Part shown: one piece after another, positions 1 to 64,000 of the stretch
How the letters are laid out: each line of letters starts with the position of its first letter
Numbering within the stretch: position 1 is the first letter of the stretch
Virus record (IMG/VR): IMGVR_UViG_3300025000_000053
Span: 62,001-126,000 of that record
Reading direction: 5' to 3' (one strand)
DNA length: 64,000 nucleotides
The notes under the pieces: generated by a model
Seen by the model: only the letters and a program-made list of their open reading frames with translations
Database searches by the model: none
What the model was told of the DNA's origin: nothing
Position numbers and translations under genes: made by a program

Positions 1-44
1 TCTAATAAATTCTCAGCAGCTTTAATTATATTTTCATTTACCAT
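1..44 (-). CDS. Partial hypothetical protein (runs off window start)
   Basis: ATG at 44 preceded by a GGGGG SD-like sequence; open frame MVNENIIKAAENLL to the window edge. Confidence 0.45.
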   Translation of the reverse strand, partial: MVNENIIKAAENLL

Positions 45-53
45 GGTGACCCC

Positions 54-365
54 CTAATTTAAATTTAGTCTATTATTTTGATATATATTACCAACAATTT
101 CACAAATTGAATTAACATCTTTTAATTGATAGCCTGCATAAAAGATACCATCTTTAAAAGTCACTGGTTTAATAGTTTCTTCTTTTTCTGAAAAGAAATT
201 TTTATATTTCACTAAAAATCCACTATAAATTTTTTTACCATTTTTATCCCGTAATCCAGTATATAAAAGTTTCTTATGACTATCTGGGTTTAAAGTTAAA
301 CCTCTTCTTATATCAATAATTCTACCATCACAAGTTATTACACATTTATCTTTTTTCATATTCAT
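54..365 (-). CDS. yopX: YopX-family phage protein
   Basis: YTGLRDKNGKKIY and C-terminal EIVGNIYQN motifs typical of YopX. Confidence 0.75.
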   Translation of the reverse strand: MNMKKDKCVITCDGRIIDIRRGLTLNPDSHKKLLYTGLRDKNGKKIYSGFLVKYKNFFSEKEETIKPVTFKDGIFYAGYQLKDVNSICEIVGNIYQNNRLNLN

Positions 366-417
366 TTTTATTTATATACCAAATAAGGAATTCAATATTC
401 AAAATAAAGAACCTCCT

Positions 418-711
418 TTATTCAACCGGAATTAAAATTACTGCTGGTATACCTCTAGGTTTATCGGGACATAAATCTTTCTCAGAAAACCCCTGTGCAA
501 TTAACTTATCCGACAATTTTCTGATATATATCCCACCAGAAGTTTTAGTAGTTTTATCAGGTAAATAAATACATTTTTTTATTTTTTCCAGTGGTTTTAT
601 ATTCTCGGTACTTCTAGGATTGTTTCCTATGACAAGTATATCATTGTCATTGTAAGGTTTTAGTAATTTAATTAAATCTTTTTTTCTTATATACATATTT
701 TTTACCCCCAT
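418..711 (-). CDS. Hypothetical protein
   Basis: 97-aa ORF in a tightly packed minus-strand run. Confidence 0.6.
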   Translation of the reverse strand: MGVKNMYIRKKDLIKLLKPYNDNDILVIGNNPRSTENIKPLEKIKKCIYLPDKTTKTSGGIYIRKLSDKLIAQGFSEKDLCPDKPRGIPAVILIPVE

Positions 712-715
712 AAAT

Positions 716-1150
716 TTATTTTATTGAACTATTATATATACTAAAAACCTCTTTTACAATTTTATCAACTGTAGGAGAATTAATTCTATTACAACTAAAT
801 TCAATTTCATATTCATCAGTAACTGGAATTTCTTTTAATTCTTTTTTATTACTGAAAATACTTAAAAATATGTTATGGTCTGTTCGTGTATTTTCTAAAA
901 TCATTGTATATCTTTTTGCATGATAAATATGTTTCTCTAAAAATCTACAAAAATATATTTTACTGGAAAAATAATCCCCTGTAGTAAAGTCTTTCATATT
1001 CTTTGCATATATAACTCTATTCTTTTCTAAATCTAAATACCAAAAATACTCAGTATTATCATTTAGAGGATAAATTCTCCAATCTTCTTTATAACCAAAA
1101 TATTTATATATTAATTCCTGTAACTTAAAATATTTATCAAGTAATTTCAT
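716..1150 (-). CDS. Hypothetical phage protein
   Basis: 144-aa ORF with GAGGAGG SD upstream. Confidence 0.7.
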   Translation of the reverse strand: MKLLDKYFKLQELIYKYFGYKEDWRIYPLNDNTEYFWYLDLEKNRVIYAKNMKDFTTGDYFSSKIYFCRFLEKHIYHAKRYTMILENTRTDHNIFLSIFSNKKELKEIPVTDEYEIEFSCNRINSPTVDKIVKEVFSIYNSSIK

Positions 1151-1168
1151 TTTTCCTCCTCATTTAAC

Positions 1169-1321
1169 TTATATTTTAATATCAATAACTAAACCACCAT
1201 TACTATTTTCAGATGGTTTTTTATCCTTTTTTTTCTTTTTCTTTTCTACTTTCTTTTGAAACTTTTCTAACATATCAAATACATCATCAATACAGAAATT
1301 ATCAACGTCTATTTTAGCCAT
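1169..1321 (-). CDS. Small Lys-rich hypothetical protein
   Basis: ORF track gives 1169..1369; SD AAGGAG favours the ATG at 1321 (MAKID...). Confidence 0.5.
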   Translation of the reverse strand: MAKIDVDNFCIDDVFDMLEKFQKKVEKKKKKKDKKPSENSNGGLVIDIKI

Positions 1322-1353
1322 ATAAAACATCTCCTTTTTTATTTTATTTAAAT

Positions 1354-1403
1354 AATAATATATATTCATATATGATTTTGTTGTTGAAATAATAAAAAAT
1401 AAA
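1354..1403 (-). promoter_or_regulatory. Promoter cassette copy 1 (AACAACA plus TATATATTAT), direct repeat of 2132..2182
   Basis: 50-nt intergenic sequence repeated at 2132..2182 with 1 mismatch and 1 indel. Confidence 0.65.
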
Positions 1404-1427
1404 ATCCAATAATTATTGGATTTTATT
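1398..1427 (-). terminator. Intrinsic terminator hairpin
   Basis: AATAAAATCCAAT-aatt-ATTGGATTTTATT followed by a T-tract on the minus strand. Confidence 0.6.
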
Positions 1428-1441
1428 ATATAATAAAATAA

Positions 1442-2092
1442 TTAATATTTCTCTAATAACTTACTAAATTTATTAACTAATAATAAGGATAAATCTTCAT
1501 CCTTTAAGTTAATGTTATTAGCCTCTTTGCCAAATAAATAAATTAAACGTGTGATACCAAACTCAGAAACCAATGAAGTTATTTTTTCTTTACTTTTTAT
1601 TGATAAAGGAATTTTTATTTCTTTTTCAAATAAATTAAAAAATATCTCATCCTCTTTAGAAGGAGTATAGTACAGTCCATGAATTGCCCAGTTTCTAACT
1701 ATAGAAACAAAATAACCAAAAGTCTGTTTTTTCTCATCATCTTTTCTAGAAAATACATCTATGGCCGCTTCTAAATATTTAATAGGGTTAAGCTTACGTG
1801 AAGTAAGATAAAAATATAATTCTTTTATACCCTTAACTTCAATATCATGTTCATGAATATTTGGGGATATATTTTTCCTATAATAATTTATTAAATGGTC
1901 TATTTCAGTACCAACTTTATCAACTTTATTCTGAGTATTATTTTTTGTCTGCATTCTACTCCATGCTGACCTAACTGTAGTGATAAGTATATTCTTATCT
2001 TTTGAGAATTTCTTTAAACCATCCAATTTGTCATCTTCAACATATTTAATTAATTCATTTTTTAAATCATTCGTCCAATTAATACGTTTCAT
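1442..2092 (-). CDS. DnaD/DnaB_2-like domain protein with N-terminal helical DNA-binding-like region
   Basis: FGYFVSIVRNWAIHG resembles the DnaD-domain Y-I-x2-I-L-x-N-W-x3-G signature. Confidence 0.5.
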   Translation of the reverse strand: MKRINWTNDLKNELIKYVEDDKLDGLKKFSKDKNILITTVRSAWSRMQTKNNTQNKVDKVGTEIDHLINYYRKNISPNIHEHDIEVKGIKELYFYLTSRKLNPIKYLEAAIDVFSRKDDEKKQTFGYFVSIVRNWAIHGLYYTPSKEDEIFFNLFEKEIKIPLSIKSKEKITSLVSEFGITRLIYLFGKEANNINLKDEDLSLLLVNKFSKLLEKY

Positions 2093-2131
2093 TATCTACA
2101 TCTCCTATTGTATTTTTAAATGAATTATATA

Positions 2132-2182
2132 AATAATATATATTCATATATAATTTTGTTGTTGAAATAATAAAAAAATAAA
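2132..2182 (-). promoter_or_regulatory. Promoter cassette copy 2
   Basis: Near-identical to 1354..1403. Confidence 0.65.
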
Positions 2183-2208
2183 TCTAAGAAATTAATCTTA
2201 GATTTATT
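2177..2208 (-). terminator. Intrinsic terminator, identical to 2882..2913
   Basis: AATAAATCTAAG-aaattaat-CTTAGATTTATT, 12-bp stem. Confidence 0.65.
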
Positions 2209-2215
2209 AAATTAA

Positions 2216-2830
2216 TTATATTTTTTCATGAAATTCTAAAACGGGTCTCCAACCAATATCAATTGATGAATATGCTGGCGGACAATTAAAATAACCTAAG
2301 TTTTCACCATAACCATTAAATGAATATGTTGACCTTGGTTGAGAAAACATATTTGGTAACTTTTGACACCATGAATAAATATAAAGCCACTTTTTTAGTT
2401 CAGATTTATTAGAATTATTTTTTATAACTTCATCTATTTCAGGTATATTAAATTCATCAGGATCAAGTTTTTCACTACCATTCATCATTAGTCTAAGTTT
2501 AGAATGTGGTAATGCTGAGCTAATATTAATAATTTTTTCACCATATACTAATCCATGTTCATGAAGGGTATCTATTGATATATTGATTAAAATAACTCTA
2601 TCACATATTAAGATTTTTTTATAACCATTTTTAATAACATGCCATTTTAATTTATCCTGTTCATCAGACTCTAAGTTTCCAATTGTCCATTTAGACATAT
2701 CAGGTAATGTTAAAAAGTCTGATATATCACTCTCTTCCCCTTTTTCAATCCATGGTCTCTTTGGTAAAGGTTGAATAACACCATCTCTTAATAGTACACC
2801 TAAATTAGTAATTCCATGATATTCTAACAT
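2216..2830 (-). CDS. Putative C-type-lectin-fold (DUF6273-like) protein
   Basis: KILICDRVIL and C-terminal IGWRPVLE motifs seen in Firmicutes phage fibre/CLec-like domains. Confidence 0.5.
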   Translation of the reverse strand: MLEYHGITNLGVLLRDGVIQPLPKRPWIEKGEESDISDFLTLPDMSKWTIGNLESDEQDKLKWHVIKNGYKKILICDRVILINISIDTLHEHGLVYGEKIINISSALPHSKLRLMMNGSEKLDPDEFNIPEIDEVIKNNSNKSELKKWLYIYSWCQKLPNMFSQPRSTYSFNGYGENLGYFNCPPAYSSIDIGWRPVLEFHEKI

Positions 2831-2881
2831 TTTACACCCCCTAAATATTTTTTTATTATTTATGTTATTTAAATAATAAAA

Positions 2882-2913
2882 AATAAATCTAAGAAATTAA
2901 TCTTAGATTTATT
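2882..2913 (-). terminator. Intrinsic terminator, identical to 2177..2208
   Basis: Same 32-nt hairpin. Confidence 0.65.
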
Positions 2914-2922
2914 AAATATAAA

Positions 2923-3402
2923 TTAAGTAATTTTATTATTAGCCGCTAATAAATACATTATTACATTTGCAGTAATTTCAGGGTCTTCAATATTAAACCC
3001 AGTTATTAATTCTATAGTTTCCATATAGTTTTTAAAATAAAAGTATTCTAAAAACTTAATTGCTTTTTTAGTAAATTCTTCTTCATTTAATTTACTAACA
3101 TTTTTCCAATTACGAATAATAACTTCAACAGTACGTTCAGGTTGATAATTTTCTGTTCCGAACCCACCATACCAACCTGAAGTTAAATAAGCAACTAAAC
3201 CGGCAAATGAACTAGTTTTAATATTTTTAATTCCAGGATACTTTACAATTGAATAATAAAGAGCATTATTTAAAACAGAATTTCCATGTTCTTTATCTTC
3301 ATTAATATTAGTACATTCTTTAGAATTTAATAAATTCAATACTTTATTTTCTTCAGTGGGATTATCAAAATATTTTAAAATAATATCTTCATTTAATAAC
3401 AT
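2923..3402 (-). CDS. Hypothetical protein
   Basis: 159-aa ORF with AAGGGG SD. Confidence 0.65.
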   Translation of the reverse strand: MLLNEDIILKYFDNPTEENKVLNLLNSKECTNINEDKEHGNSVLNNALYYSIVKYPGIKNIKTSSFAGLVAYLTSGWYGGFGTENYQPERTVEVIIRNWKNVSKLNEEEFTKKAIKFLEYFYFKNYMETIELITGFNIEDPEITANVIMYLLAANNKIT

Positions 3403-3422
3403 TATTAAAACAACCCCTTTTT

Positions 3423-3782
3423 TTAGTTTAAAGTACCTTTAATTTTTTCAATAAATATTTCAGCATCAACTAATAAGTCCTTTCTTAATTTAGCAAAAGA
3501 ATTATTACGACCTATATTATACATATTTAATAATTCAGCTATAATCACTTTTTCTGATCTGTTATCAATATTCAGATTTTTAACGGACTTTTCTAAATTA
3601 AGGAATAATTGGGAATATTCTGGATTATTTTTAAGTGTTACTTCAATATAATTTTTACTATTTAACTTCCCAATACAACCATCTAAATCATATTCATCAG
3701 GAATAAAGACATATAAGTATTCATCATTTTCATCAAATTCTTTATATAAAACCAATCCTTCCATCATTAACACTCCTTTCAT
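3423..3782 (-). CDS. Hypothetical protein
   Basis: 119-aa ORF directly downstream of the PurA-family gene; SD AAGGAG suggests a start a few codons in. Confidence 0.65.
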   Translation of the reverse strand: MKGVLMMEGLVLYKEFDENDEYLYVFIPDEYDLDGCIGKLNSKNYIEVTLKNNPEYSQLFLNLEKSVKNLNIDNRSEKVIIAELLNMYNIGRNNSFAKLRKDLLVDAEIFIEKIKGTLN

Positions 3783-3785
3783 ATA

Positions 3786-4799
3786 CTATAATTCAATTAA
3801 AGTTTTTTTACCTGTACCAATATAATTAATCTTACAATTTATTTGGATTTCAAATTTTTGTATATACCTTTTAATAATATCCGACACTACATCCGCCGAT
3901 TCATTACATGTATAATCAATATAATCTAAATGATTCATAACAACTATATTTGGTTTGTTTACCATTATTGCTCTCTTAACAAGATCTGCATCAAACTTAC
4001 CAACTCTTCTTTTTCTTAATGTAGCTGATGTATATTCAGTTAAATCAATGTCGGACCCATATATAGGTAGTCTTTCCCATGATATTTCATTTTCTAATGG
4101 ACCTGAATTACCTCCAACTCTTATTGGAAAAGCTCGAATAACCATAATAATATTTTCGACATCAAATGGACTCATTCCAGATTCCATTAAAAATCCTGCC
4201 GCAGTTGTATCTCTGCTAGTACAATATGGGTAATTTTTAGAATGAATTGGTGATAAGTCGAACCCCTGTGTACCCTCAATAATAACATGTTTACCTTCAT
4301 CTAAAAGGCCTCTTAAATATGTTTTTGTATCACAAATATATTTTTTTATACAAGCACAATCTTTAGCAAAAGTTATATTAGATGTTCTTTTCAACCTTTG
4401 GATAACGGCTTGTCCTGTCCCACTTTCAGTAGAACCAATACTAAGCTGTAATCTATCTTCTCTTTCACTTATTTTCATACATTCATCAATAATAACTGCA
4501 AATGGGTCTATTTTAAGATTATTGTTTTTAACCTGTGTTTTATTTATTTCTTGAAATAAAATACCCAAATCAATATACGAACCACTAGGCAGTATACTAA
4601 CAATATTTTCATCAATAGAAACAGTAGGTAAAATTCTTAATACAAACTCACCTTTATTTTCATCGACAACAATATGACCAGAGTTAGTCCCACCTACACG
4701 TACAACAGCAGAAGCTTTTAATTTCTGTGAGAAAAAATATGATACCTTTCCTTTACCCTCAGAACCATACTGCCCACCTACTATAATAGAGATTGGCAT
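3786..4799 (-). CDS. purA: Short adenylosuccinate-synthetase-family enzyme with PurZ/PurZ0-like signatures
   Basis: GGQYGSEGKGKV, GGTNSGH, EGTQG, YPYCTSRD, FPIRVGGNSG, RRVG, NHLD; Ser replaces the PurA catalytic Asp13. Confidence 0.9.
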   Translation of the reverse strand: MPISIIVGGQYGSEGKGKVSYFFSQKLKASAVVRVGGTNSGHIVVDENKGEFVLRILPTVSIDENIVSILPSGSYIDLGILFQEINKTQVKNNNLKIDPFAVIIDECMKISEREDRLQLSIGSTESGTGQAVIQRLKRTSNITFAKDCACIKKYICDTKTYLRGLLDEGKHVIIEGTQGFDLSPIHSKNYPYCTSRDTTAAGFLMESGMSPFDVENIIMVIRAFPIRVGGNSGPLENEISWERLPIYGSDIDLTEYTSATLRKRRVGKFDADLVKRAIMVNKPNIVVMNHLDYIDYTCNESADVVSDIIKRYIQKFEIQINCKINYIGTGKKTLIEL

Positions 4800-4877
4800 C
4801 TAGATACCTCCCTTTAATATATTAATACCTTTTAATACCATAAAAAATTTTATATGGTATTAAAATATAAAAACATA

Positions 4878-5597
4878 TTATTTATTTTTTTCTTCTTTAT
4901 CCCATGTAAAATAATCTTTATATAATAAATCTACTTCTTCTTCACTTAATACTTCCCATCTACTTCTTTGTAATTTAGAAACCATGTTTCTATAACACTT
5001 ATCATTTTCTTTACACATATCGTCAGCTGTATCAATATCATCAATAATTTTCCATAAATGATATAGTTTTTCCCGATTATTAAGTGCTAAACAAATATCT
5101 TTAGCTTGATCAGGACTTTTACATTCGATTATTAAGTTATCATGTTCATCATAAATGTTATTAACATAATTCTTACCAACAACATATTTACAAATTTTAT
5201 TATCTATAAACCTTCCTTTACCTTTAATCAAATCTTTAATACATGTATACCTATAATTTAATTCTTTTCTTATTTCATAACATCTATTATTAATTTTAGA
5301 AAATATATCTTCCCACTTCTTATCGTACTCATATTTACTATTTTCATAACTATTTATAACTAAGGCGAGTTCACGTATAAGAAGTTGTATTTGTTCATTA
5401 GCTGGTATAATGGTATAAATATTTATTAAAGGAATTTTAGATTCATCATTTTCTTCAGGAAAAGTTGTATGTGCATAACAATATTTAAAACTATTTAAGG
5501 GTTCATTAACAAATTGAACAACTACATTAATATCAGGATACAATTCTGTCATAACCTTATTTACAGTTTCAAACGGGTCATTAACAATTTTTATCAT
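4878..5597 (-). CDS. Hypothetical protein
   Basis: ORF track gives 4878..5645; SD AAGGAGG favours the ATG at 5597 (MIKIV...). Confidence 0.7.
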   Translation of the reverse strand: MIKIVNDPFETVNKVMTELYPDINVVVQFVNEPLNSFKYCYAHTTFPEENDESKIPLINIYTIIPANEQIQLLIRELALVINSYENSKYEYDKKWEDIFSKINNRCYEIRKELNYRYTCIKDLIKGKGRFIDNKICKYVVGKNYVNNIYDEHDNLIIECKSPDQAKDICLALNNREKLYHLWKIIDDIDTADDMCKENDKCYRNMVSKLQRSRWEVLSEEEVDLLYKDYFTWDKEEKNK

Positions 5598-6531
5598 TAC
5601 AATTTCCTCCTTTATTTTTGTTATATTCATGAAGATACTTAGCATTGTTTTTAGTAAGAGAAATTAATTGTCTAAAATTTTCTTTAGCTTTAAGATAATT
5701 TTCTCTTAATAATTGAAGTCTTTTCCATTTATCTTCATTCCATCCAAACTTTTTATTAAATTCTTTAAAAAATTCTAATTCACTACATTCATCATCAGTA
5801 TCTTTACAATCCCAACCACAAATAATCCCATAAATCCAGGCATCCTCTTTACATTCACTAAAATCTTTAGAACTAAATGATATTGTACGCTCTAAAGATT
5901 CAAAAGGGTTTTCATTAAGAGTTAAATCATCAATAGAACTAGCAAGAATATTAAGTTCCTCAGGATACATTTTAACATCTCTCCTTATTACAGATATTTT
6001 AATTTTTTCTTCTGTTATTATACCGTCTTCTAAAAGATTATGCAGTTTATCAAGATCGACATCTTCTTTCTGAACTTTAACTTGAATCCAATTTGGTTCA
6101 TGTTTTCTATAGTCAAGAAAGGTTTTAGGCTCTTTACCTAAAACTTTTTTAAACATTTCTACAACCCTTTCACCAGCTGCCTTACATTTAACAAATCCAG
6201 CAAGATCATAGCCAACCCCTCTTGATGAAAACCATTCTCCACCATTTTCAGGAGGGTTATCAGGTCTTACATAAGGGTGTGAGGGTATACCTTTTCTTGG
6301 ATGTTCTTGTAAATTTGGATATATTGGTGGAGAACCGAAACCTATACAAGATTCTTTCACTCCGTCTGATAAAACTACAAAGAATCCATCACATTCACCA
6401 CATTTTACAGGATGTGAACCACCACCTGAAATAACAGTACCATAACAATACTCACATCCACAATGTACACAACCATATTGTTTAAAATTAGATGCACTTA
6501 CAGCAATAATTTCATTACTCATTATATCCAT
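5581..6531 (-). CDS. Hypothetical protein with N-terminal Cys-rich Zn-binding motifs; possible two-gene fusion
   Basis: CVHCGC...CGEC; internal SD AAGGAG plus in-frame ATG (MYPEEL). Confidence 0.7.
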   Translation of the reverse strand: MDIMSNEIIAVSASNFKQYGCVHCGCEYCYGTVISGGGSHPVKCGECDGFFVVLSDGVKESCIGFGSPPIYPNLQEHPRKGIPSHPYVRPDNPPENGGEWFSSRGVGYDLAGFVKCKAAGERVVEMFKKVLGKEPKTFLDYRKHEPNWIQVKVQKEDVDLDKLHNLLEDGIITEEKIKISVIRRDVKMYPEELNILASSIDDLTLNENPFESLERTISFSSKDFSECKEDAWIYGIICGWDCKDTDDECSELEFFKEFNKKFGWNEDKWKRLQLLRENYLKAKENFRQLISLTKNNAKYLHEYNKNKGGNCNDKNC

Positions 6532-6542
6532 CTCCTTAAATT

Positions 6543-6890
6543 TTATACATAATTTTTTCTTTTTAATTGTTTCTGTTTAGCAACATTTATTCCATTAACA
6601 TCATCCATCAGTAGTACTAATCCTAATATTCTAATTAGATTTCCAAGGTTTTCCCCTTTCCATAAATATAATCTAACATCATGTATTTTATTACTGTTAT
6701 CAGTTAATTTCATTTCAAGCTCTATATTTTCCGTAAAAAAGTTAAATATCTTGTTTAACTCAGAAATCGAATCAGTAACTAATAGATCATACTCCAATAA
6801 ACTTTCTAATTCCCCATGACCATAAATACCAGATAAGTTATGATAATTATCATTACACAAAACATTCTTATGATTAACACTATATAACAT
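6543..6890 (-). CDS. Hypothetical protein
   Basis: 115-aa ORF with AGAGG SD. Confidence 0.6.
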   Translation of the reverse strand: MLYSVNHKNVLCNDNYHNLSGIYGHGELESLLEYDLLVTDSISELNKIFNFFTENIELEMKLTDNSNKIHDVRLYLWKGENLGNLIRILGLVLLMDDVNGINVAKQKQLKRKNYV

Positions 6891-6910
6891 TTTTATTACC
6901 TCTTTATAAA

Positions 6911-7498
6911 TTAATCAATAACTTTAAAATCATAAAACACAAGATATTTATCAATACAAGTTGTAAAATCAGTTTTAATAATTTTACCATATGACCATTC
7001 TAAACAAATGTGTTTATCCATTTCAATAAAACCTTTTACTTTACAAAAAATATGGCTTAGATACCTAATAAAATCATTAAAAAGATTTATTGGAGCATTA
7101 GGATGAGTATACTCAATCACTATTCCAGTACCAATAGATTTTTTTAATATTACATAAAAATCTGGATTAATAATAGGAAAAAAGTAAGGATGAGGATGGT
7201 CTCGTCCCTCAATAATAATTAACTTTTTAGATATATCTATAGTTCCATTAAAAATAGTTATAAAACAGGGGTAATAAATGATTTTAATATTTGGAATTTT
7301 AGAGAATTCCAAATATTTTAGTTTTGCTTCATGTGGAGTTAAAGCAATATCTAAACTAACAAATTTATTATTTTTGTCAACACAATTTATAGTATAAAAA
7401 GTATCGTCTAATATTGTTTCTTCTGTCATATATTTCATTGAAACTGGTCGTAGTCCTAATTCCTTAATTATACTAGTGTCTTGTTGAAAATTATACAT
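6911..7498 (-). CDS. Hypothetical protein
   Basis: 195-aa ORF with AAGGAGG SD. Confidence 0.65.
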   Translation of the reverse strand: MYNFQQDTSIIKELGLRPVSMKYMTEETILDDTFYTINCVDKNNKFVSLDIALTPHEAKLKYLEFSKIPNIKIIYYPCFITIFNGTIDISKKLIIIEGRDHPHPYFFPIINPDFYVILKKSIGTGIVIEYTHPNAPINLFNDFIRYLSHIFCKVKGFIEMDKHICLEWSYGKIIKTDFTTCIDKYLVFYDFKVID

Positions 7499-7502
7499 TT
7501 AT

Positions 7503-7871
7503 TTACACCTCCTTGTTAGTCTTTCCTGTAATCTGTTCAAATATAATAGAAGTGCCAGTTATTTTAATAACAAATAAACTAAAAATTCTATTACCAAATT
7601 GAATTCTAATTACATCTCTAACATCTATTTTATCTCTATTTCTAATAGAAGTAATAAAATTCGGATTAAATATTTCTTGTATATCACCATTATCTTTTTT
7701 AACAAATAAAAGTTTATCTTTAAAATCTAATTCTTTAACTTCTTCATAAAAATCTATTACTTTTACAGCTCCACCACCTATACCACTACTTTTACAGGCT
7801 TCAGAAATAGAAGTACCTCTAATCATTTCTACTTTACCATCTTTCCAATGTAATCTATAAATATTCATCAT
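7503..7871 (-). CDS. Hypothetical protein
   Basis: 122-aa ORF with AGGAG SD. Confidence 0.65.
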   Translation of the reverse strand: MMNIYRLHWKDGKVEMIRGTSISEACKSSGIGGGAVKVIDFYEEVKELDFKDKLLFVKKDNGDIQEIFNPNFITSIRNRDKIDVRDVIRIQFGNRIFSLFVIKITGTSIIFEQITGKTNKEV

Positions 7872-7898
7872 TTTTATTAAATCTCCTCTATAATTTAT

Positions 7899-8546
7899 TT
7901 AAAAATCTTTACTATCAATAATTATACTTTCTTTTAATGGGTTCATTTTATCAACTCCACTATCAAATATTTCTAACCTCCAATCTATACCTAAAACTTC
8001 ACACCATATCTTAAAATTAGATACAGACATTTTAGTATTATTATTTAATCCAGATTTTCTATTATTAAGAGCATAGTTATCTAAGAACTTACTCTTATAA
8101 TTCTTTAAATTTATTTTCTTTTCAGTAATAATCTTTTTAACAGCCACTTTTAAAAAGTCATCTGTTGGTTTAATAGTTGGTGTATATGTTTCAGTATTAT
8201 TATTAATAATCTCAACATCATCGGGATTAGCAAAATTATCTTTATTTTCTTTTACTTTATCAAATAACCAATCAATATTTAATTCAGTGATATTATCTAT
8301 ACTATATATCTTTCTTTCTTTCTTACTTGGTTCAACAAATTTATATGTTCCGTTTTCTATATAAATACCTGGTTCTAAATCACTTTTAAGTTTATTAATC
8401 TTACCGTGAAATATATAAACTAAATCACCCTTTATATAAGCAAAACCAACTGTTAATTTATCATTATTAAAAAATGGTTTAACTTCATGTATTTCATCAT
8501 CTTTTGTAAAGATACATCTTCCTAAAAATACTTTTACTTTAGGCAT
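7899..8546 (-). CDS. Hypothetical jumbo-phage protein
   Basis: 215-aa ORF downstream of the TATATATTAT motif at 8581. Confidence 0.75.
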   Translation of the reverse strand: MPKVKVFLGRCIFTKDDEIHEVKPFFNNDKLTVGFAYIKGDLVYIFHGKINKLKSDLEPGIYIENGTYKFVEPSKKERKIYSIDNITELNIDWLFDKVKENKDNFANPDDVEIINNNTETYTPTIKPTDDFLKVAVKKIITEKKINLKNYKSKFLDNYALNNRKSGLNNNTKMSVSNFKIWCEVLGIDWRLEIFDSGVDKMNPLKESIIIDSKDF

Positions 8547-8633
8547 ATATTACAACCCCTTATTGGTTTTTGTTATATAAATAATATATATTTATATATT
8601 AGGTTATTATAAAAAAATAAAAGGGTGTAAAAA

Positions 8634-8969
8634 CTACCCTTTTAATAATATTTTTTCATCAGAAGCATACCAACAACCATTTTTAAACTCCAACCAAACT
8701 TTATTTGTCATAATTTCTCGTATAACATTTATTGGAATACGAGTTCCTGACACATATTTAGCAAAAGCTAAACAAAGAGTGACATAACCAGGTTTTTTCT
8801 CTATATTAGCTTCTGTTATACTTTTTAACAAACCCAGATTAATTACCAATCTGGCTTTTCTACCCCGCATTACTTCATAATTATGACTAGATACGATAGT
8901 ACTAGAAACAGTATCAAAACTATCATCACTAAGATTTTTAACAATGTTGATTAAATTCATATTTTTCAC
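8634..8969 (-). CDS. Hypothetical protein
   Basis: 111-aa ORF; GGAAGG SD; promoter motif at 8998. Confidence 0.65.
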   Translation of the reverse strand: MKNMNLINIVKNLSDDSFDTVSSTIVSSHNYEVMRGRKARLVINLGLLKSITEANIEKKPGYVTLCLAFAKYVSGTRIPINVIREIMTNKVWLEFKNGCWYASDEKILLKG

Positions 8970-9026
8970 CTTCCATAAATTTATTTATTTCTAAATAATA
9001 ATATATACTTATAATTTATAAATATA

Positions 9027-9338
9027 CTAAAGTTTTATATAGTTATATTTATATGGAAGAGGATTAGAACTTTTTCTCTCGTTTTCTCTCAATATATTTA
9101 AAGCTTCATTAATTTCACTTACATTTAAAATATTTAAAATACGACGAGATAATTCCCAAAAATCACAATCGGTTAAAATAATTTTAGATTTAAGAAATTC
9201 GGAAAAATCATCGGAAATTCCGTAATAATCTATTTCATCTTTAAGAGTTGTTAAATCACAATTAGAACATTGATCTGAAAAAATACTACTGGGTGTATTA
9301 ATTTTATGATCACACCAACTACAAATAATATCACTCAC
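9027..9338 (-). CDS. Hypothetical protein with CxxC...CxxC Zn-ribbon-like motif
   Basis: CSWC...CSNC; AGGAG SD. Confidence 0.6.
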   Translation of the reverse strand: MSDIICSWCDHKINTPSSIFSDQCSNCDLTTLKDEIDYYGISDDFSEFLKSKIILTDCDFWELSRRILNILNVSEINEALNILRENERKSSNPLPYKYNYIKL

Positions 9339-9363
9339 TAATAATCAACTCCTTTTTTATATT

Positions 9364-10089
9364 TTAAAAATTAAAGAATTCTTTATCTGATTTTGGTCTA
9401 TATACAAAGCCTTTAACTTCTTCTTTATCTTTATTATTAACATCTGAAATAGGATGATACTTTTTAGTACTAATAGTAATATTATTTAAATCTTCTCCCT
9501 TATCTAAACAACTCACATAATAATTTAATAATTGTTGTGAATATGTATATATATCAACTTTACTTAATGTATAAAATAATGATTCAAAAGCATCAATAGG
9601 TAATTCAATAAAATTATCACTATTATTTATATACATAATAACACCCTCATATGAAACTTCATTTTCATCATATATAATTGAAGGTTTTAATATCATTCTT
9701 TGATTTAAACCTAAGTTATAAATCTTTAATGTATATTTATCTACCATATCAGGATATATTACAATTTCTCCTTTAGAATTCATTGCAAATATTTCATCAC
9801 CATATAGATTAGTTAACATAGTTTTAAAATTCTTTATTAACTGATATATATTACGTTGAGTAATCATAATAGATCTACTCTTATCCCATTCTTCTTCTTT
9901 ATTATTAATATCTAATGATAAATAAACTGATGGATTTAAAGTAAGATATTTAACCTTATTAAATTCAAATTTTTTATGATAACTTTCTAACTTATTATTT
10001 TTTTCTTGATATAATTTAACATTAATTTTTAAATTAAAATTTTTAACTGGTTGTAAAATAACTCTACTAATTCTTTGTACTTTATTCAT
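9364..10089 (-). CDS. Hypothetical jumbo-phage protein
   Basis: 241-aa ORF. Confidence 0.75.
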   Translation of the reverse strand: MNKVQRISRVILQPVKNFNLKINVKLYQEKNNKLESYHKKFEFNKVKYLTLNPSVYLSLDINNKEEEWDKSRSIMITQRNIYQLIKNFKTMLTNLYGDEIFAMNSKGEIVIYPDMVDKYTLKIYNLGLNQRMILKPSIIYDENEVSYEGVIMYINNSDNFIELPIDAFESLFYTLSKVDIYTYSQQLLNYYVSCLDKGEDLNNITISTKKYHPISDVNNKDKEEVKGFVYRPKSDKEFFNF

Positions 10090-10196
10090 TATATCACCCT
10101 AACAAATAAAATGCTCTATTATTAAGTTGAGGATGAAATAAAAAAATAATAAAGTGATAAATATAAATAATTTATCACTTTATTAATCAATATTAT

Positions 10197-10655
10197 TTAG
10201 TTGGAATATGTGGGGTATATTGAAGTAATTGGTATATTACACATATAAAAATAATTTGCTAATTCAGGTGACAGTTCATAAATTTTTTCTATTATTTTTT
10301 CACATACTTCAATATTTTCATCAGAATTAGCAGATACTCCAATAATACGTCGTTTTTTATTTTCAGTAATAAAAATTGTATTATTAATTTTTTCGTTGAA
10401 AATTATACTAATTCTTAATTCACCCAAAACCCAACTGTAACTTATCACAGGAACGTTTTTAAAATTACCACTTTCCTGTTTAGATGTATAAAAATCATTT
10501 AAGTCACATTTAATTAATTTATCCCAATCAGGTAAATTGATAACATTCTGAATACAACTATAATACTGTTTTAAGATATTATTATAGTCATCATCAGATA
10601 TTTCCTCACTAATTATGGGTCCATTTAAAAAGTTAAATTGTTTTTTATTTGCCAT
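10197..10655 (-). CDS. Hypothetical protein
   Basis: 152-aa ORF; GGAGG SD; promoter motif at 10693. Confidence 0.7.
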   Translation of the reverse strand: MANKKQFNFLNGPIISEEISDDDYNNILKQYYSCIQNVINLPDWDKLIKCDLNDFYTSKQESGNFKNVPVISYSWVLGELRISIIFNEKINNTIFITENKKRRIIGVSANSDENIEVCEKIIEKIYELSPELANYFYMCNIPITSIYPTYSN

Positions 10656-10728
10656 TATAAAACCTCCAAATAAATTTATTTATTTCTAATTAATAATATA
10701 TATTTAATATACATATTAAATTATTATA

Positions 10729-13700
10729 TTAAATATCTTCTTCTATACCATTCATTTTAATCTTAATATAAAAAAGATTTGTATTTTCATTCTCCTTCCT
10801 TTTAACTTGAAATTTATTATTAATATCTCTTATAGATTTAATTCTATCTAAATATTCTTCTTTATTTTCATAATCAAGTGAAACAAAACATTTATTTGGT
10901 TCGTCTTCTTTACGATAACTAAATAAATCTTTTTCAAATAAACATTTAAAACTCTCTGGTTCTCTTGAATCATCAAAGAATAATCCATGAGTTTTACAGA
11001 ATGGTGTTACAATACCTGAAGTTCCCATAATGTTCATATAGATAGTTAATCTATACAGTTCTCCTATGAACTTCCCTAAGCTTTCCTTAGGATATCAGAC
11101 TATATCACCATCTCTATATAATAATATTTAATATAGAGAGTTACCTATTTCGATTTAAGGGATTTTCACCCACTCACTTGAGCCCTACTCCTAATGCTTA
11201 TTTCAAAGCTAAAGGATAGTCGTTGAACTTTATTCTTATATATAATAAGAATCTTAGCTGCGGATCACTCAATCTTTTACCTTGTTACCATACCCTAGAT
11301 AGTTAGTCTAAGCCATTATATTATTACTAATATAACTTGGTAGTAAAAGCTCTAAGAACTTCCCCGACAATTAAAGTAATTTTCATTATAGATTATTCCA
11401 TAATGTCCCAGATTTTACATTTCTAGGATCTGAATTGCCGCATACGTTAATATCGAGCTTCCCAATGTAAGATGGGTGAATATCACGATATTTTTTTGAT
11501 ATCCTATTATCATTCTTGTTCCCAACACTATTCGGTTTTTAATTCACATAGATCGTTAATCTATGCAGTTCTCTTATGAACTTCCTTATCTCTCGATAAG
11601 ATAATAGACTATATCTTCATCCATTATATAATCAGTATAATGGAGTTTCCTATTTCGATTTAAGGGATTCTCACCCACCTACTTAGGCCCTACTCCTATT
11701 GTGTATTCCAACACTAAAGGATAGTCGTTGAACTTTATTGTTATATTAAAAAGTATAGTTTTTTGATATATGCACCCATGAAATCCTTTTTTTTATTTTC
11801 CATATTAATCCATTGTATGCCATATTTATTTGTATATTTTTAGATAACATATTTAATTCCTCTTTTATTTCATAAGTGGAATATTTCTTTTCTAATAAAT
11901 TACATATATCATGAATTAATTTTGCTGAATATTTGTTATACACATGGGATTCACCCTTAGACGGATGTTGTAATCCTTTAATCCATGAATGTTCAATATT
12001 CTCTTTAGGAGTAACCCATTCTAAATTCTTATAATAATTATTACCTTTAAAAGTATCCTTATGATTAATTTGAATAATTTTTTCATTGAAAAATATTTTT
12101 AGTGGTAAAAAATAATATCCAACTAATCTGTGCACATAAAATTTTCTCCTTCTAGTATAAATAGCTACCAATGAACATCTTAAATATCCATCTTTATCAA
12201 CAAATGGTTTTATAAGTTTATCAGTTAGTTTATTTCTAACTCTACCATAATTACTAATTTCATATATGTCTTTTACATTATATTCTATAATGTCTTTCCA
12301 TTCTTCTTCATGGGTTTGAATGTGTATTATCATTTAAAACACCTCTTAATATAACAATCTTAGCTGCGGATTACTCAATCCTAAAACCTTTTTACCATAC
12401 CTTAGTTGATTAGACTAAGCCACTATATTGTTCCCAATATAGTTTGGTAGTTTTAGGCTATAAGAGATTTCCCGACAATTAAAGAAAACACAGGCCCTTA
12501 ATTGACCTTTAATAGTATATCTCAGTTTACTAAAAAAGTCCATATCATTTATTTTATCATCAAATCTCAATAGTCCTGAATCATGTAAATTCTGAATTAA
12601 TATATCGCCTGGGAATTTAAATATTTCTTCAATATTTTCTAAAGTCATTTTATTACCTAAACTTATAACTCTATTCATTCTTTTACTAAATGCTTTAGTT
12701 AATAAAGAAGCAATATATTCATTACATCTTAATCTTTTATTGTCTATAGATAAATTATCTTTCTTTCTTAATTCATCAAAATTTTGAATCATCCATCTGA
12801 TAACTGAATAAACATTCTTTCGATGTTCATAGTCTATCTTCAATATATTCTTAGTAGTTTCATCTATTAATCTATCAAAGAAAACTAAAGTATTTAATCC
12901 TTTTTCATAATAATTATAAGCCATAGTAGCACTTAAGCTACCGATACGTCCAACCCAATACTCTAAATCATTTAAAAATTCAAAACTTAATCTATTATTA
13001 GAAACATTTATAATCATGAAAACTATACTCTGTACATATAGATATTTGTTAAAGAAGAATCTATTTACTTTTATTAATATTTTCTTATTAATACGAAAAT
13101 ATATATATTTGTCTAAATCTACTTCTGTTTCAGTAAATTCTATAATAGAATCTAGTGAGAAATATTTAAGTGTTTTTTCAACACCCATTTTAGCAAAATA
13201 AAATAAAAGTACATCGACTTCTTTTCTAAACACAAATACCCCATAAGTATTAGCAGTATAAGTTTCTCCTTGAGTATCTGGATATTCCTTTTTATTTCTT
13301 TTTAAAGATAATGGCATTAATGATTTAAGAATTAAATTCTGTTTGGTTGTATAAGTTGAACTATCAACAAGTTGATATATTAAGAAATATTTTTTACCTT
13401 TAATAGTGTAATAACCATTTTCATCTGGAATTGGTATTAATAATTTCTTAGTAAATAATTTACTCTTATTCTTACAATTTAAATTAAATCTTAGTTTTAA
13501 TTCCCCATATCGACTATCTTGTAAATACATATATTTTTCTGAAACTTTTTTATTTCCTTCTTTAGTTTGTTTAACTTTCTGTCTTGTTGATATATAATCA
13601 TTGATATCAATCTTAGATTCATCATCAATGAATTCATATCCAAGAAATTTGATATTCTTAAGAATCTCTAATGATTTACAACTATTAGCAATATAATGAA

Positions 13701-13788
13701 TCAATTCATCATCATAATTATGATTAATTATATCATAGTTGATTCTTTCCTCATTTGGGTTATTATAATGAGTTATAAACTTCTTCAT
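10729..13788 (-). CDS. rpoB: Multisubunit RNA polymerase beta-like subunit, N-terminal half (non-virion type); 3 exons, about 563 aa
   Basis: Exons 13788-12505, 11535-11425 and 11025-10729. Splicing gives LRYTIKG|PNSVG...RDIHPSYIG...SDP|GTSGIVTPF, the beta GPGGL/RDVH region. Confidence 0.85.
11026..11424 (-). ncRNA. Group I (IA-like) intron I2, no ORF
   Basis: 5' splice site CCT|, terminal G; core elements AATTGTCGGGGAA, GATCCGCAGC, GTTCAACGACTA, GATATAGTC; P1 TCCT/GGGA. Confidence 0.9.
11536..12504 (-). mobile_element. Group I intron I1 carrying an HNH endonuclease; apparent terminal omega-A
   Basis: 5' splice site GGT| with P1 AGGT/GCCT; canonical P, Q, R, S elements; ORF in the P6a loop; 3' end GTGAATTAAAAA|CCG. 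Confidence 0.85.
11746..12333 (-). CDS. Intron-encoded NUMOD4-HNH homing endonuclease
   Basis: WKDI...YEISNYGRVR, VHRLV, INHKD...NNYYKNLEWVTPKEN. Confidence 0.9.
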   Translation of the reverse strand: MIIHIQTHEEEWKDIIEYNVKDIYEISNYGRVRNKLTDKLIKPFVDKDGYLRCSLVAIYTRRRKFYVHRLVGYYFLPLKIFFNEKIIQINHKDTFKGNNYYKNLEWVTPKENIEHSWIKGLQHPSKGESHVYNKYSAKLIHDICNLLEKKYSTYEIKEELNMLSKNIQINMAYNGLIWKIKKRISWVHISKNYTF

Positions 13789-13838
13789 ATAATTTTTTAT
13801 ACCACCTTTCTAGAAAAATATAATACTATAAACAATTT

Positions 13839-13878
13839 TTATCCAATAGGAAACCAATTAAGGCTTCCTATTGGATAA
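13839..13878 (-). terminator. Hairpin/terminator upstream of the RNAP beta-N gene
   Basis: TTATCCAATAGGAA...TTCCTATTGGATAA, 14-bp stem. Confidence 0.55.
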
Positions 13879-13888
13879 TGTATATTTT

Positions 13889-14254
13889 TTATTCCTCTTC
13901 ATCCTCAGTGGTATTATCATCTTTAACCATGAGTTTAAATTCTTGACCAGGGATTAAGAACGGTGTGAAGTTACCTACTTTTTCACCTTCATCATTTTCC
14001 CTATAAGAAATACCCATGTCAAACAGCTGCATTAAATTGATAGAAATATCTTCCCCAGCAGTTTTCTTTTCATTTAGATAAGCAATTGATTGCTGTAAGA
14101 AACGATATGCAATCGTTGCAATTGCTGGTGCATGTGTAACATTAATGTTGTGTTCACTGATAAGAGCTTTATTTGCTCTTTCACAAATTTTAGTAATTTC
14201 CTTCTGATTCTCTCTGATTTCCAAAAATACTGCATCATCCTTATTACTTGCCAT
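13889..14254 (-). CDS. Small conserved-looking protein, possibly HU/IHF-like
   Basis: C-terminal NFTPFLIPGQEFKLMVK echoes the HU P-x-F-x-P-G-x2-L-K motif (weak). Confidence 0.6.
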   Translation of the reverse strand: MASNKDDAVFLEIRENQKEITKICERANKALISEHNINVTHAPAIATIAYRFLQQSIAYLNEKKTAGEDISINLMQLFDMGISYRENDEGEKVGNFTPFLIPGQEFKLMVKDDNTTEDEEE

Positions 14255-14305
14255 AATAAATAACCTCCCCTTATTTTTTAATACTAATATTTTGTTATTA
14301 GCATA

Positions 14306-14851
14306 TTAGTTTTTAATTTTATTAAATTTAAAAATGATATCATGTAATTTCATAGTCATAAATTCATCTTCTTTTGAGTACAGTTTTTCACTAAATTTGT
14401 ATTCAAGAGCTTGACTTAAAAAAGCATGAACTATAGTGAAAATCGCATCAGATGAAGTGATATTGATATCAAATTTCATTAAAAGAATATCATTAGCCAT
14501 ATCACAAAGTTCATTATTCTTTTCATCAGTGTTTAATAAAATAGCAACTTCTGAATTAGTTTCCCGTTCAATATAATCATCATGAACAGGTTTTATTAAA
14601 TAAATAATGTCTTGAACTTTACTATTCATATAGCAAAAAAGATTAATATCATCTAACTGTATTCTACTTTCTTTATTCTTTTCTCTATCAATTAAACCAT
14701 GTAAAAAAGCATACACAATTGTAGCAACCGATGGATATAATAAAATATCTATATTATTTAATTCATATAATCTTTTAGATGTTCTCTTACAAATTTCTCT
14801 TTCAGAATCATTTATTTTTATTAACAAACAGTCCAGATCAATACTACTCAA
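14306..14851 (-). CDS. Hypothetical protein with two repeats homologous to the N-terminus of 13889..14254
   Basis: EICKRTSK..ATIVYAFL and ELCDMAND..FTIVHAFL versus KICERANK..ATIAYRFL. Confidence 0.65.
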   Translation of the reverse strand: MSSIDLDCLLIKINDSEREICKRTSKRLYELNNIDILLYPSVATIVYAFLHGLIDREKNKESRIQLDDINLFCYMNSKVQDIIYLIKPVHDDYIERETNSEVAILLNTDEKNNELCDMANDILLMKFDINITSSDAIFTIVHAFLSQALEYKFSEKLYSKEDEFMTMKLHDIIFKFNKIKN

Positions 14852-14873
14852 CTGTCACAAAACCCCCTGTGTA

Positions 14874-17036
14874 TCAATTTTTTCTTTCATATTTAAATAT
14901 TTTGTAAGCATCCTCTAATGTTACAATAGGTATATAATCTTTTTTAGCTTTATCAACTTTAGATGATTGAACACCTAAATCTTTTACAACTACCATATCA
15001 ATCCCTTTATTATAATTATCAACAACTAGTATGTTTTTATCGTCAAGGAATTTTTCAAATTCCCTATCACGGATTTTAGTAAAACATACTTTACCAATAT
15101 ATTCACGCAAATCTTCTTTTATAACTAATTCGGAACATAAGAAATTTATAAGTTCAATATTACTATTTACTCCTTTAATTATCTTTTCAGCTGTTTTATT
15201 TTTTATTCCTCCTATCATAGTTAATTTTTTTACATCATTATTTAAACATATATCTTTTAATTCATTCAAATAATATATATTTAAAATACGTTTAAATATT
15301 TTTCTCCCTATATCGGGTATCCCCAAAGAACCTAATAATTCATAGTTATAAACAGTTTTACGACTTTTAATACTATCAACTATTTTATTAAATATTTTTT
15401 CACCAAATCCTTTAAATAATAGGATTGTTTGTTTATGATCTTTAATAAAGTATAAATCTTTAATACTTTTTACAACACCTAATTCATATAATAATGTGAT
15501 AATACCACTAGAAATATTAGGTATAGATATCTTTTCAGCATAATTTATAATTTTACCTATTTTTCTAGAATCACAATTTTCATTAACACATTTTAATATA
15601 GGATCTTTAACTAATGGTTGTTTACAATAACGACATTCTGTTGGAGTTTTAAATAGTTTACCTTTTTCATTTCTTTTACAAGTTTCATCTATAATTAAAT
15701 ATGGAATTACATCATACTTAATTATAACTTCATCACCTTTTCTTAATTTACGTTCTTCAAATGTATCTATAGAACCTAAAGAAATATTAGTTATTGTATT
15801 ACCATTTATTTTAACTGGTTCAATTATAGCAACAGGTGCTATTGAACCTAAAATACCAGTTGACATTATAACATCTTTAATTATAGTTCTTTTTTGTTCA
15901 GGTGGTAACTTATATGCAACTTCAAATTTATTAATATTATTTTCTCTCCCAAGTTGTTTAATGGTATTTTCATTTGCAAGAGTTATAACAACACCATCAA
16001 TCGGGATACCATCTTTTCTAACTGAACGAACCATAGTTTCTATAACTCGTTCAATATAATCAAAGTCAGTAATATCTTCAATTAAACTAAATCCTATTCT
16101 ACTATTTAAAATTGATGTAGCAAATTCATCACTTATTCTCTGATATTGAAGAGGTATTATTGTTAGATATTTTAAAAGATTTTTATTTATATCTTTACTT
16201 GTATTAAGAATTGATGAAACTGCACTTCTTGAACTTTTTAATATTCTTTCATTCTTACAAAATTCTTCAAAATCAAAATCCTTCATAATAATTTCTGTTT
16301 TTACACCATAGTCCTCATTAAATATCATAAACTCATATTTATTATCGTCACACATCATAACCTCTTTATAATATTTAATATCTACAAGACCAAAATTAAA
16401 TTTGATTCCATTAAATAAATCAGTTATATCTATTGCTTCATTATTATCAACATCACCTCTAGTTAAAACTTTGTCAGCTGTTTTTAAATTAGATTTAAAT
16501 TCAAAAATACCAGATATACCATCATATTTTGGTGTCATTCTAGCAACTTTCTCAACATTATTTAACTTTCTCCCTAATTTATTTTCAATACCTTTTATCC
16601 AATCTTCTAAAGATTTTCTATTATCCTTTCCCTTATCTTTCTTTCTAATAAAATGAATTTTATCTAAAGTACCTCTTAAAGCTGGATAACTGTGATAACC
16701 TATTTTTCTATCTTTAACTTTATTAATAGGAGCACCAACAATTTCTTTCATTTGTAAGTCTTTGTTCAGTTCATATAATCTATCATAATCTTCATCACTA
16801 ACAGGAGAATCAACTTCACTATTATTATAAATATCTTGCAGTATCTTTATTATTAATTCAATAATAATTAAATCATCTGAATTATAATTTTCAGTCCCAC
16901 TTAATAAAATATTTATAATTCTATTAATTCCAATGGTATTTAATTTTTCTACAATCACTTCATAATCATCAAAAATATCTAATCTTTCAACAAAAATAAC
17001 TGATAATGAATCAATAATATTTTTTTTGTCTAACAT
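14874..17036 (-). CDS. ligA: NAD-dependent DNA ligase
   Basis: TPKYDG adenylation motif, TRGD, DGVVI, AYK, C4 zinc finger, HhH and BRCT-like C-terminus. Confidence 0.95.
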   Translation of the reverse strand: MLDKKNIIDSLSVIFVERLDIFDDYEVIVEKLNTIGINRIINILLSGTENYNSDDLIIIELIIKILQDIYNNSEVDSPVSDEDYDRLYELNKDLQMKEIVGAPINKVKDRKIGYHSYPALRGTLDKIHFIRKKDKGKDNRKSLEDWIKGIENKLGRKLNNVEKVARMTPKYDGISGIFEFKSNLKTADKVLTRGDVDNNEAIDITDLFNGIKFNFGLVDIKYYKEVMMCDDNKYEFMIFNEDYGVKTEIIMKDFDFEEFCKNERILKSSRSAVSSILNTSKDINKNLLKYLTIIPLQYQRISDEFATSILNSRIGFSLIEDITDFDYIERVIETMVRSVRKDGIPIDGVVITLANENTIKQLGRENNINKFEVAYKLPPEQKRTIIKDVIMSTGILGSIAPVAIIEPVKINGNTITNISLGSIDTFEERKLRKGDEVIIKYDVIPYLIIDETCKRNEKGKLFKTPTECRYCKQPLVKDPILKCVNENCDSRKIGKIINYAEKISIPNISSGIITLLYELGVVKSIKDLYFIKDHKQTILLFKGFGEKIFNKIVDSIKSRKTVYNYELLGSLGIPDIGRKIFKRILNIYYLNELKDICLNNDVKKLTMIGGIKNKTAEKIIKGVNSNIELINFLCSELVIKEDLREYIGKVCFTKIRDREFEKFLDDKNILVVDNYNKGIDMVVVKDLGVQSSKVDKAKKDYIPIVTLEDAYKIFKYERKN

Positions 17037-17129
17037 ATTAAAGCCTCCTAAAGTTTTTATATTATGTTAAATATATAATATATAAATAAAAAATAAAGGT
17101 TATTATTTTAACCTTCATTTTATTTGTTT

Positions 17130-18137
17130 TTAATATCCTTGGTATCCTTCTTCAATTTTTTCTATAAAATTAATTTCATACTTGTTAAGTTTAAAGGTTT
17201 GTATTCCAATCCATGAAGAATAAGTTGGATAAATTTCTCCTTTGTGTTTAAATGCAGGAAACCTAAACCCTGTTTTAGTTATAACTGTTAATAATTTACT
17301 ATTTCTTTTTGTACTTTCATTTTTAATACTAGGGTATCCACCTTCATACAAAGAATATCCATCTACTACAATATAGTCCTTATATTTAAGTTGTTTTGTA
17401 GTATAATATACTCTCATTAATAAACCAGAAACCAATTTAGCTTTAGTAGAAGATTTATATCTATCATAATGGTAATCCTTGGTTTTTCTATGAAGAACAA
17501 GTTTCTTTCCATTATCCATATAAGAAACAAATTCTCCATTTTCAAGTACAAATAATCTAATTTCATATTGTCTATTAGGATTTACAGTAAATCTTGGGGT
17601 GGAACCAAAAATAATATGTGTATTTATAATTTTTCTATTAATAAAATCTAAAACAAAATTATATTTACCATATTTTTTATTACAATTAAAATCAAATTTT
17701 GCAATATTTATTAAGGTGATTTTACAAGTTTTGTTTGCATAAAACATAAAACGGTCTGTTAAATTACTGACGGATTCAACTCTATGAATAAAAACTTGCG
17801 GAAATTCATTTAAACTATTAATTTCTGTTATATTATATTTAAAAATTATTATATGATAACCTGGTTTAATCATAACTTTGGCTTGTTCATATTGATTAAT
17901 TTTTTTTGTATTATTAATGTATTCAGTATCACTATATCCATCACGGGTTATACCAATTGGTCTATTAAACTTTTCATCTGTTATTACCATAGCATATTCA
18001 TTTGGTTTTACAAATTCAGTTAAAAAACAATTTTTTAATTTATTTTCGAAATAAATATTGTATTTTTTATTAACTTCTGTTGTATCAAGTTCATATAAAT
18101 TTAAATCAATAGGTTCATCAAGTGTATCAACAATCAC
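17130..18137 (-). CDS. Hypothetical protein
   Basis: 335-aa ORF; AAGGAG SD; promoter motif at 18193. Confidence 0.7.
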   Translation of the reverse strand: MIVDTLDEPIDLNLYELDTTEVNKKYNIYFENKLKNCFLTEFVKPNEYAMVITDEKFNRPIGITRDGYSDTEYINNTKKINQYEQAKVMIKPGYHIIIFKYNITEINSLNEFPQVFIHRVESVSNLTDRFMFYANKTCKITLINIAKFDFNCNKKYGKYNFVLDFINRKIINTHIIFGSTPRFTVNPNRQYEIRLFVLENGEFVSYMDNGKKLVLHRKTKDYHYDRYKSSTKAKLVSGLLMRVYYTTKQLKYKDYIVVDGYSLYEGGYPSIKNESTKRNSKLLTVITKTGFRFPAFKHKGEIYPTYSSWIGIQTFKLNKYEINFIEKIEEGYQGY

Positions 18138-18241
18138 AAAAACATCTCCTTTATTTTTATAAACTTTTCAAAATTGTTTATTTGTTATTATAATAATATA
18201 TAAATGAAAAAAATGAGGATTTAAGTATCCTCAATGATTTT

Positions 18242-19396
18242 TTAAAATCTAGCACCTTTAAATAAAAGCTTTAAATAATCTTCAGAAACAAAAACATCAC
18301 CAATATCTTTCATTTTTGGTATTTCTTTTTCTGGTTTAGGTTCAGAAGGTTGAATGGGAGTGAGAATGTCTAACGATTTTTTATTTTCAGCTTTTTTCTT
18401 TTTAAACTTATTGTATTCCATTATAAAAATATCAGGTAGTCCTGATATACATGTATCATTAAACTTGGTTCTAACTGTAGCATACCAAGTTAATGCCTCA
18501 TTGTGTAAACTTTGAACAGTATTAGCATTAAATAAATTTTTATTTACTTTAAAGAAATTTAATAATTGTAATTGGTCAATTTCTTTTGAATTACTTAAAA
18601 AATCATTTATATATTTTTTAAGTAATTTTATATTACCTTCATTACAAATAATCAAAGGATTATTCTGTTTCTTAAAAGAAATTACATCCTCAAGAATAAT
18701 CCTTTTCATAATCATTAATACTGTTTTTTCTGATAAGCCATTAAACAATTTTTTTACATCTTCATCATCCGCAATATCACTAAACGACTTTAATTTATCA
18801 TTAACCGTTTTAATAACTTCGACATCATCCAATAATGACAATGATTTTATTAAATCATTATATTCGGTGCCCAGTTCAATCTTAAGTGCTACGCCTATAT
18901 TTTTAATAAAGAAAGTTATCAATTCGTCTTTTACTAAATCTAGTGAGCAATTATTTAAAATTTCTTTTTCAATAAGGTTAACTTCTGGTTTTGTTGGTTC
19001 TATAACAGTAACAACGATTTTATCAACTTCGGTGGTATCTTGGGCTGAAGTTGTTGTTTCTTTTTTTTCATCACCGGTTTTTAATACAAAACCAGTAGAT
19101 AAATCATTGATTATATCATCGGTCTCAATAACAAGACCTTTAACATGTTCATTGACAAGTTCACTCATATTTTTAAACTCATCAATGATATTGTTTTCAT
19201 CTGAAAAATTTTCTTTCAAAAAAGTAATAACATTATCTTTTTCCCAAATTCCTCCAGGAACATGAATGTCATTAAGATAGGATTCATGTTCCTCAATAAA
19301 TTTTTTAAATTCACCCTCTGTATTAACATCTGTTGGAAGATTGTCAAAAAGTTCTTTTAAAATCTCCATTTTTTTCTTACCTAGATCACCAGCCAT
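18242..19396 (-). CDS. Hypothetical acidic/helical protein
   Basis: 384-aa ORF; AAGGAGG SD; promoter motif at 19487. Confidence 0.75.
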   Translation of the reverse strand: MAGDLGKKKMEILKELFDNLPTDVNTEGEFKKFIEEHESYLNDIHVPGGIWEKDNVITFLKENFSDENNIIDEFKNMSELVNEHVKGLVIETDDIINDLSTGFVLKTGDEKKETTTSAQDTTEVDKIVVTVIEPTKPEVNLIEKEILNNCSLDLVKDELITFFIKNIGVALKIELGTEYNDLIKSLSLLDDVEVIKTVNDKLKSFSDIADDEDVKKLFNGLSEKTVLMIMKRIILEDVISFKKQNNPLIICNEGNIKLLKKYINDFLSNSKEIDQLQLLNFFKVNKNLFNANTVQSLHNEALTWYATVRTKFNDTCISGLPDIFIMEYNKFKKKKAENKKSLDILTPIQPSEPKPEKEIPKMKDIGDVFVSEDYLKLLFKGARF

Positions 19397-19561
19397 ACAT
19401 TTTACCTCCTTAAATTTATATTTTTTTTATAATATTTACATAAGAATGGAACATAGATAAATTGAATCTTTTATTTATCTATAGTAATAATATATATTTG
19501 TAATGATGGAAATACGGAAAATCAATATACCGACATAATATTATGTCGGTATATTTTATTA

Positions 19562-22446
19562 TTATATTTTAATATCAATAACAAATTTTCCTTCATTAAA
19601 TTTCCTTTTTTCAATCTCATCATCTATAAGTTTTTCAAAATCTCTTTTAGTTCCAACAAATACTTTATTTTCTTTATATTCATTAGTAATGTCAATTCTT
19701 CTTTTAATATCTTCAAATTTTTTATTATCAGTTAAGAAGAACTTTCCATTATAAAATTTACCTTCAAGATGTCCAGTATTAATCTTTATATCAAATAGGT
19801 CATTATTAAATTCTATACCTAATCCCATTGATTTTAAAAATACCGATAATATTTCAATATTTCTATTTTTAAAATTTGCTTTATACTTAAAATCTTTTAT
19901 AGGATTTAATCTTGTCATTAAATTTTTACCTAAATCACGTCTACCTATAACTGATGACCTATAGAATAGATGTAGTTGAGCTATTAGTTCAGTTGGAACC
20001 CCTATATTAGTATTAAGATTTTCATCAATACCTATTCTTATAGGAGTTTTAGAATAAAGTTCCTGGTGAGTTTTAGCTTTATTAGATTTTTCAGGTAATC
20101 CTTTTCTTGATAAAGTTCCAGTTGATCTAGCTGAAAAACCTTTCTTAGCTGTTTGCATTAATTTCATTACATACATATCTCCAACTATTAATTTCTTCAT
20201 CATTTTAATCTTTCTACCAAATCTATTTACATAAACATCATATTGTTCAATCCAATCATGTTCTTCATATAATTTAATAAGTTTATCAAATAAGAATTCC
20301 TCTTCCCATAAAGGAGGTATATGAATAAATATACCTTCTTCAACTAAATTATTGAAAAATTCTTCCTTACCAATGATACTCAATTTTCTTAAATATTCTC
20401 TTAACTTTTCTTCCTGGTCTTTATTAAAATAACTTATTATATTAAGAAACAAATCTTCTTTTTCTTTCATATTAGTCAGTGTTTGAATACGGTCCACTGT
20501 TCTATTGCATATAAACGTAATTGATTGTTCAAAAAGCTGGTATGAGTTTACAATTGTTTTAGACCATATCTTCAGTCCTATAAAGAACTGCCTCCCGTTT
20601 CGGGTTTCCCCTACTCTACTCGCTTCTTCAGTTATAGATAAATTATAACTTATGCTTTCGATGGCCGTTGAGCACATTTCAAATATTACTATTTGAAACT
20701 TCGCTGCGGATTACTCAATTTTAAACCTTTTTACCATATCTGAGTAGTTACTTCAGCCCTTATCTATGTCACCATGATAAGTTGGTAGTTTAAAATTATC
20801 GAACTTTCCCGCAATTAGAGAGGTTTTAGATCGCCTAAACCTTACCAGTCCAGCGATTGATTACAGATATTGAATTAAATAGAATATCAACACGCTCTCC
20901 AGTTTCTAAGAATGGCATTTCATTATCAGGTAATATTTTTGATATAACACCTTTATTACCATATCTCGTTAAATTCACATAGATCGTTAATCTATGCAGT
21001 TCTCTTATGAACTTCCCTAAGTTTCCTTAGGATACTAGACTATCTCTTCATCTCTATAAAATAATATAGAGAGTTACCCACTTCGATTTAAGGGGATTTC
21101 ACCCACTCACTTGAGCCCTACTCCTAATGCTTATTTCAAAGCTAAAGGATAGTCGTTGAACTTTATTCCTCATTATAAGGAATCTTAGCTGCGGATTACT
21201 CAATCTTTTTATTATATAATAAAAAGCTCTAAGAGCTTCCCCGACAATTAAAGTAATTTTCTATATATGTTACCATATATAGGGGCTAAGCTACATAACC
21301 CGTTATTTTTTGCCCTACTTCTAAATAAGCATTTTTTTCAACTAAAAATTCTATTACTATATTAGAAAATACCGAGTTATTTTCTTCTCTCCACTTATAC
21401 TTTTCATCTAATATATTCTTAGCTTTTCTCATATAAAAACTAACTTCTCTAGAATATTTAGAACCAGAATCAATTATCTGTTTACATCTTTTAAATATCT
21501 TCTCATAATAAACTAATTGCATTTTATAATATTTCATTATTTGTCTATTAAAATCATTTTCTTCTAATTCATCTAAAGTTTTATTACAATAGATATCTAT
21601 ATCAATAATTTTACCTTTACCCTCAATAAAGAATAATACATCTGAAGTAAAATCAATCTTTCTAAGATTAGATTTCTTTAAATCATATAACAATTGATTG
21701 TTATGAATTCTTCTCTTAGCACAAATTACCTTATCTTTAACATATTCATTTATATCAGGAAAAGTTTTATAATTATTACTATTGCCATAAATATTACAAA
21801 ATATATCATTATCATTTAAAGAAACTTTAACTCTTTCAACTTCTGTTGAAACCATTCTTTTTGATAATGACTCAGAACAAACAATAGCATCTTCAATAGT
21901 ATTATTTTCTAAAAGGTACATAAATTTAACATTAGTACCATAACAATAATTCATATCATCATCATAAGATGTACTCTTATAAAGAACTTCGCCTTTATTT
22001 ATTGAATTACCAACTTCTTTATTATCAATATTATTGGTATTATACTTAAAACCATATCTTTCTGTTAAGTCTTCTACAGATTTCTTTTCTATAATATCAT
22101 ATTTATCATTTTCTTTATCATATACAAATAATAAATAAAATTGTTCTTCATTTTTATCATCTGTAAATTTACTTATTTTATCAATAATAACACAATTATT
22201 TTTAACCTTTTTGAAACCAGTAGAATTCTTACCTACTATATTCTCATAATTAGTAAAAATTCTTGGAAACTCAGGTTCATTTAAAGTAACACATTGTTTC
22301 AAATGAGCAGTAAACATAACATTCCTTGATGAACTAATATATCCTGGATTAGTTAATAACGTCATCCCAAATATATCATCTTTACCTTTAAATTCTTTTT
22401 CTTTCTCTTGTAGTATCTCTTTTAGTGACATTGTGGTTTTATACAA
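19562..22446 (-). CDS. rpoB: Multisubunit RNA polymerase beta-like subunit, C-terminal half (non-virion type); 3 exons, about 750 aa
   Basis: Exons 22446-21298, 20966-20852 and 20550-19562. Splicing restores GQKITG|RYGNKGVIS and INR-L-NSYQLFE; also IEDAI, YVMKL, ARSTG. Confidence 0.9.
20551..20851 (-). ncRNA. Divergent group I intron I4 lacking P2 and P9 (phase 1)
   Basis: P1 ATCGCT|/GGCGAT with U-G pair; P10 TAAACT/GGTTTA; P7 GGCCA/TGGTC; only 11 nt from P7 to terminal G. Confidence 0.85.
20967..21297 (-). ncRNA. Group I intron I3, no ORF
   Basis: GGT| 5' site, terminal G before AGA TAT GGT; canonical core; P9 CCTAAG-GAAA-CTTAGG. Confidence 0.9.
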
Positions 22447-22536
22447 TAACTTTACCTCCTTATTTAAAAATTATTATAGAGAATGTATATTCATATAATA
22501 TATAAATACACATTCTCTAGTTTTTATTATAAAAGT

Positions 22537-24491
22537 TTATGCCGCTTCTTTAAATTGTTTATCTTGTGATTTTTCTAATCTATCGCATAATTCAAAAATA
22601 TTTAACAATTGACCATTTTCTTCTGGTTCAACATGTGATAATTGTTTTTCCAATATAGGTAATGATCTATTAAATAATTCATATCTTAATTTTTCATTAG
22701 TAAGAAATTCTTTTCTAAATTTCCTACTATCAAATTTAATATCTTTTACTCCTTCAATATATTTATAAGGATTACGTCCAGCAATTAACTCATTATCTTC
22801 AGCAAATCTTAATTGAGTTAAAATTGGATCAAATCCAGTAGACTGATCATATATAAGATTTACAAATTGACCAGCTTTATTTGTTCTAGATTTTAAAAAT
22901 TCAGCTCTTACACCAAAACCATCAAAACCATGTTCATCTTTTTTAAATTTTTCTGAACCTATAGCTATGAAGTTTATTAATAAATTAGCATAATAAATCG
23001 TATATTCACATTAGTCGTCAGCCAATGCAGTTCTCTTCTCTTATGAACTTCCTTATCTTTCGATAAGATACTAGACTATATCTTCATCCTTAATAAATTA
23101 TTTATTAAGGAGTTACCCATTTCGTAAAGAACTTTTTAAGTTCACCCTACCATTATTGACTTGTAGGTCTACTCCTCAGTCTAAATTAGACTTCATCAGA
23201 TAGTCGTTGAACCTTTCTCATAGTAATAATATGAGACTTGGCTGCGGATTACTCAATCTTTTTATTATATAATAAAAAGCTCTAAGAGCTTCCCCGACAA
23301 TTAAAGTAATACTAACATAATATTACTATTATGCCACCCTAAATTTAGGTGCATTCCCACCCGTAAAGTTCACATAGGTCGTTAGTCTATGCAGTTCTCT
23401 TATGAACTTCCTTATCTTTCAATAAGATACCAGACTATATCATTAACCTAATAATTTCTTATTGGGCTACTTCCTATTTCGATTTAAGGGATTTTCACCC
23501 ACTCACTTGAGCCCTACTCCTAATGATCATTTCAGATCCACTGGGATAGTCGTTGAACTTTATTCTAATAATTTACTAGAATCTTAGCTGCGGATTACTC
23601 AATCCTAAAACCTTGTTATTAATATAATTTAGTAGTTTTAGGCTCTAAGAGCTTCCCCGACAATTAAAGAAGTTTTCAACATACATTTCTGTATGAGGCC
23701 CCACAAATCTCTAGTTTAGGGATACTCTGGTCCATCTTCATATATAATAATTGTGGTTGTGTTTTATGCATCGGATTTATTTCCATCTTTTGATTAATGT
23801 GGTTTATAGCAATAACATTTATATTATATGCTTTTATAATTGGCATTAATCTTTTATAGAATTGAGCTAATGCTTTAGCAACTCTATTGGCATATGTCCC
23901 ACCTTCCATTTCATTAGAAGTATCTTTTGAAGCAACTGTTGGTATTGAATCAATAATCATTACAGTTGGAACAAATGCCTTTATTGGTCTATTAAATTCA
24001 TCAACTAATCCAGTATTATACATATAATCTTTTCTATTAGCTTCTTTTTCTTGAGCTATTTCTACTATACTATTAAAAATATCTTCAATATAATTTTTTT
24101 CTTGCTTTAAAATATATTTATCATCAAGTTCTTGTTGAGTCATAGATGTTACATTTTTTATTCTAGTATATGATAAAACTTGTTCTAAATCAAAATGTTG
24201 AACAAATGCATTGTCACTGAATCGTCTAACAATATTAGCTGCAATCTGAATAGCAAAAGTAGTTTTGGCAGTACCAGACTTACCTATAATTGTCATAAAT
24301 GTGCCACCCACTATACCAATAGATGAATAAGTTGTTATGAGTTCCTCATCCAAATTCCTAACTTCAATCATATATCCATTTCTATAGTCAAATGGTACAA
24401 ATCCTGTTGGATAACAAATAGAAGTTTGTGTTGCATTAAATAATCCTTTTTTATCCTTTTCTCTTAATCTTGAAAGCATTTTATTAGCCAT
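22537..24491 (-). CDS. recA: RecA/UvsX-like recombinase; 3 exons, about 416 aa
   Basis: Walker A GKSGTAKT, IIDS, INHI. Exons 24491-23718, 23361-23347 (15 nt) and 22998-22537 give DQSIP|GGNAP|IYYAN, equivalent to RecA GGxALKFYAS. Confidence 0.9.
22999..23346 (-). ncRNA. Group I intron I6, no ORF
   Basis: CCT| 5' site with P1 CACCT/GGGTG; terminal G before ATT TAT TAT; canonical R and S elements. Confidence 0.9.
23362..23717 (-). ncRNA. Group I intron I5, no ORF
   Basis: CCT| 5' site (P1 weak), terminal G before GGT GGG AAT; canonical core. Confidence 0.85.
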
Positions 24492-24613
24492 TTTTTTTAT
24501 TTCAATCCCCCTTATTAACTTTATTTATATGATAGTTGTTCTAAAGATAAAATTTTAAAAAATATAAAAAAAATAAAGAATGGAATTTAACCATTCTTTA
24601 TTTTTTATTAGGT

Positions 24614-25540
24614 TTAGTACTTTAGTTTTAAAATCTTACCATTATTCAACATAATAAAGAATAGTTTAAAGTTATGCTCTAATTGAGATAGAGCTTTTGA
24701 ATAAAATTTCTTAGCCCTGTTGTTAAGATATTCGGAATCAATAAATAATGTTACCGCACTAAATCTTTCTCCTTTTATTTTTTCAATAATAGAAGGTAAT
24801 TCCATGTTATTGAATTCAACAATGTTGAAAGCAGTTTCATTACTATATTTCGAATGTAATTGATGCAGCTGATTTTTTTCTGACCTAAGTGTGAAAATAG
24901 TGTGAGTTGGTCTATTGGGCCTAAAATTAGATACAATAAACGGTGTATATTTATCCCCATTTTTAGACTCAACTATTTTCTTAGAAAATAGTAATTCTCT
25001 AACTTTATTAGTTACTTCGATTTCCTCACCATTAACTTCTGTTATACCTCCAACATTATTTTCAACAATACTAAAGGTATAAATCATATCGGATTTAGTG
25101 TGTTTATCATAAATCCTAATTTCCAATGGTTTGTCCTTATTATTTAAGGCCGCAATAAAAGTTAATTCTCCATCAAGAGAATAATTTTCCAATAAACATA
25201 TAAAATCTTTACTAATATTGACAAGCATACGCTTACCAATATTTAAAGTAACTAACACAATGTCAGTATTGTTATCAACTCTTTTATTCTCAATTATAAA
25301 CGGGTTAAAATCTTTTTTCCCGTAAATAAGACTTGTTAATGCATTATTTAAAATAACAGGTTCCTTCATTTTAATAAGTTTTGATAAAACATCATTTGAA
25401 GGAATAAGATGTTTCATAGCACGAATAAAACAATGCATATCAAATACAGGTGAATCCTTTCTCTTAAAAAACGCACCAGTTTTGTCATTCAATTCATTAT
25501 TGCTCCAGGATCTTGTACTTTCATTAAAAAGTATTATCAT
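24614..25540 (-). CDS. Hypothetical protein, paralogue of 25579..26499
   Basis: Shared motifs (F/L)NE..K/RxW, KD(F/L)NPFII, RPxRPT. Confidence 0.75.
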   Translation of the reverse strand: MIILFNESTRSWSNNELNDKTGAFFKRKDSPVFDMHCFIRAMKHLIPSNDVLSKLIKMKEPVILNNALTSLIYGKKDFNPFIIENKRVDNNTDIVLVTLNIGKRMLVNISKDFICLLENYSLDGELTFIAALNNKDKPLEIRIYDKHTKSDMIYTFSIVENNVGGITEVNGEEIEVTNKVRELLFSKKIVESKNGDKYTPFIVSNFRPNRPTHTIFTLRSEKNQLHQLHSKYSNETAFNIVEFNNMELPSIIEKIKGERFSAVTLFIDSEYLNNRAKKFYSKALSQLEHNFKLFFIMLNNGKILKLKY

Positions 25541-25578
25541 ATTATCATCTCTCCCCTATTTTATTTTAATACAAGTTT

Positions 25579-26499
25579 TTAAAACTTATATTGTATTAAA
25601 GAACAGTTGTTCAATAAAATATACACCACTTTGAATTTTGTTGTGAGTTCTCTTAGAACTACTTTATATTTTTCTTTAATAATATCAATTGATTCGTTAG
25701 AATCAATAAATAAAGTAATAACACTGTAATTGAGCTGTTTTACTTCATCAATAAGTTTTATTAAATCTTCCGTTTCATTACCATTCTCATTGAAATAAGT
25801 ATATAAAGTATAATATATAATATTATCCTTAACAACCTTTTTCATGGTACTTTCCATTTTTTGATAACTATCACCGGAACATATAACTATCTGTGTAGGT
25901 CTTTTGGGTCTAGTATTTTCTATCTTTAAAGCAGGTGGGGTAAATGCTCTCACCACTTTTTCTATCTGTTTCTTATAAACTAAATTACCATTTTGATCAT
26001 ACTCAACATTATAACGAATAATATCTTTTTCTTTCTTATCAAATGCATAAATTGTAAATTTAGACTTAAGATTAGAATCCATTGAAATGATTAAATTCAA
26101 CTCATCGGCATTATTGATATGCTCAATGATGAAATTTTTACCCATTTCTAAATTATAAATAACTTTATCCCTAATATCTAAATTCATAAGAAGTACGTTT
26201 CTATTATTCCCATTTCTTGATTGTATAATGAAAGGATTTAAATCTTTATATCCAAACAAAACACTTGTATCATCACTACATACTTTAACAATTTCTGTGG
26301 TTTTAGTTACACTTTCAATATCATTTTTAACTTTGTTTAAAAAATCTTGATTTGCAGATGTTAAAAATAATCTACAATTAAGATAATGAATCTCTCTGTC
26401 TTTCCCTATGACTTCACAGTTCTTACTTATCTTTAAGAAATTCTTTCTTCTATCTGGGGTTTCCCATTTTTTCTCTGTCTCATTTAATAAAAATATCAT
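25579..26499 (-). CDS. Hypothetical protein, paralogue of 24614..25540
   Basis: Same shared motifs; GGAGG SD. Confidence 0.75.
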   Translation of the reverse strand: MIFLLNETEKKWETPDRRKNFLKISKNCEVIGKDREIHYLNCRLFLTSANQDFLNKVKNDIESVTKTTEIVKVCSDDTSVLFGYKDLNPFIIQSRNGNNRNVLLMNLDIRDKVIYNLEMGKNFIIEHINNADELNLIISMDSNLKSKFTIYAFDKKEKDIIRYNVEYDQNGNLVYKKQIEKVVRAFTPPALKIENTRPKRPTQIVICSGDSYQKMESTMKKVVKDNIIYYTLYTYFNENGNETEDLIKLIDEVKQLNYSVITLFIDSNESIDIIKEKYKVVLRELTTKFKVVYILLNNCSLIQYKF

Positions 26500-26657
26500 C
26501 CCTCATAACCTCCTAATCATTTTTTACCAATCTTTTCTATTTAATAAATTTGTTTCTTTATAAATTATTTTTAATCAAGTGAAAATTTTTAACATGAAGA
26601 CAATAAGAATTCAATATGAGGTTGAAATTTTAATCAACCTCATATTAACATATATTT

Positions 26658-27506
26658 CTATAAAAATTTCTTATTCTTCATATCGGAAATAACTTCTGAT
26701 ACTTTTGGATATGTTTCAGAACTTATCTGAGTGAATTGAATTCTTCTAGCACTATCTTTACCTCTTTTATCGTCCTTTTCACGACGATCAATATAATAAC
26801 TGAGTCTTTGCTTTATTTCTTTCTTCTTCATTTCTTCAAGATAAGAAAGAACAAAGTTAGTTAAGATATTCCAAACTACCATTTGTTTATCATCTAAATG
26901 GCGAATTACATCCTTTCTTTCAAGAGAAATCTCCATAACAACAGTATTTATAAAATCTTCATTAAATAATGACATAAAAAGTTTCTTTAAAGTTTTATTG
27001 TCAAGTTTTAATTCAGATTCTTTACTCAAGGCATAAAGTTTACGAATGATTCTTTGGACATAAATCCCAACAATTCTTTCATTCTCAACCATGGCTTTGT
27101 CCGGCATAATGGCTAATAATTCCTTAATCGTACTTTCATCTAAATCAGTTATTTTCTTTCTTAACTTTTTAACCTTTTTCTTAAGTAAATCGTCAATGAT
27201 TCCACAATAAATATCATTAACATCAGAGTCAATCTTCCCATGATTTCTTTCCAAGAAATTATACAATAAAACAACTACGGTTAGGTCATTGTTATCACCA
27301 TTATCTTTAATGACCTTTTTCAAGGTTTTAGCAAATTTCAAGTCCATCATTTTCTCAAATATAACAGTTACAATATCTTGCTCCTTAAAACCCCTACGAA
27401 TATAAAAGGTTGTAAGGTCTGAAAGGTTATCCGAAATAACTCGAATCCTTTCATCTTTATCCATTTTCTTAGGTTTCCATTCTTTTAACAAATCTTTTAC
27501 TGACAT
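26658..27506 (-). CDS. Hypothetical helical jumbo-phage protein
   Basis: 282-aa ORF; GAGGAGG SD; promoter motif at 27605. Confidence 0.75.
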   Translation of the reverse strand: MSVKDLLKEWKPKKMDKDERIRVISDNLSDLTTFYIRRGFKEQDIVTVIFEKMMDLKFAKTLKKVIKDNGDNNDLTVVVLLYNFLERNHGKIDSDVNDIYCGIIDDLLKKKVKKLRKKITDLDESTIKELLAIMPDKAMVENERIVGIYVQRIIRKLYALSKESELKLDNKTLKKLFMSLFNEDFINTVVMEISLERKDVIRHLDDKQMVVWNILTNFVLSYLEEMKKKEIKQRLSYYIDRREKDDKRGKDSARRIQFTQISSETYPKVSEVISDMKNKKFL

Positions 27507-27698
27507 TACATATTACCTCCTCTAAATTTATATAATAGTTTTTCAATATTAATTTGTTGTTTATTTACAAATTAATTTTTAAACTATTGACTTATACTTT
27601 AAAAATAATATATATTTATAAATTAAATATAATTTTTTATAAACTAATAAAAAAATAAAACATTGATAGAATCATAATCAATGTTTTATTTCTTAATA

Positions 27699-28439
27699 CT
27701 AATTAGAACAATCTAGAGTATAAATTCCATCAATATCCGGTTGATTGAATAATAATGGTGTTTCATCCGATATATTTAAAGCTGGACGAACACCATCACC
27801 TGAAAAATACACACTATTATCATCTAATTTACCATATGCATTTACTATTCTAACACCACATGGGTACCTAATATTAAATGAAGTTCTTAACCACCAATCC
27901 CAATAATTAACATTAATATTCCCATATTTTATAAATTGTTTAGATACATTTACCATAAGATTATTAGTATCGTTAAATAATTCTATTAAATTTCCTTCCT
28001 TTTTATTACTATCATGTATTAATCCAACCTCTGTAACTGATAATAAAAATATTTTATCTATTAAATTTTCTATTTTGTTTTCATTTTGATTATTTACAAA
28101 TATTTCAATACTAGTATCTAAAATCTTAGAAAATTCATTAGTATTAAAATGACTTAAAAATCCTGAGACTGTATTTAACCAATGTCGTATATTAGATAAG
28201 CCGTAGTTGTTACATTCTTTATCATCTAGGTCAACCTTTGCTTCATTAATTGATTTTAAATTAAAAGGACGTAAATCAATAATTTTATCTGTTAATAAAG
28301 TTATTGAATTTTCAGGATAACCTGGATGGTTTTTAGCTGCAATACTCCAAATAATAGGTGATATTTCACTATCACCAACTTTATAACTACCAAATCTAAC
28401 CTTATCACTAATATTTAAGTCTTTAACTAATTTAGACAT
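27699..28439 (-). CDS. DUF6273-like (C-type-lectin-fold) protein
   Basis: NNYGLSNIRHWLN, DKIFLLSVTEVG, WWLRTS, GVRPALNI. Confidence 0.75.
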   Translation of the reverse strand: MSKLVKDLNISDKVRFGSYKVGDSEISPIIWSIAAKNHPGYPENSITLLTDKIIDLRPFNLKSINEAKVDLDDKECNNYGLSNIRHWLNTVSGFLSHFNTNEFSKILDTSIEIFVNNQNENKIENLIDKIFLLSVTEVGLIHDSNKKEGNLIELFNDTNNLMVNVSKQFIKYGNINVNYWDWWLRTSFNIRYPCGVRIVNAYGKLDDNSVYFSGDGVRPALNISDETPLLFNQPDIDGIYTLDCSN

Positions 28440-28457
28440 TAATAAATTCCTCCATTG

Positions 28458-28889
28458 CTATAGTATTAATCCAGTTATTTGGACTAGTTCAGCCCGCTCA
28501 GAATAATAACCATTAGAAGTTCCATACCATCTGATTGTTACATATCCTTTTATTGTTGCAAGTTTATAAAATGTCCATGTGTAGTGTGTTTCTCCTTCAT
28601 CTTTATCTCCTGAATTACTTGTTTCTTCAGCCATTAAAATGGGGGAATCAATTAAATCATCAATATTTCCAATTATTTCTTCTATATATACACATTCACA
28701 ACACAGCTGGTCATGAAACATAGAATAAATAGTTCCATCTGAACAATAAAAATTTATTTTCCCATATTCCTTATCAATATTAATCTTAATTAAAGTTTTA
28801 TTAACAAGATTACTAAATTCAACAAATTTGTAATCTTCTATACCTTTAATAACTATTCCTTTATTTTTCTTTTTTTTATTCTTTTTCAT
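28458..28889 (-). CDS. Conserved phage protein (CCE...TWTFYKLAT...WYGxSNGYYSE type)
   Basis: Recognisable widespread phage motif set. Confidence 0.75.
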   Translation of the reverse strand: MKKNKKKKNKGIVIKGIEDYKFVEFSNLVNKTLIKINIDKEYGKINFYCSDGTIYSMFHDQLCCECVYIEEIIGNIDDLIDSPILMAEETSNSGDKDEGETHYTWTFYKLATIKGYVTIRWYGTSNGYYSERAELVQITGLIL

Positions 28890-28925
28890 TTTTTAATCCC
28901 CCCTTAAACATTTTTATTCATTTAA

Positions 28926-29582
28926 TTAACCCAATCTAGTTGATATATTCCATACTTCCTTTCTTACATCTGTTTCAGTTATTTCTAGTTTGGTAGATCT
29001 ATCAACTGATATACAAGCTAATGCTAATATTTGAGCATGGTTGATTTCTGATATTTTAATTCCTTTAGACATAATATCAAAACCATTATCATTTTCAATA
29101 AAAGTTATTGTTTCTTTTTGACTTTCAATATCAGATTTTGTTTCATTTTTAGATTCATCATTATCCTTATTAGATTTTATTGAAATAACAAAACTATTAT
29201 TTTCTTTATTAGGTTTAACTGTTGTATAATTATTTTTTAGATTTCCTTTAAATGATATTAACTCACTATATTCATTATTAAGACATTTATTTAAATCTAT
29301 TGAGTTATCGGTACAATATTTATTCGGCATTAAAACAGTAATTCTTTTATCACTAACATCTAAATCCAATTCAATAAGTGGATGTTTTTGACTTTCAATA
29401 TCACATTTTGGTTTTTTATTTACTTGTGTATCAATATTTACTCCATTATCATAATAATTTTCAACAAGATCTTTTGTAGTATTAAAATATAAATTTTTTG
29501 GTATAAACAATATTCCACCATTTTTGTTAAATTTAGCAAACAATTCGCTTAGTTTATCACCTTTTTTAACGGATAATCTCAT
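28926..29582 (-). CDS. Hypothetical protein with a short internal repeat
   Basis: K(C/S)DIESQK occurs twice, also as a DNA repeat near 29121 and 29391. Confidence 0.65.
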   Translation of the reverse strand: MRLSVKKGDKLSELFAKFNKNGGILFIPKNLYFNTTKDLVENYYDNGVNIDTQVNKKPKCDIESQKHPLIELDLDVSDKRITVLMPNKYCTDNSIDLNKCLNNEYSELISFKGNLKNNYTTVKPNKENNSFVISIKSNKDNDESKNETKSDIESQKETITFIENDNGFDIMSKGIKISEINHAQILALACISVDRSTKLEITETDVRKEVWNISTRLG

Positions 29583-29710
29583 AATAGTATCCCCCTTATT
29601 TTTTTATTTCTTATTAAATAATATATAAATATAAATTTGTTATTCTTTTGTTACCAATCATATAAAAATATAATAAGATGTGTATTTTTATTATACACAT
29701 CTTATTATAT

Positions 29711-29872
29711 TTATTTACTTAAATTATCTAGATTGGTTTTTACAGATGACTCAATTAATGCTTCTAATTCATCCTTTTTTTTAACTTTTTTCTTTGTTGG
29801 GTCCTCGATATCCAATTGACCAAAGATACCCACTTCAGTTATTATACATAATTCTTCATTCTTTTCTAACAT
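29711..29872 (-). CDS. Small 53-aa protein missed by the ORF track
   Basis: AGGAGGTG SD, ATG at 29872, MLEKNEELCIITEVGIFGQLDIEDPTKKK..., TAA at 29711. Confidence 0.6.
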   Translation of the reverse strand: MLEKNEELCIITEVGIFGQLDIEDPTKKKVKKKDELEALIESSVKTNLDNLSK

Positions 29873-29887
29873 ATTTATCACCTCCTG

Positions 29888-30933
29888 TTATTTTAAAGAT
29901 TTTTTAACCAATAAACCTTTTGTAACTAGATCACTAGAAATTCCCATTGATATTAAATGCACATCAATTAAATTTAATGTTACCTTATTTTCAACATTAT
30001 TAGTTAAACTATCTAAAGAAACAAATCCTTTTTGGGCTATAAAGGCATACATTTCATTTTTCATAACCATATCATCTGCTCTAGGCGTAAAAGTTCATAT
30101 TGTTTGTTAAACAATACAGTTCTCTTATGAACTTCCCTAACTTTCATTAGGATACCAGACTATATCATTAACCTAATAATTTCTTATTGGGCTACTTCCT
30201 ATTTCGATTTAAGGGATTTTCACCCACTCACTTGAGCCCTACTCCTGTTGCTTATTTCAAAGCTAAAGGATAGTCGTTGAACCTTTCTCTAATATATTAG
30301 AGACTTAGCTGCGGATCACTCAATCTTTTTATTATATAATAAAAAGCTCTAAGAGCTTCCCCGACAATTAAAGAAGTTTTCTATATATGTTACCACATAT
30401 AGGGGCTAAGCTATGTAACCCATGAGTTCTCGTAATGCATCATTAGCTCCAACAGATAATAAAGAAAAGTTTTCTTGATCTGATTCCCTAGCATTTTTAT
30501 CTTCACCAACAACCTGACCAGTCATTGCAGAACGACTTGAACTCTTTGTTGATAAAGTATTTTTTTTACTTAAGAATTGTTGCATTCTTTTAATATGGAC
30601 ATAACCAACAGGTACTTCATATTTAGTAATAATTGGATTATCAATACTGTTATTGACAAAAGGTACTACAACTCTTTCAAATAAAGGTATATCTAATACT
30701 TTTGCAGCTTTTGTTATATTTTCAATATTTAATTCTCTTTCATAATCAATCATATCTAAAATAAGATATTGCTCAATATCTTTAAAAAATTCTTTAAAAA
30801 ATATATCAAATTGATTATCAGACATTGATTGAAACATGTCTTTATATTTTTTAGTATTCGCATCTGTTGGGTCTAATGCACTAAATGTATCATAAATCAA
30901 TTTTTCCATTTTTTTTCTTTTGTCTTTAGTCAT
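29888..30933 (-). CDS. rpoB: Second RNA polymerase beta-like C-terminal subunit (probably virion RNAP); 2 exons, about 237 aa
   Basis: Exons 30933-30418 and 30085-29888. VGYVHIKRMQQ, TGQV, ARESDQE, ELMG|PRADD match the beta YMxKL...QRxGEME...ExLTxKSDD region. Confidence 0.8.
30086..30417 (-). ncRNA. Group I intron I7, no ORF
   Basis: GGT| 5' site (P1 GGGT/GCCC), terminal G before CCT AGA GCA; canonical core. Confidence 0.9.
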
Positions 30934-31036
30934 TTTTATCCTCCTTTACTAAAAATCACATCTATATTCTTAAAATTTTGTTCTGTAAATATGAAAAAAC
31001 AATTATTTAAAATAAAAAAGAAGGGATGATTTTAAT

Positions 31037-31513
31037 ATGAAGAAAAATATTCTTATTATTAAAAGGGAACTTAATATAATAAAATTAGATTATTTAGATG
31101 AAAATAAAAATGTTATAGATAGAATAACTTATCAAATAAAAAATATGGGATATGAGGCATTTGATGATTTTAAAACTACTATAGTACCTTTTTTTAAAAA
31201 GTATTTTAAAAACTCTGAAATAATTTTTTTAAATGAGCGCCATTTATTAACTTTATTTGTAAAACTATTAAAAATCTGTATTAAAGATGGTAAGGTACCT
31301 CCAATAAGAGCTAATATCAATGAGAAAAAAAGACATTTTTTTATAAATATATTAAAAGATATTGATACTTCAATAATTGAATCAAATAAAACTATGACTT
31401 TTAATTTATTTAGATATTTTGATTATTTAGTATTAAAATATTGCTGGTTAGATATAGGGAAAAAAATAATAAATAATTACAATTTAAAAGATATTGATTT
31501 AATAAATAAATAA
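31037..31513 (+). CDS. Hypothetical protein
   Basis: 158-aa ORF; AAGGGA SD; ends at a convergent terminator. Confidence 0.6.
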   Translation: MKKNILIIKRELNIIKLDYLDENKNVIDRITYQIKNMGYEAFDDFKTTIVPFFKKYFKNSEIIFLNERHLLTLFVKLLKICIKDGKVPPIRANINEKKRHFFINILKDIDTSIIESNKTMTFNLFRYFDYLVLKYCWLDIGKKIINNYNLKDIDLINK

Positions 31514-31515
31514 TA

Positions 31516-31554
31516 AAATTTACTAATGTGGTTTTATTCCACATTAGTAAATTT
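31516..31554. terminator. Bidirectional terminator between convergent genes
   Basis: AAATTTACTAATGTGG...CCACATTAGTAAATTT, 16-bp stem. Confidence 0.65.
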
Positions 31555-31561
31555 ATTTGTA

Positions 31562-32461
31562 TTAGAACAATTGAACATTAATATTTGTAGATGCACCTTG
31601 ACCAGCAATCTTATTAACAAGAAGTTTTAATCCAACTGCTGATTTTACATCAATATTTAAAGTTTGCTTTGGTGATTGTCCTGTTACACCAGCAAGAACA
31701 TTAATTGTTTGTAAAGGTCCTTGATACCATTTAACACCATCACTAAACCAAGGAATAATTTCTAATGATGGTAAACTTCGTAAATCAGTAAATGAAAAAT
31801 CAATTCCGATTATAGCACTAATTTTTCCTGTGCAATCAATAGTAGCAATCCCAGCTGCTTCTGGTGTATATGCATTGTTTACTACAAAAGGTACTGCTGT
31901 TGAAGCTATTCCAGTACCTACAACTTGAACATTAACTTTACCAGCAGAACCACCAACACCTATAGTAGCAACTGCTGTTACAGCACAACCAGCTAATCTT
32001 TGAGCTTCAGTTATTCTTGCAACCCAAAGAGGAGCGGCCTCAGCTGTTGATAATAATATATCATAATAAGTAGCTCCCACAACTTGCGGAATAGTTATAT
32101 CAATTGATTTGTCAGCAGTTGGTGTTACTGTAACTAATGCAGATACTCCAGCAGTTCCATAAATATTTCCTGGTGCGACCCCTATACCATGAACAGCATT
32201 AGTTAATGAACCTCCAACTTCGGCTTGGTCAACAGCAGTAATAGTTGGAACTATGAGTTTATCCACAGCAGTTATATTAACACGATGGGGTATTACATCA
32301 CTTCTACTACCAACTATTTTACTTAATAGTGTACCATCAATATCATGTCTTTGAGGTGTAATTAATCCAGATGGTAACATTGAATAAGGAATTTGCTGTA
32401 TAGCCATATCACCATCATGGTCTGTATAAAATATTTTCTTGGGTAATCCAAACATCAACAT
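31562..32461 (-). CDS. Putative virion structural/decoration protein (Ala/Gly/Val/Thr-rich)
   Basis: Beta-rich composition; N-terminus shared with 39496..39999 (PYxMLPSGLxxPQxHDxDG). Confidence 0.6.
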   Translation of the reverse strand: MLMFGLPKKIFYTDHDGDMAIQQIPYSMLPSGLITPQRHDIDGTLLSKIVGSRSDVIPHRVNITAVDKLIVPTITAVDQAEVGGSLTNAVHGIGVAPGNIYGTAGVSALVTVTPTADKSIDITIPQVVGATYYDILLSTAEAAPLWVARITEAQRLAGCAVTAVATIGVGGSAGKVNVQVVGTGIASTAVPFVVNNAYTPEAAGIATIDCTGKISAIIGIDFSFTDLRSLPSLEIIPWFSDGVKWYQGPLQTINVLAGVTGQSPKQTLNIDVKSAVGLKLLVNKIAGQGASTNINVQLF

Positions 32462-32489
32462 ATTTTTTATCCCCTTTCTTTTATTTTAT

Positions 32490-33644
32490 TTAGTTGTTCC
32501 GTTGAATACTTGCTACAAAAAATGTAAATAAAGCTCTTCTAAAATTATTTATAGTAGCTAATCTTTGAGTTTTTTTATATGTTCCTAGTTCTTCTAACCA
32601 ACCATCAAGAACTTTTTTAATCTTAATAATATTTTTATCAGATGTATTGGATTTTTTATATAATTCTAGACAATATACTAAAAATTCATTACTACCAATT
32701 TGCTGAATTGTATTTTGTGAATCAAATAAAAATAGAAATAGTATACTATCAATAATAGTTCTTATCTCTTCTCTTTTTTCTTGTACTAATAAATTTTCAA
32801 TATAATTTCTTAATTCACTTACACTAACTTGACATAATTTAGCTGATAATGTAATTGAATTTATATTAGGACCATTAACAATTAGTTTAAGAACTACTGC
32901 ATTAGTAATTCTTTCTATAGCATATATGTTACTATCAGATTCATGATAATTACCTTCTTCAAAATTATCACTTTCTAAATTCATATATTTTTTGTCTTTG
33001 TGATTATCATAAAACTCATTAGCAATTTTTCTCATTAACATATTTAAACGGGTTTTTATAGCCTGAATATAATCAACTATTTCTTTGTCACTACCATGAA
33101 TTAATTCATCACTATATTTTTTATCACTAACAAAGGAAGTATCTATTAAAGCATTATGTATAGTGCCAGTTTGTTTAATTTTAAATTTATTAGATAAATT
33201 ATTAATAGTATAGTTCATAATATTTTCATTAGGTTCAAATTCAAAGAATTTATGATGTAAAGAAGGATACATTGATAATGTTAAATATATTAAAACTATA
33301 TCGGCCATATCATTCATTTTTTTTATTTTAAAATATCTAATAGCTAAACAACAAGCTGAATTGAATGGATTATTCATTATTTGCCACTGAGTTTTAATTG
33401 TAGGTGAATTTTTAATAATTTCTTTAATCTTTAGTGGATCGACTTCTATAGCTTTATATACTTCATTCATATCATCTTCTGAAAATATGGTTCTATGAAT
33501 AGGGCCGATAGTAGATAATTTATTACTATTTATATCTATATATCTTCCAACGGCTTTTTTTAAATTTAAAACATTTTCTTTTTTTGATAACCCTTTCTCT
33601 ATTAAAGGATAAAGTTCAGTAATTAATACTTTATCATTAGGCAA
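32490..33644 (-). CDS. Hypothetical jumbo-phage protein
   Basis: 384-aa ORF. Confidence 0.75.
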   Translation of the reverse strand: MPNDKVLITELYPLIEKGLSKKENVLNLKKAVGRYIDINSNKLSTIGPIHRTIFSEDDMNEVYKAIEVDPLKIKEIIKNSPTIKTQWQIMNNPFNSACCLAIRYFKIKKMNDMADIVLIYLTLSMYPSLHHKFFEFEPNENIMNYTINNLSNKFKIKQTGTIHNALIDTSFVSDKKYSDELIHGSDKEIVDYIQAIKTRLNMLMRKIANEFYDNHKDKKYMNLESDNFEEGNYHESDSNIYAIERITNAVVLKLIVNGPNINSITLSAKLCQVSVSELRNYIENLLVQEKREEIRTIIDSILFLFLFDSQNTIQQIGSNEFLVYCLELYKKSNTSDKNIIKIKKVLDGWLEELGTYKKTQRLATINNFRRALFTFFVASIQRNN

Positions 33645-33682
33645 TTTTAATCACAACCTTTTATATTTTTATCGTTATTATT

Positions 33683-34924
33683 ATGTTAAAGAACAAAGTT
33701 ATAATAGGAAAAAGAAAGGTCGGTGTATTTTTTATGAGTATTCTACTAGGTAACAAATGTATTAAACACATCATACCTGTTAAAGAAACATATTATGGTA
33801 AATCTAAAGAATTTATTAAGATTGAGAATGAATTAAAAAAAATAATAGATATGGTGAGAGATGATGAAAAAAAAAGTATATTTAAATCCAGGACTGATAT
33901 TGATAACTCTTCACCTAATCAAAATATACAAGATATCTTTACAAAATACTTTAAAATAAAAGGTATAAAAATTCATTGGTCTGATAATGTACCTAATGCA
34001 TATACTATAATAGTTTCACTACCTATTATGTATTTAGTTAATCAGCAAAAATTACAAGAAAATAAAAAATTTATAAATGATGAACTTAGTATATATATCT
34101 TTTTATCAACCACTTTAATTTCAACTTGTGATTTAAATGAAAAGGAATTACTAGCTATAATTCTCCATGAAATAGGTCATAATTTTACAATAACCCCATT
34201 TTATTTTATATCGACATTGCCTTTATTAATGGTAGCACCATTTGGTTGGTTATTATCACCATTAATTCAAACAGGTATATCGGAATTAATGATAGCCATA
34301 GGTAATTTTTTTAAAAAACATTTACCATTTATATATAATTTTAAAAATATGTTAGAAAACTTTCTAAGTAGTATTTCTGGTGCATTAGTAGTAAGTCCAG
34401 AAAAATTATTTAGAATAGTTCAACTTTTACCTGTTTATATGTTTGAAATGATTCCAGGTTATTATGAAGAGAAATTTTCTGATACATTCGCAGCTTCTTA
34501 TGGATATGGTAAAGATTTGTCATCAGCTCTATATAAATTATCTAATCAAAAAAAATCTTTATATAATAAAGTCATAGTTGAAACCCCTATTATAAATTTA
34601 GTTGCTGATTTTTATAAAATTATAATTGATTGTGTTATATCATTTATAGATCCACATCCTAATGTTCAAACAAGAATTGTTGTAATGATAGATAAATTAA
34701 AAAGAGATTTAGATGACCCTAATATACCTAAAGATTTAAAAATAGAACTAAAAAATAATATTAAATATATTGAGGACTATTATAATGAATTTTATTTAAA
34801 TGACCCATATACTAAAAAACACAAAGTGTTTACTCAAATGACATTAAAATTATATGATAAAATATTAGGAACTAAAGATTGGAGAAGTGGAATGAGTAAT
34901 TTCTTTAAAAATTATGAAGCATAA
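33683..34924 (+). CDS. Zn-metalloprotease-like protein (M48-like HExxH)
   Basis: LHEIGH, EEKFSDTFAASYGY, HPNVQTRI, hydrophobic segment. Confidence 0.7.
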   Translation: MLKNKVIIGKRKVGVFFMSILLGNKCIKHIIPVKETYYGKSKEFIKIENELKKIIDMVRDDEKKSIFKSRTDIDNSSPNQNIQDIFTKYFKIKGIKIHWSDNVPNAYTIIVSLPIMYLVNQQKLQENKKFINDELSIYIFLSTTLISTCDLNEKELLAIILHEIGHNFTITPFYFISTLPLLMVAPFGWLLSPLIQTGISELMIAIGNFFKKHLPFIYNFKNMLENFLSSISGALVVSPEKLFRIVQLLPVYMFEMIPGYYEEKFSDTFAASYGYGKDLSSALYKLSNQKKSLYNKVIVETPIINLVADFYKIIIDCVISFIDPHPNVQTRIVVMIDKLKRDLDDPNIPKDLKIELKNNIKYIEDYYNEFYLNDPYTKKHKVFTQMTLKLYDKILGTKDWRSGMSNFFKNYEA

Positions 34925-34961
34925 AAAAATAAGAGTTGTATAATATACAACTCTTATTTTT
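34925..34961. terminator. Bidirectional terminator
   Basis: 17-bp stem AAAAATAAGAGTTGTAT/ATACAACTCTTATTTTT between convergent genes. Confidence 0.7.
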
Positions 34962-35391
34962 AATCTTTTATAAATCTTATAAAAGATTCAATAAACTCCC
35001 TAGATAGTAAATATCTATATGTGCCATTTATAGTAATAAATGTATTTTTGTCAACATCAATCCAACAACCACGTATACTTGTACCCCAACTAATCCAATC
35101 ATTCATATTTAAAATATTACATACAATAATAAATTTTTTGTAATTATCTTTATTTTCGGTATATTCAAAATTTTTTCTATTATAAATAACCTCAATAATA
35201 TTAAATATATCTTTACCAAATTCAATGTCCAAATCTAAATCATATGTTACTAAATCAAATATAGAACTAGCTAAAAATGCAAATTTTTTATCTTGATTAG
35301 ATATATTTTCATCAAATTTTTCTTGTTCTTCTCCCCAACTTTCTTTTTCACATTCATACCAATCACTATATAATTTTTGAATTCTTTCCAT
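34960..35391 (-). CDS. Hypothetical protein
   Basis: 143-aa ORF (ISWGTSIRGCW); AAGGAGG SD. Confidence 0.7.
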   Translation of the reverse strand: MERIQKLYSDWYECEKESWGEEQEKFDENISNQDKKFAFLASSIFDLVTYDLDLDIEFGKDIFNIIEVIYNRKNFEYTENKDNYKKFIIVCNILNMNDWISWGTSIRGCWIDVDKNTFITINGTYRYLLSREFIESFIRFIKD

Positions 35392-35410
35392 TATATTAAA
35401 ACCTCCTTAT

Positions 35411-35452
35411 AAAAAATAAAGTTACGTGGATTATTCACGTAACTTTATTTTT
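35411..35452 (-). terminator. Terminator, related copy at 35889..35931
   Basis: AAAAAATAAAG-TTACGTG-gattatt-CACGTAA-CTTTATTT. Confidence 0.65.
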
Positions 35453-35458
35453 ATTAAA

Positions 35459-35806
35459 TTAAGCTGATATATTTTCCTCAGAAACACAAATTAAATCAAT
35501 ACCAATTTCTTTGTTATTTTCATTGATGATAATATCAAATTTAACAACATCCCCAACTTTCATTGCTGGACAAATTAAATTTGAGTATACATCAGGTAAC
35601 TTACCTTGTTCCCTTTCAATAAATCCATAACCTTTCTTTATAGACTTAATAACGCCGATACAGTTTTCTTCTGATATTTCTCCTGGTAAATAGTAAGTTT
35701 CTTGTTTAAAAACTTTATCAGTAACTTTAATACTGTTACTAGTTTTACTTATAATTCCCTCATTAAAAACCTTTTTTGACTTTCTGTTATTTTTATGTTT
35801 TGACAT
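35459..35806 (-). CDS. Cold-shock/OB-fold-like nucleic-acid-binding protein
   Basis: GVIKSIKKGYGFIE (RNP1-like) and KVGDVVKFDI. Confidence 0.55.
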   Translation of the reverse strand: MSKHKNNRKSKKVFNEGIISKTSNSIKVTDKVFKQETYYLPGEISEENCIGVIKSIKKGYGFIEREQGKLPDVYSNLICPAMKVGDVVKFDIIINENNKEIGIDLICVSEENISA

Positions 35807-35888
35807 TAAAACAACCTCCCTTAAAATATTGTATTATCTATTTAATAATATATACATAAAAATTTCTTTAAAAAATATGATGACATAC

Positions 35889-35931
35889 AAAAAAATAAAG
35901 TCTACATGGATTATTCACGTAGACTTTATTT
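35889..35931 (-). terminator. Terminator, related to 35411..35452
   Basis: AAAAAATAAAGTCTAC...GTAGACTTTATTT with the same loop. Confidence 0.6.
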
Positions 35932-35937
35932 CATATA

Positions 35938-36408
35938 TTAAAAATCATCACCCATTAATTTCATCATATCATTTTCAAAATCATCATCCATTTCTCTTGC
36001 AACATCTTTCCAATACTGATTTGAATAATCTTCATTACTTTTTCTTTCATATTCAAGTCTTTTCTGTTCTTTTTTTGTCATACTCCTTACTTTTACAATT
36101 TTCATATTTTTACCATCAGTGGATTTTATTTTTATTTCTGAATTTGTAATCCACTCAAATTTATCACCTTCATAAAATACCATTGCACAACTTCCTTTAA
36201 AAGTGACAAGTATCATTGGCTTTTGTTCACTGAAAAGTTTAGAACCAATCAGATGATGTCTTGATACCCTTGCCTGCAATTCATTTCCTAAAAATATTTC
36301 TTTTCCTTCACGGACTGTATATCTCCCAAAATGTGACAATTCCATCACATTTCTTAATGCGGTTAAAACAGAATTTAAGGTTAACATATTCAAAGTTACT
36401 TTAATCAT
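35938..36408 (-). CDS. Hypothetical protein
   Basis: 156-aa ORF; AAGGAGG SD; promoter motif at 36482. Confidence 0.7.
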   Translation of the reverse strand: MIKVTLNMLTLNSVLTALRNVMELSHFGRYTVREGKEIFLGNELQARVSRHHLIGSKLFSEQKPMILVTFKGSCAMVFYEGDKFEWITNSEIKIKSTDGKNMKIVKVRSMTKKEQKRLEYERKSNEDYSNQYWKDVAREMDDDFENDMMKLMGDDF

Positions 36409-36561
36409 AATTTCCTCCTTAATAATCTAATAAGTATATTTATTTCCCCTTATTAGTGGGAATAATTATTTATTCATTTAAATAATATATATTTATTTAA
36501 TATAAATATACTAAAAAAATAATATCTATATATTCGGAACATAGATATTATTTTTTATTTA

Positions 36562-37239
36562 TTAATTTATATTAATTTGTTGTTTATTTTGAGGTAATAA
36601 TTTAATAATTGTATCTTTAAAGTTGGTAAGATCAATTTCTAGTTGTTCGATATTATTTATAATAATATTATCATTTAATAATAACTTTTCAATTTCAATA
36701 AATTTAATGTATTCTCTTAACTTATCCCCTTCACATCTAAATATAAAATTATCTTTTAAATTATTATATCTTAATCTATACATACTACACATTATACATT
36801 CTTTTTTAACACCAGTATTACGACATATTGAATGGATAGAATTAGTCCAATATTGTTTAAACCATATTCCATTATCAGATAAAATTAAATCATAACCTTT
36901 TTGTTCATTTACCTTCCCCCTATAATTTATCACTCGTATTTTCTTTAATTGTCCCTGTGTTATTATAACATCTTTATTTGTTTTAGAAGTTATATGAGTA
37001 AAATTTATTATTAAATTATTAGACACACTAAATGCAGGATACATTGATGAAACTCTATATATCGCTTCAGTTATATTTTTGATATTATTTAATAGTGGAA
37101 TACTAAAATCATTTATAAAAACTTTTGAAAATAATGGTGCAAAATAAAAATTATACTTTACATTCATTGATAAATCAAGTTCACCTATTTTATAAGCCCA
37201 ACTACTAACTACTTTAGACATAATTTCTCCTTTTAACAA
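36562..37239 (-). CDS. Hypothetical protein
   Basis: 225-aa ORF (start probably MSKV); promoter motif at 37320. Confidence 0.65.
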   Translation of the reverse strand: MLKGEIMSKVVSSWAYKIGELDLSMNVKYNFYFAPLFSKVFINDFSIPLLNNIKNITEAIYRVSSMYPAFSVSNNLIINFTHITSKTNKDVIITQGQLKKIRVINYRGKVNEQKGYDLILSDNGIWFKQYWTNSIHSICRNTGVKKECIMCSMYRLRYNNLKDNFIFRCEGDKLREYIKFIEIEKLLLNDNIIINNIEQLEIDLTNFKDTIIKLLPQNKQQININ

Positions 37240-37358
37240 TATATATCCAGTATGGATTATATTATCCCAATAGTATATTTATTTCCTCCATTGGTAGGAA
37301 TAATATTTATTTCTAAAAGATAATATATATATAAATTTTTTAATTATACTAGATAAAA

Positions 37359-37400
37359 AATTTATATAGATAATGTTATATAACATTATCTATATAAATT
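37359..37400. repeat. 42-bp perfect spacerless palindrome
   Basis: AATTTATATAGATAATGTTAT|ATAACATTATCTATATAAATT. Confidence 0.9.
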
Positions 37401-37404
37401 AGGT

Positions 37405-37731
37405 TTAATACATATATAAAATAAAATTAATTACTAAATGTAATATTTGATCAACGAATAAATAAACTTTTGGATTTTTATGTCCATTTTTAGCTTTATC
37501 AAAGTCTATAATCATATGTGATATAATTAAAACTAAAGCTTTCCATACCATATAGACACCTAAAAATTTAAAACATAAAGAAATTGTTAAACCATAAATT
37601 ACACTATGGGCTAACAAACTAGAAAAATATTTCCCTTTAGTTTCTGAAAGAAAAGGACCTTGTAATGGATAATCCGCAAGATAATGAGCAAATAATATCC
37701 ATAATAAATTTTCCATAATTATATTATTCAT
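37405..37731 (-). CDS. DUF3307-like membrane protein
   Basis: AHYLADYPLQ, AHS, SHMIIDF, DQILHL. Confidence 0.75.
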   Translation of the reverse strand: MNNIIMENLLWILFAHYLADYPLQGPFLSETKGKYFSSLLAHSVIYGLTISLCFKFLGVYMVWKALVLIISHMIIDFDKAKNGHKNPKVYLFVDQILHLVINFILYMY

Positions 37732-37773
37732 CCTCCGTTTTTCTATAATATGGATAAATTATCCATAAATATT

Positions 37774-38190
37774 TTAATTAAAAAAATCTTGAATTAAGTC
37801 CTTTATTTGTTCAATAGAAATATAAATTATTTTCTGTATTGAATCTGTTTCACTGATTTCTTCTTTTTTTAAATCTTTCTCATAATTTATTAAAAATTCG
37901 TCAATCCATTTTAATAATAATTCTGTTGTTATTTGTCCTTTATGTTCAGGTTCTTTTTTACCTGATATATTATTTAAAAATTTTCTCATATTTTCATGAT
38001 ATGAATCAAAAATGAGTTTTTTTTCACGACATTCTCGAAGTATTCTATAATATGAAGCTTTACCAATAATCATAGTTTCACATATAATTATTCTAATATC
38101 ACTAAGTTTTCTATTTTTATTTTTTAAGTTATTATATAAAATAGAAAACTCATTAAGTTTACCTATATCATTCATATATGAAATTAACAC
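37774..38190 (-). CDS. Hypothetical protein
   Basis: 138-aa ORF; AAGGAGG SD. Confidence 0.6.
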   Translation of the reverse strand: MLISYMNDIGKLNEFSILYNNLKNKNRKLSDIRIIICETMIIGKASYYRILRECREKKLIFDSYHENMRKFLNNISGKKEPEHKGQITTELLLKWIDEFLINYEKDLKKEEISETDSIQKIIYISIEQIKDLIQDFFN

Positions 38191-38337
38191 CTCCTTTATT
38201 TTAAAGTATTTATTTAATTGTTTAATTGACTGTAATAAATTAATTTATTACTTAAATAAAGTAAATTCTTTTTACTTAAACATTTTTTAAATAAACAATT
38301 AAATAAAAAATACTTATCTAAAAGGAGGAGTTATTAA

Positions 38338-38676
38338 ATGCTAACTAAACCGAAAGTTATATATCGGGGTCAGCCTGGTGCAACAGAAACAAAATTATAT
38401 ACTGTTCCGGAAGGAAAAAATCTAGTAAAAATTACAGAAATCATTATTAGTAATACAACAGCAGTAGCCGCAACAATAAGTTTATCTGTTGTTCCTCTTG
38501 GTGGTACCGCCGGAGTTACTAACAGAATTAAGGTTGCTGAAGAAATAGCAGCTAATAAGTCTGAAGTTGTTGAAGTTGAAATTCCGATGCAAGTTGGAGA
38601 TTTTATAAGTGCATTGCAAGGTACTGCCGGTTCATTAACTTTAACTATTTCAGGTGAAGAAATTATGGCTTATTAA
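38338..38676 (+). CDS. Small virion structural-type protein, paralogue of 39136..39468
   Basis: YRG...LYTVP...II.SNTT..AATISLSVVP...NRI; AGGAGG SD. Confidence 0.7.
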   Translation: MLTKPKVIYRGQPGATETKLYTVPEGKNLVKITEIIISNTTAVAATISLSVVPLGGTAGVTNRIKVAEEIAANKSEVVEVEIPMQVGDFISALQGTAGSLTLTISGEEIMAY

Positions 38677-38794
38677 AACAAATATATTTTCATTATTATC
38701 ATATTAATATGATAATAATGAAAATTATTTTTATTAATCCATTAAATTATTAAAACAAATATTTAAAAGTATTGAAAGGAAGTGATATATTATT

Positions 38795-39136
38795 ATGAGC
38801 TATCTAGTTATAAATGAAGATGATATTATAACTAATTGGGAAAGTGTTGATCCGGTATTATTAAATAAAGTTGTTGGAATCGAGGTCAATGATGACAATA
38901 ATATTAAAATCAGAATAGGTAATGATATTGATGTGTTTAGTGACTTACATGTAATGTGGTCTGGTACTAAAACAGAATTTGAAAGTATTTTCACTAAAAT
39001 AAGTGAAAAAGTACAAAATGTGATAGACACAAATATTTCTATTAGTGCAGCAATAAAAAATGTTACGGACATATCTACACAAATGTCCGTTTTTAATGAA
39101 CATAAAATAAGACAAATAATGGGGGTTGATTTATAA
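38795..39136 (+). CDS. Small protein with a degenerate Mtd_N-like fibre N-terminal motif
   Basis: NWESVDPVLLNKVVGIE...IRIGNDIDVFSDL versus NWELNNPILPDGELGIE...LKTGNGVDTWNDL. Confidence 0.6.
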   Translation: MSYLVINEDDIITNWESVDPVLLNKVVGIEVNDDNNIKIRIGNDIDVFSDLHVMWSGTKTEFESIFTKISEKVQNVIDTNISISAAIKNVTDISTQMSVFNEHKIRQIMGVDL

Positions 39137-39468
39137 TGCCAACTTTAGCTAAAGTTTTATACAGAGGATTAATAGGTACGGTAGAAGAAACAGTTTACAC
39201 AGTTCCAGCAGCCACTACAACTATTATAACTGGAATGGTTGTATGTAATAATACTGCTTTGGCCGCTACGTTAACACTATCGGTTGTACCCGATGAAGGG
39301 GCAGCAGATTTACCTAATCGTATAATGAATACTGAAGAAATAGATGGTAGGGAATCTACAAGTCTTAAATATACTCTACCTATGCAAACAGGTGATTTTA
39401 TCAGTGGTCTACAAGGAACTGAAAATGCCCTGACTGTAACTATATATGGCGTAGAAATAACTCAATAA
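39136..39468 (+). CDS. Small virion structural-type protein, paralogue of 38338..38676
   Basis: YRG...VYTVPA...NNTALAATLTLSVVP...NRI. Confidence 0.7.
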   Translation: MPTLAKVLYRGLIGTVEETVYTVPAATTTIITGMVVCNNTALAATLTLSVVPDEGAADLPNRIMNTEEIDGRESTSLKYTLPMQTGDFISGLQGTENALTVTIYGVEITQ

Positions 39469-39495
39469 ATAGTAAAGAGAAAGGAGTTGTGAACT

Positions 39496-39999
39496 TTGTT
39501 AAATACTAAAATACCCAATAAAGTATTATATAAAGATGCAAATGCTGTTAGTGCTATAAAACAAGTTCCTTATGCAATGTTACCTTCCGGTTTATTATTA
39601 CCTCAAAAACATGATAGAGATGGTATATTACTTACTCAAGTAACCAGTAATAATACAGAGCTGGTATCAGAAACTACAATTACTTGGAATGGAATAAAAT
39701 TATTCGATTCAGTTGAAATACCTGTTACATTAAAAGATGGTATTATGATAAGTATTGACAATAGTGATACTGCATCGGAATTAACTGCTACTTTAGAAGT
39801 TGAGTTTGCAGCTGATGATTGGCGACAATTATATACTGATGCTGGTACTGCTGTTTCATTTACTGTACCTGCCAGTAAAAAATATATTTATGGTCCATTT
39901 GAAAAGTTTCCTCGATATTTAAGTGGTAGAATTGTATTAACTGCCGCTGTTGAACCTACCGACACTAAATTAACTAAAGTACAGGTTCAGGAAGTGTGA
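39496..39999 (+). CDS. Putative structural protein sharing its N-terminus with 31562..32461
   Basis: PYAMLPSGLLLPQKHDRDG; AAGGAG SD, TTG start. Confidence 0.65.
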   Translation: MLNTKIPNKVLYKDANAVSAIKQVPYAMLPSGLLLPQKHDRDGILLTQVTSNNTELVSETTITWNGIKLFDSVEIPVTLKDGIMISIDNSDTASELTATLEVEFAADDWRQLYTDAGTAVSFTVPASKKYIYGPFEKFPRYLSGRIVLTAAVEPTDTKLTKVQVQEV

Positions 40000-40048
40000 T
40001 TTTTAAATAAAAAAATAATGATACTTTTTAAAGTATCATTATTTTATT

Positions 40049-42412
40049 TTATCTTACATCAATAATAACCTCACCCTTACGAACAGATATAAGTTTCCTT
40101 CCTTTAGATAATCTTGGTAATTCAATAACATCCTTTATTTTAATTTCTTCAACAGTATTTTTCAAATATGCTTTAAAAGTTTCATTACCTTTAACAGTTT
40201 TAATCATCATAACATACTCATCATCTTCTAATGAAATAATTCTTAAAGGTTTACTATTTCTATCCATAGTTTTAAATTCTTTTAAAGTACATTTTTTACC
40301 TGTACCTTTATTAGTTAAAGCGAATAAATACTTATCCTTTTCATTTACAATATCCATTCCAATAACTTCTTCATCTTCAGTTAATTCAATTGCTTTAATT
40401 CCAATAGACATTCTAGAAGTTTCTCTAATTTCAGATGAAGATATTCTAACACCAAAACCTTTATTAGTATAAATAACAATATCTTTATCACCAGCTAATA
40501 ATTTAACTGATTTTAATTTATCATTATCTTTAATAATTAATCCAACCAACTCACTTTTAATATTCATATAATATTTAATTAGTGTTTTTTTAATAACACC
40601 ATTCTTTGTAATCATTAAGAAAAATATTGGTGTTTTAATACTAGTTAATGAGTCAGTTGTAGGTTTAGGAAATATTGTATTAATATTTCCATTTATACTA
40701 CAATATTTATTAAGTTTTTCACCATTACTATTAATAATACTATTTTCTAACATATGAACAGGTAATCTTGAAACTTTACCTGTTTGATCAAAAATCAATA
40801 AATCTGTTGTGTTTCGACTTTCTATTATTTCAATAGGATAATCACCTTGAGATATATTTCCTATAGAAGTACTTTTATCAGATAATTTCTTCACATAACC
40901 GTTAAAAGTAAAGACCACTAAATGGTTAGTATCTTGTATTTTAGTTTCACCTTCAATAGAAATAACTCTACTCTTTCTGTCTTCACCAAATAATTTTATT
41001 CCTTCTTCTAATTCACTTTTAATTATTTTATCAATTTTCTTAATTGATTTAACAATTTTTTCATACTTTTCAATTTTCTCATTAATATCTATCATTTCTT
41101 TCTTATATTTCTTATATGATTCTTTAGAAAAAGCATTCATTTTCATCTCAGATATATTTTCAGCCTGTAATGAAGTTATACCAAAGGCTGACATTAATCT
41201 GTTAACTATTTCAGATTTATTTTCAGACTTTTTAATAATTCTTAAAGTCTTCTCACCATTTTCTTCATTTAAGATAAATAGTAGTATTTTCAGTATGTGT
41301 TGTCTTTCTCTTACTTTAGTTATTTTATGATTATAAATTCTTCTTTTAGTATCTCTTCTAAAATCAATCCAAGATAACAATAACATTCTAATATTAAAGT
41401 CTCTATCTTCATAATCATCAATTAGTTTAAAATTAACTGGATAGGTTTTTTCTAAATCAGTTTTTCTATATAAAGTATGAATAATAGAAATTGGGTCAAC
41501 TTCTTTTTTAAGAAATAGCTTTAATTTAATACCATTTTTTTTAGAATAATCATCTTCAATATCTTTTAGTCCAGGTAGTTTACCTTCACGGAACAAAGAA
41601 ATTATTTGATCTTTTAATATATCTTTTAAATGAACTCTTAGTGGAGAAGTTGTAACTGTAATAATATTATTAACTTCATCTAAATCAAAACTTGCTCTCA
41701 TTTTAAATTTACCTTTACCAGTTTCAGATAATTCTTTAAAATTATTTTCATCAACTATAAGAGCACCAGTTGGACTATCCGGTATTAATGTAATATCTTC
41801 ATAATCTGGATCATCCATTAATTTTAAAGTTAACTCGCAAACTTCTCTAAAATTATAAGTTGGTAATGAACAACTAATACCATATCCTATACCAAATGAA
41901 TCATTAATCAATACATTTGGATATTTAGCTGGTAAATATTCTGGTTCTAATAAATCACCAGAATAATTAGGTTTCATATCTACAATATTTTTATTAAATT
42001 CTTCAAAGAAACATTTGTAAGAATAAAAACTTAAACGAGCTTCAATATAACGCTGAGCTGCTGCTGAGTCACCTATAGGATTCCCAAAGTTCCCACTACC
42101 TTCAATAAAACATTGAATATTATTCCAAGGTTGAGCAAGTTTTACTAATGTATCATAAACTGGTTTATCACCATGAGGGTGATATGCTAAAACCTGACCT
42201 ACAATTGTAGATACTTTTTTAAATCTATCGTTGTAAGAACACCCCAACTCATATAATGTATATAATATTCTTCTTTCACCTATCTTTAAACCATCTTCAG
42301 CAAATGGAATATGTCTCATAAGATTTGTATTAGCACCATAAATTTGCATATATTGTGTACATATATCACCAATATTCTCTATTTTAACATTTTTATCAAA
42401 CAAATAATTCAT
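40049..42412 (-). CDS. gyrA: DNA gyrase / type IIA topoisomerase subunit A
   Basis: DGLKIGERRIL, YHPHGD, GNFG, AAAQRY active-site Tyr, C-terminal beta-pinwheel repeats. Confidence 0.95.
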   Translation of the reverse strand: MNYLFDKNVKIENIGDICTQYMQIYGANTNLMRHIPFAEDGLKIGERRILYTLYELGCSYNDRFKKVSTIVGQVLAYHPHGDKPVYDTLVKLAQPWNNIQCFIEGSGNFGNPIGDSAAAQRYIEARLSFYSYKCFFEEFNKNIVDMKPNYSGDLLEPEYLPAKYPNVLINDSFGIGYGISCSLPTYNFREVCELTLKLMDDPDYEDITLIPDSPTGALIVDENNFKELSETGKGKFKMRASFDLDEVNNIITVTTSPLRVHLKDILKDQIISLFREGKLPGLKDIEDDYSKKNGIKLKLFLKKEVDPISIIHTLYRKTDLEKTYPVNFKLIDDYEDRDFNIRMLLLSWIDFRRDTKRRIYNHKITKVRERQHILKILLFILNEENGEKTLRIIKKSENKSEIVNRLMSAFGITSLQAENISEMKMNAFSKESYKKYKKEMIDINEKIEKYEKIVKSIKKIDKIIKSELEEGIKLFGEDRKSRVISIEGETKIQDTNHLVVFTFNGYVKKLSDKSTSIGNISQGDYPIEIIESRNTTDLLIFDQTGKVSRLPVHMLENSIINSNGEKLNKYCSINGNINTIFPKPTTDSLTSIKTPIFFLMITKNGVIKKTLIKYYMNIKSELVGLIIKDNDKLKSVKLLAGDKDIVIYTNKGFGVRISSSEIRETSRMSIGIKAIELTEDEEVIGMDIVNEKDKYLFALTNKGTGKKCTLKEFKTMDRNSKPLRIISLEDDEYVMMIKTVKGNETFKAYLKNTVEEIKIKDVIELPRLSKGRKLISVRKGEVIIDVR

Positions 42413-42499
42413 CCCCCTATATTTTGTATTATAGATTAATAATATATAAATAAAAAAATAATAAGGGTTTAAATTTAAACCCTTATAATAATTTACTTT

Positions 42500-43120
42500 T
42501 TAAAAATAACCCACTTTTATTTTTACAACTTTTCCCATGATATAATTAAAATATTTAAAAGCAAAATTATCAGCATATAATTCACTAGAATCGAACAACC
42601 TAATTAATTCGTTAATTTCATCATCTTCCATATTATCAAAGTTAAATAAAAGATCAAGTGATTGTATGTTTTGCCTATCTAGTGCTAATTTATTACTCAA
42701 AGTTTTATTATAACTAAAAATTTTATTTAATTGATCAACATGTCCGTATTCATGTAATAAACAAACAAGAAAATGGGTCTCCTTGTTTAATTCAAATCCA
42801 TTATATTTTAAAAAATCACCAAAACGTTGTTTAACTACTTTATAAATGTCAGGGTTCTTTTCAATGAAATACATAGTATCTTCTTTAATATGTATCTCAG
42901 CAATGAATTTTTTTGTTTGTTCATTATTTTTTAAACTATATAGAACAAAAGCAGGTTGTTGATTGTATGGGTCACTATTATAATAACTGTCATCCATATC
43001 CTGTTCTTTTTTCACTAATTGTATTTTAACTTTACCATTTTTAAAACGAAATTGATTTTTTACAATATAAATACAATCTTCATAAAATGACATTATATTA
43101 CCTCCTATTAATTTATTCAC
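42500..43120 (-). CDS. HExxH Zn-metallopeptidase-like protein
   Basis: LLHEYGH...ELYADNFA. Confidence 0.65.
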   Translation of the reverse strand: MNKLIGGNIMSFYEDCIYIVKNQFRFKNGKVKIQLVKKEQDMDDSYYNSDPYNQQPAFVLYSLKNNEQTKKFIAEIHIKEDTMYFIEKNPDIYKVVKQRFGDFLKYNGFELNKETHFLVCLLHEYGHVDQLNKIFSYNKTLSNKLALDRQNIQSLDLLFNFDNMEDDEINELIRLFDSSELYADNFAFKYFNYIMGKVVKIKVGYF

Positions 43121-43128
43121 ATTAATAA

Positions 43129-43740
43129 TTATATAAAGTGTTTAACTTTATTCCATATTAACATAAAGTTTTCCATTGCATATTTAATACAATAAAGTTT
43201 ACTTGGATGAGAAAAACTATTTATTATCTCACTTTCTTCCTCATCGTATACATTATCAAAATCAAATAAAAGATTTAACATTATATAATAAGACTCAGTA
43301 ATATCCATGACCCTGTTAAAAGATTTACCGAAGTAATTAAATTTATCTAAATATTCATTATATCCATATTCACTCAATAGCTTTATAATGAAATAGGTCT
43401 CTTCTGTTAATTCTATTCCCATAGAATTTAAAAATTTACCATAAGTTTTAACTATATTTTTATAATATTCTTTATAATTACTTTTTCTTAAAAATTCTAA
43501 TCCATTTAATCTAATAAATATTTCATTTTTAAAAGAATAAGAATTATCACCACTATCAATTGTGGTAGTATTAGCTAAAGTAAATGCAATTGGTGGATAA
43601 GGGAAACTATTACAAACTTTTGAAAACACTTCTTTAATTAATTCCTCTTCTGATATTAATCTTACTGATGAAATTTTACCAAACTTGAAATTATTTAATT
43701 CATCATTTACAACTTTAATACATTCTTCATAAAATGTCAT
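43129..43740 (-). CDS. Catalytically degenerate paralogue of 42500..43120
   Basis: MTFYEECI versus MSFYEDCI; LLSEYGY in place of LLHEYGH; LLFDFDN shared. Confidence 0.7.
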   Translation of the reverse strand: MTFYEECIKVVNDELNNFKFGKISSVRLISEEELIKEVFSKVCNSFPYPPIAFTLANTTTIDSGDNSYSFKNEIFIRLNGLEFLRKSNYKEYYKNIVKTYGKFLNSMGIELTEETYFIIKLLSEYGYNEYLDKFNYFGKSFNRVMDITESYYIMLNLLFDFDNVYDEEESEIINSFSHPSKLYCIKYAMENFMLIWNKVKHFI

Positions 43741-43791
43741 TAAAATTACCTCCTATAAATTATATTCACATTAATAATATATATTTGAAAA

Positions 43792-44265
43792 TTATTCCCA
43801 TATTAATCTTTGTTGAAATTGAAATTCAGAACGAACTTTCACTAATATTAATCCTAACTTATTCTTTCCTACAATATTTTTACATTTATCACAATAACAA
43901 TCACCCCAGTAATTATCATGCCAATAATTACCTTCAATTAATTTTTCATTACCAGTAAGAGTTAACTTTCTTCTTAAATTTAAATTACGAGTAAATTTAA
44001 ATTACGAGTAAATTTATCTCTTATTATTTCCTCCATTATATCATCTTTAACTTCATCCCAGTCTTTTCTGGGATGAAGTTCTTCACCTTTTCTCTAGCTT
44101 CTTTAGGAGTTAAACTACAAAATTTTTTCTTATTTTATCATTAAGAGTTTTAGCAGATTAATATGCTGCTTCAGAACTATCGAATTCTAATCCACCATAA
44201 TACACAATACAAATATAAAAATTTCTTAGAAAATAAGATTTACCATTAAATATTTCGATGACCAT
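43792..44265 (-). pseudogene. ybiA: NADAR (YbiA-like) pseudogene
   Basis: Reconstructs MVIEIFNGKSYFLRNFY...SEAAY*SAKT...RKDWDEVKDDIM...KFTRN...LIEGNYWHDNYWG...GKNKLGLIL; contains a nonsense codon, two A-run deletions and a 17-nt duplication. Confidence 0.85.
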
Positions 44266-46637
44266 TAGTTATCCAAATCCTCTCTGTCTATCTTGAAGTT
44301 TTTCATAAGTTGTTTTCTTTCATTAATAGCATCAGTTCCTTCACCATGAATAATTCTAAATTTTTCAACTTCTTTTTCAACATCTTTCATTGTTAATTGT
44401 ATTAATATTCTTTTATTTGGGTCCATTGTTGTTTCCCATAAATCATCAGATTTTAATTCACCTAATCCTTTAAATCTAGTTTTTATCTTAGGTTTATATT
44501 TCTGACATAATATGAAAAATTCAGCTAAAGACATAACTTTTCTATAATCATTTTCAACAATAACTTCATAATACATTTTTTTATTATTAACTTTGTCAAT
44601 AAATGATTTTAAACTACCTATTCTCTTTCTAAATAAGTCATCTAAAATTATTATTTGGAACTTACCTTCAACAATTCCAGATATTACATTGTCTTCTTTA
44701 CTCATTTCTGGAAAAATTATTTTTAAATCATTTAAAACCTTTTCATCGTCAATATGAATAATAATAAATTCCATTAAAATAGGATGTATATTAAAATGAT
44801 TAGCAACTCTATATAACTCATCTAAATACATTCTATTCTTTAATAAAAATTCTTTCATTTCATCATTAGTTAATATTCTCTCACTATCTTTAATTTTAAT
44901 CTTATCTCTAATTCTACGTTCAAATACCTCAATATATTCTTTTTTATCTAGTATAAAAGGTTTTTGTTTATCGTGTATTTCATATAGTGGTGAGATAGCT
45001 TTATACAATAAACCCTGTTTAATTATTTCAGGTAAATGTATTAGAAAAAATACACATACTAAAGAAACGATACGATAACCATCAACATCAGAATCAGCCA
45101 TTATAATTATTTTTTTATAATGTAATTTTTTAATATCAAATCTACTACCAATATTACATTTTAATCTTTTAACTAATTCTTGAAATTCTATATTTAATAA
45201 TACTTTATCTAGTTCTAAATTAAAACTATTTAATGGTACACCAAATATTGAAAATAGAGCTTGAGTATTAGTATCCCTTCCTTGTCTAGCTGTACCTAAA
45301 GCTGAGTCACCTTCAATAATAAATAGTTCTCTATATTTATCACCTTTATTATTAGCTTTAACAAAGTTCTTTAAAGCATGATCTGAAAAAGCCTCACTAT
45401 CACCTTTAATAACAGCATTGCGAACTTTATTAGCTTGAGTTCTAGCTCTAGCTATAAGTTTAATAAAATCAGTAATTTTCTTTAATTCTTTTGGATTATT
45501 TTTAAAATATTCAACTAATGCTTTATATGTCATATCTCTTAACGGTTTAAAGAAAGAATTATTAGTTACCTTTTCTTTTACTTGTCCAGAAAACTCTAAC
45601 CGCATATCAGTACTTAAAAATAAAGTAAGAACTAAATTAGATGTAATATCATTATATACAATGTCAATATTTTTTAAATCTCTTTGACTTAAACTTTCTC
45701 TTGTCTGTTTACTTAAATATTGAATAATACCTTGTTTAACAGCATCAACATGAACACCGTTTTCAATTGTATTAACAAAATTACAAAATGAATCAACTAA
45801 CATTTCACTATTAGTATTTTTAGAATCAAATGTAAATGCTGCTTCTAAACCAATAAATCTATCATACTCTTTTCCTTTATCCAATTCTTTTATTTTTAAT
45901 GATTGGAAAAAATGAATTGGATCAACTAATGGTTCTTTACATAGTTTTTTCATATAGTCATATAAACCATTTTTATTTCTATATTTCTTTTGTATAGTAG
46001 ACTCTTTACCTTTTTTTATAACACTAACATTGATCTTTATATCAGGTGTAACTAAATATATTATCTTTTCAATCCAATTCAATAAATCTTCAGTTATTAT
46101 ATTACATTCTTCCCCCATAAAAAATGGTGAAGGTTTAAAAAAGATACATGTACCATGTTTATCTTTATTTGATATTTTTGTTATTTTTTCTTCTATTTTT
46201 TTACCACTATTAAATTTTATAATAAATTTTTCACCATATCTAGTTGAACTGATTTCAAATAATTCCGACAATGAATTAACACAAGACAATCCAACACCAT
46301 TTTCTCCCGCACTTTGTTTAGATTGTTCTCTAGTAAATTTACTACCAGATTGTAATGTGGTACATACTAATTCCAATTTATCAAATGAAATACCTCTACC
46401 ATTATCTAAAATTTTAATTGTATTCTCAACTTCATCTAAATAAATATCAATTTCATTTCCTGGTGAATTAGTATTAATACATTCATCTATAGAGTTATTA
46501 ATAACTTCTTTTGTTAAATGGAGGGAACCCTTTTGACCTAAATAACCTATATAAACATTTGGTTTACATTGAATTTTCTCAATATCACTTTCTTTATGGT
46601 CAATAATATCATCAATAAATTTAGACATATACTCCAC
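44265..46637 (-). CDS. gyrB: DNA gyrase / type IIA topoisomerase subunit B
   Basis: EVINNSIDE, DNGRG, GENGVG, IIEGDSA, MADSDVDG, FKGLGE. Confidence 0.95.
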   Translation of the reverse strand: MEYMSKFIDDIIDHKESDIEKIQCKPNVYIGYLGQKGSLHLTKEVINNSIDECINTNSPGNEIDIYLDEVENTIKILDNGRGISFDKLELVCTTLQSGSKFTREQSKQSAGENGVGLSCVNSLSELFEISSTRYGEKFIIKFNSGKKIEEKITKISNKDKHGTCIFFKPSPFFMGEECNIITEDLLNWIEKIIYLVTPDIKINVSVIKKGKESTIQKKYRNKNGLYDYMKKLCKEPLVDPIHFFQSLKIKELDKGKEYDRFIGLEAAFTFDSKNTNSEMLVDSFCNFVNTIENGVHVDAVKQGIIQYLSKQTRESLSQRDLKNIDIVYNDITSNLVLTLFLSTDMRLEFSGQVKEKVTNNSFFKPLRDMTYKALVEYFKNNPKELKKITDFIKLIARARTQANKVRNAVIKGDSEAFSDHALKNFVKANNKGDKYRELFIIEGDSALGTARQGRDTNTQALFSIFGVPLNSFNLELDKVLLNIEFQELVKRLKCNIGSRFDIKKLHYKKIIIMADSDVDGYRIVSLVCVFFLIHLPEIIKQGLLYKAISPLYEIHDKQKPFILDKKEYIEVFERRIRDKIKIKDSERILTNDEMKEFLLKNRMYLDELYRVANHFNIHPILMEFIIIHIDDEKVLNDLKIIFPEMSKEDNVISGIVEGKFQIIILDDLFRKRIGSLKSFIDKVNNKKMYYEVIVENDYRKVMSLAEFFILCQKYKPKIKTRFKGLGELKSDDLWETTMDPNKRILIQLTMKDVEKEVEKFRIIHGEGTDAINERKQLMKNFKIDREDLDN

Positions 46638-46708
46638 CCCTTATTCTTATATATGTAAATGTTCTCGTATTAATAAAAAAGCAATATATTATAGAAAGAG
46701 CGACATAT

Positions 46709-46749
46709 AAAAAAATAGATGTGATAATAAAATATCACATCTATTTTTT
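46709..46749 (-). terminator. Intrinsic terminator
   Basis: AAAAAATAGATGTGATA...TATCACATCTATTTTTT. Confidence 0.65.
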
Positions 46750-46754
46750 TATAT

Positions 46755-47234
46755 TTATTTCTTTTTACCACCAATAAAAGAAATTGAACCAACACCATAA
46801 GAACCAATATCATCCTTATCATTTTTCTTCTTATTTCTTTTACCATAGATATCAGCATATCTTTCATACAGTTCTTTTGCTTCATTCAGATTATAATCTA
46901 ATTCACCCAGCAACATAATGATTTTATCATCTTTATCACAGTCGGCAAAAGATCTAATTTGCTGAATTGCATTGTGTAATGTATTTATAGCATCTTTTAA
47001 GTCTTCCTTACTGATATGATTCATATTAAAAATTGTTCTACAATACTTACACTGATAATCACCAGCTTTACCTTTTTCATAAGGATAAATTTTTAATTTA
47101 CCTTTTTCATTCTGGTGACAACAATGAATGGCTATTTTCTTTTTCTCTTTATGAAAATCTCTTTCCATTCCTTCGAGTCTTTCAAGTTTCCCAATAATAC
47201 GTTTTCTGTCTTTGTCTTTACTCATTAATTCCAA
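46755..47234 (-). CDS. Zn-finger-containing hypothetical protein
   Basis: HCCHQ...CKYC; GGAGG SD; promoter motif at 47279. Confidence 0.7.
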   Translation of the reverse strand: MELMSKDKDRKRIIGKLERLEGMERDFHKEKKKIAIHCCHQNEKGKLKIYPYEKGKAGDYQCKYCRTIFNMNHISKEDLKDAINTLHNAIQQIRSFADCDKDDKIIMLLGELDYNLNEAKELYERYADIYGKRNKKKNDKDDIGSYGVGSISFIGGKKK

Positions 47235-47399
47235 CCTCCTATTTTCTATAATTTAATTATTTTATTACATCTTGCATAATAATATATAATTAAAAAATCA
47301 ATCAAATTTAAATTTATGTTTATACGGTATTATTTTCTTACACAATTTAAAATATAATAAAGTATAAAATACTAATTTATACTTTATTATATAAAATTA

Positions 47400-47690
47400 T
47401 TAAGCAAATGTATATCTTCTATCAATTCTATTAATATCTTCTGAATCGTTAACTGTTAAAACAGCTTGTATTGTTTCTACGTGCTTATATACAAAATATT
47501 CAATTCCTTTCTGATCCTTCTCCCCCATTTTAATAACTTCGCTTCCATTGCCGAAGTCTATAAAAGCATTTTCAAAAACAAATTCACCTTTTTCATATAA
47601 TTTTTTTGAAATGTTGTCAAATATAAAGCCTAATACTACACTATCTCCACCCGCATTATTAATAATATTTCGAACATCAGTAAGTGTCAT
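47400..47690 (-). CDS. Hypothetical protein
   Basis: 96-aa ORF with AGAGGG SD. Confidence 0.7.
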   Translation of the reverse strand: MTLTDVRNIINNAGGDSVVLGFIFDNISKKLYEKGEFVFENAFIDFGNGSEVIKMGEKDQKGIEYFVYKHVETIQAVLTVNDSEDINRIDRRYTFA

Positions 47691-47833
47691 TTATTTTTCC
47701 CTCTTTTCTTATTATTTTTTCTTCCTTTACCATGAGATAAAGAAAAATATTCTTTTAGTCTTTTAATTTTTTGTTCTTTAGATTCACATATTACATTTTT
47801 ATTATTTAAAATAGGTAATAATAATTTTTCCAT
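47687..47833 (-). CDS. Small basic 48-aa protein missed by the ORF track
   Basis: MEKLLLPILNNK...GRKNNKKRGKNK; TGA overlaps the next ATG (ATGA); AGGAGG upstream. Confidence 0.5.
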   Translation of the reverse strand: MEKLLLPILNNKNVICESKEQKIKRLKEYFSLSHGKGRKNNKKRGKNK

Positions 47834-47863
47834 ATCTTTAAGAGAAATTTTAACAGCCTCCTA

Positions 47864-49063
47864 TTATACAGCTATAATCAATCCACTAATAGCTCTAGTT
47901 ATAGATGTATATAGCCATTTAAAATAATATTCTGAATTACCCATTCTTTCATCATAAACTAATATATTATTATATTGTGAGCCTTGTGATAAATGTGCTG
48001 TTATTGCATGAGCAAATTCAAATTTATTTACATAACTTCTTTTACTTTGTTTTCTTTCTTCATAATTTTTAAATAAATAGTTATGATCAATTGGAATTCT
48101 TCTAAAAAATTCATCTGTTAAAAATTCTGGTCTGAAATCAATACAAACTGATTTTTTACTATATGTATCTAGATGAATATCTTTAACATATCCAACTAAA
48201 CCATTAACAAGTGAAATATTATCTAAAACAGATAATGACCAATTGTTTTGTCTACATATAATTTTATCACCAATAATAGGAAAAGGTTTATTTATTTTAT
48301 TAATACTTTCTCTCACATATTTATTTATATTATCTCTAGTTCTATTCTTACCACAAATAACTATATCATTATCAACTAACATATTGTCGGTAATATCTTC
48401 TTTATTAATAACAAAACATTTATCACCGTATCTACCAACTTTTAATAATTTATGGTTTATTGCTTGTTGACTTAAATGTATGATAGGGTCATTTTCTTTT
48501 TGTCTTCTTATTTTGGTTAAAATAACATCTGGATTATTTAAAAAGTATGGTTTACCAAAAATTGGTGGTAACTGATTTAAATCCCCTAATACTAAAACAG
48601 GTAATCCAAAACTTAAAATGTCAGAACCAATTTTACCATCAACCATTGAACCCTCATCAACAACTAAAAGTTCAATATTATCAGGTAATTTATCCTTTTT
48701 AACAAATGCTGGAGAAGTTAATATTCTTCCATTTTTTCTTATAAAATTATTATTTTCATCTAATCTAGGTATATCAATTAAATCATATATAACACTATGT
48801 ATAGTCTGTGCTTTAATACCTTGTCGCATTAAAGCCATTGTTGCTTTACCTACATACGCCATAAATATAACATTTTCAAAAGGTATGCGTAATTTATTTA
48901 TAATAAAATACACAATAAAAGTTTTCCCTGAACCAGCAGGACCAGATACTTCAAAAACTTGTTTGTTTCTTTTATTTCTCCATAATATAACTTCATTAGC
49001 GGCATGATTTTGTTGACCCTCTAATATAATACCCATATATTTATTACTTATCACCTCTTCCAT
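47864..49063 (-). CDS. Dda/RecD-like superfamily 1B helicase
   Basis: SGPAGSGKT, VDEGSMV, GDLNQLPP, AITAHLSQGSQY, YTSITRA. Confidence 0.9.
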   Translation of the reverse strand: MEEVISNKYMGIILEGQQNHAANEVILWRNKRNKQVFEVSGPAGSGKTFIVYFIINKLRIPFENVIFMAYVGKATMALMRQGIKAQTIHSVIYDLIDIPRLDENNNFIRKNGRILTSPAFVKKDKLPDNIELLVVDEGSMVDGKIGSDILSFGLPVLVLGDLNQLPPIFGKPYFLNNPDVILTKIRRQKENDPIIHLSQQAINHKLLKVGRYGDKCFVINKEDITDNMLVDNDIVICGKNRTRDNINKYVRESINKINKPFPIIGDKIICRQNNWSLSVLDNISLVNGLVGYVKDIHLDTYSKKSVCIDFRPEFLTDEFFRRIPIDHNYLFKNYEERKQSKRSYVNKFEFAHAITAHLSQGSQYNNILVYDERMGNSEYYFKWLYTSITRAISGLIIAV

Positions 49064-49156
49064 TAAAGTAAGGAAGTTAAATTCATAACCTTTTATATGA
49101 TTGTGTATTAATTATTAAAATTCAATTACAAATATATAAATAGATTTTATAAAAGA

Positions 49157-49822
49157 TTGGAGGTAAGTTCTAATATGATTAAAAGTTTAGAGAATCTTGG
49201 AGTTAAAGCTGATGAATATTGTTTTTTATTAGAAGAATCTGATCAATATAATAAATCTTTCAAAGTTAATATACCTAAATTCATGCCAATGTTTTCAATA
49301 GATGAAATTCCTAAAAGTAATAATATAGTTTTTGATACTAATATTTTTTCTAATGATGATTCGTGTAAACCTATTGTAAATAAATCAATATTAACACAGA
49401 ACTATGTATCTTTAGAAAGATTTAGAAATACTAATTTTAGATTTCATCCTTCTAATATACATAAAAAAACTAGATTCATTTGTAAAATAGTTGACGGTAA
49501 TTTAAGAAATATGGGTATTACTGATGATGAATTAAATTTAGATCAAGTAGATAGTAATAGTAAGATTTTTATTAGAAACCCTTTACATGAAATAATAGAT
49601 AGAATAAAAGTAGGTGATGAAGTTAAATTTGCAGATGGTGTGGGTGGAGCTGATAATTCTTATTCTATTTTAACAGGAAATGTTGCTCAAATAAATGATT
49701 GGGGTGTTATAGTTACATTGCCACCAGTACATGATGTTCCTTATGGTGTGCTATCAAGTCATATTATTGGTGTTTATACAACTACAGGAACATACAAAAA
49801 TAATATAAGAGGTGATTACTAA
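49157..49822 (+). CDS. Putative baseplate-associated virion protein
   Basis: Translationally coupled to a gp53-like gene; plus-strand structural context. Confidence 0.5.
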   Translation: MEVSSNMIKSLENLGVKADEYCFLLEESDQYNKSFKVNIPKFMPMFSIDEIPKSNNIVFDTNIFSNDDSCKPIVNKSILTQNYVSLERFRNTNFRFHPSNIHKKTRFICKIVDGNLRNMGITDDELNLDQVDSNSKIFIRNPLHEIIDRIKVGDEVKFADGVGGADNSYSILTGNVAQINDWGVIVTLPPVHDVPYGVLSSHIIGVYTTTGTYKNNIRGDY

Positions 49823-50253
49823 TGATAACTAGTATATACGAATGTAATACAATAGAAGACCTTATAAAATATGGTAACTCTTTAGATATATCTCATGATA
49901 AATTACATTTAAAAGCTTCATTTTCAGATAATTCTAATAATCTTATAATTTTTAATTATAATTCTTTAATTGAAAAATATAAGTATTTTTTAGAAAAATA
50001 TATAAAAACTATTGAATTTAATGATACTGAATATGAAAAATATAAATTTAAACCAAAAAGTTTAAGTATGGATTTATATGGAACTACTGAACTATGGTCA
50101 GCTATTTTAAGAATAAATGATATAATAAGTATTAGTGAATTTTCATTAAAAAAAATAAGATTATTTACAACTGATATATTATCTGTACTAAATGAAGTAT
50201 TAATTCTTGAGGAGGGTAATATAAAAGAAAATAAAAGTAATAATAGTATATAA
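49822..50253 (+). CDS. Baseplate wedge protein (T4 gp53/LysM-like)
   Basis: YKFKPKSLSMDLYGTTELWSAILRIN. Confidence 0.65.
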   Translation: MITSIYECNTIEDLIKYGNSLDISHDKLHLKASFSDNSNNLIIFNYNSLIEKYKYFLEKYIKTIEFNDTEYEKYKFKPKSLSMDLYGTTELWSAILRINDIISISEFSLKKIRLFTTDILSVLNEVLILEEGNIKENKSNNSI

Positions 50254-50311
50254 TACTATTACAAATATATATTATATTAATAGAATAGATAAAGAAAGAG
50301 GTTGATATTTA

Positions 50312-50926
50312 ATGAAAAAAAGTATAAAATTAACAATTGAAAATGAGGAAAAAATATTTTTTGACACGGTTATGAGTAAGAAGGGTCTTCCATGTCTATG
50401 GGAGCTTGGAGCTTTTTATGGTAAAATAGGCCACTCGTTAATAATAACTGATGATAAATTTAAGAAAACTGGTGCAATATTTGTAAAAAATGATTTACAT
50501 GCACAGGAAGAACAGGCTTTAATTCCAGTAACAGAAGGATTTTATGTATTTAAAAGTATTTTTCACAAACCGGATTATACTACATATTTATACAGAATTA
50601 CTGAAGTATCCGGTATATTAATCGTAGCTAGTTTAGTTGGATATTCTATATTAACAACAAATGATACAGATTTTTTAAATAAAAATTACAAAAATAAAAA
50701 TTTCATATCAGCTTTTGATATATCGTTGGATAAGGCTGAAGGTGAGAAAACTCTGTATTGTTATCCCCCAACATCCAAGAAGATTAGAGATAAAAAAGTA
50801 CATTATGTGTGTTCACCTAAAAAAGTTATTCATCACAAGGAAAAGGTAAGACGTAATGATATAAGTAAAATAGAGATAATAGGTGATGTCATTATAGGAC
50901 AGCTCGGTGGTTTTGAATATGATTAA
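50312..50926 (+). CDS. Hypothetical protein, paralogue of 50907..51404
   Basis: PCLWE.G, ALIP shared; forward promoter motif at 50266. Confidence 0.7.
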   Translation: MKKSIKLTIENEEKIFFDTVMSKKGLPCLWELGAFYGKIGHSLIITDDKFKKTGAIFVKNDLHAQEEQALIPVTEGFYVFKSIFHKPDYTTYLYRITEVSGILIVASLVGYSILTTNDTDFLNKNYKNKNFISAFDISLDKAEGEKTLYCYPPTSKKIRDKKVHYVCSPKKVIHHKEKVRRNDISKIEIIGDVIIGQLGGFEYD

Positions 50927-51404
50927 TATATTAAATCATAAAAACTTTGACCTAATTCTCAGTAATAAAAAAACACCATGCCTATGGGAATCTGGTGGTG
51001 CTTTTATGACTAATGATGGTTTAGCTATGATAATATGTGGTAAAAAATTTGAACAATTAAAAGCTGTTTATATTGTTCCCCAATCTAAATCTACTATATG
51101 TGGAAATCATGCACTCATTCCCATAAAAATAGGTTATCATATTATTGAAGTAATACAGTCTTATATAACAATATATAAAATAATTGGAATATATACGAAA
51201 TCATATACAGTTAAAACTGTATTATTAGGTAATTTTGATTTAAAAAATATCACAATTCAATATAATGAGTTATTAAATAATCCCTTGTTTAAAATTGCTC
51301 AAGCATCTGCTATAAGAAAGTCACAAACTCTTTTATGTATAAAACCTTTTTATGTAATAAAACCAAAGAAAAATAAAAAGAAAGGAAAAATAATAGTGAG
51401 TTAA
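50907..51404 (+). CDS. Hypothetical protein, paralogue of 50312..50926
   Basis: TPCLWESGG, HALIPIKIGY. Confidence 0.7.
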   Translation: MVLNMINILNHKNFDLILSNKKTPCLWESGGAFMTNDGLAMIICGKKFEQLKAVYIVPQSKSTICGNHALIPIKIGYHIIEVIQSYITIYKIIGIYTKSYTVKTVLLGNFDLKNITIQYNELLNNPLFKIAQASAIRKSQTLLCIKPFYVIKPKKNKKKGKIIVS

Positions 51405-51412
51405 TCTCACTA

Positions 51413-53077
51413 TTATTTTTTTTTATTTAATGCTGATGAAAAATCAAATAAATCTTCTTCTTTATCTTCTTTAATTACTTTTCTTTCTACTGCATTTCTT
51501 TTACCTTTTTTATCTATATTTAAATCTACACCTTCAAAATCTGTAGATAAACTTTCTTCAGATAATGAATGATTTAAATGAATATCATCAATAAGCCTAA
51601 TTCTATTACCTATTTCAAATGGATGATTGAAATAAGATAATTCATAAGTATCTCTATATCTTATTTTAATACGTTTAAATGTTAGATAATAATTATTAAT
51701 ATTATTTTTCTTTTTCTCTATATTAATAATACAACTCCAATCTGAATTTTCCATTATTTCCCAGGCAGTACCAACATTACCACGTCCAAGAAATCTCGCT
51801 AAATCTTCTTTATTGGCCATTAATGCACTATCCACTGAAATTGCCCCAGACCTATTTAATTGATGGGCTGTAATTACAGGTATAACTTTATCAACGGCTA
51901 AATTTTTTAATTCGTTAGTTATATTTTTCAGCTCTTCTTTTTCATCTTTAGCTTTTTCATATGGTCTAATTCTTTTAATATAATCTAAAATTAAAGCTAT
52001 TACTTCTTTACCATCATCAGATAAATCATCTATTATTGTGTATAAATCGGCAGTTGATTTTTCTCTATTTGGGTAATATTTAATAATAATGTCAATATTA
52101 TTATCATCAGATAAAATTAATTCACCATCTTCTGTTAATTTCTTTATTACTTGTTTAGCAGTAAAACTTCTGATATCATCTGAAGTTACTACCATATTAA
52201 ATAATCTTTCAACACTCTCTTGAATTGTATTCTCCATTGTTACCAATAATACACAAGGTTTTTTACCAGGTTTTTTAACTTTTATACCTTTATTATATTT
52301 CTTTATATCTATCGCTGTTTTTAAAAGAATTCCTGATTTAAATCCAGCAGGTAATCCTAAATATGTATATAAGCATTTACTCATATAACCTGGTGATAGT
52401 ATATGATTTAGTTTTTGTATACCGGTTCTTAATATATGTGCAGGGTCTTTTAACTCATTAACTATATCTGTTACAACATCTTTAAATACATCCTCTTCTA
52501 AACTAAAAGTTTGTGTATTATCAACAGTTGAAACTTTTCTCGTATGATTTAATATTCTGCTACAAATTTCAGTTAATTCATCATTAACTTCTTGAAAACT
52601 GTTATACTCACCTGAGTCTAATTTTTCTATAGAATTATATAGTCTGTCTTTATAATTAAATAAATAAGCATATTTTAATCTATCAACAATAGCTTTATTA
52701 ATATATTTAATCTCTTCATAATTTATTTTCTTATATATAATTAGAGATTTTATAATCCCTTCTATTTCTTTATTGAAAGTATCTGTTCTACAATAATTAA
52801 CTATCGCATCTTCATTTTCAAACCCTCTATCTAAACGAGCTTCTAAAGCTCGTTTAATAAAATACATTCTTGATTCTATCTTTTCATTACCTTCATATAT
52901 TCTTTCATCTATAATCTCAAATAAATTCTTTAAATTAGTTAAAGATTTCCTTGATACTTGTGAAGAATTTTTAAATATAAATCCTATTAACATATTCAAC
53001 ATAGTAATATCAAATTTTAAACTTATTTTTTTTACTTCACTCTCAACCACCTTAAATAATTTTTTTCTACTTACCAT
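51413..53077 (-). CDS. dnaB: DnaB-like replicative helicase (jumbo-phage type)
   Basis: Variant Walker A GLPAGFKS, VTMEN, LDYIKRI, VITAHQLNR. Confidence 0.85.
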   Translation of the reverse strand: MVSRKKLFKVVESEVKKISLKFDITMLNMLIGFIFKNSSQVSRKSLTNLKNLFEIIDERIYEGNEKIESRMYFIKRALEARLDRGFENEDAIVNYCRTDTFNKEIEGIIKSLIIYKKINYEEIKYINKAIVDRLKYAYLFNYKDRLYNSIEKLDSGEYNSFQEVNDELTEICSRILNHTRKVSTVDNTQTFSLEEDVFKDVVTDIVNELKDPAHILRTGIQKLNHILSPGYMSKCLYTYLGLPAGFKSGILLKTAIDIKKYNKGIKVKKPGKKPCVLLVTMENTIQESVERLFNMVVTSDDIRSFTAKQVIKKLTEDGELILSDDNNIDIIIKYYPNREKSTADLYTIIDDLSDDGKEVIALILDYIKRIRPYEKAKDEKEELKNITNELKNLAVDKVIPVITAHQLNRSGAISVDSALMANKEDLARFLGRGNVGTAWEIMENSDWSCIINIEKKKNNINNYYLTFKRIKIRYRDTYELSYFNHPFEIGNRIRLIDDIHLNHSLSEESLSTDFEGVDLNIDKKGKRNAVERKVIKEDKEEDLFDFSSALNKKK

Positions 53078-54278
53078 TAAAAGATACCCTCCTTTGTATC
53101 TGTTGATACAAATAATATCTAATCTTATCTACTGTAATGTCTTTATTATATTTCATTTTTATAAAATTAGAAATCTTTTCTTCTGGACAAATATTTTTAT
53201 TAAATATAAAGCCATATTTTTCTAATAATAAATTTATCTTTTCTTCTGTTTCTTTTTTTTGTCTTAATTTATTATTGTTATTAATAATAACTTTTACATT
53301 TGAGTATTTATTAAATACTTCATTTATCATATTAGTTAATAATAAAGTATTAGGAAAATCTTCTGGTATATTTATTATTAACCTAATATAATCTATTATT
53401 AAACTATTTACTAATTGTATTAAATAATCTATTTGTTGTTTTTCATTATTATTAAAGAAAGATTTATTATTATAATCTATAACAATGGTATCATATCTTT
53501 TAGCTAATTTATTAACTATAAATTCAGTATTATAGTTTTTATTAATAGGTGAATATGAAAATAAATAAAAGCCTTTATTATTTTCTTCTCCAAAACACCA
53601 TCTAGAATAAGAACCTGTATAAAATATGCGTTCCTTTATTATTTGTGATTCATGTATATGACCAAACAATATTAACCCATCAGTTATATTTAATAAAACA
53701 TCTGAATTAAATATAGGTGCTTTACTCATAGTCATTTCACTTTCCTGTTTATTAGCAACAAATACGACTTCACCAAATAAACCATGACCAAATATCATGT
53801 CATATCTAGAACTAAAATATTCTTTATAATATTCATCTTTATTCTCAACATATTCTTCCGGTAGATATAATACTTTTAAATCATCAAATAATAATTCACT
53901 TTCAACATTATAAATTATTTTAAAATCATATTTATTATTTTTAGTATATATTTCTAATGTTTCTAATTGTTTATTATCATGTGATTCAGTTCCTTTTATT
54001 AATCTAATTTTAATATTTTTTCTATAAGCTATTTCTAGTAATCTAAAAATAAATTGTAAAGAATATTTAGCGTGTTCTGAATTCATTGATATTTTTGTAT
54101 TATAAAAGTCACCAACTATAACTATGAAATCTATTACTTTTAGTTTTTCAATATAATCTAAAAAACCTTCTTGTAATTGATAATATAAATCTTTTGATTT
54201 AATAGATGAACCAAAATGTATATCACCTATAGCAATTCCAACATAAACTTTATTATTCAAGTATATTCCCCCATTCAT
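53067..54278 (-). CDS. sbcD: SbcD/Mre11-like metallophosphoesterase nuclease
   Basis: GDIHFG, VGD, GTESHD, FGHG, GHIH, YTGS. Confidence 0.85.
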   Translation of the reverse strand: MNGGIYLNNKVYVGIAIGDIHFGSSIKSKDLYYQLQEGFLDYIEKLKVIDFIVIVGDFYNTKISMNSEHAKYSLQFIFRLLEIAYRKNIKIRLIKGTESHDNKQLETLEIYTKNNKYDFKIIYNVESELLFDDLKVLYLPEEYVENKDEYYKEYFSSRYDMIFGHGLFGEVVFVANKQESEMTMSKAPIFNSDVLLNITDGLILFGHIHESQIIKERIFYTGSYSRWCFGEENNKGFYLFSYSPINKNYNTEFIVNKLAKRYDTIVIDYNNKSFFNNNEKQQIDYLIQLVNSLIIDYIRLIINIPEDFPNTLLLTNMINEVFNKYSNVKVIINNNNKLRQKKETEEKINLLLEKYGFIFNKNICPEEKISNFIKMKYNKDITVDKIRYYLYQQIQRRVSFNGK

Positions 54279-54930
54279 CAGTATAATTTAAATCATACCA
54301 TGAATGAAATAAAGTTAATAGATGTTTAAAAACTTTTATATAACTATTTAATTTTCCTCTTGTAAAAATCCTTTCCTTATACCCAGAATTATTAACAATT
54401 AAAATTCCTACATTATCAACCTTTAATCCTTTTTCTTCAATTAACATACAGTAACCAGCTAATTGTAAAAACATTGTTGAATAAAAGTTTTTAGAAGTTT
54501 TAAAATCTAGTATTGTCAATTTATTATCTATTTTTCCATAAAAATCTATAGTTCCTCCGAATTTATCTGATACTAAAGATTCTTCTAAATATATTGGTTT
54601 TATTGTATGTAAATCTTTCCATATATTAAATGCTTTAATATGTAGAAAATTAGAACTTATTATATGATATAAATTACTATATTTTTTATTAATTAGGTCT
54701 TTATCAACTGGTTGATTAGATAAAATACAATTAATAATATAATGAACTAAAGTGCCAATATCTGAATATTCTTGTAAAACCATATCATAGTTTTGTCTTT
54801 TAAATCCTAGATAATTAGACCATTTTAATAACTTAGGTTTATTTAATAATTGCAATATAGTAGTAACACTTGGAACTTCTTCATCTTTGTCATTTGTATA
54901 AATATTGTGATTTTTATTATATTTACCCAT
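54253..54930 (-). CDS. PD-(D/E)xK exonuclease (RecB/Cas4-like)
   Basis: PSVTTIL, GTLVH, GTIDF...ILDFKTS, LQLAGY. Confidence 0.85.
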   Translation of the reverse strand: MGKYNKNHNIYTNDKDEEVPSVTTILQLLNKPKLLKWSNYLGFKRQNYDMVLQEYSDIGTLVHYIINCILSNQPVDKDLINKKYSNLYHIISSNFLHIKAFNIWKDLHTIKPIYLEESLVSDKFGGTIDFYGKIDNKLTILDFKTSKNFYSTMFLQLAGYCMLIEEKGLKVDNVGILIVNNSGYKERIFTRGKLNSYIKVFKHLLTLFHSWYDLNYTDEWGNILE

Positions 54931-55047
54931 ATTTTAATTACCCTCTCTAATAAATTTTCTTTATTTAATAGTTGAATGAAAAATAATTTATGAAAAACGT
55001 ATTATAAAACATACTAATAAATACAAAAATGTAAAGGGTGTGATCTA

Positions 55048-55992
55048 TTGGCTTTCAAATCATTAGAAGATACTTTTGTTTATAAAAATCTAAATAAAGG
55101 TGATATTATATCAACTAATATCAGTAAAATATTTAGAGAAGGTGAAATACTTGGACAAAAAAATTTAGAAGAAGCTTTTATTATCATCAATAAGAATTTT
55201 AAGTTTCCTCTAAAATATAAAGTAATGGAAGATTTTCAAAAAGGTGGATTAGTTTTAATGTATTCACCAGCTCATGTTAAATTACCAACATCAATGCCTT
55301 TCTTTTTAACAAGAAATTCTAAAGATGAAGTAGTTGCAATAATATTGGTTGATTTATATGGAAGTATGAATAAAGAAACTAGAAATGTTAATATAGATGT
55401 TAAGAAATTATATTGTATTATGGAATCTGCTTATATAGCTAAATTATGTTTTTTAAATGCTAATACAATCAACGTATCTAGTACAGTAATGTCATATGGT
55501 TCTATAATATATGCAAATATGTTTACAAGAGTTCTAAATAAAAAATATGCTTTAAATGTAGATAGAAATAAATTTAATAAAGTTATTTTCTTATCTAGTA
55601 AATTCTTTTTAATTAATATGCTTAATAAATCTGATAATGAAATGATTTTCAATTATTGTTTAAAAAATTGTGTTGAGGGTAATAAGTTTATTCTTAGTGA
55701 AGTTAATGATATATTTAAAAATGAGGATTTTACCGATTTATCATTATTTATTAATGGATTAATTAGATCAGAATTAGGATTAAATTTTAAGGATTTATCT
55801 GTTAGGAATTATCTTGAATCATTCATTAATATGTATGATGGTTCAGCTTTATTAGCATTAGAATCTTTTCCTTATTTTATGTATAATATATTAGCTGTAA
55901 TTAATGGAGCATATTTAAATAATCAATATATTTTAGAAGACATTGTACAAACTAATGGTACTAAGCTTTATCAATATTTTTTAAATTTATAG
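55048..55992 (+). CDS. Hypothetical (probably virion) protein
   Basis: 314-aa ORF heading the plus-strand structural block; TTG start with AAGGG SD. Confidence 0.7.
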   Translation: MAFKSLEDTFVYKNLNKGDIISTNISKIFREGEILGQKNLEEAFIIINKNFKFPLKYKVMEDFQKGGLVLMYSPAHVKLPTSMPFFLTRNSKDEVVAIILVDLYGSMNKETRNVNIDVKKLYCIMESAYIAKLCFLNANTINVSSTVMSYGSIIYANMFTRVLNKKYALNVDRNKFNKVIFLSSKFFLINMLNKSDNEMIFNYCLKNCVEGNKFILSEVNDIFKNEDFTDLSLFINGLIRSELGLNFKDLSVRNYLESFINMYDGSALLALESFPYFMYNILAVINGAYLNNQYILEDIVQTNGTKLYQYFLNL

Positions 55993-56040
55993 AATAATAG
56001 ATTGTTAATATAAATTTTTTAAAGGAGGTTTATTATTTGT

Positions 56041-57924
56041 ATGGAATCATTTAGCCGTATTCAACATAGAAGAGATACTACAGCTAATTGGGAATTAAAT
56101 AACCCTATATTACCGGATGGTGAATTAGGTATAGAATTTCGTATTGATGGAACAATTGGGCTTAAAACAGGTAATGGTGTAGATACATGGAATGATTTAC
56201 CTTATTTAAGTGGAGAGGGTATTACTCCTGAAACATTAATAGCATTAAATGATTTAGCAGGAACGGGTAGAACTACTGAAACTATTAAAGGCATATATGA
56301 TTTATTTAATATACATTTAATTGAAACTATAACTGGACTAGTGAATGTAAAAAGTTATGGCGCTAAAGGTGATGGTGTAACTGATGATTTAAATGCTTTA
56401 ATTGAAGCCAGAGATGATGCATTAATTAATAATAAAACTTTTTATATACCAGAAGATTTTAATTGTTATATTAGTGGTGATTTAGATTTAAGTGGTATTA
56501 AAAACGTAGAAATTAGAGGGATTATAACTGGTCCATCATTAACTAATATTTTAACTTTAGGTTATAATTCCGTTACTGCAAAGCCAACTAATTATTATAT
56601 AAATGAAGTTAATGATTTAAAAATTAAAATTCATGGAATTAGAAATGCTAATGTTATAGTAAATTTCTCAGAGTATTTTTTAATATATGCTGATGGTAAT
56701 AATGATACTAAATATGCAGTAGATTATTCAAAGTTTTATTTAGGAAATATTGATACATTAGAATTTTCTTCAGTGGCCGGAGCACAACCTGCCCATATTA
56801 ATGAAAATAAATTTTTTGGAGGAAGAATTCATAATTTAATAATAGGAGGTTCATATCCTCATAATAATAATATTTTCTATGGTCCTATGTTTGAAAATTT
56901 TACAGCTAATATTACTGATGGTAGTAGTAGTAATTATTTTTATGATTGTCGATTAGAGGGTACTATTGATATTACTTTTGGTGCGGAAACATCAAATAAT
57001 TATTTCTTTCGCTCACATTTCCCACTTTGGCACACATATTTAAAGAATCTAGATACTTATGATATGACAATAACAAATAATGGATATGATAATGGGGTTA
57101 TAGCAATCCCAGATATCGCTCATAAAAAAGAATGTATTTTTGAATTAAATATAAAATCAAAAAATTTTGATACTGATGATTTTGTAAGAAACCAATATAA
57201 CATTGAGGCTGGTGGATCATATAGAACATTTTTTGATAGTGGTATAATACCATTAACAAACCCTTTAAGTTTAGTTTTAATATCTGATCAAAATTTATTT
57301 GAGATATTCTTATATGCATATGATGTTGATAAAAATTTATTAACTACGGAACAAACCGGATTTACTAGTTTACCAGCATTTGATAATGTAAACTATCGTT
57401 ATAATCATGATGCATTAAAAGGCACTTTTAATACTGGTGTCCCTATAATACCAACATCTATTGTAAAATATTTTAGATATGAAGTTAGAACTGGTGCTGT
57501 AATTGGACAAACATTTGATTATGCAAAAATAATACAAATACAACAAAATAATCATTGGACACAAATAATTCCAGTCAGTAAGAAATATAATTATACAAAG
57601 AATGGACCAACAAGACCGACTAAAGGTTATTGGTATAAAGGTGACTATGTAGAAAATACTAATAAAGAAAAACTAGATATTGATAGCACAACCCAATATG
57701 TAGTAAAAGGTTGGATAAGACTTAGAGATGGTACAACTTATGTTAATAATGTTGATTGGGTTGAGGATAGGGCATATTATTCTAATAAAATTGACGAAAA
57801 TGGTCCTACTACAAGTAGACCTTCTACTCCAGTAACAGGACAACGATATTTTGATACAACATTAAATAAACCAATATGGTATAATGGTACAGCTTGGGTT
57901 GAAGCTACTGGTGCAACCGTCTAA
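56041..57924 (+). CDS. Tail fibre/tailspike 1 (Mtd_N-like N-terminus plus beta-helix)
   Basis: RRDTTANWELNNPIL..GE.G.E..KTGNG..WNDLPY; NVKSYGAKGDGVTDD. Confidence 0.8.
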   Translation: MESFSRIQHRRDTTANWELNNPILPDGELGIEFRIDGTIGLKTGNGVDTWNDLPYLSGEGITPETLIALNDLAGTGRTTETIKGIYDLFNIHLIETITGLVNVKSYGAKGDGVTDDLNALIEARDDALINNKTFYIPEDFNCYISGDLDLSGIKNVEIRGIITGPSLTNILTLGYNSVTAKPTNYYINEVNDLKIKIHGIRNANVIVNFSEYFLIYADGNNDTKYAVDYSKFYLGNIDTLEFSSVAGAQPAHINENKFFGGRIHNLIIGGSYPHNNNIFYGPMFENFTANITDGSSSNYFYDCRLEGTIDITFGAETSNNYFFRSHFPLWHTYLKNLDTYDMTITNNGYDNGVIAIPDIAHKKECIFELNIKSKNFDTDDFVRNQYNIEAGGSYRTFFDSGIIPLTNPLSLVLISDQNLFEIFLYAYDVDKNLLTTEQTGFTSLPAFDNVNYRYNHDALKGTFNTGVPIIPTSIVKYFRYEVRTGAVIGQTFDYAKIIQIQQNNHWTQIIPVSKKYNYTKNGPTRPTKGYWYKGDYVENTNKEKLDIDSTTQYVVKGWIRLRDGTTYVNNVDWVEDRAYYSNKIDENGPTTSRPSTPVTGQRYFDTTLNKPIWYNGTAWVEATGATV

Positions 57925-57949
57925 TAATTTTAAAAAAGGAGAGATATAC

Positions 57950-58222
57950 ATGGCTTTACAAATGACTGTTGAAACAAAGTCAGGTGTTTTAATAGATAAT
58001 TGTTATATCAGAATAGATGAAATTGGAGGAACTAAGGAACAATTAAATATACGTGTAAGACTTTATATTTCTAAAGAAAAAAGAGAAAATGGAGTTAATG
58101 CTTTAGAAGAAAATATTTTTTCTTTTACTCCATCTATAGAAATTAGTGCTCTTAATTTTATTATGCAAGGATATTTATATTTAAAATCATTACCTGAATT
58201 TATAAATGCTATAGATAATTAA
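57950..58222 (+). CDS. Small fibre-associated/chaperone-like protein 1
   Basis: SD AAGGAG favours the ATG at 57950; YIRID...QGYLYLKSLPEF. Confidence 0.7.
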   Translation: MALQMTVETKSGVLIDNCYIRIDEIGGTKEQLNIRVRLYISKEKRENGVNALEENIFSFTPSIEISALNFIMQGYLYLKSLPEFINAIDN

Positions 58223-58234
58223 GTTAATAAACAA

Positions 58235-58270
58235 TAACAAAATACTGATATAGTAATCAGTATTTTGTTA
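58235..58270 (+). terminator. Terminator hairpin between the fibre cassettes
   Basis: TAACAAAATACTGAT-atagta-ATCAGTATTTTGTTA. Confidence 0.6.
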
Positions 58271-58393
58271 AATATTTTTTATTATAAGTATAAATAACAG
58301 ATTTTATAAAAAATAAAACAAATATATAAAAAATATCAATAAATAATAAAACAAGTTGATTTTTAATATATTAAAGGAGGGATTTGTTATTTT

Positions 58394-60271
58394 ATGCCTA
58401 ATTTAATTAAGCAACGAAGAGATACTACAGCTAATTGGGTATTAGTCAATCCTATATTGGCTGAAGGTGAAATAGGGATTGAATTTCGTACTAATGGAAG
58501 TATAGGTATTAAAACAGGTAATGGTGTAGATACATGGAATGATTTACCTTATTTAAGTGGAGAGGGTATAACAGTAGAAACACAGGAAGTTATTGATGTA
58601 ATAAATGAAGATATTGGACAACGAAGTATAAATATTAAGATGCTTGGTGCTATAGGAGATGGTTTGTCTCATCCTTTATCTGAAAAATTTAATTCTTTAG
58701 CTGAAGCTCAAGTTGTATACCCCCAGGCGATAAACATTACAGATGAAATAGACGGATTGACTATATTAAAAGCTTTAAATGAATATGATGAAAGTTTTTG
58801 TCCTAAAGGTGAATATCTTACATCTAATTCTATAGTCATACCCGAAGGTAAACGATTAAAATTATCAAAGAAAGCAATAATTAAACCGGTCAGTGATATT
58901 AATGTTGTTGAATTAGGAAAGAGTTCAAATATTGAGGGTGGTGTTATATTATGCTCTCTCAGTAATTTTACAAAAGCCTTAATATTTGTTAATGGTGTGA
59001 ATAGAATTGGAAGTTTATCTGATGTAACTTTTGCAAAGGATTTAACATTAAAGGGTAATGTTGATATAACCAGTATGAATAATAAAGGAATTCATCTTTA
59101 TGCAGATGGAGATAATCATAGTTTAGCTTGGTTAAAATTTGATAATATAAATATTATTCAAATGGGAGAAGCTGTAACTCTCGAAACAATAACTCCCCCT
59201 AGCGGTATGTGTTGGATTAATAGTAATATTTTTAGTAAAATAGGAATATCTTTTTGTCGTCAAGGTATATCTATTAAATCTGGTGTTGTATCTGCTGCTA
59301 TATCTGGAAATATATTTGATTTTATATTTCAAACATCGTCATTTAGTGAACGTGCTCTAATTTGTAATGGTGCTTTTAATTTATTTACATCAACTATATG
59401 GGATTGGAACACTGCCTCATCATTAATAGCAATTGAAATGGAAAGTTCAGCCACACAAAATAAAAACGAAACCACTATTTTAAGAGATCAATATTTAGAT
59501 AATGGTATTGATAATGTTTTTTTTAGTAGGAGATTTGTATATACTGGTACAATAAATATTTATGTTGATCCTGTAAATGGAAATGATGTTAATTCAGGTT
59601 CACTAACCCAACCATTAAAAACAATTGGTAATGCTATATCTAAAATTCCAAAAGAATTCCACAATTCAATTCAAATTAATTTACAGGCCGGTGATTATAC
59701 TGTTTTAGAGGGAACACAATTGACAATTCAAGATTTATATGGATTTGGTAGTTTATTAATTAAAGGTGTTACCTCAGATAAATCATTATATAAAATTCCA
59801 GCTATTAAACTTCAGAGAATATATTTAGGTGTTCTTATTCAATATTTAAATGTTGATGGAAAGGGAACTAACAATGGAATTGATGTTAGGATGAGTCCGA
59901 ATATAGAGATAAATAATTGCACTATATCTAATTGCATTGATGCTGTTTATAGTTATAAAGCAAATTTAGAATTAACTAGTTGTGATGGTGTAAATAATAG
60001 TGTAGCGTATCATGCATATCATGGTAAAATAGGATTAGCTACTTCAACAATAAGTGCAATAACTAAATATTCTTCAACAGCAGGAGGTATTATAATTGAT
60101 GAAAAAATATCTCCTATGGTTAAAATGAGTTCATCACCAGCGAGTGGTACATGGGGATTAGGAGATGTTGTTGAAAATTCTAACCCAATAGCAGGTGGTT
60201 ATAAATGTTGGATATGTATAACTGCTGGGACTCCAGGAGTGTGGAAAGGTTCTGGATTAATTGAGGTATAA
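58394..60271 (+). CDS. Tail fibre/tailspike 2 (Mtd_N-like N-terminus plus beta-helix)
   Basis: Same N-terminal module; NIKMLGAIGDG; YVDPVNGND; WICITAGTPGVW. Confidence 0.8.
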   Translation: MPNLIKQRRDTTANWVLVNPILAEGEIGIEFRTNGSIGIKTGNGVDTWNDLPYLSGEGITVETQEVIDVINEDIGQRSINIKMLGAIGDGLSHPLSEKFNSLAEAQVVYPQAINITDEIDGLTILKALNEYDESFCPKGEYLTSNSIVIPEGKRLKLSKKAIIKPVSDINVVELGKSSNIEGGVILCSLSNFTKALIFVNGVNRIGSLSDVTFAKDLTLKGNVDITSMNNKGIHLYADGDNHSLAWLKFDNINIIQMGEAVTLETITPPSGMCWINSNIFSKIGISFCRQGISIKSGVVSAAISGNIFDFIFQTSSFSERALICNGAFNLFTSTIWDWNTASSLIAIEMESSATQNKNETTILRDQYLDNGIDNVFFSRRFVYTGTINIYVDPVNGNDVNSGSLTQPLKTIGNAISKIPKEFHNSIQINLQAGDYTVLEGTQLTIQDLYGFGSLLIKGVTSDKSLYKIPAIKLQRIYLGVLIQYLNVDGKGTNNGIDVRMSPNIEINNCTISNCIDAVYSYKANLELTSCDGVNNSVAYHAYHGKIGLATSTISAITKYSSTAGGIIIDEKISPMVKMSSSPASGTWGLGDVVENSNPIAGGYKCWICITAGTPGVWKGSGLIEV

Positions 60272-60283
60272 AAAATAAAAGGA

Positions 60284-60568
60284 GTGTTAATAATGGCTTT
60301 AAGTATATCTATAAATTTAAATAATAGTTTAATTATCAATAATGCTTATGTTAGAATTGATACTATTAATGGATATAAAGGTGAATTGACAATATCTGTT
60401 AACTCATATGTAAGTCAAGAGTCATTTATTGAAGGTGATGATTACTTAGGATTAACAAGATTTTATAAATTCATTCCAATTCTTGAAGACAATTCTCCAA
60501 ATTTTATTAAACAAGGCTATGAATATCTTAAAACTCTACCTGAGTTTGAAAATGCAACTGATTGTTAA
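60284..60568 (+). CDS. Small fibre-associated/chaperone-like protein 2
   Basis: YVRID...QGYEYLKTLPEF, paralogue of 57950..58222. Confidence 0.7.
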   Translation: MLIMALSISINLNNSLIINNAYVRIDTINGYKGELTISVNSYVSQESFIEGDDYLGLTRFYKFIPILEDNSPNFIKQGYEYLKTLPEFENATDC

Positions 60569-60618
60569 AAAATCAATTAACTTAAAAGTAGTATATATTT
60601 ATTGGAAGGGGTGATAAT

Positions 60619-60885
60619 ATGCCAGATTTACAAGTGGCAGCGGTTCAACGTGTAAAATTACCAGATGGAACATACGCTATTGTTTATCCAGTTAATACAG
60701 TAGAAGAAGTGTTTTTAGATACAACTAAAAAAGTGAATTTAGCTCAAGCAATGAATGTGAGAAAAAAACCTATTGATTGTGGAACAAGTGTGCCAGCTAA
60801 TATTGTAACTACTGAAGATGGTGGTAATGCAGATTCTCTTTATTCGATGCATATGATTATTGATGGTGGTAGTGCTGGATTCTAA
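60619..60885 (+). CDS. Small structural-type protein
   Basis: 88-aa ORF (IVYPVNTVEEV; IIDGGS); AAGGGG SD. Confidence 0.6.
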   Translation: MPDLQVAAVQRVKLPDGTYAIVYPVNTVEEVFLDTTKKVNLAQAMNVRKKPIDCGTSVPANIVTTEDGGNADSLYSMHMIIDGGSAGF

Positions 60886-60914
60886 TTTTTTAACAATAAG
60901 GGAGGAATAATGAT

Positions 60915-61685
60915 ATGGATTTATCAAAAAAGTGGTACTTGGATGTTGGACATGGTGGAAGTGATTCTGGAGCAATAAATGCATACATTAAAGAAAAAGA
61001 CATAAATTTAATCGTGGCCCTTGAAGTCGGTAGAATTCTTCAATTAAATCAACAGATTGTTAAATATTCAAGAGATACTGATGTTGCCGTTGATCTAATT
61101 CAAAGGCCATTATTGGCAAATTCATGGGGAGCTGATTATTTTATTTCAATTCACCATAATGCTGGTGGTGGAAATGGATTAGAAGTAATCCATTCTATCA
61201 ATGGCGGACCAGGTAAACAATTAGCGGAATATATAGCTCCTATTATATCAGAGGGAACTGGACAAAATATTCGTAGAGTGTTTTCAAAAAAAGGAAATAA
61301 TGGGGACTATTATGCAGTAATTAAACATAGTTCAATGCCTGCAATTATTATTGAATATGGATTTTTAGATAATGCTGAAGACTATAAATTATTTGATACT
61401 AAACCAGAATTATTACTTGAAGCTAGATATATAGCAAAGGGTATTCTTAATTTTATTGGAATTAATCATATTAAAGACTGTGAAGAAATTACTCCCAAAC
61501 CTGAATTAATTAAAAAAAGTAAATATTTCTCGGATATACCTGACAATCATTGGTCTATTGACAATCTTGATAGAGCTAAAGAAATTGGTCTTATTTTTGG
61601 AACAGGTAAAGGTGAGATTGGTTTTTCTGAAGAATTAGCAAGAACAATAACATTTATACTTAGAGGTATTGATCTTAAAAAATAA
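60915..61685 (+). CDS. N-acetylmuramoyl-L-alanine amidase (Amidase_3) endolysin with C-terminal SLH-like domain
   Basis: LDVGHGG, KEKD, FISIHHNAGG, PAIIIEYGFLDN; FSDIPDNHWS...GLIFG. Confidence 0.9.
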   Translation: MDLSKKWYLDVGHGGSDSGAINAYIKEKDINLIVALEVGRILQLNQQIVKYSRDTDVAVDLIQRPLLANSWGADYFISIHHNAGGGNGLEVIHSINGGPGKQLAEYIAPIISEGTGQNIRRVFSKKGNNGDYYAVIKHSSMPAIIIEYGFLDNAEDYKLFDTKPELLLEARYIAKGILNFIGINHIKDCEEITPKPELIKKSKYFSDIPDNHWSIDNLDRAKEIGLIFGTGKGEIGFSEELARTITFILRGIDLKK

Positions 61686-61788
61686 TAAATATAATAGGTT
61701 GATTTTTTATCAACCTATTATATTTTTTTATCATATAATCAAAAACTATTATATAAAGACTTTTAAAAGGGAGTGTGAATTTTTTATT

Positions 61789-64000
61789 ATGATTGATCCA
61801 TTACAACTAATTTATAATAAAAATACTGTAAACTTAGAATCCATTGAAAAAACTTTAGTTGAAATAAAACAAAATTCTTTTAATCATTTATATAAAATAC
61901 AATTAGATTCAACTGGTTATAAAAGATTTGATTTAAAAATGAGTGATTTAAAGTTAATGAATACTATTGATAAAACAATCACTTATTATCCTAGAAAATA
62001 TATTGGTTTTATTAAAGAAGATTTTATAGATGAAAGATATAGATTATTGTATAAGAGGTCTGAATTTTTTAATAAAGAATTATCTCTTTTTGATATAGCA
62101 AATAATTCAAAAATTTTTATGAAAACCTTTATGGTGTTTATTAATGGTAAATTTTTTGATAATACTAAATTATTATGTAAGGGTGATACAACATATATTA
62201 TTTTTGATATAGCTGAGATAAATAACACTAATGGTATTCCTTATGAATATTTTGAAGAATTATTAACTATGGATGCCGATATTAGTATTATTATTATACC
62301 AAACTGTGAATATGGTATATATAATACCAATATCAATGTATTACGAGCTAATTCAAATGAATTGGCTTTAAGTAGATTTAATTTAGTTAATAGTTTAGAT
62401 ACTGAAAGTCAATATATTACTTTTGTTAATAATAATTCTTTCTTATTTTCCTCTGTTATAACGGATAGTGAAAATTCAGAAAGTCTTTTAAGATTTTATG
62501 ATAATACTTTTAGTAATTTTGATAGTGTATTAATTCATATTAATATATTTGGTTTTAGACATTTATTAGACCAAATTGATTTAATCGGAACTGATAAATA
62601 CTTCCAAATACCAATTCAAAATATGCCAATACCAATAGAAAACATAATGATTTTTAGAAATATTGATGGTAAAAAGTATTTTGCACATGATATCCAGTTA
62701 AAGTTGTATTATCCTAATATTTATGAAGTTCTTAATAATTATAATGATAATGATTTAACATTATATGTATTTTATTCAAATAATACATTTACTTCTGAAA
62801 AATATAAAAATGAATTAGAATTATATCATCAGTTGACAGATAATGTTTTAAATAAATATAAAGATAATTCTATTTCAGATATTATTAAAAACTTTCAACC
62901 TGATACTCTTGTATATGATTTAAATGATTTTAAAGAATTATCTTCAACACCAACAGAATATAAAATGAACACTTTAGATGAATGGGTTAAACAAAATGCT
63001 AATTTATTACAAAGTTATTTAAATAACCAAGCTAAAAAATCTGATGGCTATTATTTAGATATATCAAAAATTGATTTATCTACTAGATATAGGGAGAATA
63101 ATTATACTGAGATTATTGATGATAATTTAAGAGAGGTTTTTAATGAGCCACGTTATGTATTTATTTTTAGAAATGAATTTAATTCTGAATCTCTTAATTT
63201 AAGATTTTTTATTGATGGTATATTATATATACCCGATAAAGTTTATAAAACCGATAAATATGAATTTTTTTATATTCCTATAACTCTAATTAATGCAAAT
63301 TCTATAGTAGAAATAGAAAAAGTAAATAAAATATTTTTTAATCAAGTAATTAATATAAGTTCAATTGATGATTACATTGAATTAAATTTTCCAATAGAAA
63401 TTTCAGCCAATGATGTTTTTATTATTGATAATAATACTAATGTTTATATAGATAGAGATAAATTTTCTTTATACATCAAAGATGATGAAAATAATTATAA
63501 TGAAATAGTAAATAAATCATTTATTTCGTCAGCTGTATTTTATGTTAAACTAAAAGATGAGAACTTATTATTACAAAATTTATCATTAAATGTTATAAAA
63601 AATAGTTTAATTTATACTTGGTCTATTTTAACAGAAGAAGATAAAACTAGTTCATACACTATAAATAATAGTTTAATAAATGATAGAAGACAATTTAGAA
63701 TATTTAAAAATGAGGTATATATATTACCTAATTATAGCTATAATATAACCTTTGTTGATATTAATACTGTGATAGTTGATATTATCATGATAAAAAATAT
63801 AGGTGATGTTTTTACAATAGAAATTTCTCCAGATAAATTTAAAATGGTTTATGAACAAGATGAAATTGAAAGTAGTGGATTGGTTGATTTAACTGGGTTG
63901 ATATATAAACCTTTAGATTTAAATTGGTATGATATTTTTTTAAATGGTATTAAATTAAATAAAAATAATATAGAAATTTTATCACCAACTAAAATGATTA
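61789..64000 (+). CDS. Large partial ORF (over 730 aa), probable virion structural protein
   Basis: AAGGGAG SD, ATG at 61789, frame appears open to the window end; absent from the ORF track, consistent with no in-window stop. Confidence 0.7.
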   Translation, partial: MIDPLQLIYNKNTVNLESIEKTLVEIKQNSFNHLYKIQLDSTGYKRFDLKMSDLKLMNTIDKTITYYPRKYIGFIKEDFIDERYRLLYKRSEFFNKELSLFDIANNSKIFMKTFMVFINGKFFDNTKLLCKGDTTYIIFDIAEINNTNGIPYEYFEELLTMDADISIIIIPNCEYGIYNTNINVLRANSNELALSRFNLVNSLDTESQYITFVNNNSFLFSSVITDSENSESLLRFYDNTFSNFDSVLIHINIFGFRHLLDQIDLIGTDKYFQIPIQNMPIPIENIMIFRNIDGKKYFAHDIQLKLYYPNIYEVLNNYNDNDLTLYVFYSNNTFTSEKYKNELELYHQLTDNVLNKYKDNSISDIIKNFQPDTLVYDLNDFKELSSTPTEYKMNTLDEWVKQNANLLQSYLNNQAKKSDGYYLDISKIDLSTRYRENNYTEIIDDNLREVFNEPRYVFIFRNEFNSESLNLRFFIDGILYIPDKVYKTDKYEFFYIPITLINANSIVEIEKVNKIFFNQVINISSIDDYIELNFPIEISANDVFIIDNNTNVYIDRDKFSLYIKDDENNYNEIVNKSFISSAVFYVKLKDENLLLQNLSLNVIKNSLIYTWSILTEEDKTSSYTINNSLINDRRQFRIFKNEVYILPNYSYNITFVDINTVIVDIIMIKNIGDVFTIEISPDKFKMVYEQDEIESSGLVDLTGLIYKPLDLNWYDIFLNGIKLNKNNIEILSPTKMI

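What the first reader, a model, noticed from the sequence alone, without database searches (positions are those of the whole stretch)
3786..4799. PurZ/PurZ0-like enzyme in an extremely AT-rich jumbo phage: possible 2-aminoadenine (Z) DNA pathway
Seen: a short 337-aa PurA-family protein with GGQYGSEGKG (Ser where PurA has catalytic Asp13), FPIRV (PurA has Y-x-T-R-V), YPYCTSRD and NHLD. Established: the Asp-to-Ser change distinguishes PurZ, which acts on dGMP in the dZTP pathway, from PurA. PurZ0 of Gordonia phage Archimedes is a short GTP-using form that keeps the Asp of the xxLD motif, as this protein does. Inference: this phage may make dZ or another modified purine; Z:T pairs would stabilise a genome of about 23% GC. 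Caveats: no datZ/mazZ partner is visible in this window, the PurA-type Arg in TSATLRKRR is retained, and bacterial short PurA-like proteins with the same motif have unclear function.
Basis: partly seen in the sequence, partly recalled or inferred. Interest (0 to 1): 0.75.

Follow-up and report, generated by a model that had tools for sequence, protein, structure and literature searches.

The report
Lone PurZ0-like enzyme in jumbo phage
A 250-kb, very AT-rich groundwater phage carries a single intact gene for an enzyme with the active-site signature of those that make the alternative DNA base 2-aminoadenine (Z), but the gene was captured from a widespread, undescribed bacterial operon and none of the helper genes known from Z-DNA phages is present.

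Summary
It is an intact PurA-superfamily enzyme with Ser in place of the catalytic Asp13. It has the Thr and Trp that mark PurZ-type enzymes, the same two-residue loop insertion as PurZ0, and a retained guanine-type donor site.

It is not a member of PurZ or PurZ0. It scores below the curated PurZ and PurA cut-offs, and an AU test rejects grouping it with PurZ0 (p = 1.8e-7). It nests (99% support) in a large cellular clade whose genes sit in a conserved operon: PolX-PHP-adenylate-kinase-like, PurA-like, dCTP-deaminase/dUTPase-fold (DutZ-related), deoxynucleoside kinase. That operon often lies next to restriction-modification and integrase genes. Its nearest relatives (71-75% identity) are such operon copies.

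The complete 249,853-bp phage genome has no DatZ, MazZ, DUF550, DutZ, DmtZ, DUF5664, PolA/DpoZ or PurB. It replicates with a divergent family-B polymerase related to Bacillus phages PBS1/AR9.

Best reading: an active, GTP-dependent, dGMP-using PurZ0-like synthetase working with host enzymes. Whether the DNA holds Z is untested, and full replacement is unlikely without a dATP-removing enzyme.

The parts
3786..4799 (-). Gene for a 337-aa short PurA-superfamily enzyme of the non-Asp (Ser13) type. By active-site signature it is a PurZ0-like, GTP-type synthetase. Key residues: Ser13, Lys16, Asn39/His42 (NSGH), Gln178 (EGTQG), Val228 followed by the GNSG insertion (229-233), Trp241, Thr257, Thr260, Arg262, Arg264/265, Asp292 (NHLD).
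   Evidence: family and PDB matches; residue table; phylogeny and AU test.
4807..4814 (-). Shine-Dalgarno sequence AAGGGAGG, 7 nt upstream of the ATG at 4799. The gene has its own strong translation start.
   Evidence: Read directly from the sequence.
4835..4860 (-). AT-rich inverted repeat (ATACCATA, 10-nt loop, TATGGTAT) in the 78-nt gap between the stop of the upstream gene (4878) and this gene. It could be a weak terminator or regulatory hairpin. Function not shown.
   Evidence: Read directly from the sequence. The consensus terminator scan did not call it.
3423..3782 (-). Downstream 119-aa ORF with no recognisable domain. It starts 3-20 nt after the stop of the PurA-like gene with its own AAAGGAG, so it is probably co-transcribed. 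There is no evidence that it is a functional partner.
   Evidence: No homologue sits next to other solo phage copies.

Best explanation
The gene encodes a catalytically intact, dimeric PurA-fold enzyme that most likely condenses aspartate with a guanine deoxynucleotide (dGMP), using GTP as phosphate donor. The product would be N6-succino-2-amino-2'-deoxyadenylate, the same chemistry as phage PurZ0. The phage captured it, without its neighbours, from a mobile four-gene operon of a Bacillota-type host. Host adenylosuccinate lyase and host kinases would turn the product into dZTP, and the phage's divergent family-B polymerase would then insert Z opposite T. No enzyme that removes dATP is recognisable, so any replacement of A by Z is more likely partial than complete. 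Shown: gene integrity, residue signature, phylogenetic origin, and absence of known partners. Inferred: substrate, donor, product and any presence of Z in the DNA.
For: All 34 invariant positions of the family alignment, whose first row is the query, are by construction present in the query, and a strong SD precedes the gene. Ser replaces Asp13, Thr replaces Gly298 and Trp replaces Asp284 (E. coli numbering). At the first two positions every PurZ/PurZ0 examined has Ser and Thr, and all 23 true PurAs have Asp and Gly. At the third position the reference alignment shows Trp in both PurZ0s and two of three PurZs (Phe in S-2L), and Asp or Gln in the two PurAs. [quoted passage not shown] The two-residue GNSG insertion after the Val equivalent to E. 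coli V273 is identical to that of PurZ0 and absent from PurA. In PurZ an insertion at this place pushes the Val towards C2' and disfavours ribose (PMC8342488). The donor-site Asp (NHLD, equivalent to E. coli D333) is kept, as in PurA and PurZ0, and is lost in ATP-using PurZ. The cellular relatives are fused or adjacent to deoxynucleotide enzymes: a dCTP-deaminase/dUTPase-fold protein homologous to DutZ (hhalign 96%), a deoxynucleoside kinase, and an adenylate-kinase-like domain on a PolX. This points to a deoxynucleotide substrate. Cells that carry the operon always keep a separate canonical PurA. Phages captured the gene alone several times independently, so it is useful to a phage by itself. 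The phage makes its own dNTPs (NrdD, ThyX, dCMP deaminase, thymidylate kinase).
Against: No biochemical datum exists for any member of this clade. The protein scores below the curated PurZ cut-off. Every described PurZ0 genome has dutZ and every Z-phage has some dATP/dGTP hydrolase (PMC12884076), and none is detectable here even with unfiltered profile searches. The Arg equivalent to E. coli R303, which in PurA contacts the 2'-OH and aspartate, is retained in the query, although the position varies within the clade. A genome that is 75% A+T would need a very large dGMP-to-dZMP flux. No read-level data exist to look for modification.
Confidence: 0.4

Rival explanations
1. Counter-defence. The cellular PolX / PurA-like / DCD-like / dNK operon is an anti-phage or DNA-marking system. 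The phage copy interferes with it, for example by forming mixed dimers with the host enzyme, by consuming its substrate, or by making the same modified nucleotide so that phage DNA carries the host's mark.
For: The operon sits in mobile or defence-island-like contexts. It lies next to a type I R-M system, a recombinase and an HNH gene in L008, between integrases and IS91 in L224, and near IS66 or DDE transposases in L001 and L005. Among 126 immediately flanking genes, the recurring Pfam families are mostly R-M and integrase families. The query is 67-75% identical to such operon copies. PurA enzymes are obligate dimers with an Arg from the partner subunit in the active site (PMC8342488). Several unrelated phages carry the gene alone.
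Against: No defence phenotype has been shown for the operon, and PADLOC has no model for its PurA-like or DCD-like proteins. The flank census has no matched control. The phage copy keeps every catalytic residue, which a pure decoy would not need. The host and its gene content are unknown.
Confidence: 0.2
2. Ordinary purine supply. The enzyme is a working adenylosuccinate (or deoxyadenylosuccinate) synthetase acting on IMP or dIMP, boosting (d)ATP for an A+T-rich genome. This would parallel the phage's dCMP deaminase / ThyX / thymidylate kinase route to dTTP.
For: PurA-superfamily fold with the best PDB match to Pyrococcus PurA (1.3e-43). GTP-type donor site and R303-equivalent Arg are retained. 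The phage invests in dTTP synthesis. Four close family members have Asp at position 13.
Against: Ser replaces the catalytic base Asp13, which is 99% conserved in PurA (PMC12884076). Gly298 is replaced by Thr and Asp284 by Trp. The protein lies outside the Asp-PurA clade (98% support) and below all PurA equivalog cut-offs. Cells with this family always have a separate true PurA.
Confidence: 0.12
3. Full Z-genome. The phage replaces all A by Z as S-2L and phiVC8 do, using dATP- and dGTP-hydrolysing enzymes that are not homologous to any known one. Candidates are the lone NUDIX hydrolase or one of the many ORFs of unknown function.
For: One NUDIX protein is encoded (genome 24855-25232). About 277 ORFs are mostly unannotated. 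Nucleotide-pool enzymes of Z-phages have arisen several times independently (PMC12884076). The phage is related to PBS1/AR9-type phages, which (from my own knowledge) replace a whole base.
Against: The NUDIX gene is 40 kb away and unlinked. No conserved neighbour accompanies the solo gene in any phage. There is no HD, MazG, dUTPase, DUF550, DUF5664 or NDT-type match. There is no PolA-type Z-selective polymerase.
Confidence: 0.1
4. Passenger gene. A recently acquired host gene without a role in the phage.
For: GC (30.8%) is 1.7 SD above the mean of the phage's genes. The closest relatives are bacterial operon copies.
Against: Intact ORF with all catalytic residues and a strong SD. GC3 (16.3%) is within 1 SD of the genome mean, so the gene is largely ameliorated. 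It is identical in independent assemblies. Solo capture recurs in unrelated phages.
Confidence: 0.08

Closest known systems
PurZ0 (GTP-dependent 2-aminoadenylosuccinate synthetase of actinophages, e.g. Gordonia phage Archimedes, PDB 7VF6)
   Same: Short PurA fold. Ser at the Asp13 position, Thr262 and Trp252 equivalents, identical P-I-R-V-x-G-N-S-G loop with the two-residue insertion, and a retained donor-site Asp. PDB match E = 8e-43.
   Different: Only about 34% identity. A separate clade, with the AU test rejecting union. The P-loop is GSEGKGK (PurA-like) rather than GSEAKG(R/H). Arg, not Lys, at the R303 position, and His, not Met, at the K331 position. There is no dutZ, dmtZ, DUF5664, PolA or PurB in the genome, whereas all 98 PurZ0 genomes have dutZ.
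PurZ (ATP-dependent, Vibrio phage phiVC8 6FM1, cyanophage S-2L 7ODX; NCBIfam NF038379)
   Same: Ser14, Thr262, Trp252, and an aromatic residue at position 12. Same non-Asp superclade.
   Different: The query lacks the ATP-site residues (F295, N297), the P144 and Y244 insertions and the longer loop after the conserved Val. It scores 219 bits against a cut-off of 300. No datZ/mazZ synteny.
Archaeal-type short PurA (Pyrococcus horikoshii 2D7U/5K7X; NCBIfam NF003295)
   Same: Same length and architecture. Best PDB sequence match (1.3e-43, full length). GTP-type donor site, and E14-G15-K16-G17-K18 retained.
   Different: Asp13 is replaced by Ser, Gly298 by Thr, and there is an added GNSG insertion. 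It scores 260 bits against a cut-off of 368, where true archaeal PurAs score 510-586. It is a separate clade.
Uncharacterised cellular operon: PolX-PHP-(DUF429)-adenylate-kinase-like / PurA-like / DCD-like / dNK in bacteria, and RNase_H_2-DUF429 / PurA-like (Gly or Ser) / DCD / dNK in archaea
   Same: The query nests inside the bacterial clade (99% support), at 71-75% identity to operon copies of the same length.
   Different: In the phage the gene stands alone. None of the partner genes is in the genome. The operon's function is unknown and I found no description of it in the held literature.

Membership tests
Canonical adenylosuccinate synthetase PurA | Catalytic base Asp13 (99% conserved) | tested here: not met
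   Ser13 in GGQYGSEGKG. All 23 true PurAs in the set have Asp.
Canonical adenylosuccinate synthetase PurA | Score above the curated equivalog cut-off (TIGR00184 395 bits; archaeal NF003295 368 bits) | tested here: not met
   171 and 260 bits. True archaeal PurAs score 510-586 and bacterial ones 487-556.
Canonical adenylosuccinate synthetase PurA | Placement in the Asp-PurA clade | tested here: not met
   Separated from it by a branch with 98% SH-aLRT support.
Canonical adenylosuccinate synthetase PurA | IMP + Asp + GTP gives adenylosuccinate | not testable with these tools
   Needs an enzyme assay.
PurZ (NF038379) | Score above the curated cut-off of 300 bits | tested here: not met
   219 bits, against 397 for phiVC8 PurZ and 325 for Archimedes PurZ0.
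PurZ (NF038379) | Substrate-side residues Ser14, Thr262, Trp252 (phiVC8 numbering) | tested here: met
   Ser13, Thr257 and Trp241 of the query align to them.
PurZ (NF038379) | ATP-type donor site (F295, N/Q297; loss of the guanine-binding Asp) | tested here: not met
   The query has His and Asp (NHLD).
PurZ (NF038379) | Synteny with datZ and mazZ/DUF550 (Z-cluster) | tested here: not met
   No HD, MazG, DatZ, MazZ or DUF550 match in the complete genome.
PurZ0 | Ser at position 13, GNSG loop insertion, retained donor-site Asp | tested here: met
PurZ0 | Membership of the monophyletic PurZ0 clade | tested here: not met
   The PurZ0 and Z-cluster viral sequences form their own clade (99%). The query lies in another (99%). 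AU test: delta lnL 72, p = 1.8e-7.
PurZ0 | Co-occurrence with dutZ (all 98 described genomes), usually dmtZ, and a PolA-type DpoZ-1 | tested here: not met
   Single-sequence and profile searches find none. The polymerase is a divergent family-B enzyme.
PurZ0 | dGMP + Asp + GTP gives dSMP | not testable with these tools
   Needs an enzyme assay. The docking job was not run by the tool.
Cellular operon-type PurA-like clade (undescribed) | Placement in the clade | tested here: met
   81-row clade at 99%. The query sits in a 6-10-row subclade with operon copies at 99-100% support.
Cellular operon-type PurA-like clade (undescribed) | Adjacent DCD-like gene (76 of 80 genomic loci), PolX-PHP-kinase and dNK | tested here: not met
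   Solo in the phage.
Z-DNA (2-aminoadenine) genome | dZ replaces dA in virion DNA | not testable with these tools
   Only assembled contigs of the source runs are kept.

The most novel reading that the evidence does not exclude
The phage gene points to a widespread, undescribed cellular system. This is an operon in bacterial and archaeal defence-island-like regions that combines a PurZ0-like synthetase, a DutZ-related dNTP enzyme, a deoxynucleoside kinase, an adenylate-kinase-like domain and a PolX (or an RNase H-like exonuclease in archaea). That gene set parallels the phage Z-cluster and could make dZTP and insert it into DNA. Phage Z-genomes would then descend from such cellular systems. 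This PBS1/AR9-related jumbo phage would be an early, minimal stage: one captured gene, host completion of the pathway, and a family-B polymerase writing partly Z-substituted DNA.
Probability: 0.2. Interest if true: 0.9.

Novelty: new variant of a known kind. Interest (0 to 1): 0.6.

Why it matters
Z-DNA phages are so far defined by PurZ or PurZ0 together with nucleotide-pool enzymes, and usually a PolA-type polymerase. Suppose this lone enzyme makes dSMP, and its product reaches the DNA of a 250-kb, 24.5% GC phage replicated by a family-B polymerase. That would show that the pathway can run with a single phage gene. It would extend Z chemistry to a new phage lineage related to the uracil-DNA phages, and it would provide a natural case of partial substitution. 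Independently of the phage, the analysis shows that PurZ-like enzymes are common in cells. In cells the gene sits in a conserved operon with a DutZ-like enzyme, kinases and a repair polymerase. This makes the origin of PurZ testable, and also the question of whether cells themselves make Z-nucleotides for defence, DNA marking or repair.

Tried and rejected
1. Partner genes in the window and the genome. Pfam HD, MazG, dNK, Lyase_1, PHP, dUTPase and class I/II RNR searches, single-sequence phmmer, and unfiltered profile HMMs built from 2-90 sequences per family were all negative. The one exception was a weak kinase hit that proved to be thymidylate kinase.

2. Docking of GTP to the query dimer. 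The tool did not fold this kind of complex, so it gives no evidence.

3. Promoter and terminator scan. It is uninformative in DNA this AT-rich: 68 promoter-like sites against 74 expected.

4. Sequencing runs. Only Logan contigs of four DNA runs from two groundwater samples exist, with no raw reads and no RNA, so neither modification signals nor expression could be examined.

5. tRNA scan for host clues. There are none in the whole genome.

6. PADLOC. It has no model for the PurA-like or DCD-like operon proteins. The dNK matches VakA only as a generic kinase.

7. Literature searches for the operon found nothing.

8. A conserved hidden partner next to the solo phage copies. None exists; the only recurrent 'family' is a spurious antisense ORF inside the gene.

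9. The first attempt to obtain Asp-type archaeal PurA, by searching with the Gly-type P0150, returned only more non-Asp paralogues. This was solved through the genome search.

10. The Pfam inventory of the genome shows only the top 25 of 46 and 50 matched families, so minor families may be unlisted.
Full report
**1. The observation.** The window holds one ORF at 3786-4799 on the minus strand: 337 aa with an ATG start. A strong Shine-Dalgarno AAGGGAGG lies 7 nt upstream.
- GGQYGSEGKG (8-17, Ser13)
- YPYCTSRD (190-197)
- FPIRV (224-228)
- TSATLRKRR (257-265)
- NHLD (289-292)

The ORF matches Pfam Adenylsucc_synt at E = 1.5e-50. It aligns over its full length with the solved structures of Pyrococcus horikoshii PurA (2D7U/5K7X, 1.3e-43). 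It also matches Gordonia phage Archimedes PurZ0 (7VF6, 8e-43), phiVC8 PurZ (6FM1, 3e-34) and S-2L PurZ (7ODX, 6e-23).

**2. The genome.** The window is bases 62001-126000 of a single 249,853-bp IMG/VR contig that CheckV rates 100% complete. Its GC content is 24.5%. It has about 277 ORFs of at least 60 aa and 90% coding density.

It is a genuine tailed phage:
- tail tube and head-tail joining proteins, endolysin domains (Amidase_3, SH3_3, Glucosaminidase), gyrase A/B, an NAD-dependent ligase and two chaperonins
- a divergent DnaB and a divergent family-B DNA polymerase (PF20286) spread over three ORFs

The polymerase is closest to those of Bacillus jumbo phages Internexus, PBS1 and AR9, at 32% identity over 100% of its length (E = 1e-88). 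Staphylococcus S6-like phages and Yersinia phiR1-37 follow. From my own knowledge, these are the phages whose DNA holds uracil instead of thymine.

This phage, however, encodes ThyX, dCMP deaminase and a thymidylate kinase. It also encodes an anaerobic ribonucleotide reductase (NrdD with an ATP-cone) and a radical-SAM activase. It therefore probably makes dTTP and infects an anaerobe.

The phage comes from groundwater metagenomes. The gene is identical in a second IMG/VR contig (L098) and is present in contigs from two samples.

**3. Absence of Z-pathway partners.** I took reference genes from Archimedes, Wayne, phiVC8, S-2L, Acinetobacter phage Bhz9 and Ochrobactrum phage OH. With them I searched all six-frame ORFs of the genome for DatZ, MazZ, DUF550/DUF5664, both DutZ types, DmtZ-DutZ, gp51-type proteins, PolA/DpoZ and PurB.
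- Single-sequence searches found nothing.
- Profile HMMs with all heuristic filters off found nothing.
- Curated Pfam searches for HD, MazG, dUTPase, Lyase_1 and PHP were negative, while the controls were positive.

The only weak hit (a dNK-like match, genome 165325-166107) is a thymidylate kinase. One NUDIX hydrolase lies 40 kb away. The ten neighbouring genes have no informative domain.

This matters because every one of the 98 described PurZ0 genomes has dutZ. PurZ genomes have DatZ plus MazZ or DUF550 (PMC12884076).

**4. What the protein's relatives are.** In phage GenBank records the best matches are actinophage PurZ0 proteins at only 34-38% identity. In the 5.8-billion-protein collection there is a much closer and very large family at 50-75% identity. 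Of its 120 best members, 118 have Ser at the Asp13 position. In the exhaustive representative search, 106 of the top 150 cluster representatives have Ser, 5 have Gly and 2 have Asp.

*Context in bacteria.* The gene lies in a conserved operon:
- a ~920-aa protein, then the PurA-like gene
- a ~360-aa protein
- a deoxynucleoside kinase, and sometimes an adenylosuccinate lyase

Of 80 loci fetched from named species genomes, 76 have the ~360-aa gene adjacent. About 65 have the large upstream gene and about 32 have dNK.

*Context in archaea.* Archaea have the same core with a Gly/Ser-type enzyme. There the upstream gene is an RNase_H_2/DUF429 protein instead of the PolX protein.

*Fusions.* Gene fusions (PurA-like::DCD, kinase::PurA-like) confirm functional coupling.

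*The partner proteins.*
- The large protein is a full-length PolX. Residues 4-511 align with Thermus PolX 3AU2 at E = 3e-70. It also carries a PHP domain, a DUF429-like middle domain and an adenylate-kinase-like C-terminus.
- The ~360-aa protein has a dCTP-deaminase/dUTPase fold. Its profile matches PDB entries at 5e-17. The AF2 model has pLDDT 88, and Foldseek gives a target TM-score of 0.83 to the M. tuberculosis bifunctional enzyme. A long helical hairpin follows the fold.
- That protein's profile is homologous to the DutZ-type enzymes of PurZ0 phages (hhalign 96% and 94%).

*A paralogue, not the housekeeping enzyme.* Cells carrying the operon also keep a canonical PurA: 5 of 5 bacteria and 1 archaeon tested.

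*Flanking genes.* Among 126 genes immediately flanking the operons, 121 Pfam families matched. The recurring ones are mostly restriction-modification and integrase families:
- N6_Mtase 5, Eco57I 4, MmeI_Mtase 3, D12 methylase 2
- ResIII 2, HsdM_N 2, PLDc_2 2, Phage_integrase 3

RlmJ-type methyltransferase (4), PDZ domains (2) and AAA_18 (2) also recur. This fits a defence-island or mobile location, but I had no matched control. PADLOC has no model for the operon, and I found no description of it in the held literature.

**5. Phylogeny.** The trees included the query, close metagenomic relatives, 43 operon copies, 21 solo viral copies, Z-cluster viral copies and reference PurZ0 and PurZ. They also included archaeal Gly/Ser paralogues, bona fide archaeal PurA and long bacterial PurA as outgroup. 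The model was LG+C20 PMSF.
- True archaeal PurA is one clade, and all non-Asp proteins form another (98% SH-aLRT).
- Within the non-Asp clade, PurZ (100%) and PurZ0 with the Z-cluster viral sequences (99%) are separate clades.
- The query lies in an 81-row clade (99%) made of the bacterial operon genes and several solo viral genes.

In the careful tree the query sits in 6-, 7- and 10-row sets with operon copies, at 99/98, 100/95 and 100/100 support. The AU test rejects uniting it with PurZ0 (delta lnL 72, p = 1.8e-7).

Its nearest relatives are:
- P0004 (71%, also 337 aa), in a full operon flanked by integrases and IS91
- P0002 (75%), with the DCD-position gene and dNK downstream
- P0007 (67%), in the core next to a type I R-M system
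- P0003 (75%), alone in a mobile-element or prophage-like region

The subclade is rich in Bacillota (Lachnospiraceae, Clostridia, Sedimentibacter, Oscillospiraceae). This agrees with the phage's Gram-positive-type relatives and its strong SD.

Solo viral copies fall at five or more separate places in the clade. They share no conserved neighbour, so phages have repeatedly taken this one gene alone.

**6. Active site.** In a structure-aware alignment the query keeps Lys16, Asn38/His41 (NSGH) and Gln224 (EGTQG). It also keeps the phosphate-binding Ser/Thr, the dimer-interface Arg and Arg305.

It differs from all 23 true PurAs at the positions that distinguish PurZ:

| Position (E. coli / phiVC8 numbering) | True PurA | Query |
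|---|---|---|
| 13 / 14 | Asp | Ser |
| 298 / 262 | Gly | Thr |
| 284 / 252 | Asp or Gln (two PurAs in the reference alignment) | Trp |

[quoted passage not shown] W252 ranks first among residues separating dZ-contig PurZ from PurA (bioRxiv 10.1101/2025.10.22.683976).

After the Val equivalent to E. coli V273 the query has the same two-residue insertion (G-N-S-G) as PurZ0 and the archaeal Gly/Ser clade. PurA lacks it and PurZ has a longer one. In PurZ an insertion at this site moves the Val towards C2' and the R303 equivalent away from the sugar, which explains the deoxy preference (PMC8342488).

The donor site keeps the guanine-binding Asp (NHLD), as PurA and PurZ0 do. PurZ has Asn or Gln there, and Phe at the K331 position. 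The R303-equivalent residue is Arg in the query but varies within the clade (R/K/L/M/C/T). This argues against the strict constraint seen in PurA.

Against the curated models, the query scores 219 bits on PurZ (cut-off 300) and 260 on archaeal PurA (cut-off 368). Its bacterial relatives score 200-255 and 240-278. PurZ0 of Archimedes scores 325 and PurZ of phiVC8 scores 397 on the PurZ model.

**7. Interpretation.** The residue signature and the deoxynucleotide enzymes that accompany the family in cells support one inference. The protein most likely condenses aspartate with dGMP using GTP, as PurZ0 does. That PurZ0 uses GTP rests on my own knowledge of the paper cited as reference 12 in PMC12884076. 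PMC12884076 itself states the ATP/GTP preferences in the reverse order, which conflicts with PMC8342488, where PurZ uses ATP.

Known Z-phages rely on host lyase and kinases for the later steps, so a lone synthetase could feed dZTP into replication. Most polymerases do not discriminate Z from A.

Without a dATP-removing enzyme, complete replacement is unlikely. Partial substitution, or a role directed at the host's own operon, are the realistic alternatives. Nothing here shows that the DNA contains Z.

**8. Verdict.** The gene is a new variant of a known kind: PurZ0-like by active site, but from a distinct, uncharacterised cellular clade, and standing alone in a PBS1/AR9-related jumbo phage. 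The more surprising by-product is the cellular operon itself, whose gene set parallels the phage Z-cluster.

Noticed in passing
Loci L001-L006, L008, L018-L097, L224, L225 (bacteria); L178, L179 (archaea): A conserved, apparently undescribed operon: PolX-PHP-DUF429-adenylate-kinase-like protein, Ser-type PurA-like enzyme, a dCTP-deaminase/dUTPase-fold protein with a C-terminal helical hairpin (DutZ-related), and a deoxynucleoside kinase, sometimes with an adenylosuccinate lyase. In archaea an RNase_H_2/DUF429 protein replaces the PolX. At least 579 species carry it. It is often flanked by R-M genes, integrases or transposases. Carriers keep a separate canonical PurA.
   Followed up: partly
Genome 14068-15936 (-), also ~51.3 kb and ~243.7 kb (L209-L211, L212:14068-15933:-): The divergent family-B DNA polymerase (PF20286), spread over three ORFs, is closest to Bacillus phages PBS1/AR9/Internexus, then Staphylococcus S6-like phages and Yersinia phiR1-37. 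From my own knowledge these are the uracil-DNA jumbo phages. This phage nevertheless encodes ThyX, dCMP deaminase and thymidylate kinase.
   Followed up: partly
Second half of the genome (beyond window position ~57,900; ORF not localised): A complete polyphosphate kinase PPK1 (all four Pfam domains, E down to 1.5e-67), a SET-domain protein, a second chaperonin, RusA, RNase H and DUF5661/DUF5662 proteins are encoded by the phage.
   Followed up: no
Genome 24855-25232 (+), L223: A single NUDIX hydrolase (45 bits). It is the only recognisable candidate for a nucleotide pyrophosphatase in the genome, and it is unlinked to the PurA-like gene.
   Followed up: no
P0123, P0246, P0237, P0202; P0122/P0272 with L016/L017: Natural fusions of the Ser-type enzyme with a DCD domain (C-terminal) or with one or two P-loop kinase domains (N-terminal). 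A 451-aa form with a C-terminal extension stands alone in phage-like contigs whose longest records reach 246-249 kb, so these may be another jumbo phage lineage.
   Followed up: partly
window 5581-6531 (-) and L016:17436-18056: A 316-aa protein with an N-terminal Cys-rich (CxxC) region, two genes upstream of the PurA-like gene. It has a homologue about 6 kb from the PurA-like gene in the other jumbo-like contig. No Pfam match.
   Followed up: no
L207 (CAKLQF020000006.1) and L208 (OR844989.1): Two records filed as phages (Acinetobacter phage MD-2021a contig; Staphylococcus phage SA 1306 Kay, 282 kb). L207 carries canonical long purA among housekeeping genes (alaS, hisZ, crp). L208 is unannotated and marked UNVERIFIED_ORG. 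Both look like host-chromosome contigs.
   Followed up: no
PMC12884076, section 24: The paper states that PurZ0 and PurZ prefer ATP and GTP 'respectively'. This is the reverse of what PMC8342488 (PurZ uses ATP) and the donor-site residues seen here imply, and is probably a slip in word order.
   Followed up: no
Whole genome (window and L212-L222): No tRNA gene in a 250-kb phage genome. There are three NUMOD4 homing-endonuclease-type proteins and two Mtd_N (major tropism determinant) domains, the latter suggesting a diversity-generating retroelement target.
   Followed up: no
L106 (IMGVR_UViG_3300021592_000001, 188 kb): A viral contig whose PurA-like gene groups with the archaeal Gly/Ser clade and has a PolX-PHP-like neighbour. 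It may be an archaeal virus, or a misbinned cellular fragment carrying part of the operon.
   Followed up: no

Follow-up and report, generated by a model that had tools for sequence, protein, structure and literature searches.

The sequence examined here is a 64,000-nucleotide stretch (hereafter the window) corresponding to positions 62001-126000 of the 249,853-bp IMG/VR virus record IMGVR_UViG_3300025000_000053, which derives from a groundwater metagenome and has about 25% G+C. A tblastn search with the ORF upstream of the intron under study matched the N-terminal beta subunit of the non-virion RNA polymerase (nvRNAP) of AR9/PBS1-like jumbo phages, with AR9 gp105 giving E=4e-54 and 32% identity over 97% of the query, and with Staphylococcus, Listeria and Yersinia jumbo phages also matching. 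The gene lies on the minus strand in three exons separated by two introns, and the spliced product aligns with its homologues through all of the G-P...R-x-(I/L)HPSY...DPG motifs. The features of the locus are as follows, with a slash marking a splice junction or insertion point here and below.

12505..13788, minus strand: exon 1 of the nvRNAP beta N-terminal subunit gene (homologue of AR9 gp105), ending ACT ATT AAA GGT (T-I-K-G)
11536..12504, minus strand: group I intron of 969 nt, phage IA2-like and without a P2 hairpin, whose last base is A
12492..12508, minus strand: P1/P10 region, in which 5' exon AGGU (12508-12505) pairs with the guide sequence GCCU (12495-12492), with a U12505-G12495 wobble at the splice site, and GG 12497-12496, next to the guide, can pair with exon C11535 C11534 to form P10
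12363..12480, minus strand: 5' core (P3-P6), including the Q element AAUCCGCAGC at 12372-12363
11746..12333, minus strand: intron-encoded homing endonuclease gene (195 aa, NUMOD4 + HNH_3), inserted after P6
11721..11733, minus strand: R element GUUCAACGACUAU, the 5' strand of P7, containing the G-binding G11726
11674..11690, minus strand: peripheral helix (P7.1/P7.2 region) GGGCC-UAAGU-AGG
11600..11615, minus strand: S element GAUAUAGUC (11615-11607), the 3' strand of P7 (C11607 pairs with G11726), followed by UAUUAU, which holds the proposed P9.0 5' strand U11604 U11603
11543..11600, minus strand: P9, P9.1 and P9.2 hairpins and the conserved GUGAA (11547-11543)
11536..11542, minus strand: seven-nt tail UUAAAAA, with A11538 A11537 the proposed P9.0 3' strand and A11536 in the omega position (position 7 after UGAA)
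11533..11535, minus strand: CCG Pro codon, the first codon of exon 2, with G11533 the only nearby in-frame alternative omega-G
11425..11535, minus strand: exon 2 (37 codons, PNSVGNKNDNRISKKYRDIHPSYIGKLDINVCGNSDP), colinear with the relatives L017, L020 and L180 introduced below
11026..11424, minus strand: second sibling intron, without an ORF and with a normal omega-G (ending AUGAACAUUAUG/GGA)
10729..11025, minus strand: exon 3 (98 codons plus stop), starting GTSGIVTPFCK

We examined the intron between exons 1 and 2 in more detail to assess whether it belongs to the group I class. A search of the intron itself against Rfam gave no hit at E<=1, presumably because of the 588-nt ORF inserted after P6, but four ORF-less siblings inside the window score 58-74 bits against RF00028 (Intron_gpI), above the gathering score of 50. 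The intron is 80-93% identical to siblings in both core halves and carries the Q, R and S elements together with the P9, P9.1 and P9.2 hairpins. The R element was placed by aligning a sibling to the Rfam consensus GUUCAaAGACUA and is invariant in the sibling alignment, and the G-binding pair G11726-C11607 is canonical, the same as in all aligned siblings and at the Rfam consensus positions. P1 contains the expected U-G wobble at the 5' splice site, and an intron at the same site in L180 has AAGGU paired with GCCUU. The ORF product matches Pfam NUMOD4 (E=2e-12) and HNH_3 (E=1e-4, below the gathering score). The site is empty in three relatives (L020, L017 and L115) and occupied in this phage and L180, as expected of a mobile intron with an HNH-type homing endonuclease.

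The genome contains about 18 of these closely related introns (for example at window positions 20541-20882, 21015-21307, 23051-23357 and 23410-23727), and the 20-nt P9.1 motif occurs in more than 92 stretches of IMG/VR contigs, so that this is a large phage intron family. Outside the window, at 177417-178134 of the record, two 5' intron cores (at 177417 and 177787) precede a single recognizable 3' end, which may be a nested or tandem intron arrangement or a degenerate copy. Across this phage, L020, L115 and L180, a stretch of about 150 nt of the nvRNAP beta gene (within window 11400-12560, minus strand) is an intron hot spot, in which at least seven distinct insertion sites are used (LRF/D, before T-AAA-GGA, KG/P, G/NKNDN, before AAT-TCA, NS/DP and DP/GT), with each strain carrying a different subset. 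Pattern scans of IMG/VR for further introns at the KG/P site (site B) or the NS/DP site (site C) found only another assembly of this same phage.

The minus strand reads ACTATTAAAGGT/CAATTAAGGGCCTGTG at the 5' boundary and GATCTATGTGAATTAAAAA/CCGAATAGT at the 3' boundary, placing the 5' splice site after T12505, the last intron base at A11536 and the first exon base at C11535. In contrast, all 17 other siblings in the genome end in (G/A)TGAA followed by 6-9 nt with a terminal G, usually preceded by C or U. Among 129 unique family members parsed from many viral contigs, the first G at position 5 or later after TGAA lies at position 5 (4 members), 6 (27), 7 (82), 8 (12), 9 (2) or 10 (1, this intron), and one further member (L097) has none there and its G is at position 4. 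This intron, with A at the modal position 7, is thus the only member with no G at positions 4-9. The survey is approximate, as it cannot detect hidden cases in which an exon starts with G. A contig carrying the RNAP beta C-terminal gene of another relative (L169), which is cut into very short exons by at least five or six sibling introns within about 2 kb, initially looked like a third omega-A case (tail CAAAAAAGG/AUA), but colinearity with the intron-less orthologue in the present genome (KTP/IRIG) shows that omega is the second G, and hence that the first G after the tail is not always omega.

We next asked whether the A at 11536 could be an error, given that the tail is a short A-run and that sibling repeats complicate assembly, with many contigs breaking inside introns. 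Eleven independent assemblies from different samples give the identical tail, and a Logan contig of sequencing run X3 covers 11350-11570 with no difference, so that the A is not a sequencing error. One assembly of the intron (L191, ERZ27254726 k141_172521) has a different, fully compensated P9 hairpin (CUUAGUGAGAACUAAG instead of CUUAUCGAGAGAUAAG) but the same omega-A tail, and reflects either recombination with a sibling or an assembly chimera. A misplaced boundary, with the true omega an upstream G such as G11545, fares no better, because splicing after G11545 or G11547 meets an in-frame TAA at 11541-11539 and because GUGAA is intronic in every sibling. An artefact of either type is effectively refuted.

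The DNA-level boundary is fixed by comparison with relatives. A strain from the same metagenome that is 94% identical in this protein (L020) has no intron here and reads AAA GGT CCG AAT AGT, and the same intron-less form appears as a joint in Logan contigs of runs X1 and X4. L017 (63% identity) reads AAA GGA CCA AAC and has the same 16-residue spacing to the R-x-IHPSY motif, whereas L115 reads AAA GGA CCA AAT. L180, a more distant relative, has a different sibling intron at exactly this site (L180-B), which starts after AAAGGT and ends GTGAATATAACG/CCAAAC (that is, ATAACG/CCA), with omega-G directly before the Pro codon. The conservation of this Pro was one of the checks set beforehand, and Gly-Pro is present in AR9, BpSp, LPJP1, MarsHill/SA1, L017, L020, L115 and L180, with only phiR1-37 having Gly-Asn. 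The observation made in the preliminary description, of a group I intron at 11536-12504 that appears to end in omega-A, is therefore confirmed with exact coordinates. Its four arguments for the 3' splice site also hold, these being the Gly-Pro encoded across the junction, the 7-nt spacing from (G/A)TGAA, covariation in P9.0 and the possibility of a GG-CC P10, although the P9.0 argument is ambiguous in register on its own because UU can pair anywhere in the run of five A. Its interpretation that the boundary lies at A11536/C11535 is supported at the DNA and comparative level.

A second apparent omega-A intron is found in the co-occurring strain. The closest relative of the intron under study (80% identity over the whole intron, 93% in the 5' core) sits 90 nt downstream in L020 (6100-7100 of Ga0209318_1000019, and also in L182, L183 and L184), between AAC TCT and GAT CCA (G-N-S/D-P-G). 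We refer to this intron as L020-C. Its endonuclease (P0003) is 69% identical to that of the present intron and is the best match among 5.8 billion proteins. L020-C ends GTGAACATAACA/GATCCA, where its orthologue in L180 (L180-C) ends GTGAATATAACG/GACCCA, so that ATAACA replaces ATAACG at the homologous position with the modal spacing, and four independent assemblies agree on this tail. Omega-A therefore occurs in both of the two closest relatives. A 64-aa gene near the polymerase gene of the sister strain (L182, 5363-5557, and L184, 3488-3682) has a weak precomputed hit to the Acb2/Tad1 hairpin family, a possible anti-defence sponge.

A search for compensating changes near the G pocket showed that nothing differs in P7, J6/7 or the S element. 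Only one helix, in the P7.1/P7.2 region, carries changes shared exclusively by the two omega-A introns, a double compensatory change giving GGGCC-UAAGU-AGG against GGGCU-CAAGU-GAG in nearly all others (the other 32 copies read T in 29 and C in 28 at these two columns). This supports common descent of at least that part. The siblings are mosaic, however, with the 3' core of this intron in parts closer to other copies, and the two A's may therefore be independent events. The intron also lacks a P2 hairpin between the guide sequence and P3 (window 12489-12504), as does L180-B at the same site, whereas L020-C has one, which suggests a chimera of a site-specific 5' end with the body of another intron.

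Other differences concern the helices that could position the 3' splice site. P9.0 changes from G-C in L020-C to U-A here, a compensatory pair if the register is the one that puts position 7 at omega. P10 is two G-C pairs here (C11535 C11534 with G12496 G12497) against none adjacent to P1 in L180-B, and an unusually long six pairs in L020-C (GAUCCA with UGGAUU) against none in L180-C. This is only suggestive, as the comparison rests on two pairs of introns and hand inspection of about eight other siblings gave 0-4 pairs.

The principal alternative, already raised in the preliminary description, is that after the omega G-to-A mutation the ribozyme uses the next G, G11533 of the CCG codon, as omega, so that the mRNA would read AAAGGU/AAUAGU and the polymerase subunit would lack the Pro of the G-P motif, possibly as a mixture with the normal junction. 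In favour of this, the G pocket is canonical, the deletion is in frame, G11533 is preceded by C in keeping with the usual pyrimidine-G ending of siblings, and phiR1-37 has G-N-Q-G at this position, so that Pro is not absolutely required in this protein family and its loss might be tolerated. However, G11533 would lie at position 10 after UGAA, outside the 4-9 range of the other 128 parsed members, no P10 could form with exon AAU, leaving the GG next to the guide sequence without a partner, and Gly-Pro is kept in all close relatives. Moreover, L020-C has no in-frame rescue, because the next G is the first exon base and its use would shift the frame, so that lineage must cope with A itself. We consider use of G11533 unlikely but not excluded for this intron. 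Enumeration of other splice pairs gave a one-nt shifted pair (5' exon ending in C12504, omega = C11535), which restores the same mRNA but gives up the U-G wobble, and, for L020-C, a +1 shifted pair (5' exon ending in A, omega-G), which would give Asn for Asp and an A-U pair at the cleavage site, whereas the orthologue L180-C shows the unshifted junction.

It is also conceivable that the G-to-A change inactivated exon ligation and that the gene is a pseudogene in a defective or decaying phage persisting by co-infection with a helper, given that omega-G is regarded as essential for step 2 (PMC6545197, PMC3984707) and that a closely related strain co-occurs in the same samples. Yet all three exons, the second intron and the endonuclease ORF are intact, the identical sequence is assembled from at least 11 data sets, both phages recur in many samples with intact exons, and the gene is the single nvRNAP beta-N copy. 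As the co-occurring strain carries its own apparent omega-A intron in the same essential gene, neither could complement the other if omega-A were lethal. A splicing-dead intron is unlikely.

Given these data, we favour with moderate confidence a model in which a mobile group I intron, inserted between the Gly and Pro codons of the conserved G-P motif, has changed its terminal nucleotide from the ancestral G to A and still splices at the original site. Step 1 would be ordinary, with free guanosine bound in the unchanged P7 pocket attacking after U12505. In step 2 the 3' splice site would be positioned not by omega-G docking but by tethering, with P9.0 (U11604 U11603 with A11538 A11537) and P10 holding A11536 in the G pocket well enough for exon ligation, giving AAAGGU/CCGAAU (Gly-Pro). 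The sequence data establish the intron and its family, the boundary in DNA, the A, the canonical pocket and a sister intron with the same change. That the intron self-splices with ligation after the A, and that helices compensate for the lost G contacts, is inferred, since all of the sequencing runs that hold the phage are DNA, and the persistence of two omega-A introns in an essential gene is the only basis for inferring ligation. Against the model, an A at omega is reported to strongly impair exon ligation in Tetrahymena G414 mutants.

A broader reading, which we regard as about as likely as not, is that a lineage of mobile phage group I introns carries out exon ligation with adenosine at omega while keeping a canonical guanosine pocket, and has kept or re-acquired this state at two different insertion sites. 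This would mean that omega-G docking is dispensable in vivo when P9.0 and P10, or a phage or host factor, position the 3' splice site, and the A may even be favoured because it suppresses 3'-splice-site hydrolysis, intron circularization or reverse splicing. Omega-G is one of the very few near-invariant nucleotides of group I ribozymes and is central to the textbook two-step mechanism, and the known natural exceptions are ancient, vertically inherited organellar introns that are hard to handle. The phage introns, in contrast, are compact (about 380 nt without the ORF), and form natural matched omega-A/omega-G pairs (this intron with L180-B at the same site, and L020-C with L180-C at the neighbouring site) of close sequence, with a canonical G pocket and differing P10 helices. 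They make directly testable how much of 3' splice-site recognition comes from G docking and how much from helical tethering, and whether losing omega-G has a benefit. They also warn that exon boundaries in intron-rich jumbo-phage genes cannot be called by looking for the next G.

Compared with phage IA2-type group I introns with HNH/NUMOD endonucleases (T4 td, Twort orf142, the SPO1/SP82 DNA polymerase introns with I-HmuI-type enzymes, and introns of AR9/PBS1-like jumbo phages), the present intron has the same core with P/Q/R/S elements and P7.1/P7.2 and P9.x extensions, the U-G wobble at the 5' splice site, a canonical G pocket, an endonuclease ORF in a peripheral loop and an insertion in a highly conserved motif of an essential phage gene, but its terminal nucleotide is A and P2 is absent. 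Our literature searches found no report of a phage or bacterial group I intron with a non-G omega, and although such absence is not proof, this is to our knowledge the first in a phage group I intron. With the hexacoral mitochondrial ND5-717 introns it shares a terminal A in place of the near-universal G in an intron of an essential protein gene, and in the corals the exons are ligated perfectly in vivo (PMC6545197, PMC8146996). Those introns belong to a different lineage and host, with strictly vertical inheritance in animal mitochondria, a giant P8 insertion holding genes and sometimes back-splicing, and no sequence relationship is expected, whereas the phage intron is mobile, has omega-G orthologues at the same sites and is very recent in origin. 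Engineered omega or G-site mutants of the Tetrahymena ribozyme (G414A, and G264-C311 changed to A-U) pose the same question of whether the second step can proceed with A at the omega position, and there A is reportedly accepted only when the pocket pair is changed, whereas here the pocket pair stays G-C.

What the first reader, a model, noticed from the sequence alone, without database searches (positions are those of the whole stretch)
11026..30417. Seven related introns are mosaics of each other, with a graded loss of P5
Seen: I5 (23426-23521) and I7 (30151-30246) share 96 identical nt covering P7', P8 and P3'. I3 (21184-21293) and I7 (30304-30413) share about 110 nt of 5' domain with 4 mismatches, and both insert after GGGT. 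I2 and I3 share about 85 nt around P7.1/P7.2. I6 shares the P4-P6 core with I3 but has its own P7.1/7.2. P5 runs from long (I1, I2, I4) through partly deleted (I5) to a minimal AT hairpin (I3, I6, I7). Inference: ongoing gene conversion or module swapping between paralogous introns, and within-genome spread by reverse splicing at short IGS matches. Same-orientation repeats also risk deleting essential genes.
Basis: partly seen in the sequence, partly recalled or inferred. Interest (0 to 1): 0.6.

Follow-up and report, generated by a model that had tools for sequence, protein, structure and literature searches.

The report
Mosaic group I introns in jumbo phage
Seven self-splicing group I introns that interrupt RNA-polymerase and recombinase genes of an uncultured groundwater jumbo phage are patchworks of one another and of about a dozen more copies in the same genome, so dispersed intron copies keep exchanging pieces by recombination, a natural counterpart of the intron-domain shuffling seen in phage T4 in the laboratory.

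Summary
All seven elements are IA2-type group I introns on the minus strand. They sit in two RNA polymerase beta genes, a UvsX-like recombinase gene and a putative RNAP beta fragment. The quoted blocks are exact: 96/96 nt for I5 and I7, and 110 nt with 4 mismatches for I3 and I7.

The family has about 20 copies in the 250-kb source contig. Recombination tests are significant. PHI gave 0 of 2000 permutations for six window introns and for all 20 copies. Triplet tests gave p below 5e-6 for I3, I5, I6 and I7.

Related contigs decide the matter. A relative about 10% diverged in exons lacks I3 precisely. Its I5, I6 and I7 orthologs carry different internal modules. Its I4 ortholog matches I4 throughout, apart from the P6 loop where it carries an endonuclease gene, so I4 is not mosaic. 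A more distant complete relative has no introns.

P5 is not a graded series. I5 has an internal deletion, I6 received a pre-existing short-hairpin allele, and I7's short hairpin is old.

Best explanation: DNA-level ectopic and allelic gene conversion within a population of co-occurring strains. Reverse splicing fits the I3/I7 pair, which share a guide sequence and both follow GGGT, but it is not shown and the phage encodes no reverse transcriptase. An assembly artefact is unlikely but not excluded for I7.

The parts
11533..12504 (-). Intron I1 (972 nt) in an RNAP beta-subunit gene (AR9-like). An HNH homing-endonuclease gene sits in the P6 loop. P5a/b/c extension is long and there is no P2.
   Evidence: Open frame across the splice junction. 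The exon matches the AR9 RNAP beta subunit. Core modules are homologous to the family. Rfam does not detect it.
11746..12333 (-). Intron-encoded homing endonuclease, 195 aa, with NUMOD4 and HNH_3 domains.
   Evidence: Pfam NUMOD4 E=2.2e-12, HNH_3 E=1e-4; phrog_59 E=2e-32. It is 34-40% identical to the endonucleases of G17, G51, o7 and e2.
11026..11424 (-). Intron I2 (399 nt) in the same RNAP beta gene, within the HPSYIG...CGNSDPG motif region. Long P5 extension, no ORF.
   Evidence: Open frame across the junction. P7.1 is 100% identical to I3, G17 and G135. It shares a 94-nt exact block with G17.
20967..21297 (-). Intron I3 (331 nt) in the second RNAP beta gene, splitting the GQKITG|RYGNKG motif after GGGT. 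Short A/U P5 hairpin. This is a recent gain.
   Evidence: Rfam RF00028 scores 74 bits. It is precisely absent in relative G002, with the junction at 21298|20966. It is also absent in L003 and L004.
20551..20851 (-). Intron I4 (301 nt), same gene, after ATCGCT. Long P5 and no P9 extension. It belongs to a different subtype and is not mosaic.
   Evidence: Boundaries come from the intron-less homolog L003. Rfam scores 58 bits. Ortholog o4 is 94-98% identical in the four scorable modules other than P6 (M1, M2, M4, M5). M3 (P6) is 59% because o4 carries an endonuclease gene there, and I4 has no M6/M7. Triplet test not significant.
23362..23717 (-). Intron I5 (356 nt) in the UvsX-like recombinase gene, after CCCT. 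Truncated P5 extension.
   Evidence: Rfam scores 68 bits. The spliced protein is colinear with L003. The 3' half is G51-like, whereas ortholog o5 is 77-84% identical there and has a full P5.
23369..23536 (-). 168-nt block of I5 that is exactly identical to intron G51 (genome 51657-51824, outside the window). It contains the 96-nt I5/I7 block at 23426-23521.
23347..23361 (-). 15-nt mini-exon (codons GGNAP) between I5 and I6.
   Evidence: The spliced translation matches the intron-less L003 protein residue for residue here.
22999..23346 (-). Intron I6 (348 nt) in the UvsX-like gene, after CACCT. The short P5 hairpin is identical to that of I3.
   Evidence: Rfam scores 68 bits. M1, M5 and M7 are closest to ortholog o6. 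M2 is 100% identical to I3 and o7, and M3 is 97% identical to G48. Ortholog o6 has a long P5.
30086..30417 (-). Intron I7 (332 nt) in a putative RNAP beta fragment gene (phrog_3233, like phiR1-37 g203), after GGGT.
   Evidence: Rfam scores 78 bits in the genome search. Open frame across the junction. Host gene. Module origins.
30151..30246 (-). 96-nt block of I7 identical to I5 and to G51, covering P7.2, P3', P8 and P7'.
30195..30306 (-). 112-nt block of I7 (P6, P7.1, P7.2) identical to the beta' intron G1 at the start of the contig. Ortholog o7 has a homing-endonuclease gene in P6 here.
30304..30413 (-). 110-nt 5' domain of I7 that matches I3 (21184-21293) with 4 mismatches. Two of the mismatches are the P3 5'-strand positions that fit each intron's own P3' strand.

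Best explanation
The seven elements belong to a family of about 17-20 IA2-type group I introns. The family has colonised conserved motifs of essential genes in an AR9/PBS1-like jumbo phage: RNAP beta and beta' paralogs, a UvsX-like recombinase and other genes outside the window.

The copies share 20-50-nt stretches of near-identical catalytic core. These are J3/4-P4, P4'-P6, J6/7-P7, P7.2-J-P3', J8/7-P7' and the base of P9.1. The variable peripheral hairpins P2, the P5 extension, P6, P7.1, P8 and P9 lie between them.

During recombination-dependent replication and double-strand-break repair, one intron copy is repaired from another. The template can be another site in the same genome or an allele in a co-infecting strain. 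Exchange points fall in the shared core. Only non-crossover products (gene conversion) survive, because a crossover between direct repeats would delete essential genes.

The result is a set of introns whose peripheral hairpins are reassorted. Selection keeps each product a working ribozyme. This shows in the long-range P3 helix, which stays complementary in each mosaic.

Shown here: the mosaic pattern, its statistical support, the presence/absence polymorphism of introns and of their endonuclease genes, and module differences between orthologs.

Inferred: the DNA-level mechanism, the direction of transfers (for example G51 to I5, a G1-like copy to I7, and an I7/I3-like copy to I6), and splicing competence.
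For: 1. Exact blocks of 70-168 nt link non-orthologous introns, against a median longest match of 28 nt.
2. The nearest neighbour changes from module to module for I3, I5, I6 and I7.
3. PHI: 0 of 2000 permutations reached the observed value for six window introns (z about -6.8), for the 20 copies of the contig and for all 28 sequences. With I4 included, the seven window introns give p=0.018.
4. Triplet maximum-descent tests: 0 of 200,000 permutations for I7 (I3/I5 and c1/G51), I6 (o6/I3), I5 (o5/G51) and I3 (I7/I2). I4 is not significant.
5. Orthologs in G002 (exons 86-93% identical). I6 and o6 agree in M1 (95%) but differ in M2 (44%). I6's M2 is 100% identical to I3. I5's M5-M6 are 100% identical to G51 but only 84% and 77% identical to o5. 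I7's M3-M4 are 97-100% identical to G1 but only 48% and 79% identical to o7.
6. I3 is precisely absent in G002, and the complete relative G004 has no introns.
7. P3 strands co-vary. Own pairs average -4.9 kcal/mol and cross pairs -2.95, with 0 of 50,000 permutations as good. Two of the four I3/I7 mismatches restore P3.
8. The homing endonucleases are only 29-40% identical in protein, while the ribozyme modules are 80-100% identical.
9. The genome encodes a UvsX-like recombinase.
10. Laboratory precedent: recombination between T4 introns (Hall, Liu & Shub 1989 Nature 340:574, reference seen; Bryk & Belfort 1990 Nature 346:394, from my own knowledge).
Against: No read-level proof. The public runs are held only as short unitigs that break in the shared modules.

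The exact I7 combination occurs only in the source contig among JGI metagenome contigs.

The source contig is itself a wrap-around of two strains joined at an intron.

Triplets were chosen after looking at the data. Sites inside a replaced hairpin are not independent.

At the coarse level of module clusters (at least 90% identity), only one strict four-combination incompatibility was found.

Splicing was not tested, and no RNA data exist for these samples.
Confidence: 0.8

Rival explanations
1. The mosaics are assembly artefacts. The short-read assembler threaded paths through exact repeats shared by many intron copies and strains, and so built intron interiors that exist in no single molecule.
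For: The contig starts in the middle of an intron. Its last 21.7 kb is an 81-88% identical second pass of its first 20.5 kb, so the assembler switched strain at an intron. A second contig (G001) ends inside the I5 repeat block at window 23485. Core modules have 100-1600x unitig depth against 4-30x for exons. G001 and G000 differ mainly by a 62-nt patch in I3, and the G001 version weakens P3. The I7 combination has no independent contig.
Against: Apart from that 62-nt patch in I3, G001 is identical to the window through I1, I2, I4 and I6, the rest of I3 and part of I5. Every intron is flanked by the correct exons, in synteny with G002 and G004. Adjacent exact blocks in I7 overlap, or are separated only by I7-specific single-base differences, so each junction must be carried by real reads. 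P3 complementarity holds in every window mosaic, which random path switching would often break. G002 and L017, assembled from other samples, show the same alleles in yet other combinations.
Confidence: 0.07
2. No partial exchange occurred. Sites lose their intron and are re-invaded by different whole introns of the family through endonuclease-driven homing from co-infecting phages. The shared blocks reflect only common descent plus constraint on the catalytic core.
For: Intron and endonuclease presence/absence is polymorphic: I3, G242, G246, I4/o4 and I7/o7. About 60 nt of the 96-nt block is core conserved in most copies and even in unrelated phages, with 93% identity over 58 nt in Vibrio phages.
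Against: I6 and o6, and I7 and o7, keep the same site-specific P1-P2 (95-98%) and related P8, yet differ completely in internal modules. So only parts were replaced. Peripheral hairpins that are not constrained (P5 hairpin, P6, P8) are identical between different sites. PHI and the triplet tests reject a single tree.
Confidence: 0.08
3. RNA-level spread. ORF-less introns reach new sites by reverse splicing into transcripts that match the 4-6-nt guide sequence. Reverse transcription and recombination follow, and template switching between intron RNAs creates the mosaics.
For: I3 is a recent gain. It shares P1-P2 and the GCCCC guide with I7, and both follow GGGT. G51 has the same P2 with guide GACCC and follows GGTT. 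G178 and G228 share P1-P2 and both follow TGGT. The exons flanking I3 and I7 share nothing beyond GGGT, so there is no homology for DNA-level homing.
Against: No reverse transcriptase gene is in the contig. GGGT occurs about 550 times in the unit genome, yet introns sit only in conserved motifs of essential genes. A working P1 is needed for survival whatever the insertion route, so a match between guide and exon is expected anyway. The literature reports no direct evidence for this pathway (PMC3984707).
Confidence: 0.15

Closest known systems
Recombination between the td, nrdB and sunY (nrdD) group I introns of phage T4 (Hall, Liu & Shub 1989 Nature 340:574; Bryk & Belfort 1990 Nature 346:394, the latter cited from memory)
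   Same: Dispersed IA-type introns in one phage genome recombine through short conserved core elements and give hybrid introns that still splice. Crossovers between same-orientation copies delete the DNA between them.
   Different: In T4 the events were selected in the laboratory among three introns. Here the products are fixed in natural genomes, among about 20 copies, as conversion patches without deletions. They can be dated against orthologs in related phages.
Staphylococcus phage Twort introns (three in orf142, two in nrdE; Landthaler & Shub 1999; Landthaler et al. 2002, references seen)
   Same: IA2 ribozymes with P7.1/P7.2, several introns in one gene, and HNH-type endonucleases in some. 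Megablast of the window finds Staphylococcus phage intron cores.
   Different: There are far more copies here, introns are separated by exons of 15 and 20 nt, and module exchange is documented against orthologs.
Intron-rich huge phages ('Jug' gut phages, 18.5 group I introns per genome on average; PMC12880540)
   Same: Roughly twenty group I introns and many HNH endonucleases interrupt essential genes of a jumbo phage.
   Different: Those elements average about 206 nt and were described as small group-I-like ribozymes in a Bacteroides-phage lineage. In the passages I read, that paper did not mention inter-intron mosaicism.
HNH-endonuclease introns of SPO1/SP82 (I-HmuI family) and the PhiPA3 gp210 intron in an RNAP gene (PMC11620839; review PMC12908238)
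   Same: An intron with an HNH endonuclease sits in a conserved motif of a polymerase gene of a large virulent phage. Homing is by gene conversion between co-infecting relatives.
   Different: Most copies here have no ORF. The exchange described here is between introns at different sites, not only between alleles with and without the intron.

Membership tests
Group I intron (Rfam RF00028), IA2-like subgroup | Covariance-model score at or above the family's gathering score (50 bits) | tested here: met
   I3 74, I5 68.3, I6 67.9 and I4 58.4 bits; I7 78.2 bits. I1 (ORF inserted) and I2 are not reported by Rfam. They are assigned by module-by-module homology to the others.
Group I intron (Rfam RF00028), IA2-like subgroup | 5' exon ends in U, which pairs with G of an internal guide sequence (P1); the last intron base is G | tested here: met
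   All 7 window introns and all 19 complete introns of the contig. The P1 pairings were read by eye.
Group I intron (Rfam RF00028), IA2-like subgroup | Removing the intron restores a reading frame colinear with intron-less homologs | tested here: met
   I3 to I6 were checked against the intron-less relatives L002 and L003. I1, I2 and I7 give an open frame through conserved motifs.
Group I intron (Rfam RF00028), IA2-like subgroup | P7.1/P7.2 insertion between P7 and P3' (the IA hallmark) | tested here: met
   A 65-nt insertion lies at that place in the Rfam alignment of I3. The homologous module is present in all copies.
Group I intron (Rfam RF00028), IA2-like subgroup | Self-splicing activity | not testable with these tools
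   No RNA runs hold the stretch. Indirect support comes from P3 covariation and intact host reading frames.
HNH homing endonuclease (NUMOD4 + HNH_3, I-HmuI-like) | NUMOD4 and HNH domains in an ORF located in a peripheral loop of the intron | tested here: met
   The I1 ORF at 11746-12333: NUMOD4 E=2.2e-12 (above the cut-off). HNH_3 scores 22.3 bits, just below its 24.8-bit cut-off. phrog_59 E=2e-32. It sits in the P6 loop.
Inter-intron recombination of the T4 type | Hybrid introns whose exchange points lie in conserved core elements shared by the parents | tested here: met
   Changes of ancestry fall at the conserved anchors used to cut the modules. The exact blocks end in P7.1/P7.2, at the base of P9 and at P4'-P6.
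Inter-intron recombination of the T4 type | Deletion or rearrangement of the DNA between recombining introns | tested here: inconclusive
   Unitig 'joints' link I3-like to I5/I6-like sequence. Their flanks are only 21-35 nt, so they are equally explained by other mosaic copies.
Reverse-splicing transposition | A new site matches the donor's guide sequence, and a reverse transcriptase is available | tested here: inconclusive
   The guide/exon match is met for I3/I7, G51 and G178/G228. No RVT_1 match is in the contig. The host is unknown.

The most novel reading that the evidence does not exclude
The intron family behaves as a concerted multi-copy gene family across a population of co-infecting jumbo phages. 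ORF-less ribozymes reach new sites through guide-sequence-directed reverse splicing (I7-like to the I3 site after GGGT). Conversion from ORF-less paralogs then erases homing-endonuclease genes and swaps peripheral domains. If so, this population would be a natural system in which RNA-guided transposition of a group I intron into a protein-coding gene could be shown.
Probability: 0.15. Interest if true: 0.75.

Novelty: new member of a known kind. Interest (0 to 1): 0.55.

Why it matters
How group I introns without an endonuclease gene persist and reach new sites is unsettled. The review read here states that reverse splicing has no direct experimental support (PMC3984707).

This phage population offers several things together:
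- A recent site gain (I3) with an identifiable donor-like copy.
- Orthologous introns with and without endonuclease genes.
- Clear-cut replacement of single ribozyme domains.

It shows that peripheral domains of natural ribozymes (the P5 extension, P6 and P8) are interchangeable. It also shows that a long-range helix (P3) is kept matched after exchange.

It gives a living example of intron-dense, split RNAP genes. That bears on the published idea that the split RNAP genes of jumbo phages arose through intron mobility followed by rearrangement (PMC7598289).

On the practical side, such intron families break and mis-join metagenomic assemblies of huge phages.

Tried and rejected
1. Reads. The only public runs are groundwater metagenomes held as short unitigs. 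They tile parts of I3-I6 without differences but break in the shared modules, so they neither confirm nor refute long-range connectivity.

2. A scan of JGI metagenome contigs for the I7-specific combination of P2 and P8 found only the source contig. I7 therefore has no independent replicate.

3. My first triplet statistic took the larger of ascent and descent. It was uninformative for unbalanced walks and I replaced it.

4. Clustering modules at 90% identity and counting four-combination incompatibilities gave only one cycle. It was too coarse because most alleles are singletons. The site-level PHI test is the test I rely on.

5. I looked for the donor of the 62-nt I3 patch that distinguishes G001 from G000. 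No intron in my set matches it for more than 23 nt.

6. Purifying selection alone as the cause of the identical blocks. I rejected it because unconstrained hairpins are identical between different sites and differ between orthologs.

7. A Pfam scan of the endonuclease ORFs of G002 failed because I gave wrong frames. I compared the ORFs by blastp instead.

8. Rfam at a permissive threshold found no further introns in 9000-33000. It misses I1 and I2.

Full report
**What the window is.** The window is bases 62001-126000 of a 249,853-bp IMG/VR and JGI contig (contig name). Public runs holding it are groundwater metagenomes. GC content is 20-29% along the window. The exons are most similar, at 32-39% protein identity, to RNA polymerase subunits of the uracil-DNA jumbo phages AR9, PBS1 and PALS_2.

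**The seven elements are group I introns.** Rfam RF00028 passes its gathering score for I3, I4, I5 and I6 in the window scan and for I7 in the genome scan. I1 and I2 are missed by Rfam but are homologous module by module.

I fixed boundaries in three ways:
- Precise absence of the intron in relatives.
- Colinearity of the spliced protein with intron-less homologs.
- An open frame across the junction.

This gives:
- I1 12504-11533
- I2 11424-11026
- I3 21297-20967
- I4 20851-20551
- I5 23717-23362
- I6 23346-22999
- I7 30417-30086

All lie on the minus strand.

**Host genes.**
- An AR9-like RNAP beta gene holds I1 and I2, in the HPSYIG...CGNSDPG region.
- A second RNAP beta gene holds I3 and I4. 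I3 splits GQKITG|RYGNKG.
- A UvsX-like recombinase gene holds I5 and I6.
- A small gene resembling phiR1-37 g203 / phrog_3233 holds I7.

I1 carries a 195-aa NUMOD4/HNH endonuclease gene in its P6 loop.

**The observation.**
- 96/96 identical for I5 and I7.
- 110 nt with 4 mismatches for I3 and I7.
- A 72-nt exact block, and 117 nt with 8 mismatches, for I2 and I3.
- A 70-nt exact block for I3 and I6 over P3'-P4-P5.

The median longest exact match among all pairs is 28 nt.

Folding the P4-P5 segments confirms the three P5 states:
- I2 has a three-way P5a/b/c extension.
- I5 has a P5a stem with only a remnant on top.
- I3 has a 9-bp A/U hairpin.

The Rfam alignment of I3 places a 65-nt insertion (P7.1/P7.2) between P7 and P3'. 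The 96-nt block therefore covers P7.2, P3', P8 and P7'. Much of it is core shared by most copies, and even by Vibrio and Staphylococcus phage introns. The diagnostic part is the roughly 34-nt P8 hairpin.

**The family is larger than seven.** BLAST with the window's introns, together with Rfam, finds 20 related copies in the contig. I cut every copy at six conserved anchors into seven modules:
- M1: P1-P2-P3
- M2: P4-P5-P4'
- M3: P6
- M4: P7-P7.1
- M5: P7.2-P3'-P8
- M6: P7'-P9
- M7: P9.1 to the 3' end

Each peripheral hairpin occurs in a few discrete alleles, and these are combined differently in different introns. Examples:
- The P8 allele of I5 and I7 is also in G51, and I5 shares 168 exact nt with G51.
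- I7 shares 112 exact nt (P6-P7.1-P7.2) with the beta' intron G1.
- I2 shares 94 exact nt with G17.

**Statistics.** On module-wise MAFFT alignments, the PHI test gave these results:

| Set | Permutations as low as observed |
|---|---|
| Six window introns, without I4 | 0 of 2000 (z about -6.8) |
| 20 copies of the contig | 0 of 2000 |
| All 28 sequences | 0 of 2000 |
| Seven window introns, with I4 | 36 of 2000 |

Triplet maximum-descent tests gave 0 of 200,000 permutations for I7, I6, I5 and I3. They gave about 1e-4 for I2, 0.015 for I1, and no signal for I4.

Caveats: I chose the triplets after inspecting the data, and sites within a replaced hairpin are not independent.

**Relatives decide the interpretation.** Four related IMG/VR contigs were found.

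- *G001* is 99.96% identical to the contig over 85.5 kb.
- *G002* has exons 86-93% identical.
- *G003 and G004* are about 65% identical in protein. G004 is a complete 218-kb genome with terminal repeats and has no RF00028 match at all.

L003 and L004 lack I3, I4, I5 and I6. G002 lacks I3 precisely, with the junction at 21298|20966. It has orthologs of I4, I5, I6 and I7 at the same sites.

Comparing orthologs:
- *I4.* It is 94-98% identical to o4 in every module except the P6 loop, where o4 carries an endonuclease gene.
- *I6.* It agrees with o6 in M1 (95%), M5 and M7. Its M2 is 100% identical to I3 and its M3 is 97% identical to G48. In contrast, o6 has a long P5 extension.
- *I5.* It agrees with o5 only in M1 (85%). 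Its M4-M7 are 94-100% identical to G51. o5 has a full-length P5.
- *I7.* It agrees with o7 in M1-M2 (98%) and M5 (92%). Its M3-M4 are 97-100% identical to G1. o7 has an endonuclease gene in P6.

Modules that are identical to a paralog, yet unlike the ortholog, must have been exchanged after the two phages diverged.

Exchange also crosses genomes. o6 (in G002) and G227 (in this contig, in a beta' gene) share 214 exact nt.

Further relatives in the same samples show more variants:
- A G51-site intron without an endonuclease gene and with the short P5 hairpin.
- A G178-like intron at a site that is empty here.

**P5.** The three states are real but are not steps of one process:
- I5's truncation is a derived internal deletion.
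- I6's hairpin is a replacement by an allele that already existed at other sites (I7/o7, I3, G178, G228 and e1).
- I7's hairpin predates the split from G002.

**Function is maintained.** The two strands of P3 lie about 200 nt apart, in M1 and M5. Across 19 introns, own pairs are more stable than cross pairs: -4.9 against -2.95 kcal/mol, with 0 of 50,000 permutations as good. Two of the four I3/I7 mismatches (21254 and 21256) change the P3 5' strand from the I7 type to the type that fits I3's own P3' strand.

The endonucleases of I1, G17, G51, o7 and e2 are one family but only 29-40% identical in protein. This is far more diverged than the ribozyme modules.

**Mechanism.** The pattern fits DNA-level homologous recombination, that is gene conversion during replication or break repair. 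Exchange would occur between intron copies through their shared core segments, both within a genome and between co-infecting strains. Crossover products would be lost because they delete essential genes.

This is the natural counterpart of the T4 experiments of Hall, Liu & Shub (1989; reference seen) and of Bryk & Belfort (1990; from memory).

Reverse splicing remains possible for the gain of I3, which has the same guide sequence and P2 as I7 and, like I7, follows GGGT. It is also possible for G51 and for the G178/G228 pair. Three points weigh against treating it as shown:
- Any surviving insertion needs a working P1, whatever the route.
- No reverse transcriptase gene is present.
- The review states that the pathway lacks direct evidence.

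**Artefact check.** Grounds for concern:
- The contig begins inside an intron.
- Its last 21.7 kb is a diverged second pass of its first 20.5 kb, so two strains were joined at an intron.
- G001 ends inside the I5 repeat.
- Unitig depth in core modules is 10-100 times that of exons.
- The I7 combination has no independent contig.
- 24 of the 32 differences between G000 and G001 lie in one 62-nt patch of I3.

Points against an artefact:
- G001 reproduces I1, I2, I4 and I6 exactly, and all of I3 outside that 62-nt patch.
- Exon order is syntenic with the relatives.
- Adjacent exact blocks overlap or are bridged by intron-specific single-base differences.
- P3 stays complementary in all window mosaics.
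- Other assemblies show the same alleles in other combinations.

I put the artefact explanation at about 7%.

**Novelty.** Intron-rich jumbo phages are published, with 18.5 introns per genome in Jug phages. Inter-intron recombination is a known laboratory phenomenon.

What is new here is a natural, datable record of domain exchange, site gain and endonuclease-gene turnover in one intron family. It is a new member of a known kind, of moderate interest.

Noticed in passing
Whole contig G000: bases 1-20492 versus 228153-249853. The window is 62001-126000.: The 249,853-bp contig overlaps itself. Its first 20.5 kb and last 21.7 kb are the same genome region at only 81-88% identity, and the contig starts in the middle of the beta' intron. 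The unit genome is therefore about 228 kb. The contig joins two co-occurring strains at an intron.
   Followed up: partly
window 23347-23361; also genome 177722-177741 (outside the window): Two pairs of group I introns are separated by exons of only 15 nt (GGNAP in the UvsX-like gene) and 20 nt (in an RNAP beta gene). Each mini-exon must supply the P1 strand of the downstream intron. This raises the question of splicing order and exon skipping.
   Followed up: partly
window 21044-21105 (I3: P7.2, P3' and P8): The near-identical contig G001 shows 32 differences over 85.5 kb, and 24 of them lie in this one 62-nt patch of I3. The G001 version has an 8-nt deletion in P7.2, another P8, and a P3' strand that pairs poorly with the unchanged 5' strand (-0.3 against -2.7 kcal/mol). 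It is either a very recent conversion from an unsampled copy or an assembly path difference.
   Followed up: partly
window 20551-20966 versus L005 (G002) 8086-9500: I4 and its ortholog are 95-98% identical, but the flanking exon DNA is less conserved: 81.7% for exon 2 and 80% for the first 100 nt of exon 3, against about 90% further away. The ortholog carries a 341-aa ORF of another family in P6. This looks like a footprint of homing or co-conversion from a diverged donor, or of target-site divergence.
   Followed up: no
genome 178369-179148 (intron G178, outside the window); L017 8016-8808: The P6 loop of this intron holds a 118-aa ORF on the strand opposite to the intron. A homologous intron with the same antisense ORF sits at a different site in a related contig, about 225 nt downstream of the G51 site, where this genome has none.
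   Followed up: no
G001 contig 9118-9502 (L009): About 385 nt of extra sequence lies immediately upstream of the beta' intron in G001. It is not aligned to this contig and its 3' end looks intron-like. It may be a second intron beside the metal-binding motif codons (GGDYDGDQ, my reading from memory as the counterpart of bacterial NADFDGD).
   Followed up: no
L005 (G002) 1-905: The relative has an intron with an HNH gene in the first RNAP beta gene, 51 nt upstream of the I1 site (after RFD rather than after TIKG). The same gene is therefore occupied at different sites in different strains.
   Followed up: no
window 11026-30417 and genome-wide: Insertion sites coincide with the most conserved catalytic motifs. 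Matches to bacterial motifs are from memory. The sites are beta GRYGNKG, beta HPSYIG..., beta DDSIRTAM (bacterial DDANRALMG), beta' GGDYDG|DQ, beta' NRNPT (bacterial NRAPTLH), UvsX GGNAP, and a KKRY-type polymerase motif. Five of the 19 complete introns follow GGGT and three follow CCCT.
   Followed up: partly

Follow-up and report, generated by a model that had tools for sequence, protein, structure and literature searches.

A group I intron that lacks the P9 domain in the RNA polymerase beta gene of a giant groundwater phage

The RNA polymerase beta gene of a giant groundwater phage carries a group I intron in which nothing of P9, P9.1 or P9.2 can be read between P7 and the 3' splice site, the two being only 11 nt apart. 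The intron lies on the minus strand of the window, the whole 64,000-nucleotide stretch of DNA that was analysed, and runs from position 20851 to 20551. It is matched by the group I model RF00028 of Rfam with 58.4 bits (E 3.2e-12), above the curated gathering score of 50 bits. An earlier note on this DNA had described the intron and had proposed such a comparison as a check; direct reading of the minus strand recovers the elements that it named at their positions, and its structural claim proved right: the beta gene does hold a group I intron, the junctions were placed correctly, and P9 and P2 are both lacking. We consider it probable, going by sequence comparison, that this is a functional and mobile phage intron of the IA2 type which has lost its whole 3' domain, has no P2, and has its 3' splice site set by the terminal G together with P10. 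Its features suggest a natural design that works, and not an error. The elements of the intron and its surroundings are the following.

20551 to 20851, minus strand: whole group I intron, 301 nt, with first base G20851 and terminal guanosine (omega-G) G20551; sequence identical in L017
20852 to 20857, minus strand: end of the 5' exon, AUCGCU, which supplies the 5' strand of P1; U20852 takes part in the splice-site U.G wobble; 6/6 pairs standard
20830 to 20835, minus strand: internal guide of P1, GGCGAU, pairing 6/6 with AUCGCU
20836 to 20841, minus strand: P10 guide GGUUUA, immediately 5' of the P1 guide, with 6/6 pairs to 20550-20545; identical in all three variants
20545 to 20550, minus strand: start of the 3' exon, UAAACU, which pairs 6/6 with the P10 guide
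20824 to 20829, minus strand: joiner CUAAAA between P1 and P3, 6 nt by direct reading, without a P2 hairpin, which sibling introns have here
20818 to 20823, minus strand: P3 5' strand CCUCUC, pairing with 20596-20591, in agreement with the Rfam alignment
20591 to 20596, minus strand: P3 3' strand GGGAGG, partner of 20818 to 20823
20809 to 20814, minus strand: P4 5' strand UUGCGG, with partner CCGCAG at 20709-20704
20714 to 20803, minus strand: P5 and its three-way extension (hairpins P5a, P5b and P5c), from a constrained fold
20673 to 20703, minus strand: P6 and the P6a hairpin, whose loop is the site of a 1093-nt insertion in L018
20662 to 20666, minus strand: P7 5' strand GGCCA; G20666-C20562 is the G-C pair at the usual guanosine-binding position
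20597 to 20661, minus strand: insertion of P7.1 and P7.2, typical of subgroup IA, with P7.2 as GGG-GAAA-CCC (20611-20602)
20573 to 20590, minus strand: P8 hairpin CAGUUC-UUUAUA-GGACUG, different but paired in L030
20562 to 20572, minus strand: J8/7 (region of UGAAGAUA) and the P7 3' strand UGGUC (20566-20562), identical in all three variants
20551 to 20561, minus strand: 11-nt tail UAAAACAAUUG in place of the whole P9-P9.2 domain, identical in L017, L018 and L030
20852 to 20966, minus strand: exon 2, 115 nt, encoding ...SVINR and the first base of a Leu codon (Pfam RNA_pol_Rpb2_6, 7e-10; PDB alignments)
19562 to 20550, minus strand: exon 3, RNA polymerase beta-like by a phmmer match to 7S00 chain C (E 1e-22)
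20967 to 21297, minus strand: upstream sibling intron I3, 331 nt, with P2, P9, P9.1 and P9.2 (Rfam, 74 bits)

The junctions are fixed from both the protein and the RNA side. Chain C of 7S00 belongs to the solved structure of the AR9 phage RNA polymerase, and when it is used as a reference, R51 of the 51-residue exon 2 query aligns to residue 410 and residue 2 of exon 3 to residue 413. The join 20852|20550 is thus colinear and gap-free against the AR9 beta chain (410 to 413), and it restores the reading frame as had been claimed. The gene that carries the intron is probably essential; in the annotation it is called as fragments. On the RNA side, the pairing of AUCGCU with GGCGAU including the U.G wobble (20857-20852 with 20835-20830), the pairing of GGUUUA with UAAACU (20841-20836 with 20550-20545) and the end of the intron at its terminal G, G20551, were all proposed earlier and all stand, both helices with six of six pairs. 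The guides of P10 and P1 are contiguous, so that they form one stretch of 12 nt with 6 bp each. In L018 and L030, two further phages with the same intron at the same site, the next base after the P1 guide is a U, which lengthens P1 to 7 bp.

The 11 nt that were said to separate P7 from the terminal G were found as described (20561-20551), and the only G of UAAAACAAUUG is G20551 itself. A P9.0 of 2 bp (AA/UU) is possible within this tail. One could argue that the 3' splice site is in fact to be sought further downstream, with a P9 hidden in exon 3, as the RF00028 alignment places its P9 columns across the junction. These columns are forced into the exon and flagged as mismatched, however, the alignment of exon 3 to the AR9 beta chain from residue 2 leaves no room for such a shift, and a comparison of the three variants found no conserved hairpin in the first 70 bases of exon 3, which rules out an exonic P9. 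A pairing of AAUUG in the tail with CAAUU about 35 nt downstream in the exon was also considered and dropped, as by eye it is not conserved in L018. The other form of this objection, an assembly deletion after 20562, had been named in the earlier note as a finding that would speak against it; it is excluded by the identical tail in independent contigs and sequencing runs, namely two more contigs from this metagenome, a contig from a second metagenome and Logan contigs of separate runs. Taken together, we regard a displaced splice site or a truncated assembly as barely conceivable.

Upstream of the tail, the pseudoknotted core of P3, P7 and P8, the guanosine-binding G-C pair in P7 and the P4-P6 domain are all present. 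This agrees with the earlier assignment of P3 (CCUCUC/GGGAGG), P7 (GGCCA/UGGUC) and P8, and the reported absence of P2 is seen in the mere 6 nt (CUAAAA) that lead from the P1 guide to P3. With regard to subgroup, the P7.1 and P7.2 hairpins between P7 and the 3' strand of P3 (20661-20597) are those of IA2, while the extended domain 9 of this subgroup (P9.0, P9.1, P9.2) is absent, with a 2-bp P9.0 at most. The GAGUAGAGUAGGGGAAACCC module of the P7.1/P7.2 region is common to many phage introns. The idea that the loop of P7.2 serves as a novel substitute for L9 is not supported, as an Erwinia relative has the same P7.2 plus a P9. It had also been suggested that the ribozyme is either a naturally minimal one or in need of a protein or RNA helper. 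'Minimal' is a misnomer: the intron spans 301 nt and keeps both a large three-way extension of P5 and P7.1/P7.2, and its losses are confined to the 3' domain and P2.

How did the intron come to lack this domain? A motif scan of the 249.9-kb genome reveals 15 sibling introns, five of them in the window, all with P9, P9.1 and P9.2 over about 65-70 nt. The earlier statement that the siblings have P9 and further 3' hairpins of about 70 nt therefore holds for the domain, but not for the count, which had been given as six. The closest relative of the 3' half is an intron of an Erwinia phage (L031), 77% identical, in which the same P7 is followed by a P9 with a GUGA loop and two more hairpins; for the 5' half including the P5 extension, introns of Bacillus phage Internexus and Staphylococcus phage K show an identity of about 71-75%. 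Since the 15 siblings and the Erwinia phage intron keep P9-P9.2, the domain was probably lost and is not primitively absent. All relatives of the IA2 type that were examined, other than the P9-less ones, have kept P9. Some of these P9-bearing relatives also have a strong P10, with five of six pairs in Enterococcus phage EF1 and about 5 bp in Internexus (by eye), which makes P10 a pre-existing feature and not a proven compensation.

The variation among the three phages (the window, L018 and L030) shows an RNA fold that is maintained by selection, because five pair changes are fully compensatory, one in P5a, two in P6a and two in P8. In L030, pair 58:132 in the P5 region has changed from U-A to C-G, and P8 reads CAUCUC-AUUU-GAGAUG, with two fully compensatory changes and one from a wobble to a Watson-Crick pair. 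In the P6a stem of L018, two A-U pairs have become G-C (by eye). Changes from wobble to Watson-Crick pairs are also found in P7 and P5, that in P7 being one-sided: its second pair is G.U in the window and A-U in L018 and L030. L030 also has two broken pairs in P5/P5a. The last approximately 40 nt of the intron are invariant between the window and L018, and in L030 P8 alone differs there, in a compensatory manner.

These data also bear on the view that the intron is a decaying relic that does not splice, with the beta gene either dead or made as two polypeptides, the second starting from an in-frame AUG at 20677. A 371-aa open reading frame (20677-19562) indeed begins within the intron and continues in frame into exon 3, and the RNA polymerase subunits of jumbo phages are commonly split among separate genes. 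Yet in L030 the AUG is out of frame, and a 2-nt change in the length of P8 and an in-frame UGA break the open reading frame while the RNA pairing is kept, on which ground a split gene that starts from this AUG was rejected. Such a split would moreover cut the most conserved motif of beta. P1, P10, the terminal G and P7 are intact, the changes are compensatory, and the exons are open in three phages. A relic is thus highly improbable.

The intron is also a mobile element. Among the three phages it is 92-95% identical, while the flanking exon DNA is 70-91% identical; between the window and L018 the values are 95% for the intron and 70-78% for the flanking exons. It sits at the same site in diverged hosts and is more alike than the exons around it, as is the case for homing introns. 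In L018, the insertion of 1093 nt in the loop of P6a includes an intact gene for a homing endonuclease of 341 aa (PHROG 559 at 5e-47, PHROG 9084 at 2e-20), and the copies in the window and in L030 contain no endonuclease gene and no intron ORF. The high identity between the phages could reflect recent homing instead of long-term selection. From a fold under purifying selection in a mobile element we infer that the intron is spliced in vivo. For this uncultured phage, a search for RNA runs found only three tiny SOLiD metatranscriptomes, from the same study; none of them contains the stretch, and the one that was mapped gave zero reads.

Detecting such introns is not straightforward. The copy in L030 is not reported by Rfam owing to its filters and was read by hand; copies were missed here by cmscan and by genome search alike. 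A scan of the metagenome with a 20-mer placed at the 3' strand of P7 and the tail returned the three phage variants and five more matches (L024-L026, L028 and L029), which we treat as chance. Rfam finds no intron in L024, L028 and L029, the sequence flanking the match in L025 and L026 is that of L024, and in four of the extra matches the 20-mer coincides with the foot of a long hairpin that is unrelated.

The missing domain is not a single case. The same loss is found in two unrelated phage introns: an nrdD intron (L035) ends in a 9-nt tail, GAAAAAACG, and a DNA polymerase B intron (L034) in a tail of 5 nt, UACUG, both without P9. Each has a P10 of six out of six pairs that abuts the P1 guide, like the intron in the window. 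Both are known from one contig each, and the L035 intron, with an ORF of about 700 nt inside, is not reported by Rfam and was read by hand. Enterococcus phage EF1 has a homologous nrdD intron at the same site as L035, with a P9. A pattern scan that allowed any GNRA loop in P7.2 added one further intron, in which P9 is kept (L062), and two non-introns. In another intron, L043, an ORF follows directly after the 3' strand of P7, and P7 is imperfect. Whether there is a natural and recurrent class of phage IA2 introns without a P9 domain, which would splice accurately and unaided by means of a continuous P1 and P10 guide and a tail of 5-11 nt, is in our opinion an evenly balanced question.

In the mechanism that we favor, the intron would leave the pre-mRNA of RNA polymerase beta through the usual guanosine-initiated reaction in two steps. 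An exogenous G would attack after U20852 in P1, and in the second step the terminal G20551 would enter the same pocket in P7, upon which the exons are joined. The 3' site would be fixed by G20551 as the only G in the 11-nt tail and by the 6-bp P10 that adjoins the 6-bp P1 guide, so that the two exons are aligned on one uninterrupted guide of 12 nt; a P9.0 of 2 bp may add to this. The core would be held by the periphery that has been retained, the three-way P5 extension and P7.1/P7.2 with its GAAA loop. Could it still depend on help in trans? The intron might be real and spliced in vivo and nevertheless need a helper that replaces P9, either a protein (a maturase or chaperone of phage or host) or a P9-like piece of RNA. 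P9 normally braces the core, its loop docking on P5, and at least 15 further introns in this genome, all with their P9 domains intact, are conceivable partners in trans. For a trans-spliced algal intron without P9, a third RNA piece or accessory factors have been proposed by its authors (PMC3873408). Against this stands that the copies in the window and L030 lack an intron ORF and that a tblastn search of the window genome found no homologue of the L018 endonuclease, which makes a maturase of that family unlikely. The neighboring intron I3 is precisely missing from L018, and from a DNA contig of run X2 exactly 20967-21297 is absent; since L018 keeps the P9-less intron without I3, the latter is not needed in cis. 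A single specific helper accounts less easily for an architecture that recurs among unrelated phages and genes, and engineered cores without P9 work alone (PMC11417360). We thus consider a required helper unlikely, and splicing by the intron's own core the better explanation.

How does this compare to known systems? The phage IA2 introns (T4 td, nrdB and sunY/nrdD, Twort orf142, the SPO1-type DNA polymerase introns, and the IStron ribozymes) are alike in the U.G pair of P1, the P3-P8 core, P7.1/P7.2, P10 and the terminal G, as well as in their insertion into a conserved motif of an essential phage gene and in an endonuclease gene in a peripheral loop, here in one copy. They differ in the 3' domain: IA2 introns have an extended domain 9 with P9.0, P9.1 and P9.2 (PMC4227781), in place of which the window intron has 11 nt. 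P9 is considered part of the catalytic P3-P9 domain (PMC3984707) and is termed 'essential' in one paper (PMC3873408). A mobile intron with the HNH endonuclease gp210 is found in a virion RNA polymerase gene of the jumbo phage PhiPA3. The intron described here is common to three related phages of a single groundwater sample; phage group, subunit and site differ, and nothing unusual is reported on the ribozyme architecture in PhiPA3.

Closer in design are ribozymes with engineered P9 deletions, which likewise combine an active P1-P8 core without P9, P9.1 and P9.2 with a 3' site set by P9.0 and/or P10 and the terminal G. They are laboratory deletions that were tested in vitro and are often less efficient, whereas the window intron is natural, conserved, mobile and situated in a probably essential gene. 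Among them are the sunY 'miniribozymes' (Doudna and Szostak 1989), whose P9-deleted core is reportedly catalytically active. In the Tetrahymena 'P9.0-omegaG' cis-splicing design, a P1-P8 core followed by P9.0 and the terminal G alone carries out both steps, and the loss of either P9.0 or P10 alone is tolerated, but not the loss of both (PMC11417360). As for natural group I introns without P9, the full-text literature that was searched yielded only Pa.rnl.1, a trans-spliced group IB intron in the mitochondria of Prasinoderma coloniale (PMC3873408). This organellar intron is split, and a missing RNA piece or accessory factors are suspected; the window intron, by contrast, is a continuous phage IA2 RNA that is predicted to be spliced in cis.

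If our reading is true, a group I ribozyme could do without P9 in vivo, and nature, not just the bench, would run such a ribozyme on P1-P8 plus P10. It would provide a natural test case for the choice of the 3' splice site with minimal P9 and P9.0. Designs for permuted introns and circular RNA, whose 3' domain is now trimmed by trial, would gain compact scaffolds of natural origin. Covariance models and annotation pipelines expect a P9; introns that lack it or that carry a large ORF are easily missed.

The two ends of the intron were read directly from the sequence:

20852, minus strand, end of the 5' exon, AUCGCU
20851 to 20551, minus strand, the intron, 301 nt
20550, minus strand, start of exon 3, UAAACU

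The Rfam match (20541–20882, minus strand) reaches 58.4 bits against a cut-off of 50 (E 3e-12). The core comprises P3, P4, P6/P6a, P7 (GGCCA/UGGUC) and P8, complemented by a three-way extension on P5 and by P7.1 and P7.2 (GGG-GAAA-CCC). By model score and core features the element is a group I intron; of the features compared, P9 and the extended P9 domain alone are missing. Both P1 (AUCGCU/GGCGAU, U.G wobble included) and P10 (GGUUUA/UAAACU) form 6/6 pairs, and the two guide strands adjoin. P2 is absent, there being just six bases between the P1 guide and P3, and the tail between P7 and the exon is 11 bases long (UAAAACAAUUG). The Rfam alignment pushes its P9 columns over the junction into the exon and flags them as non-pairs. 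An earlier note had claimed these P1 and P10 pairings, the presence of P3, P7 and P8 and the lack of P9 and P2 from sequence alone; Rfam alignment and direct reading bear it out.

The short tail would be only apparent if the true 3' splice site lay further downstream, behind a P9. The flanking exons belong to an RNA polymerase beta-like gene, and exon 2 matches Pfam RNA_pol_Rpb2_6. R51 of the 51-residue exon 2 query aligns with residue 410 of the AR9 phage beta chain (7S00 chain C) and residue 2 of exon 3 with residue 413, while the intron-split Leu codon and the first Asn occupy 411–412 gap-free. The join, read in the earlier note as restoring the beta motif, leaves no space for a downstream site; no hairpin conserved in the three variants described below was found within the first 70 bases of exon 3.

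An assembly deletion is the other way to an apparent loss of P9, and independent copies exclude it. The identical intron occurs in L017, a contig of another metagenome, and the tail is common to L018 and L030, two more phage contigs from the window's own metagenome. A Logan contig of run X1 spans the 3' junction with zero differences, and the L030-type variant was found in runs X2 and X4. The short tail is not an artefact. We set aside an unrelated element in L024, L025, L026 and L029 sharing the 20-mer GATATGGTCTAAAACAATTG, which there lies at the foot of a long hairpin with perfect pairing (AAACAATTGTAGGGATGC...GCATCCCTACAATTGTTT); an Rfam search of L024 and L029 found no intron.

The window, L018 and L030 represent three variants. 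Flanking exon DNA of the window is 87–91% identical to L030 and 70–78% to L018; for the intron the values are 92% and 95%. Stem changes are largely compensatory: pair 58:132 of P5a goes from U-A to C-G, P8 shows G-C to U-A and U-A to C-G, and P6a of L018 two A-U to G-C changes by direct reading. P7, P5 and P8 also show one-sided wobble changes, and in L030 two pairs of P5/P5a are broken. No variation is seen in P7', J8/7 or the tail. A 371-residue ORF (19562–20677, minus strand) starts at an AUG at 20677 inside the intron and continues in frame into exon 3; reading it as a split gene fails because it is interrupted in L030. The P6a loop of L018 carries a 1093-nt insertion with a 341-residue homing endonuclease gene (L018 2824–3849; PHROG 559 at 5e-47, also PHROG 9084, weakly Pfam DUF5889). 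The insertion is missing from the window copy and L030, and tblastn found no homologue of the endonuclease in the window's genome.

The neighbouring upstream intron I3 has exact boundaries, L018 being continuous across GQKVTG-RYGNKG. Since L018 keeps the P9-less intron without I3, I3 is dispensable in cis. A DNA contig from run X2, which belongs to the same groundwater study, omits exactly 20967–21297, joining 20966 to 21298, so alleles with and without I3 coexist; no intron-minus allele was seen at the P9-less site. In the homologous beta gene of the AR9-like Bacillus phage vB_BpuM-BpSp (record 117336–118596) an intron ends right before VISEIVPDD, and a second begins following LNPLG, four codons 5' of the site studied here; the beta motif region is an intron hot spot. 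Mobile introns are known in jumbo-phage RNA polymerase genes (PMC11620839).

The source record, a 249,853-bp AT-rich virus from a groundwater metagenome, offers many siblings for comparison; the window spans its bases 62001–126000. Rfam places four group I introns, the P9-less one among them, in the window above the curated threshold, and 12 matches above the cut-off plus four weaker ones in the whole genome, where our own motif scan finds 16 introns of one family. Each Rfam search overlooks copies found by the other: 30135–30427 was missed in the window cmscan (78 bits in the genome search) and 21015–21307 in the genome search (74 bits in the window). Search filters lose even strong matches. 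At least 16 introns of one family are an unusually high load for 250 kb. Family introns in the window are:

near 11114, minus strand
near 21046, minus strand
near 23082, minus strand
near 23441, minus strand
near 30166, minus strand

A RecA/KaiC-like ATPase gene holds two group I introns (23051–23727, minus strand) separated by only some 50 nt; the ORF 23676–24491 has a Pfam KaiC/ATPase match. Downstream of the polymerase gene lies an NAD-dependent DNA ligase gene (14874–17036, minus strand; Pfam DNA_ligase_aden, OB, HHH_5).

The earlier note had counted six siblings with P9 and further 3' hairpins; in all 15 found by motif scan, P7' leads into P9 (GAAA loop), then P9.1 and P9.2, before a short 3' end, and the P9-P9.1-P9.2 tails are near-identical. 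Other motif-scan introns in two related contigs keep this order. In its 5' half the P9-less intron is similar to those of Bacillus phage Internexus and Staphylococcus phage K. P9 is retained in both 5'-half relatives that were examined, from Internexus and from an unclassified bacteriophage record; the Internexus intron likewise lacks P2. The 3' half is nearest to an intron of Erwinia phage pEa_SNUABM_54, where P7 and P7.2 are as here, but P9 (GUGA loop) and two hairpins follow. Loss of the 3' domain is the simplest reading. The Erwinia phage intron (record 227761–229035) sits in the NADFDGD motif of a beta-prime-like gene annotated as three hypothetical proteins; no canonical U...G junction pair restoring that motif could be placed.

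Scanning viral contigs for the common P7.1/P7.2 motif gave 12 loci, two of which are further short-tailed introns:

L035, 3123–4005, minus strand, sunY-type intron in nrdD at STP|AES, with an HNH-like ORF
L034, 5250–6434, intron in a family B DNA polymerase gene, right before the DTDS motif

In L035 P7 lies 9 nt from the 3' splice site (tail GAAAAAACG) and P10 (UUCUGU/GCAGAA) has 6/6 pairs adjoining the P1 guide; Enterococcus phage EF1 has a homologous intron at the same nrdD site, but with P9. L034 lacks P2, has an endonuclease gene in P6, a tail after P7 of only 5 nt (UACUG), and a P10 (GUGUCU/AGACAC) of 6/6 pairs adjoining the guide. Its intron ORF has a C-terminal motif similar to that of the L018 endonuclease. 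By their predicted structures L035 and L034 are the second and third natural P9-less introns.

Splicing would follow normal group I chemistry. The 3' site could be defined by the terminal G, the sole G of the tail, and by a P10 that runs on from P1; a P9.0 of 2 bp (AA/UU) could form here but not in L035. The core is presumably held by the P5 extension together with P7.1/P7.2. Doudna and Szostak's sunY miniribozymes from 1989 reportedly lack P9–P9.2 likewise. P9 is counted in the catalytic P3-P9 domain, while P2 may be absent (PMC3984707), and the only natural P9-less case we found in the literature is a trans-spliced algal mitochondrial intron, "very unusual" to its authors (PMC3873408). An engineered Tetrahymena ribozyme reduced to the P1-P8 core, P9.0 and the terminal G performs both steps, and its authors state that loss of P9.0 or of P10 can be borne, but not loss of the two together (PMC11417360); this agrees with the proposed mechanism.

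Six pairs at a fixed register arise by chance in about 0.4% of cases by our estimate, and with a 6-bp P10 in three of three introns this is not chance. By direct reading a good P10 is also found in some relatives that keep P9, and none was found in the sibling I3; P10 thus seems to predate the loss of P9 and to have made that loss tolerable.
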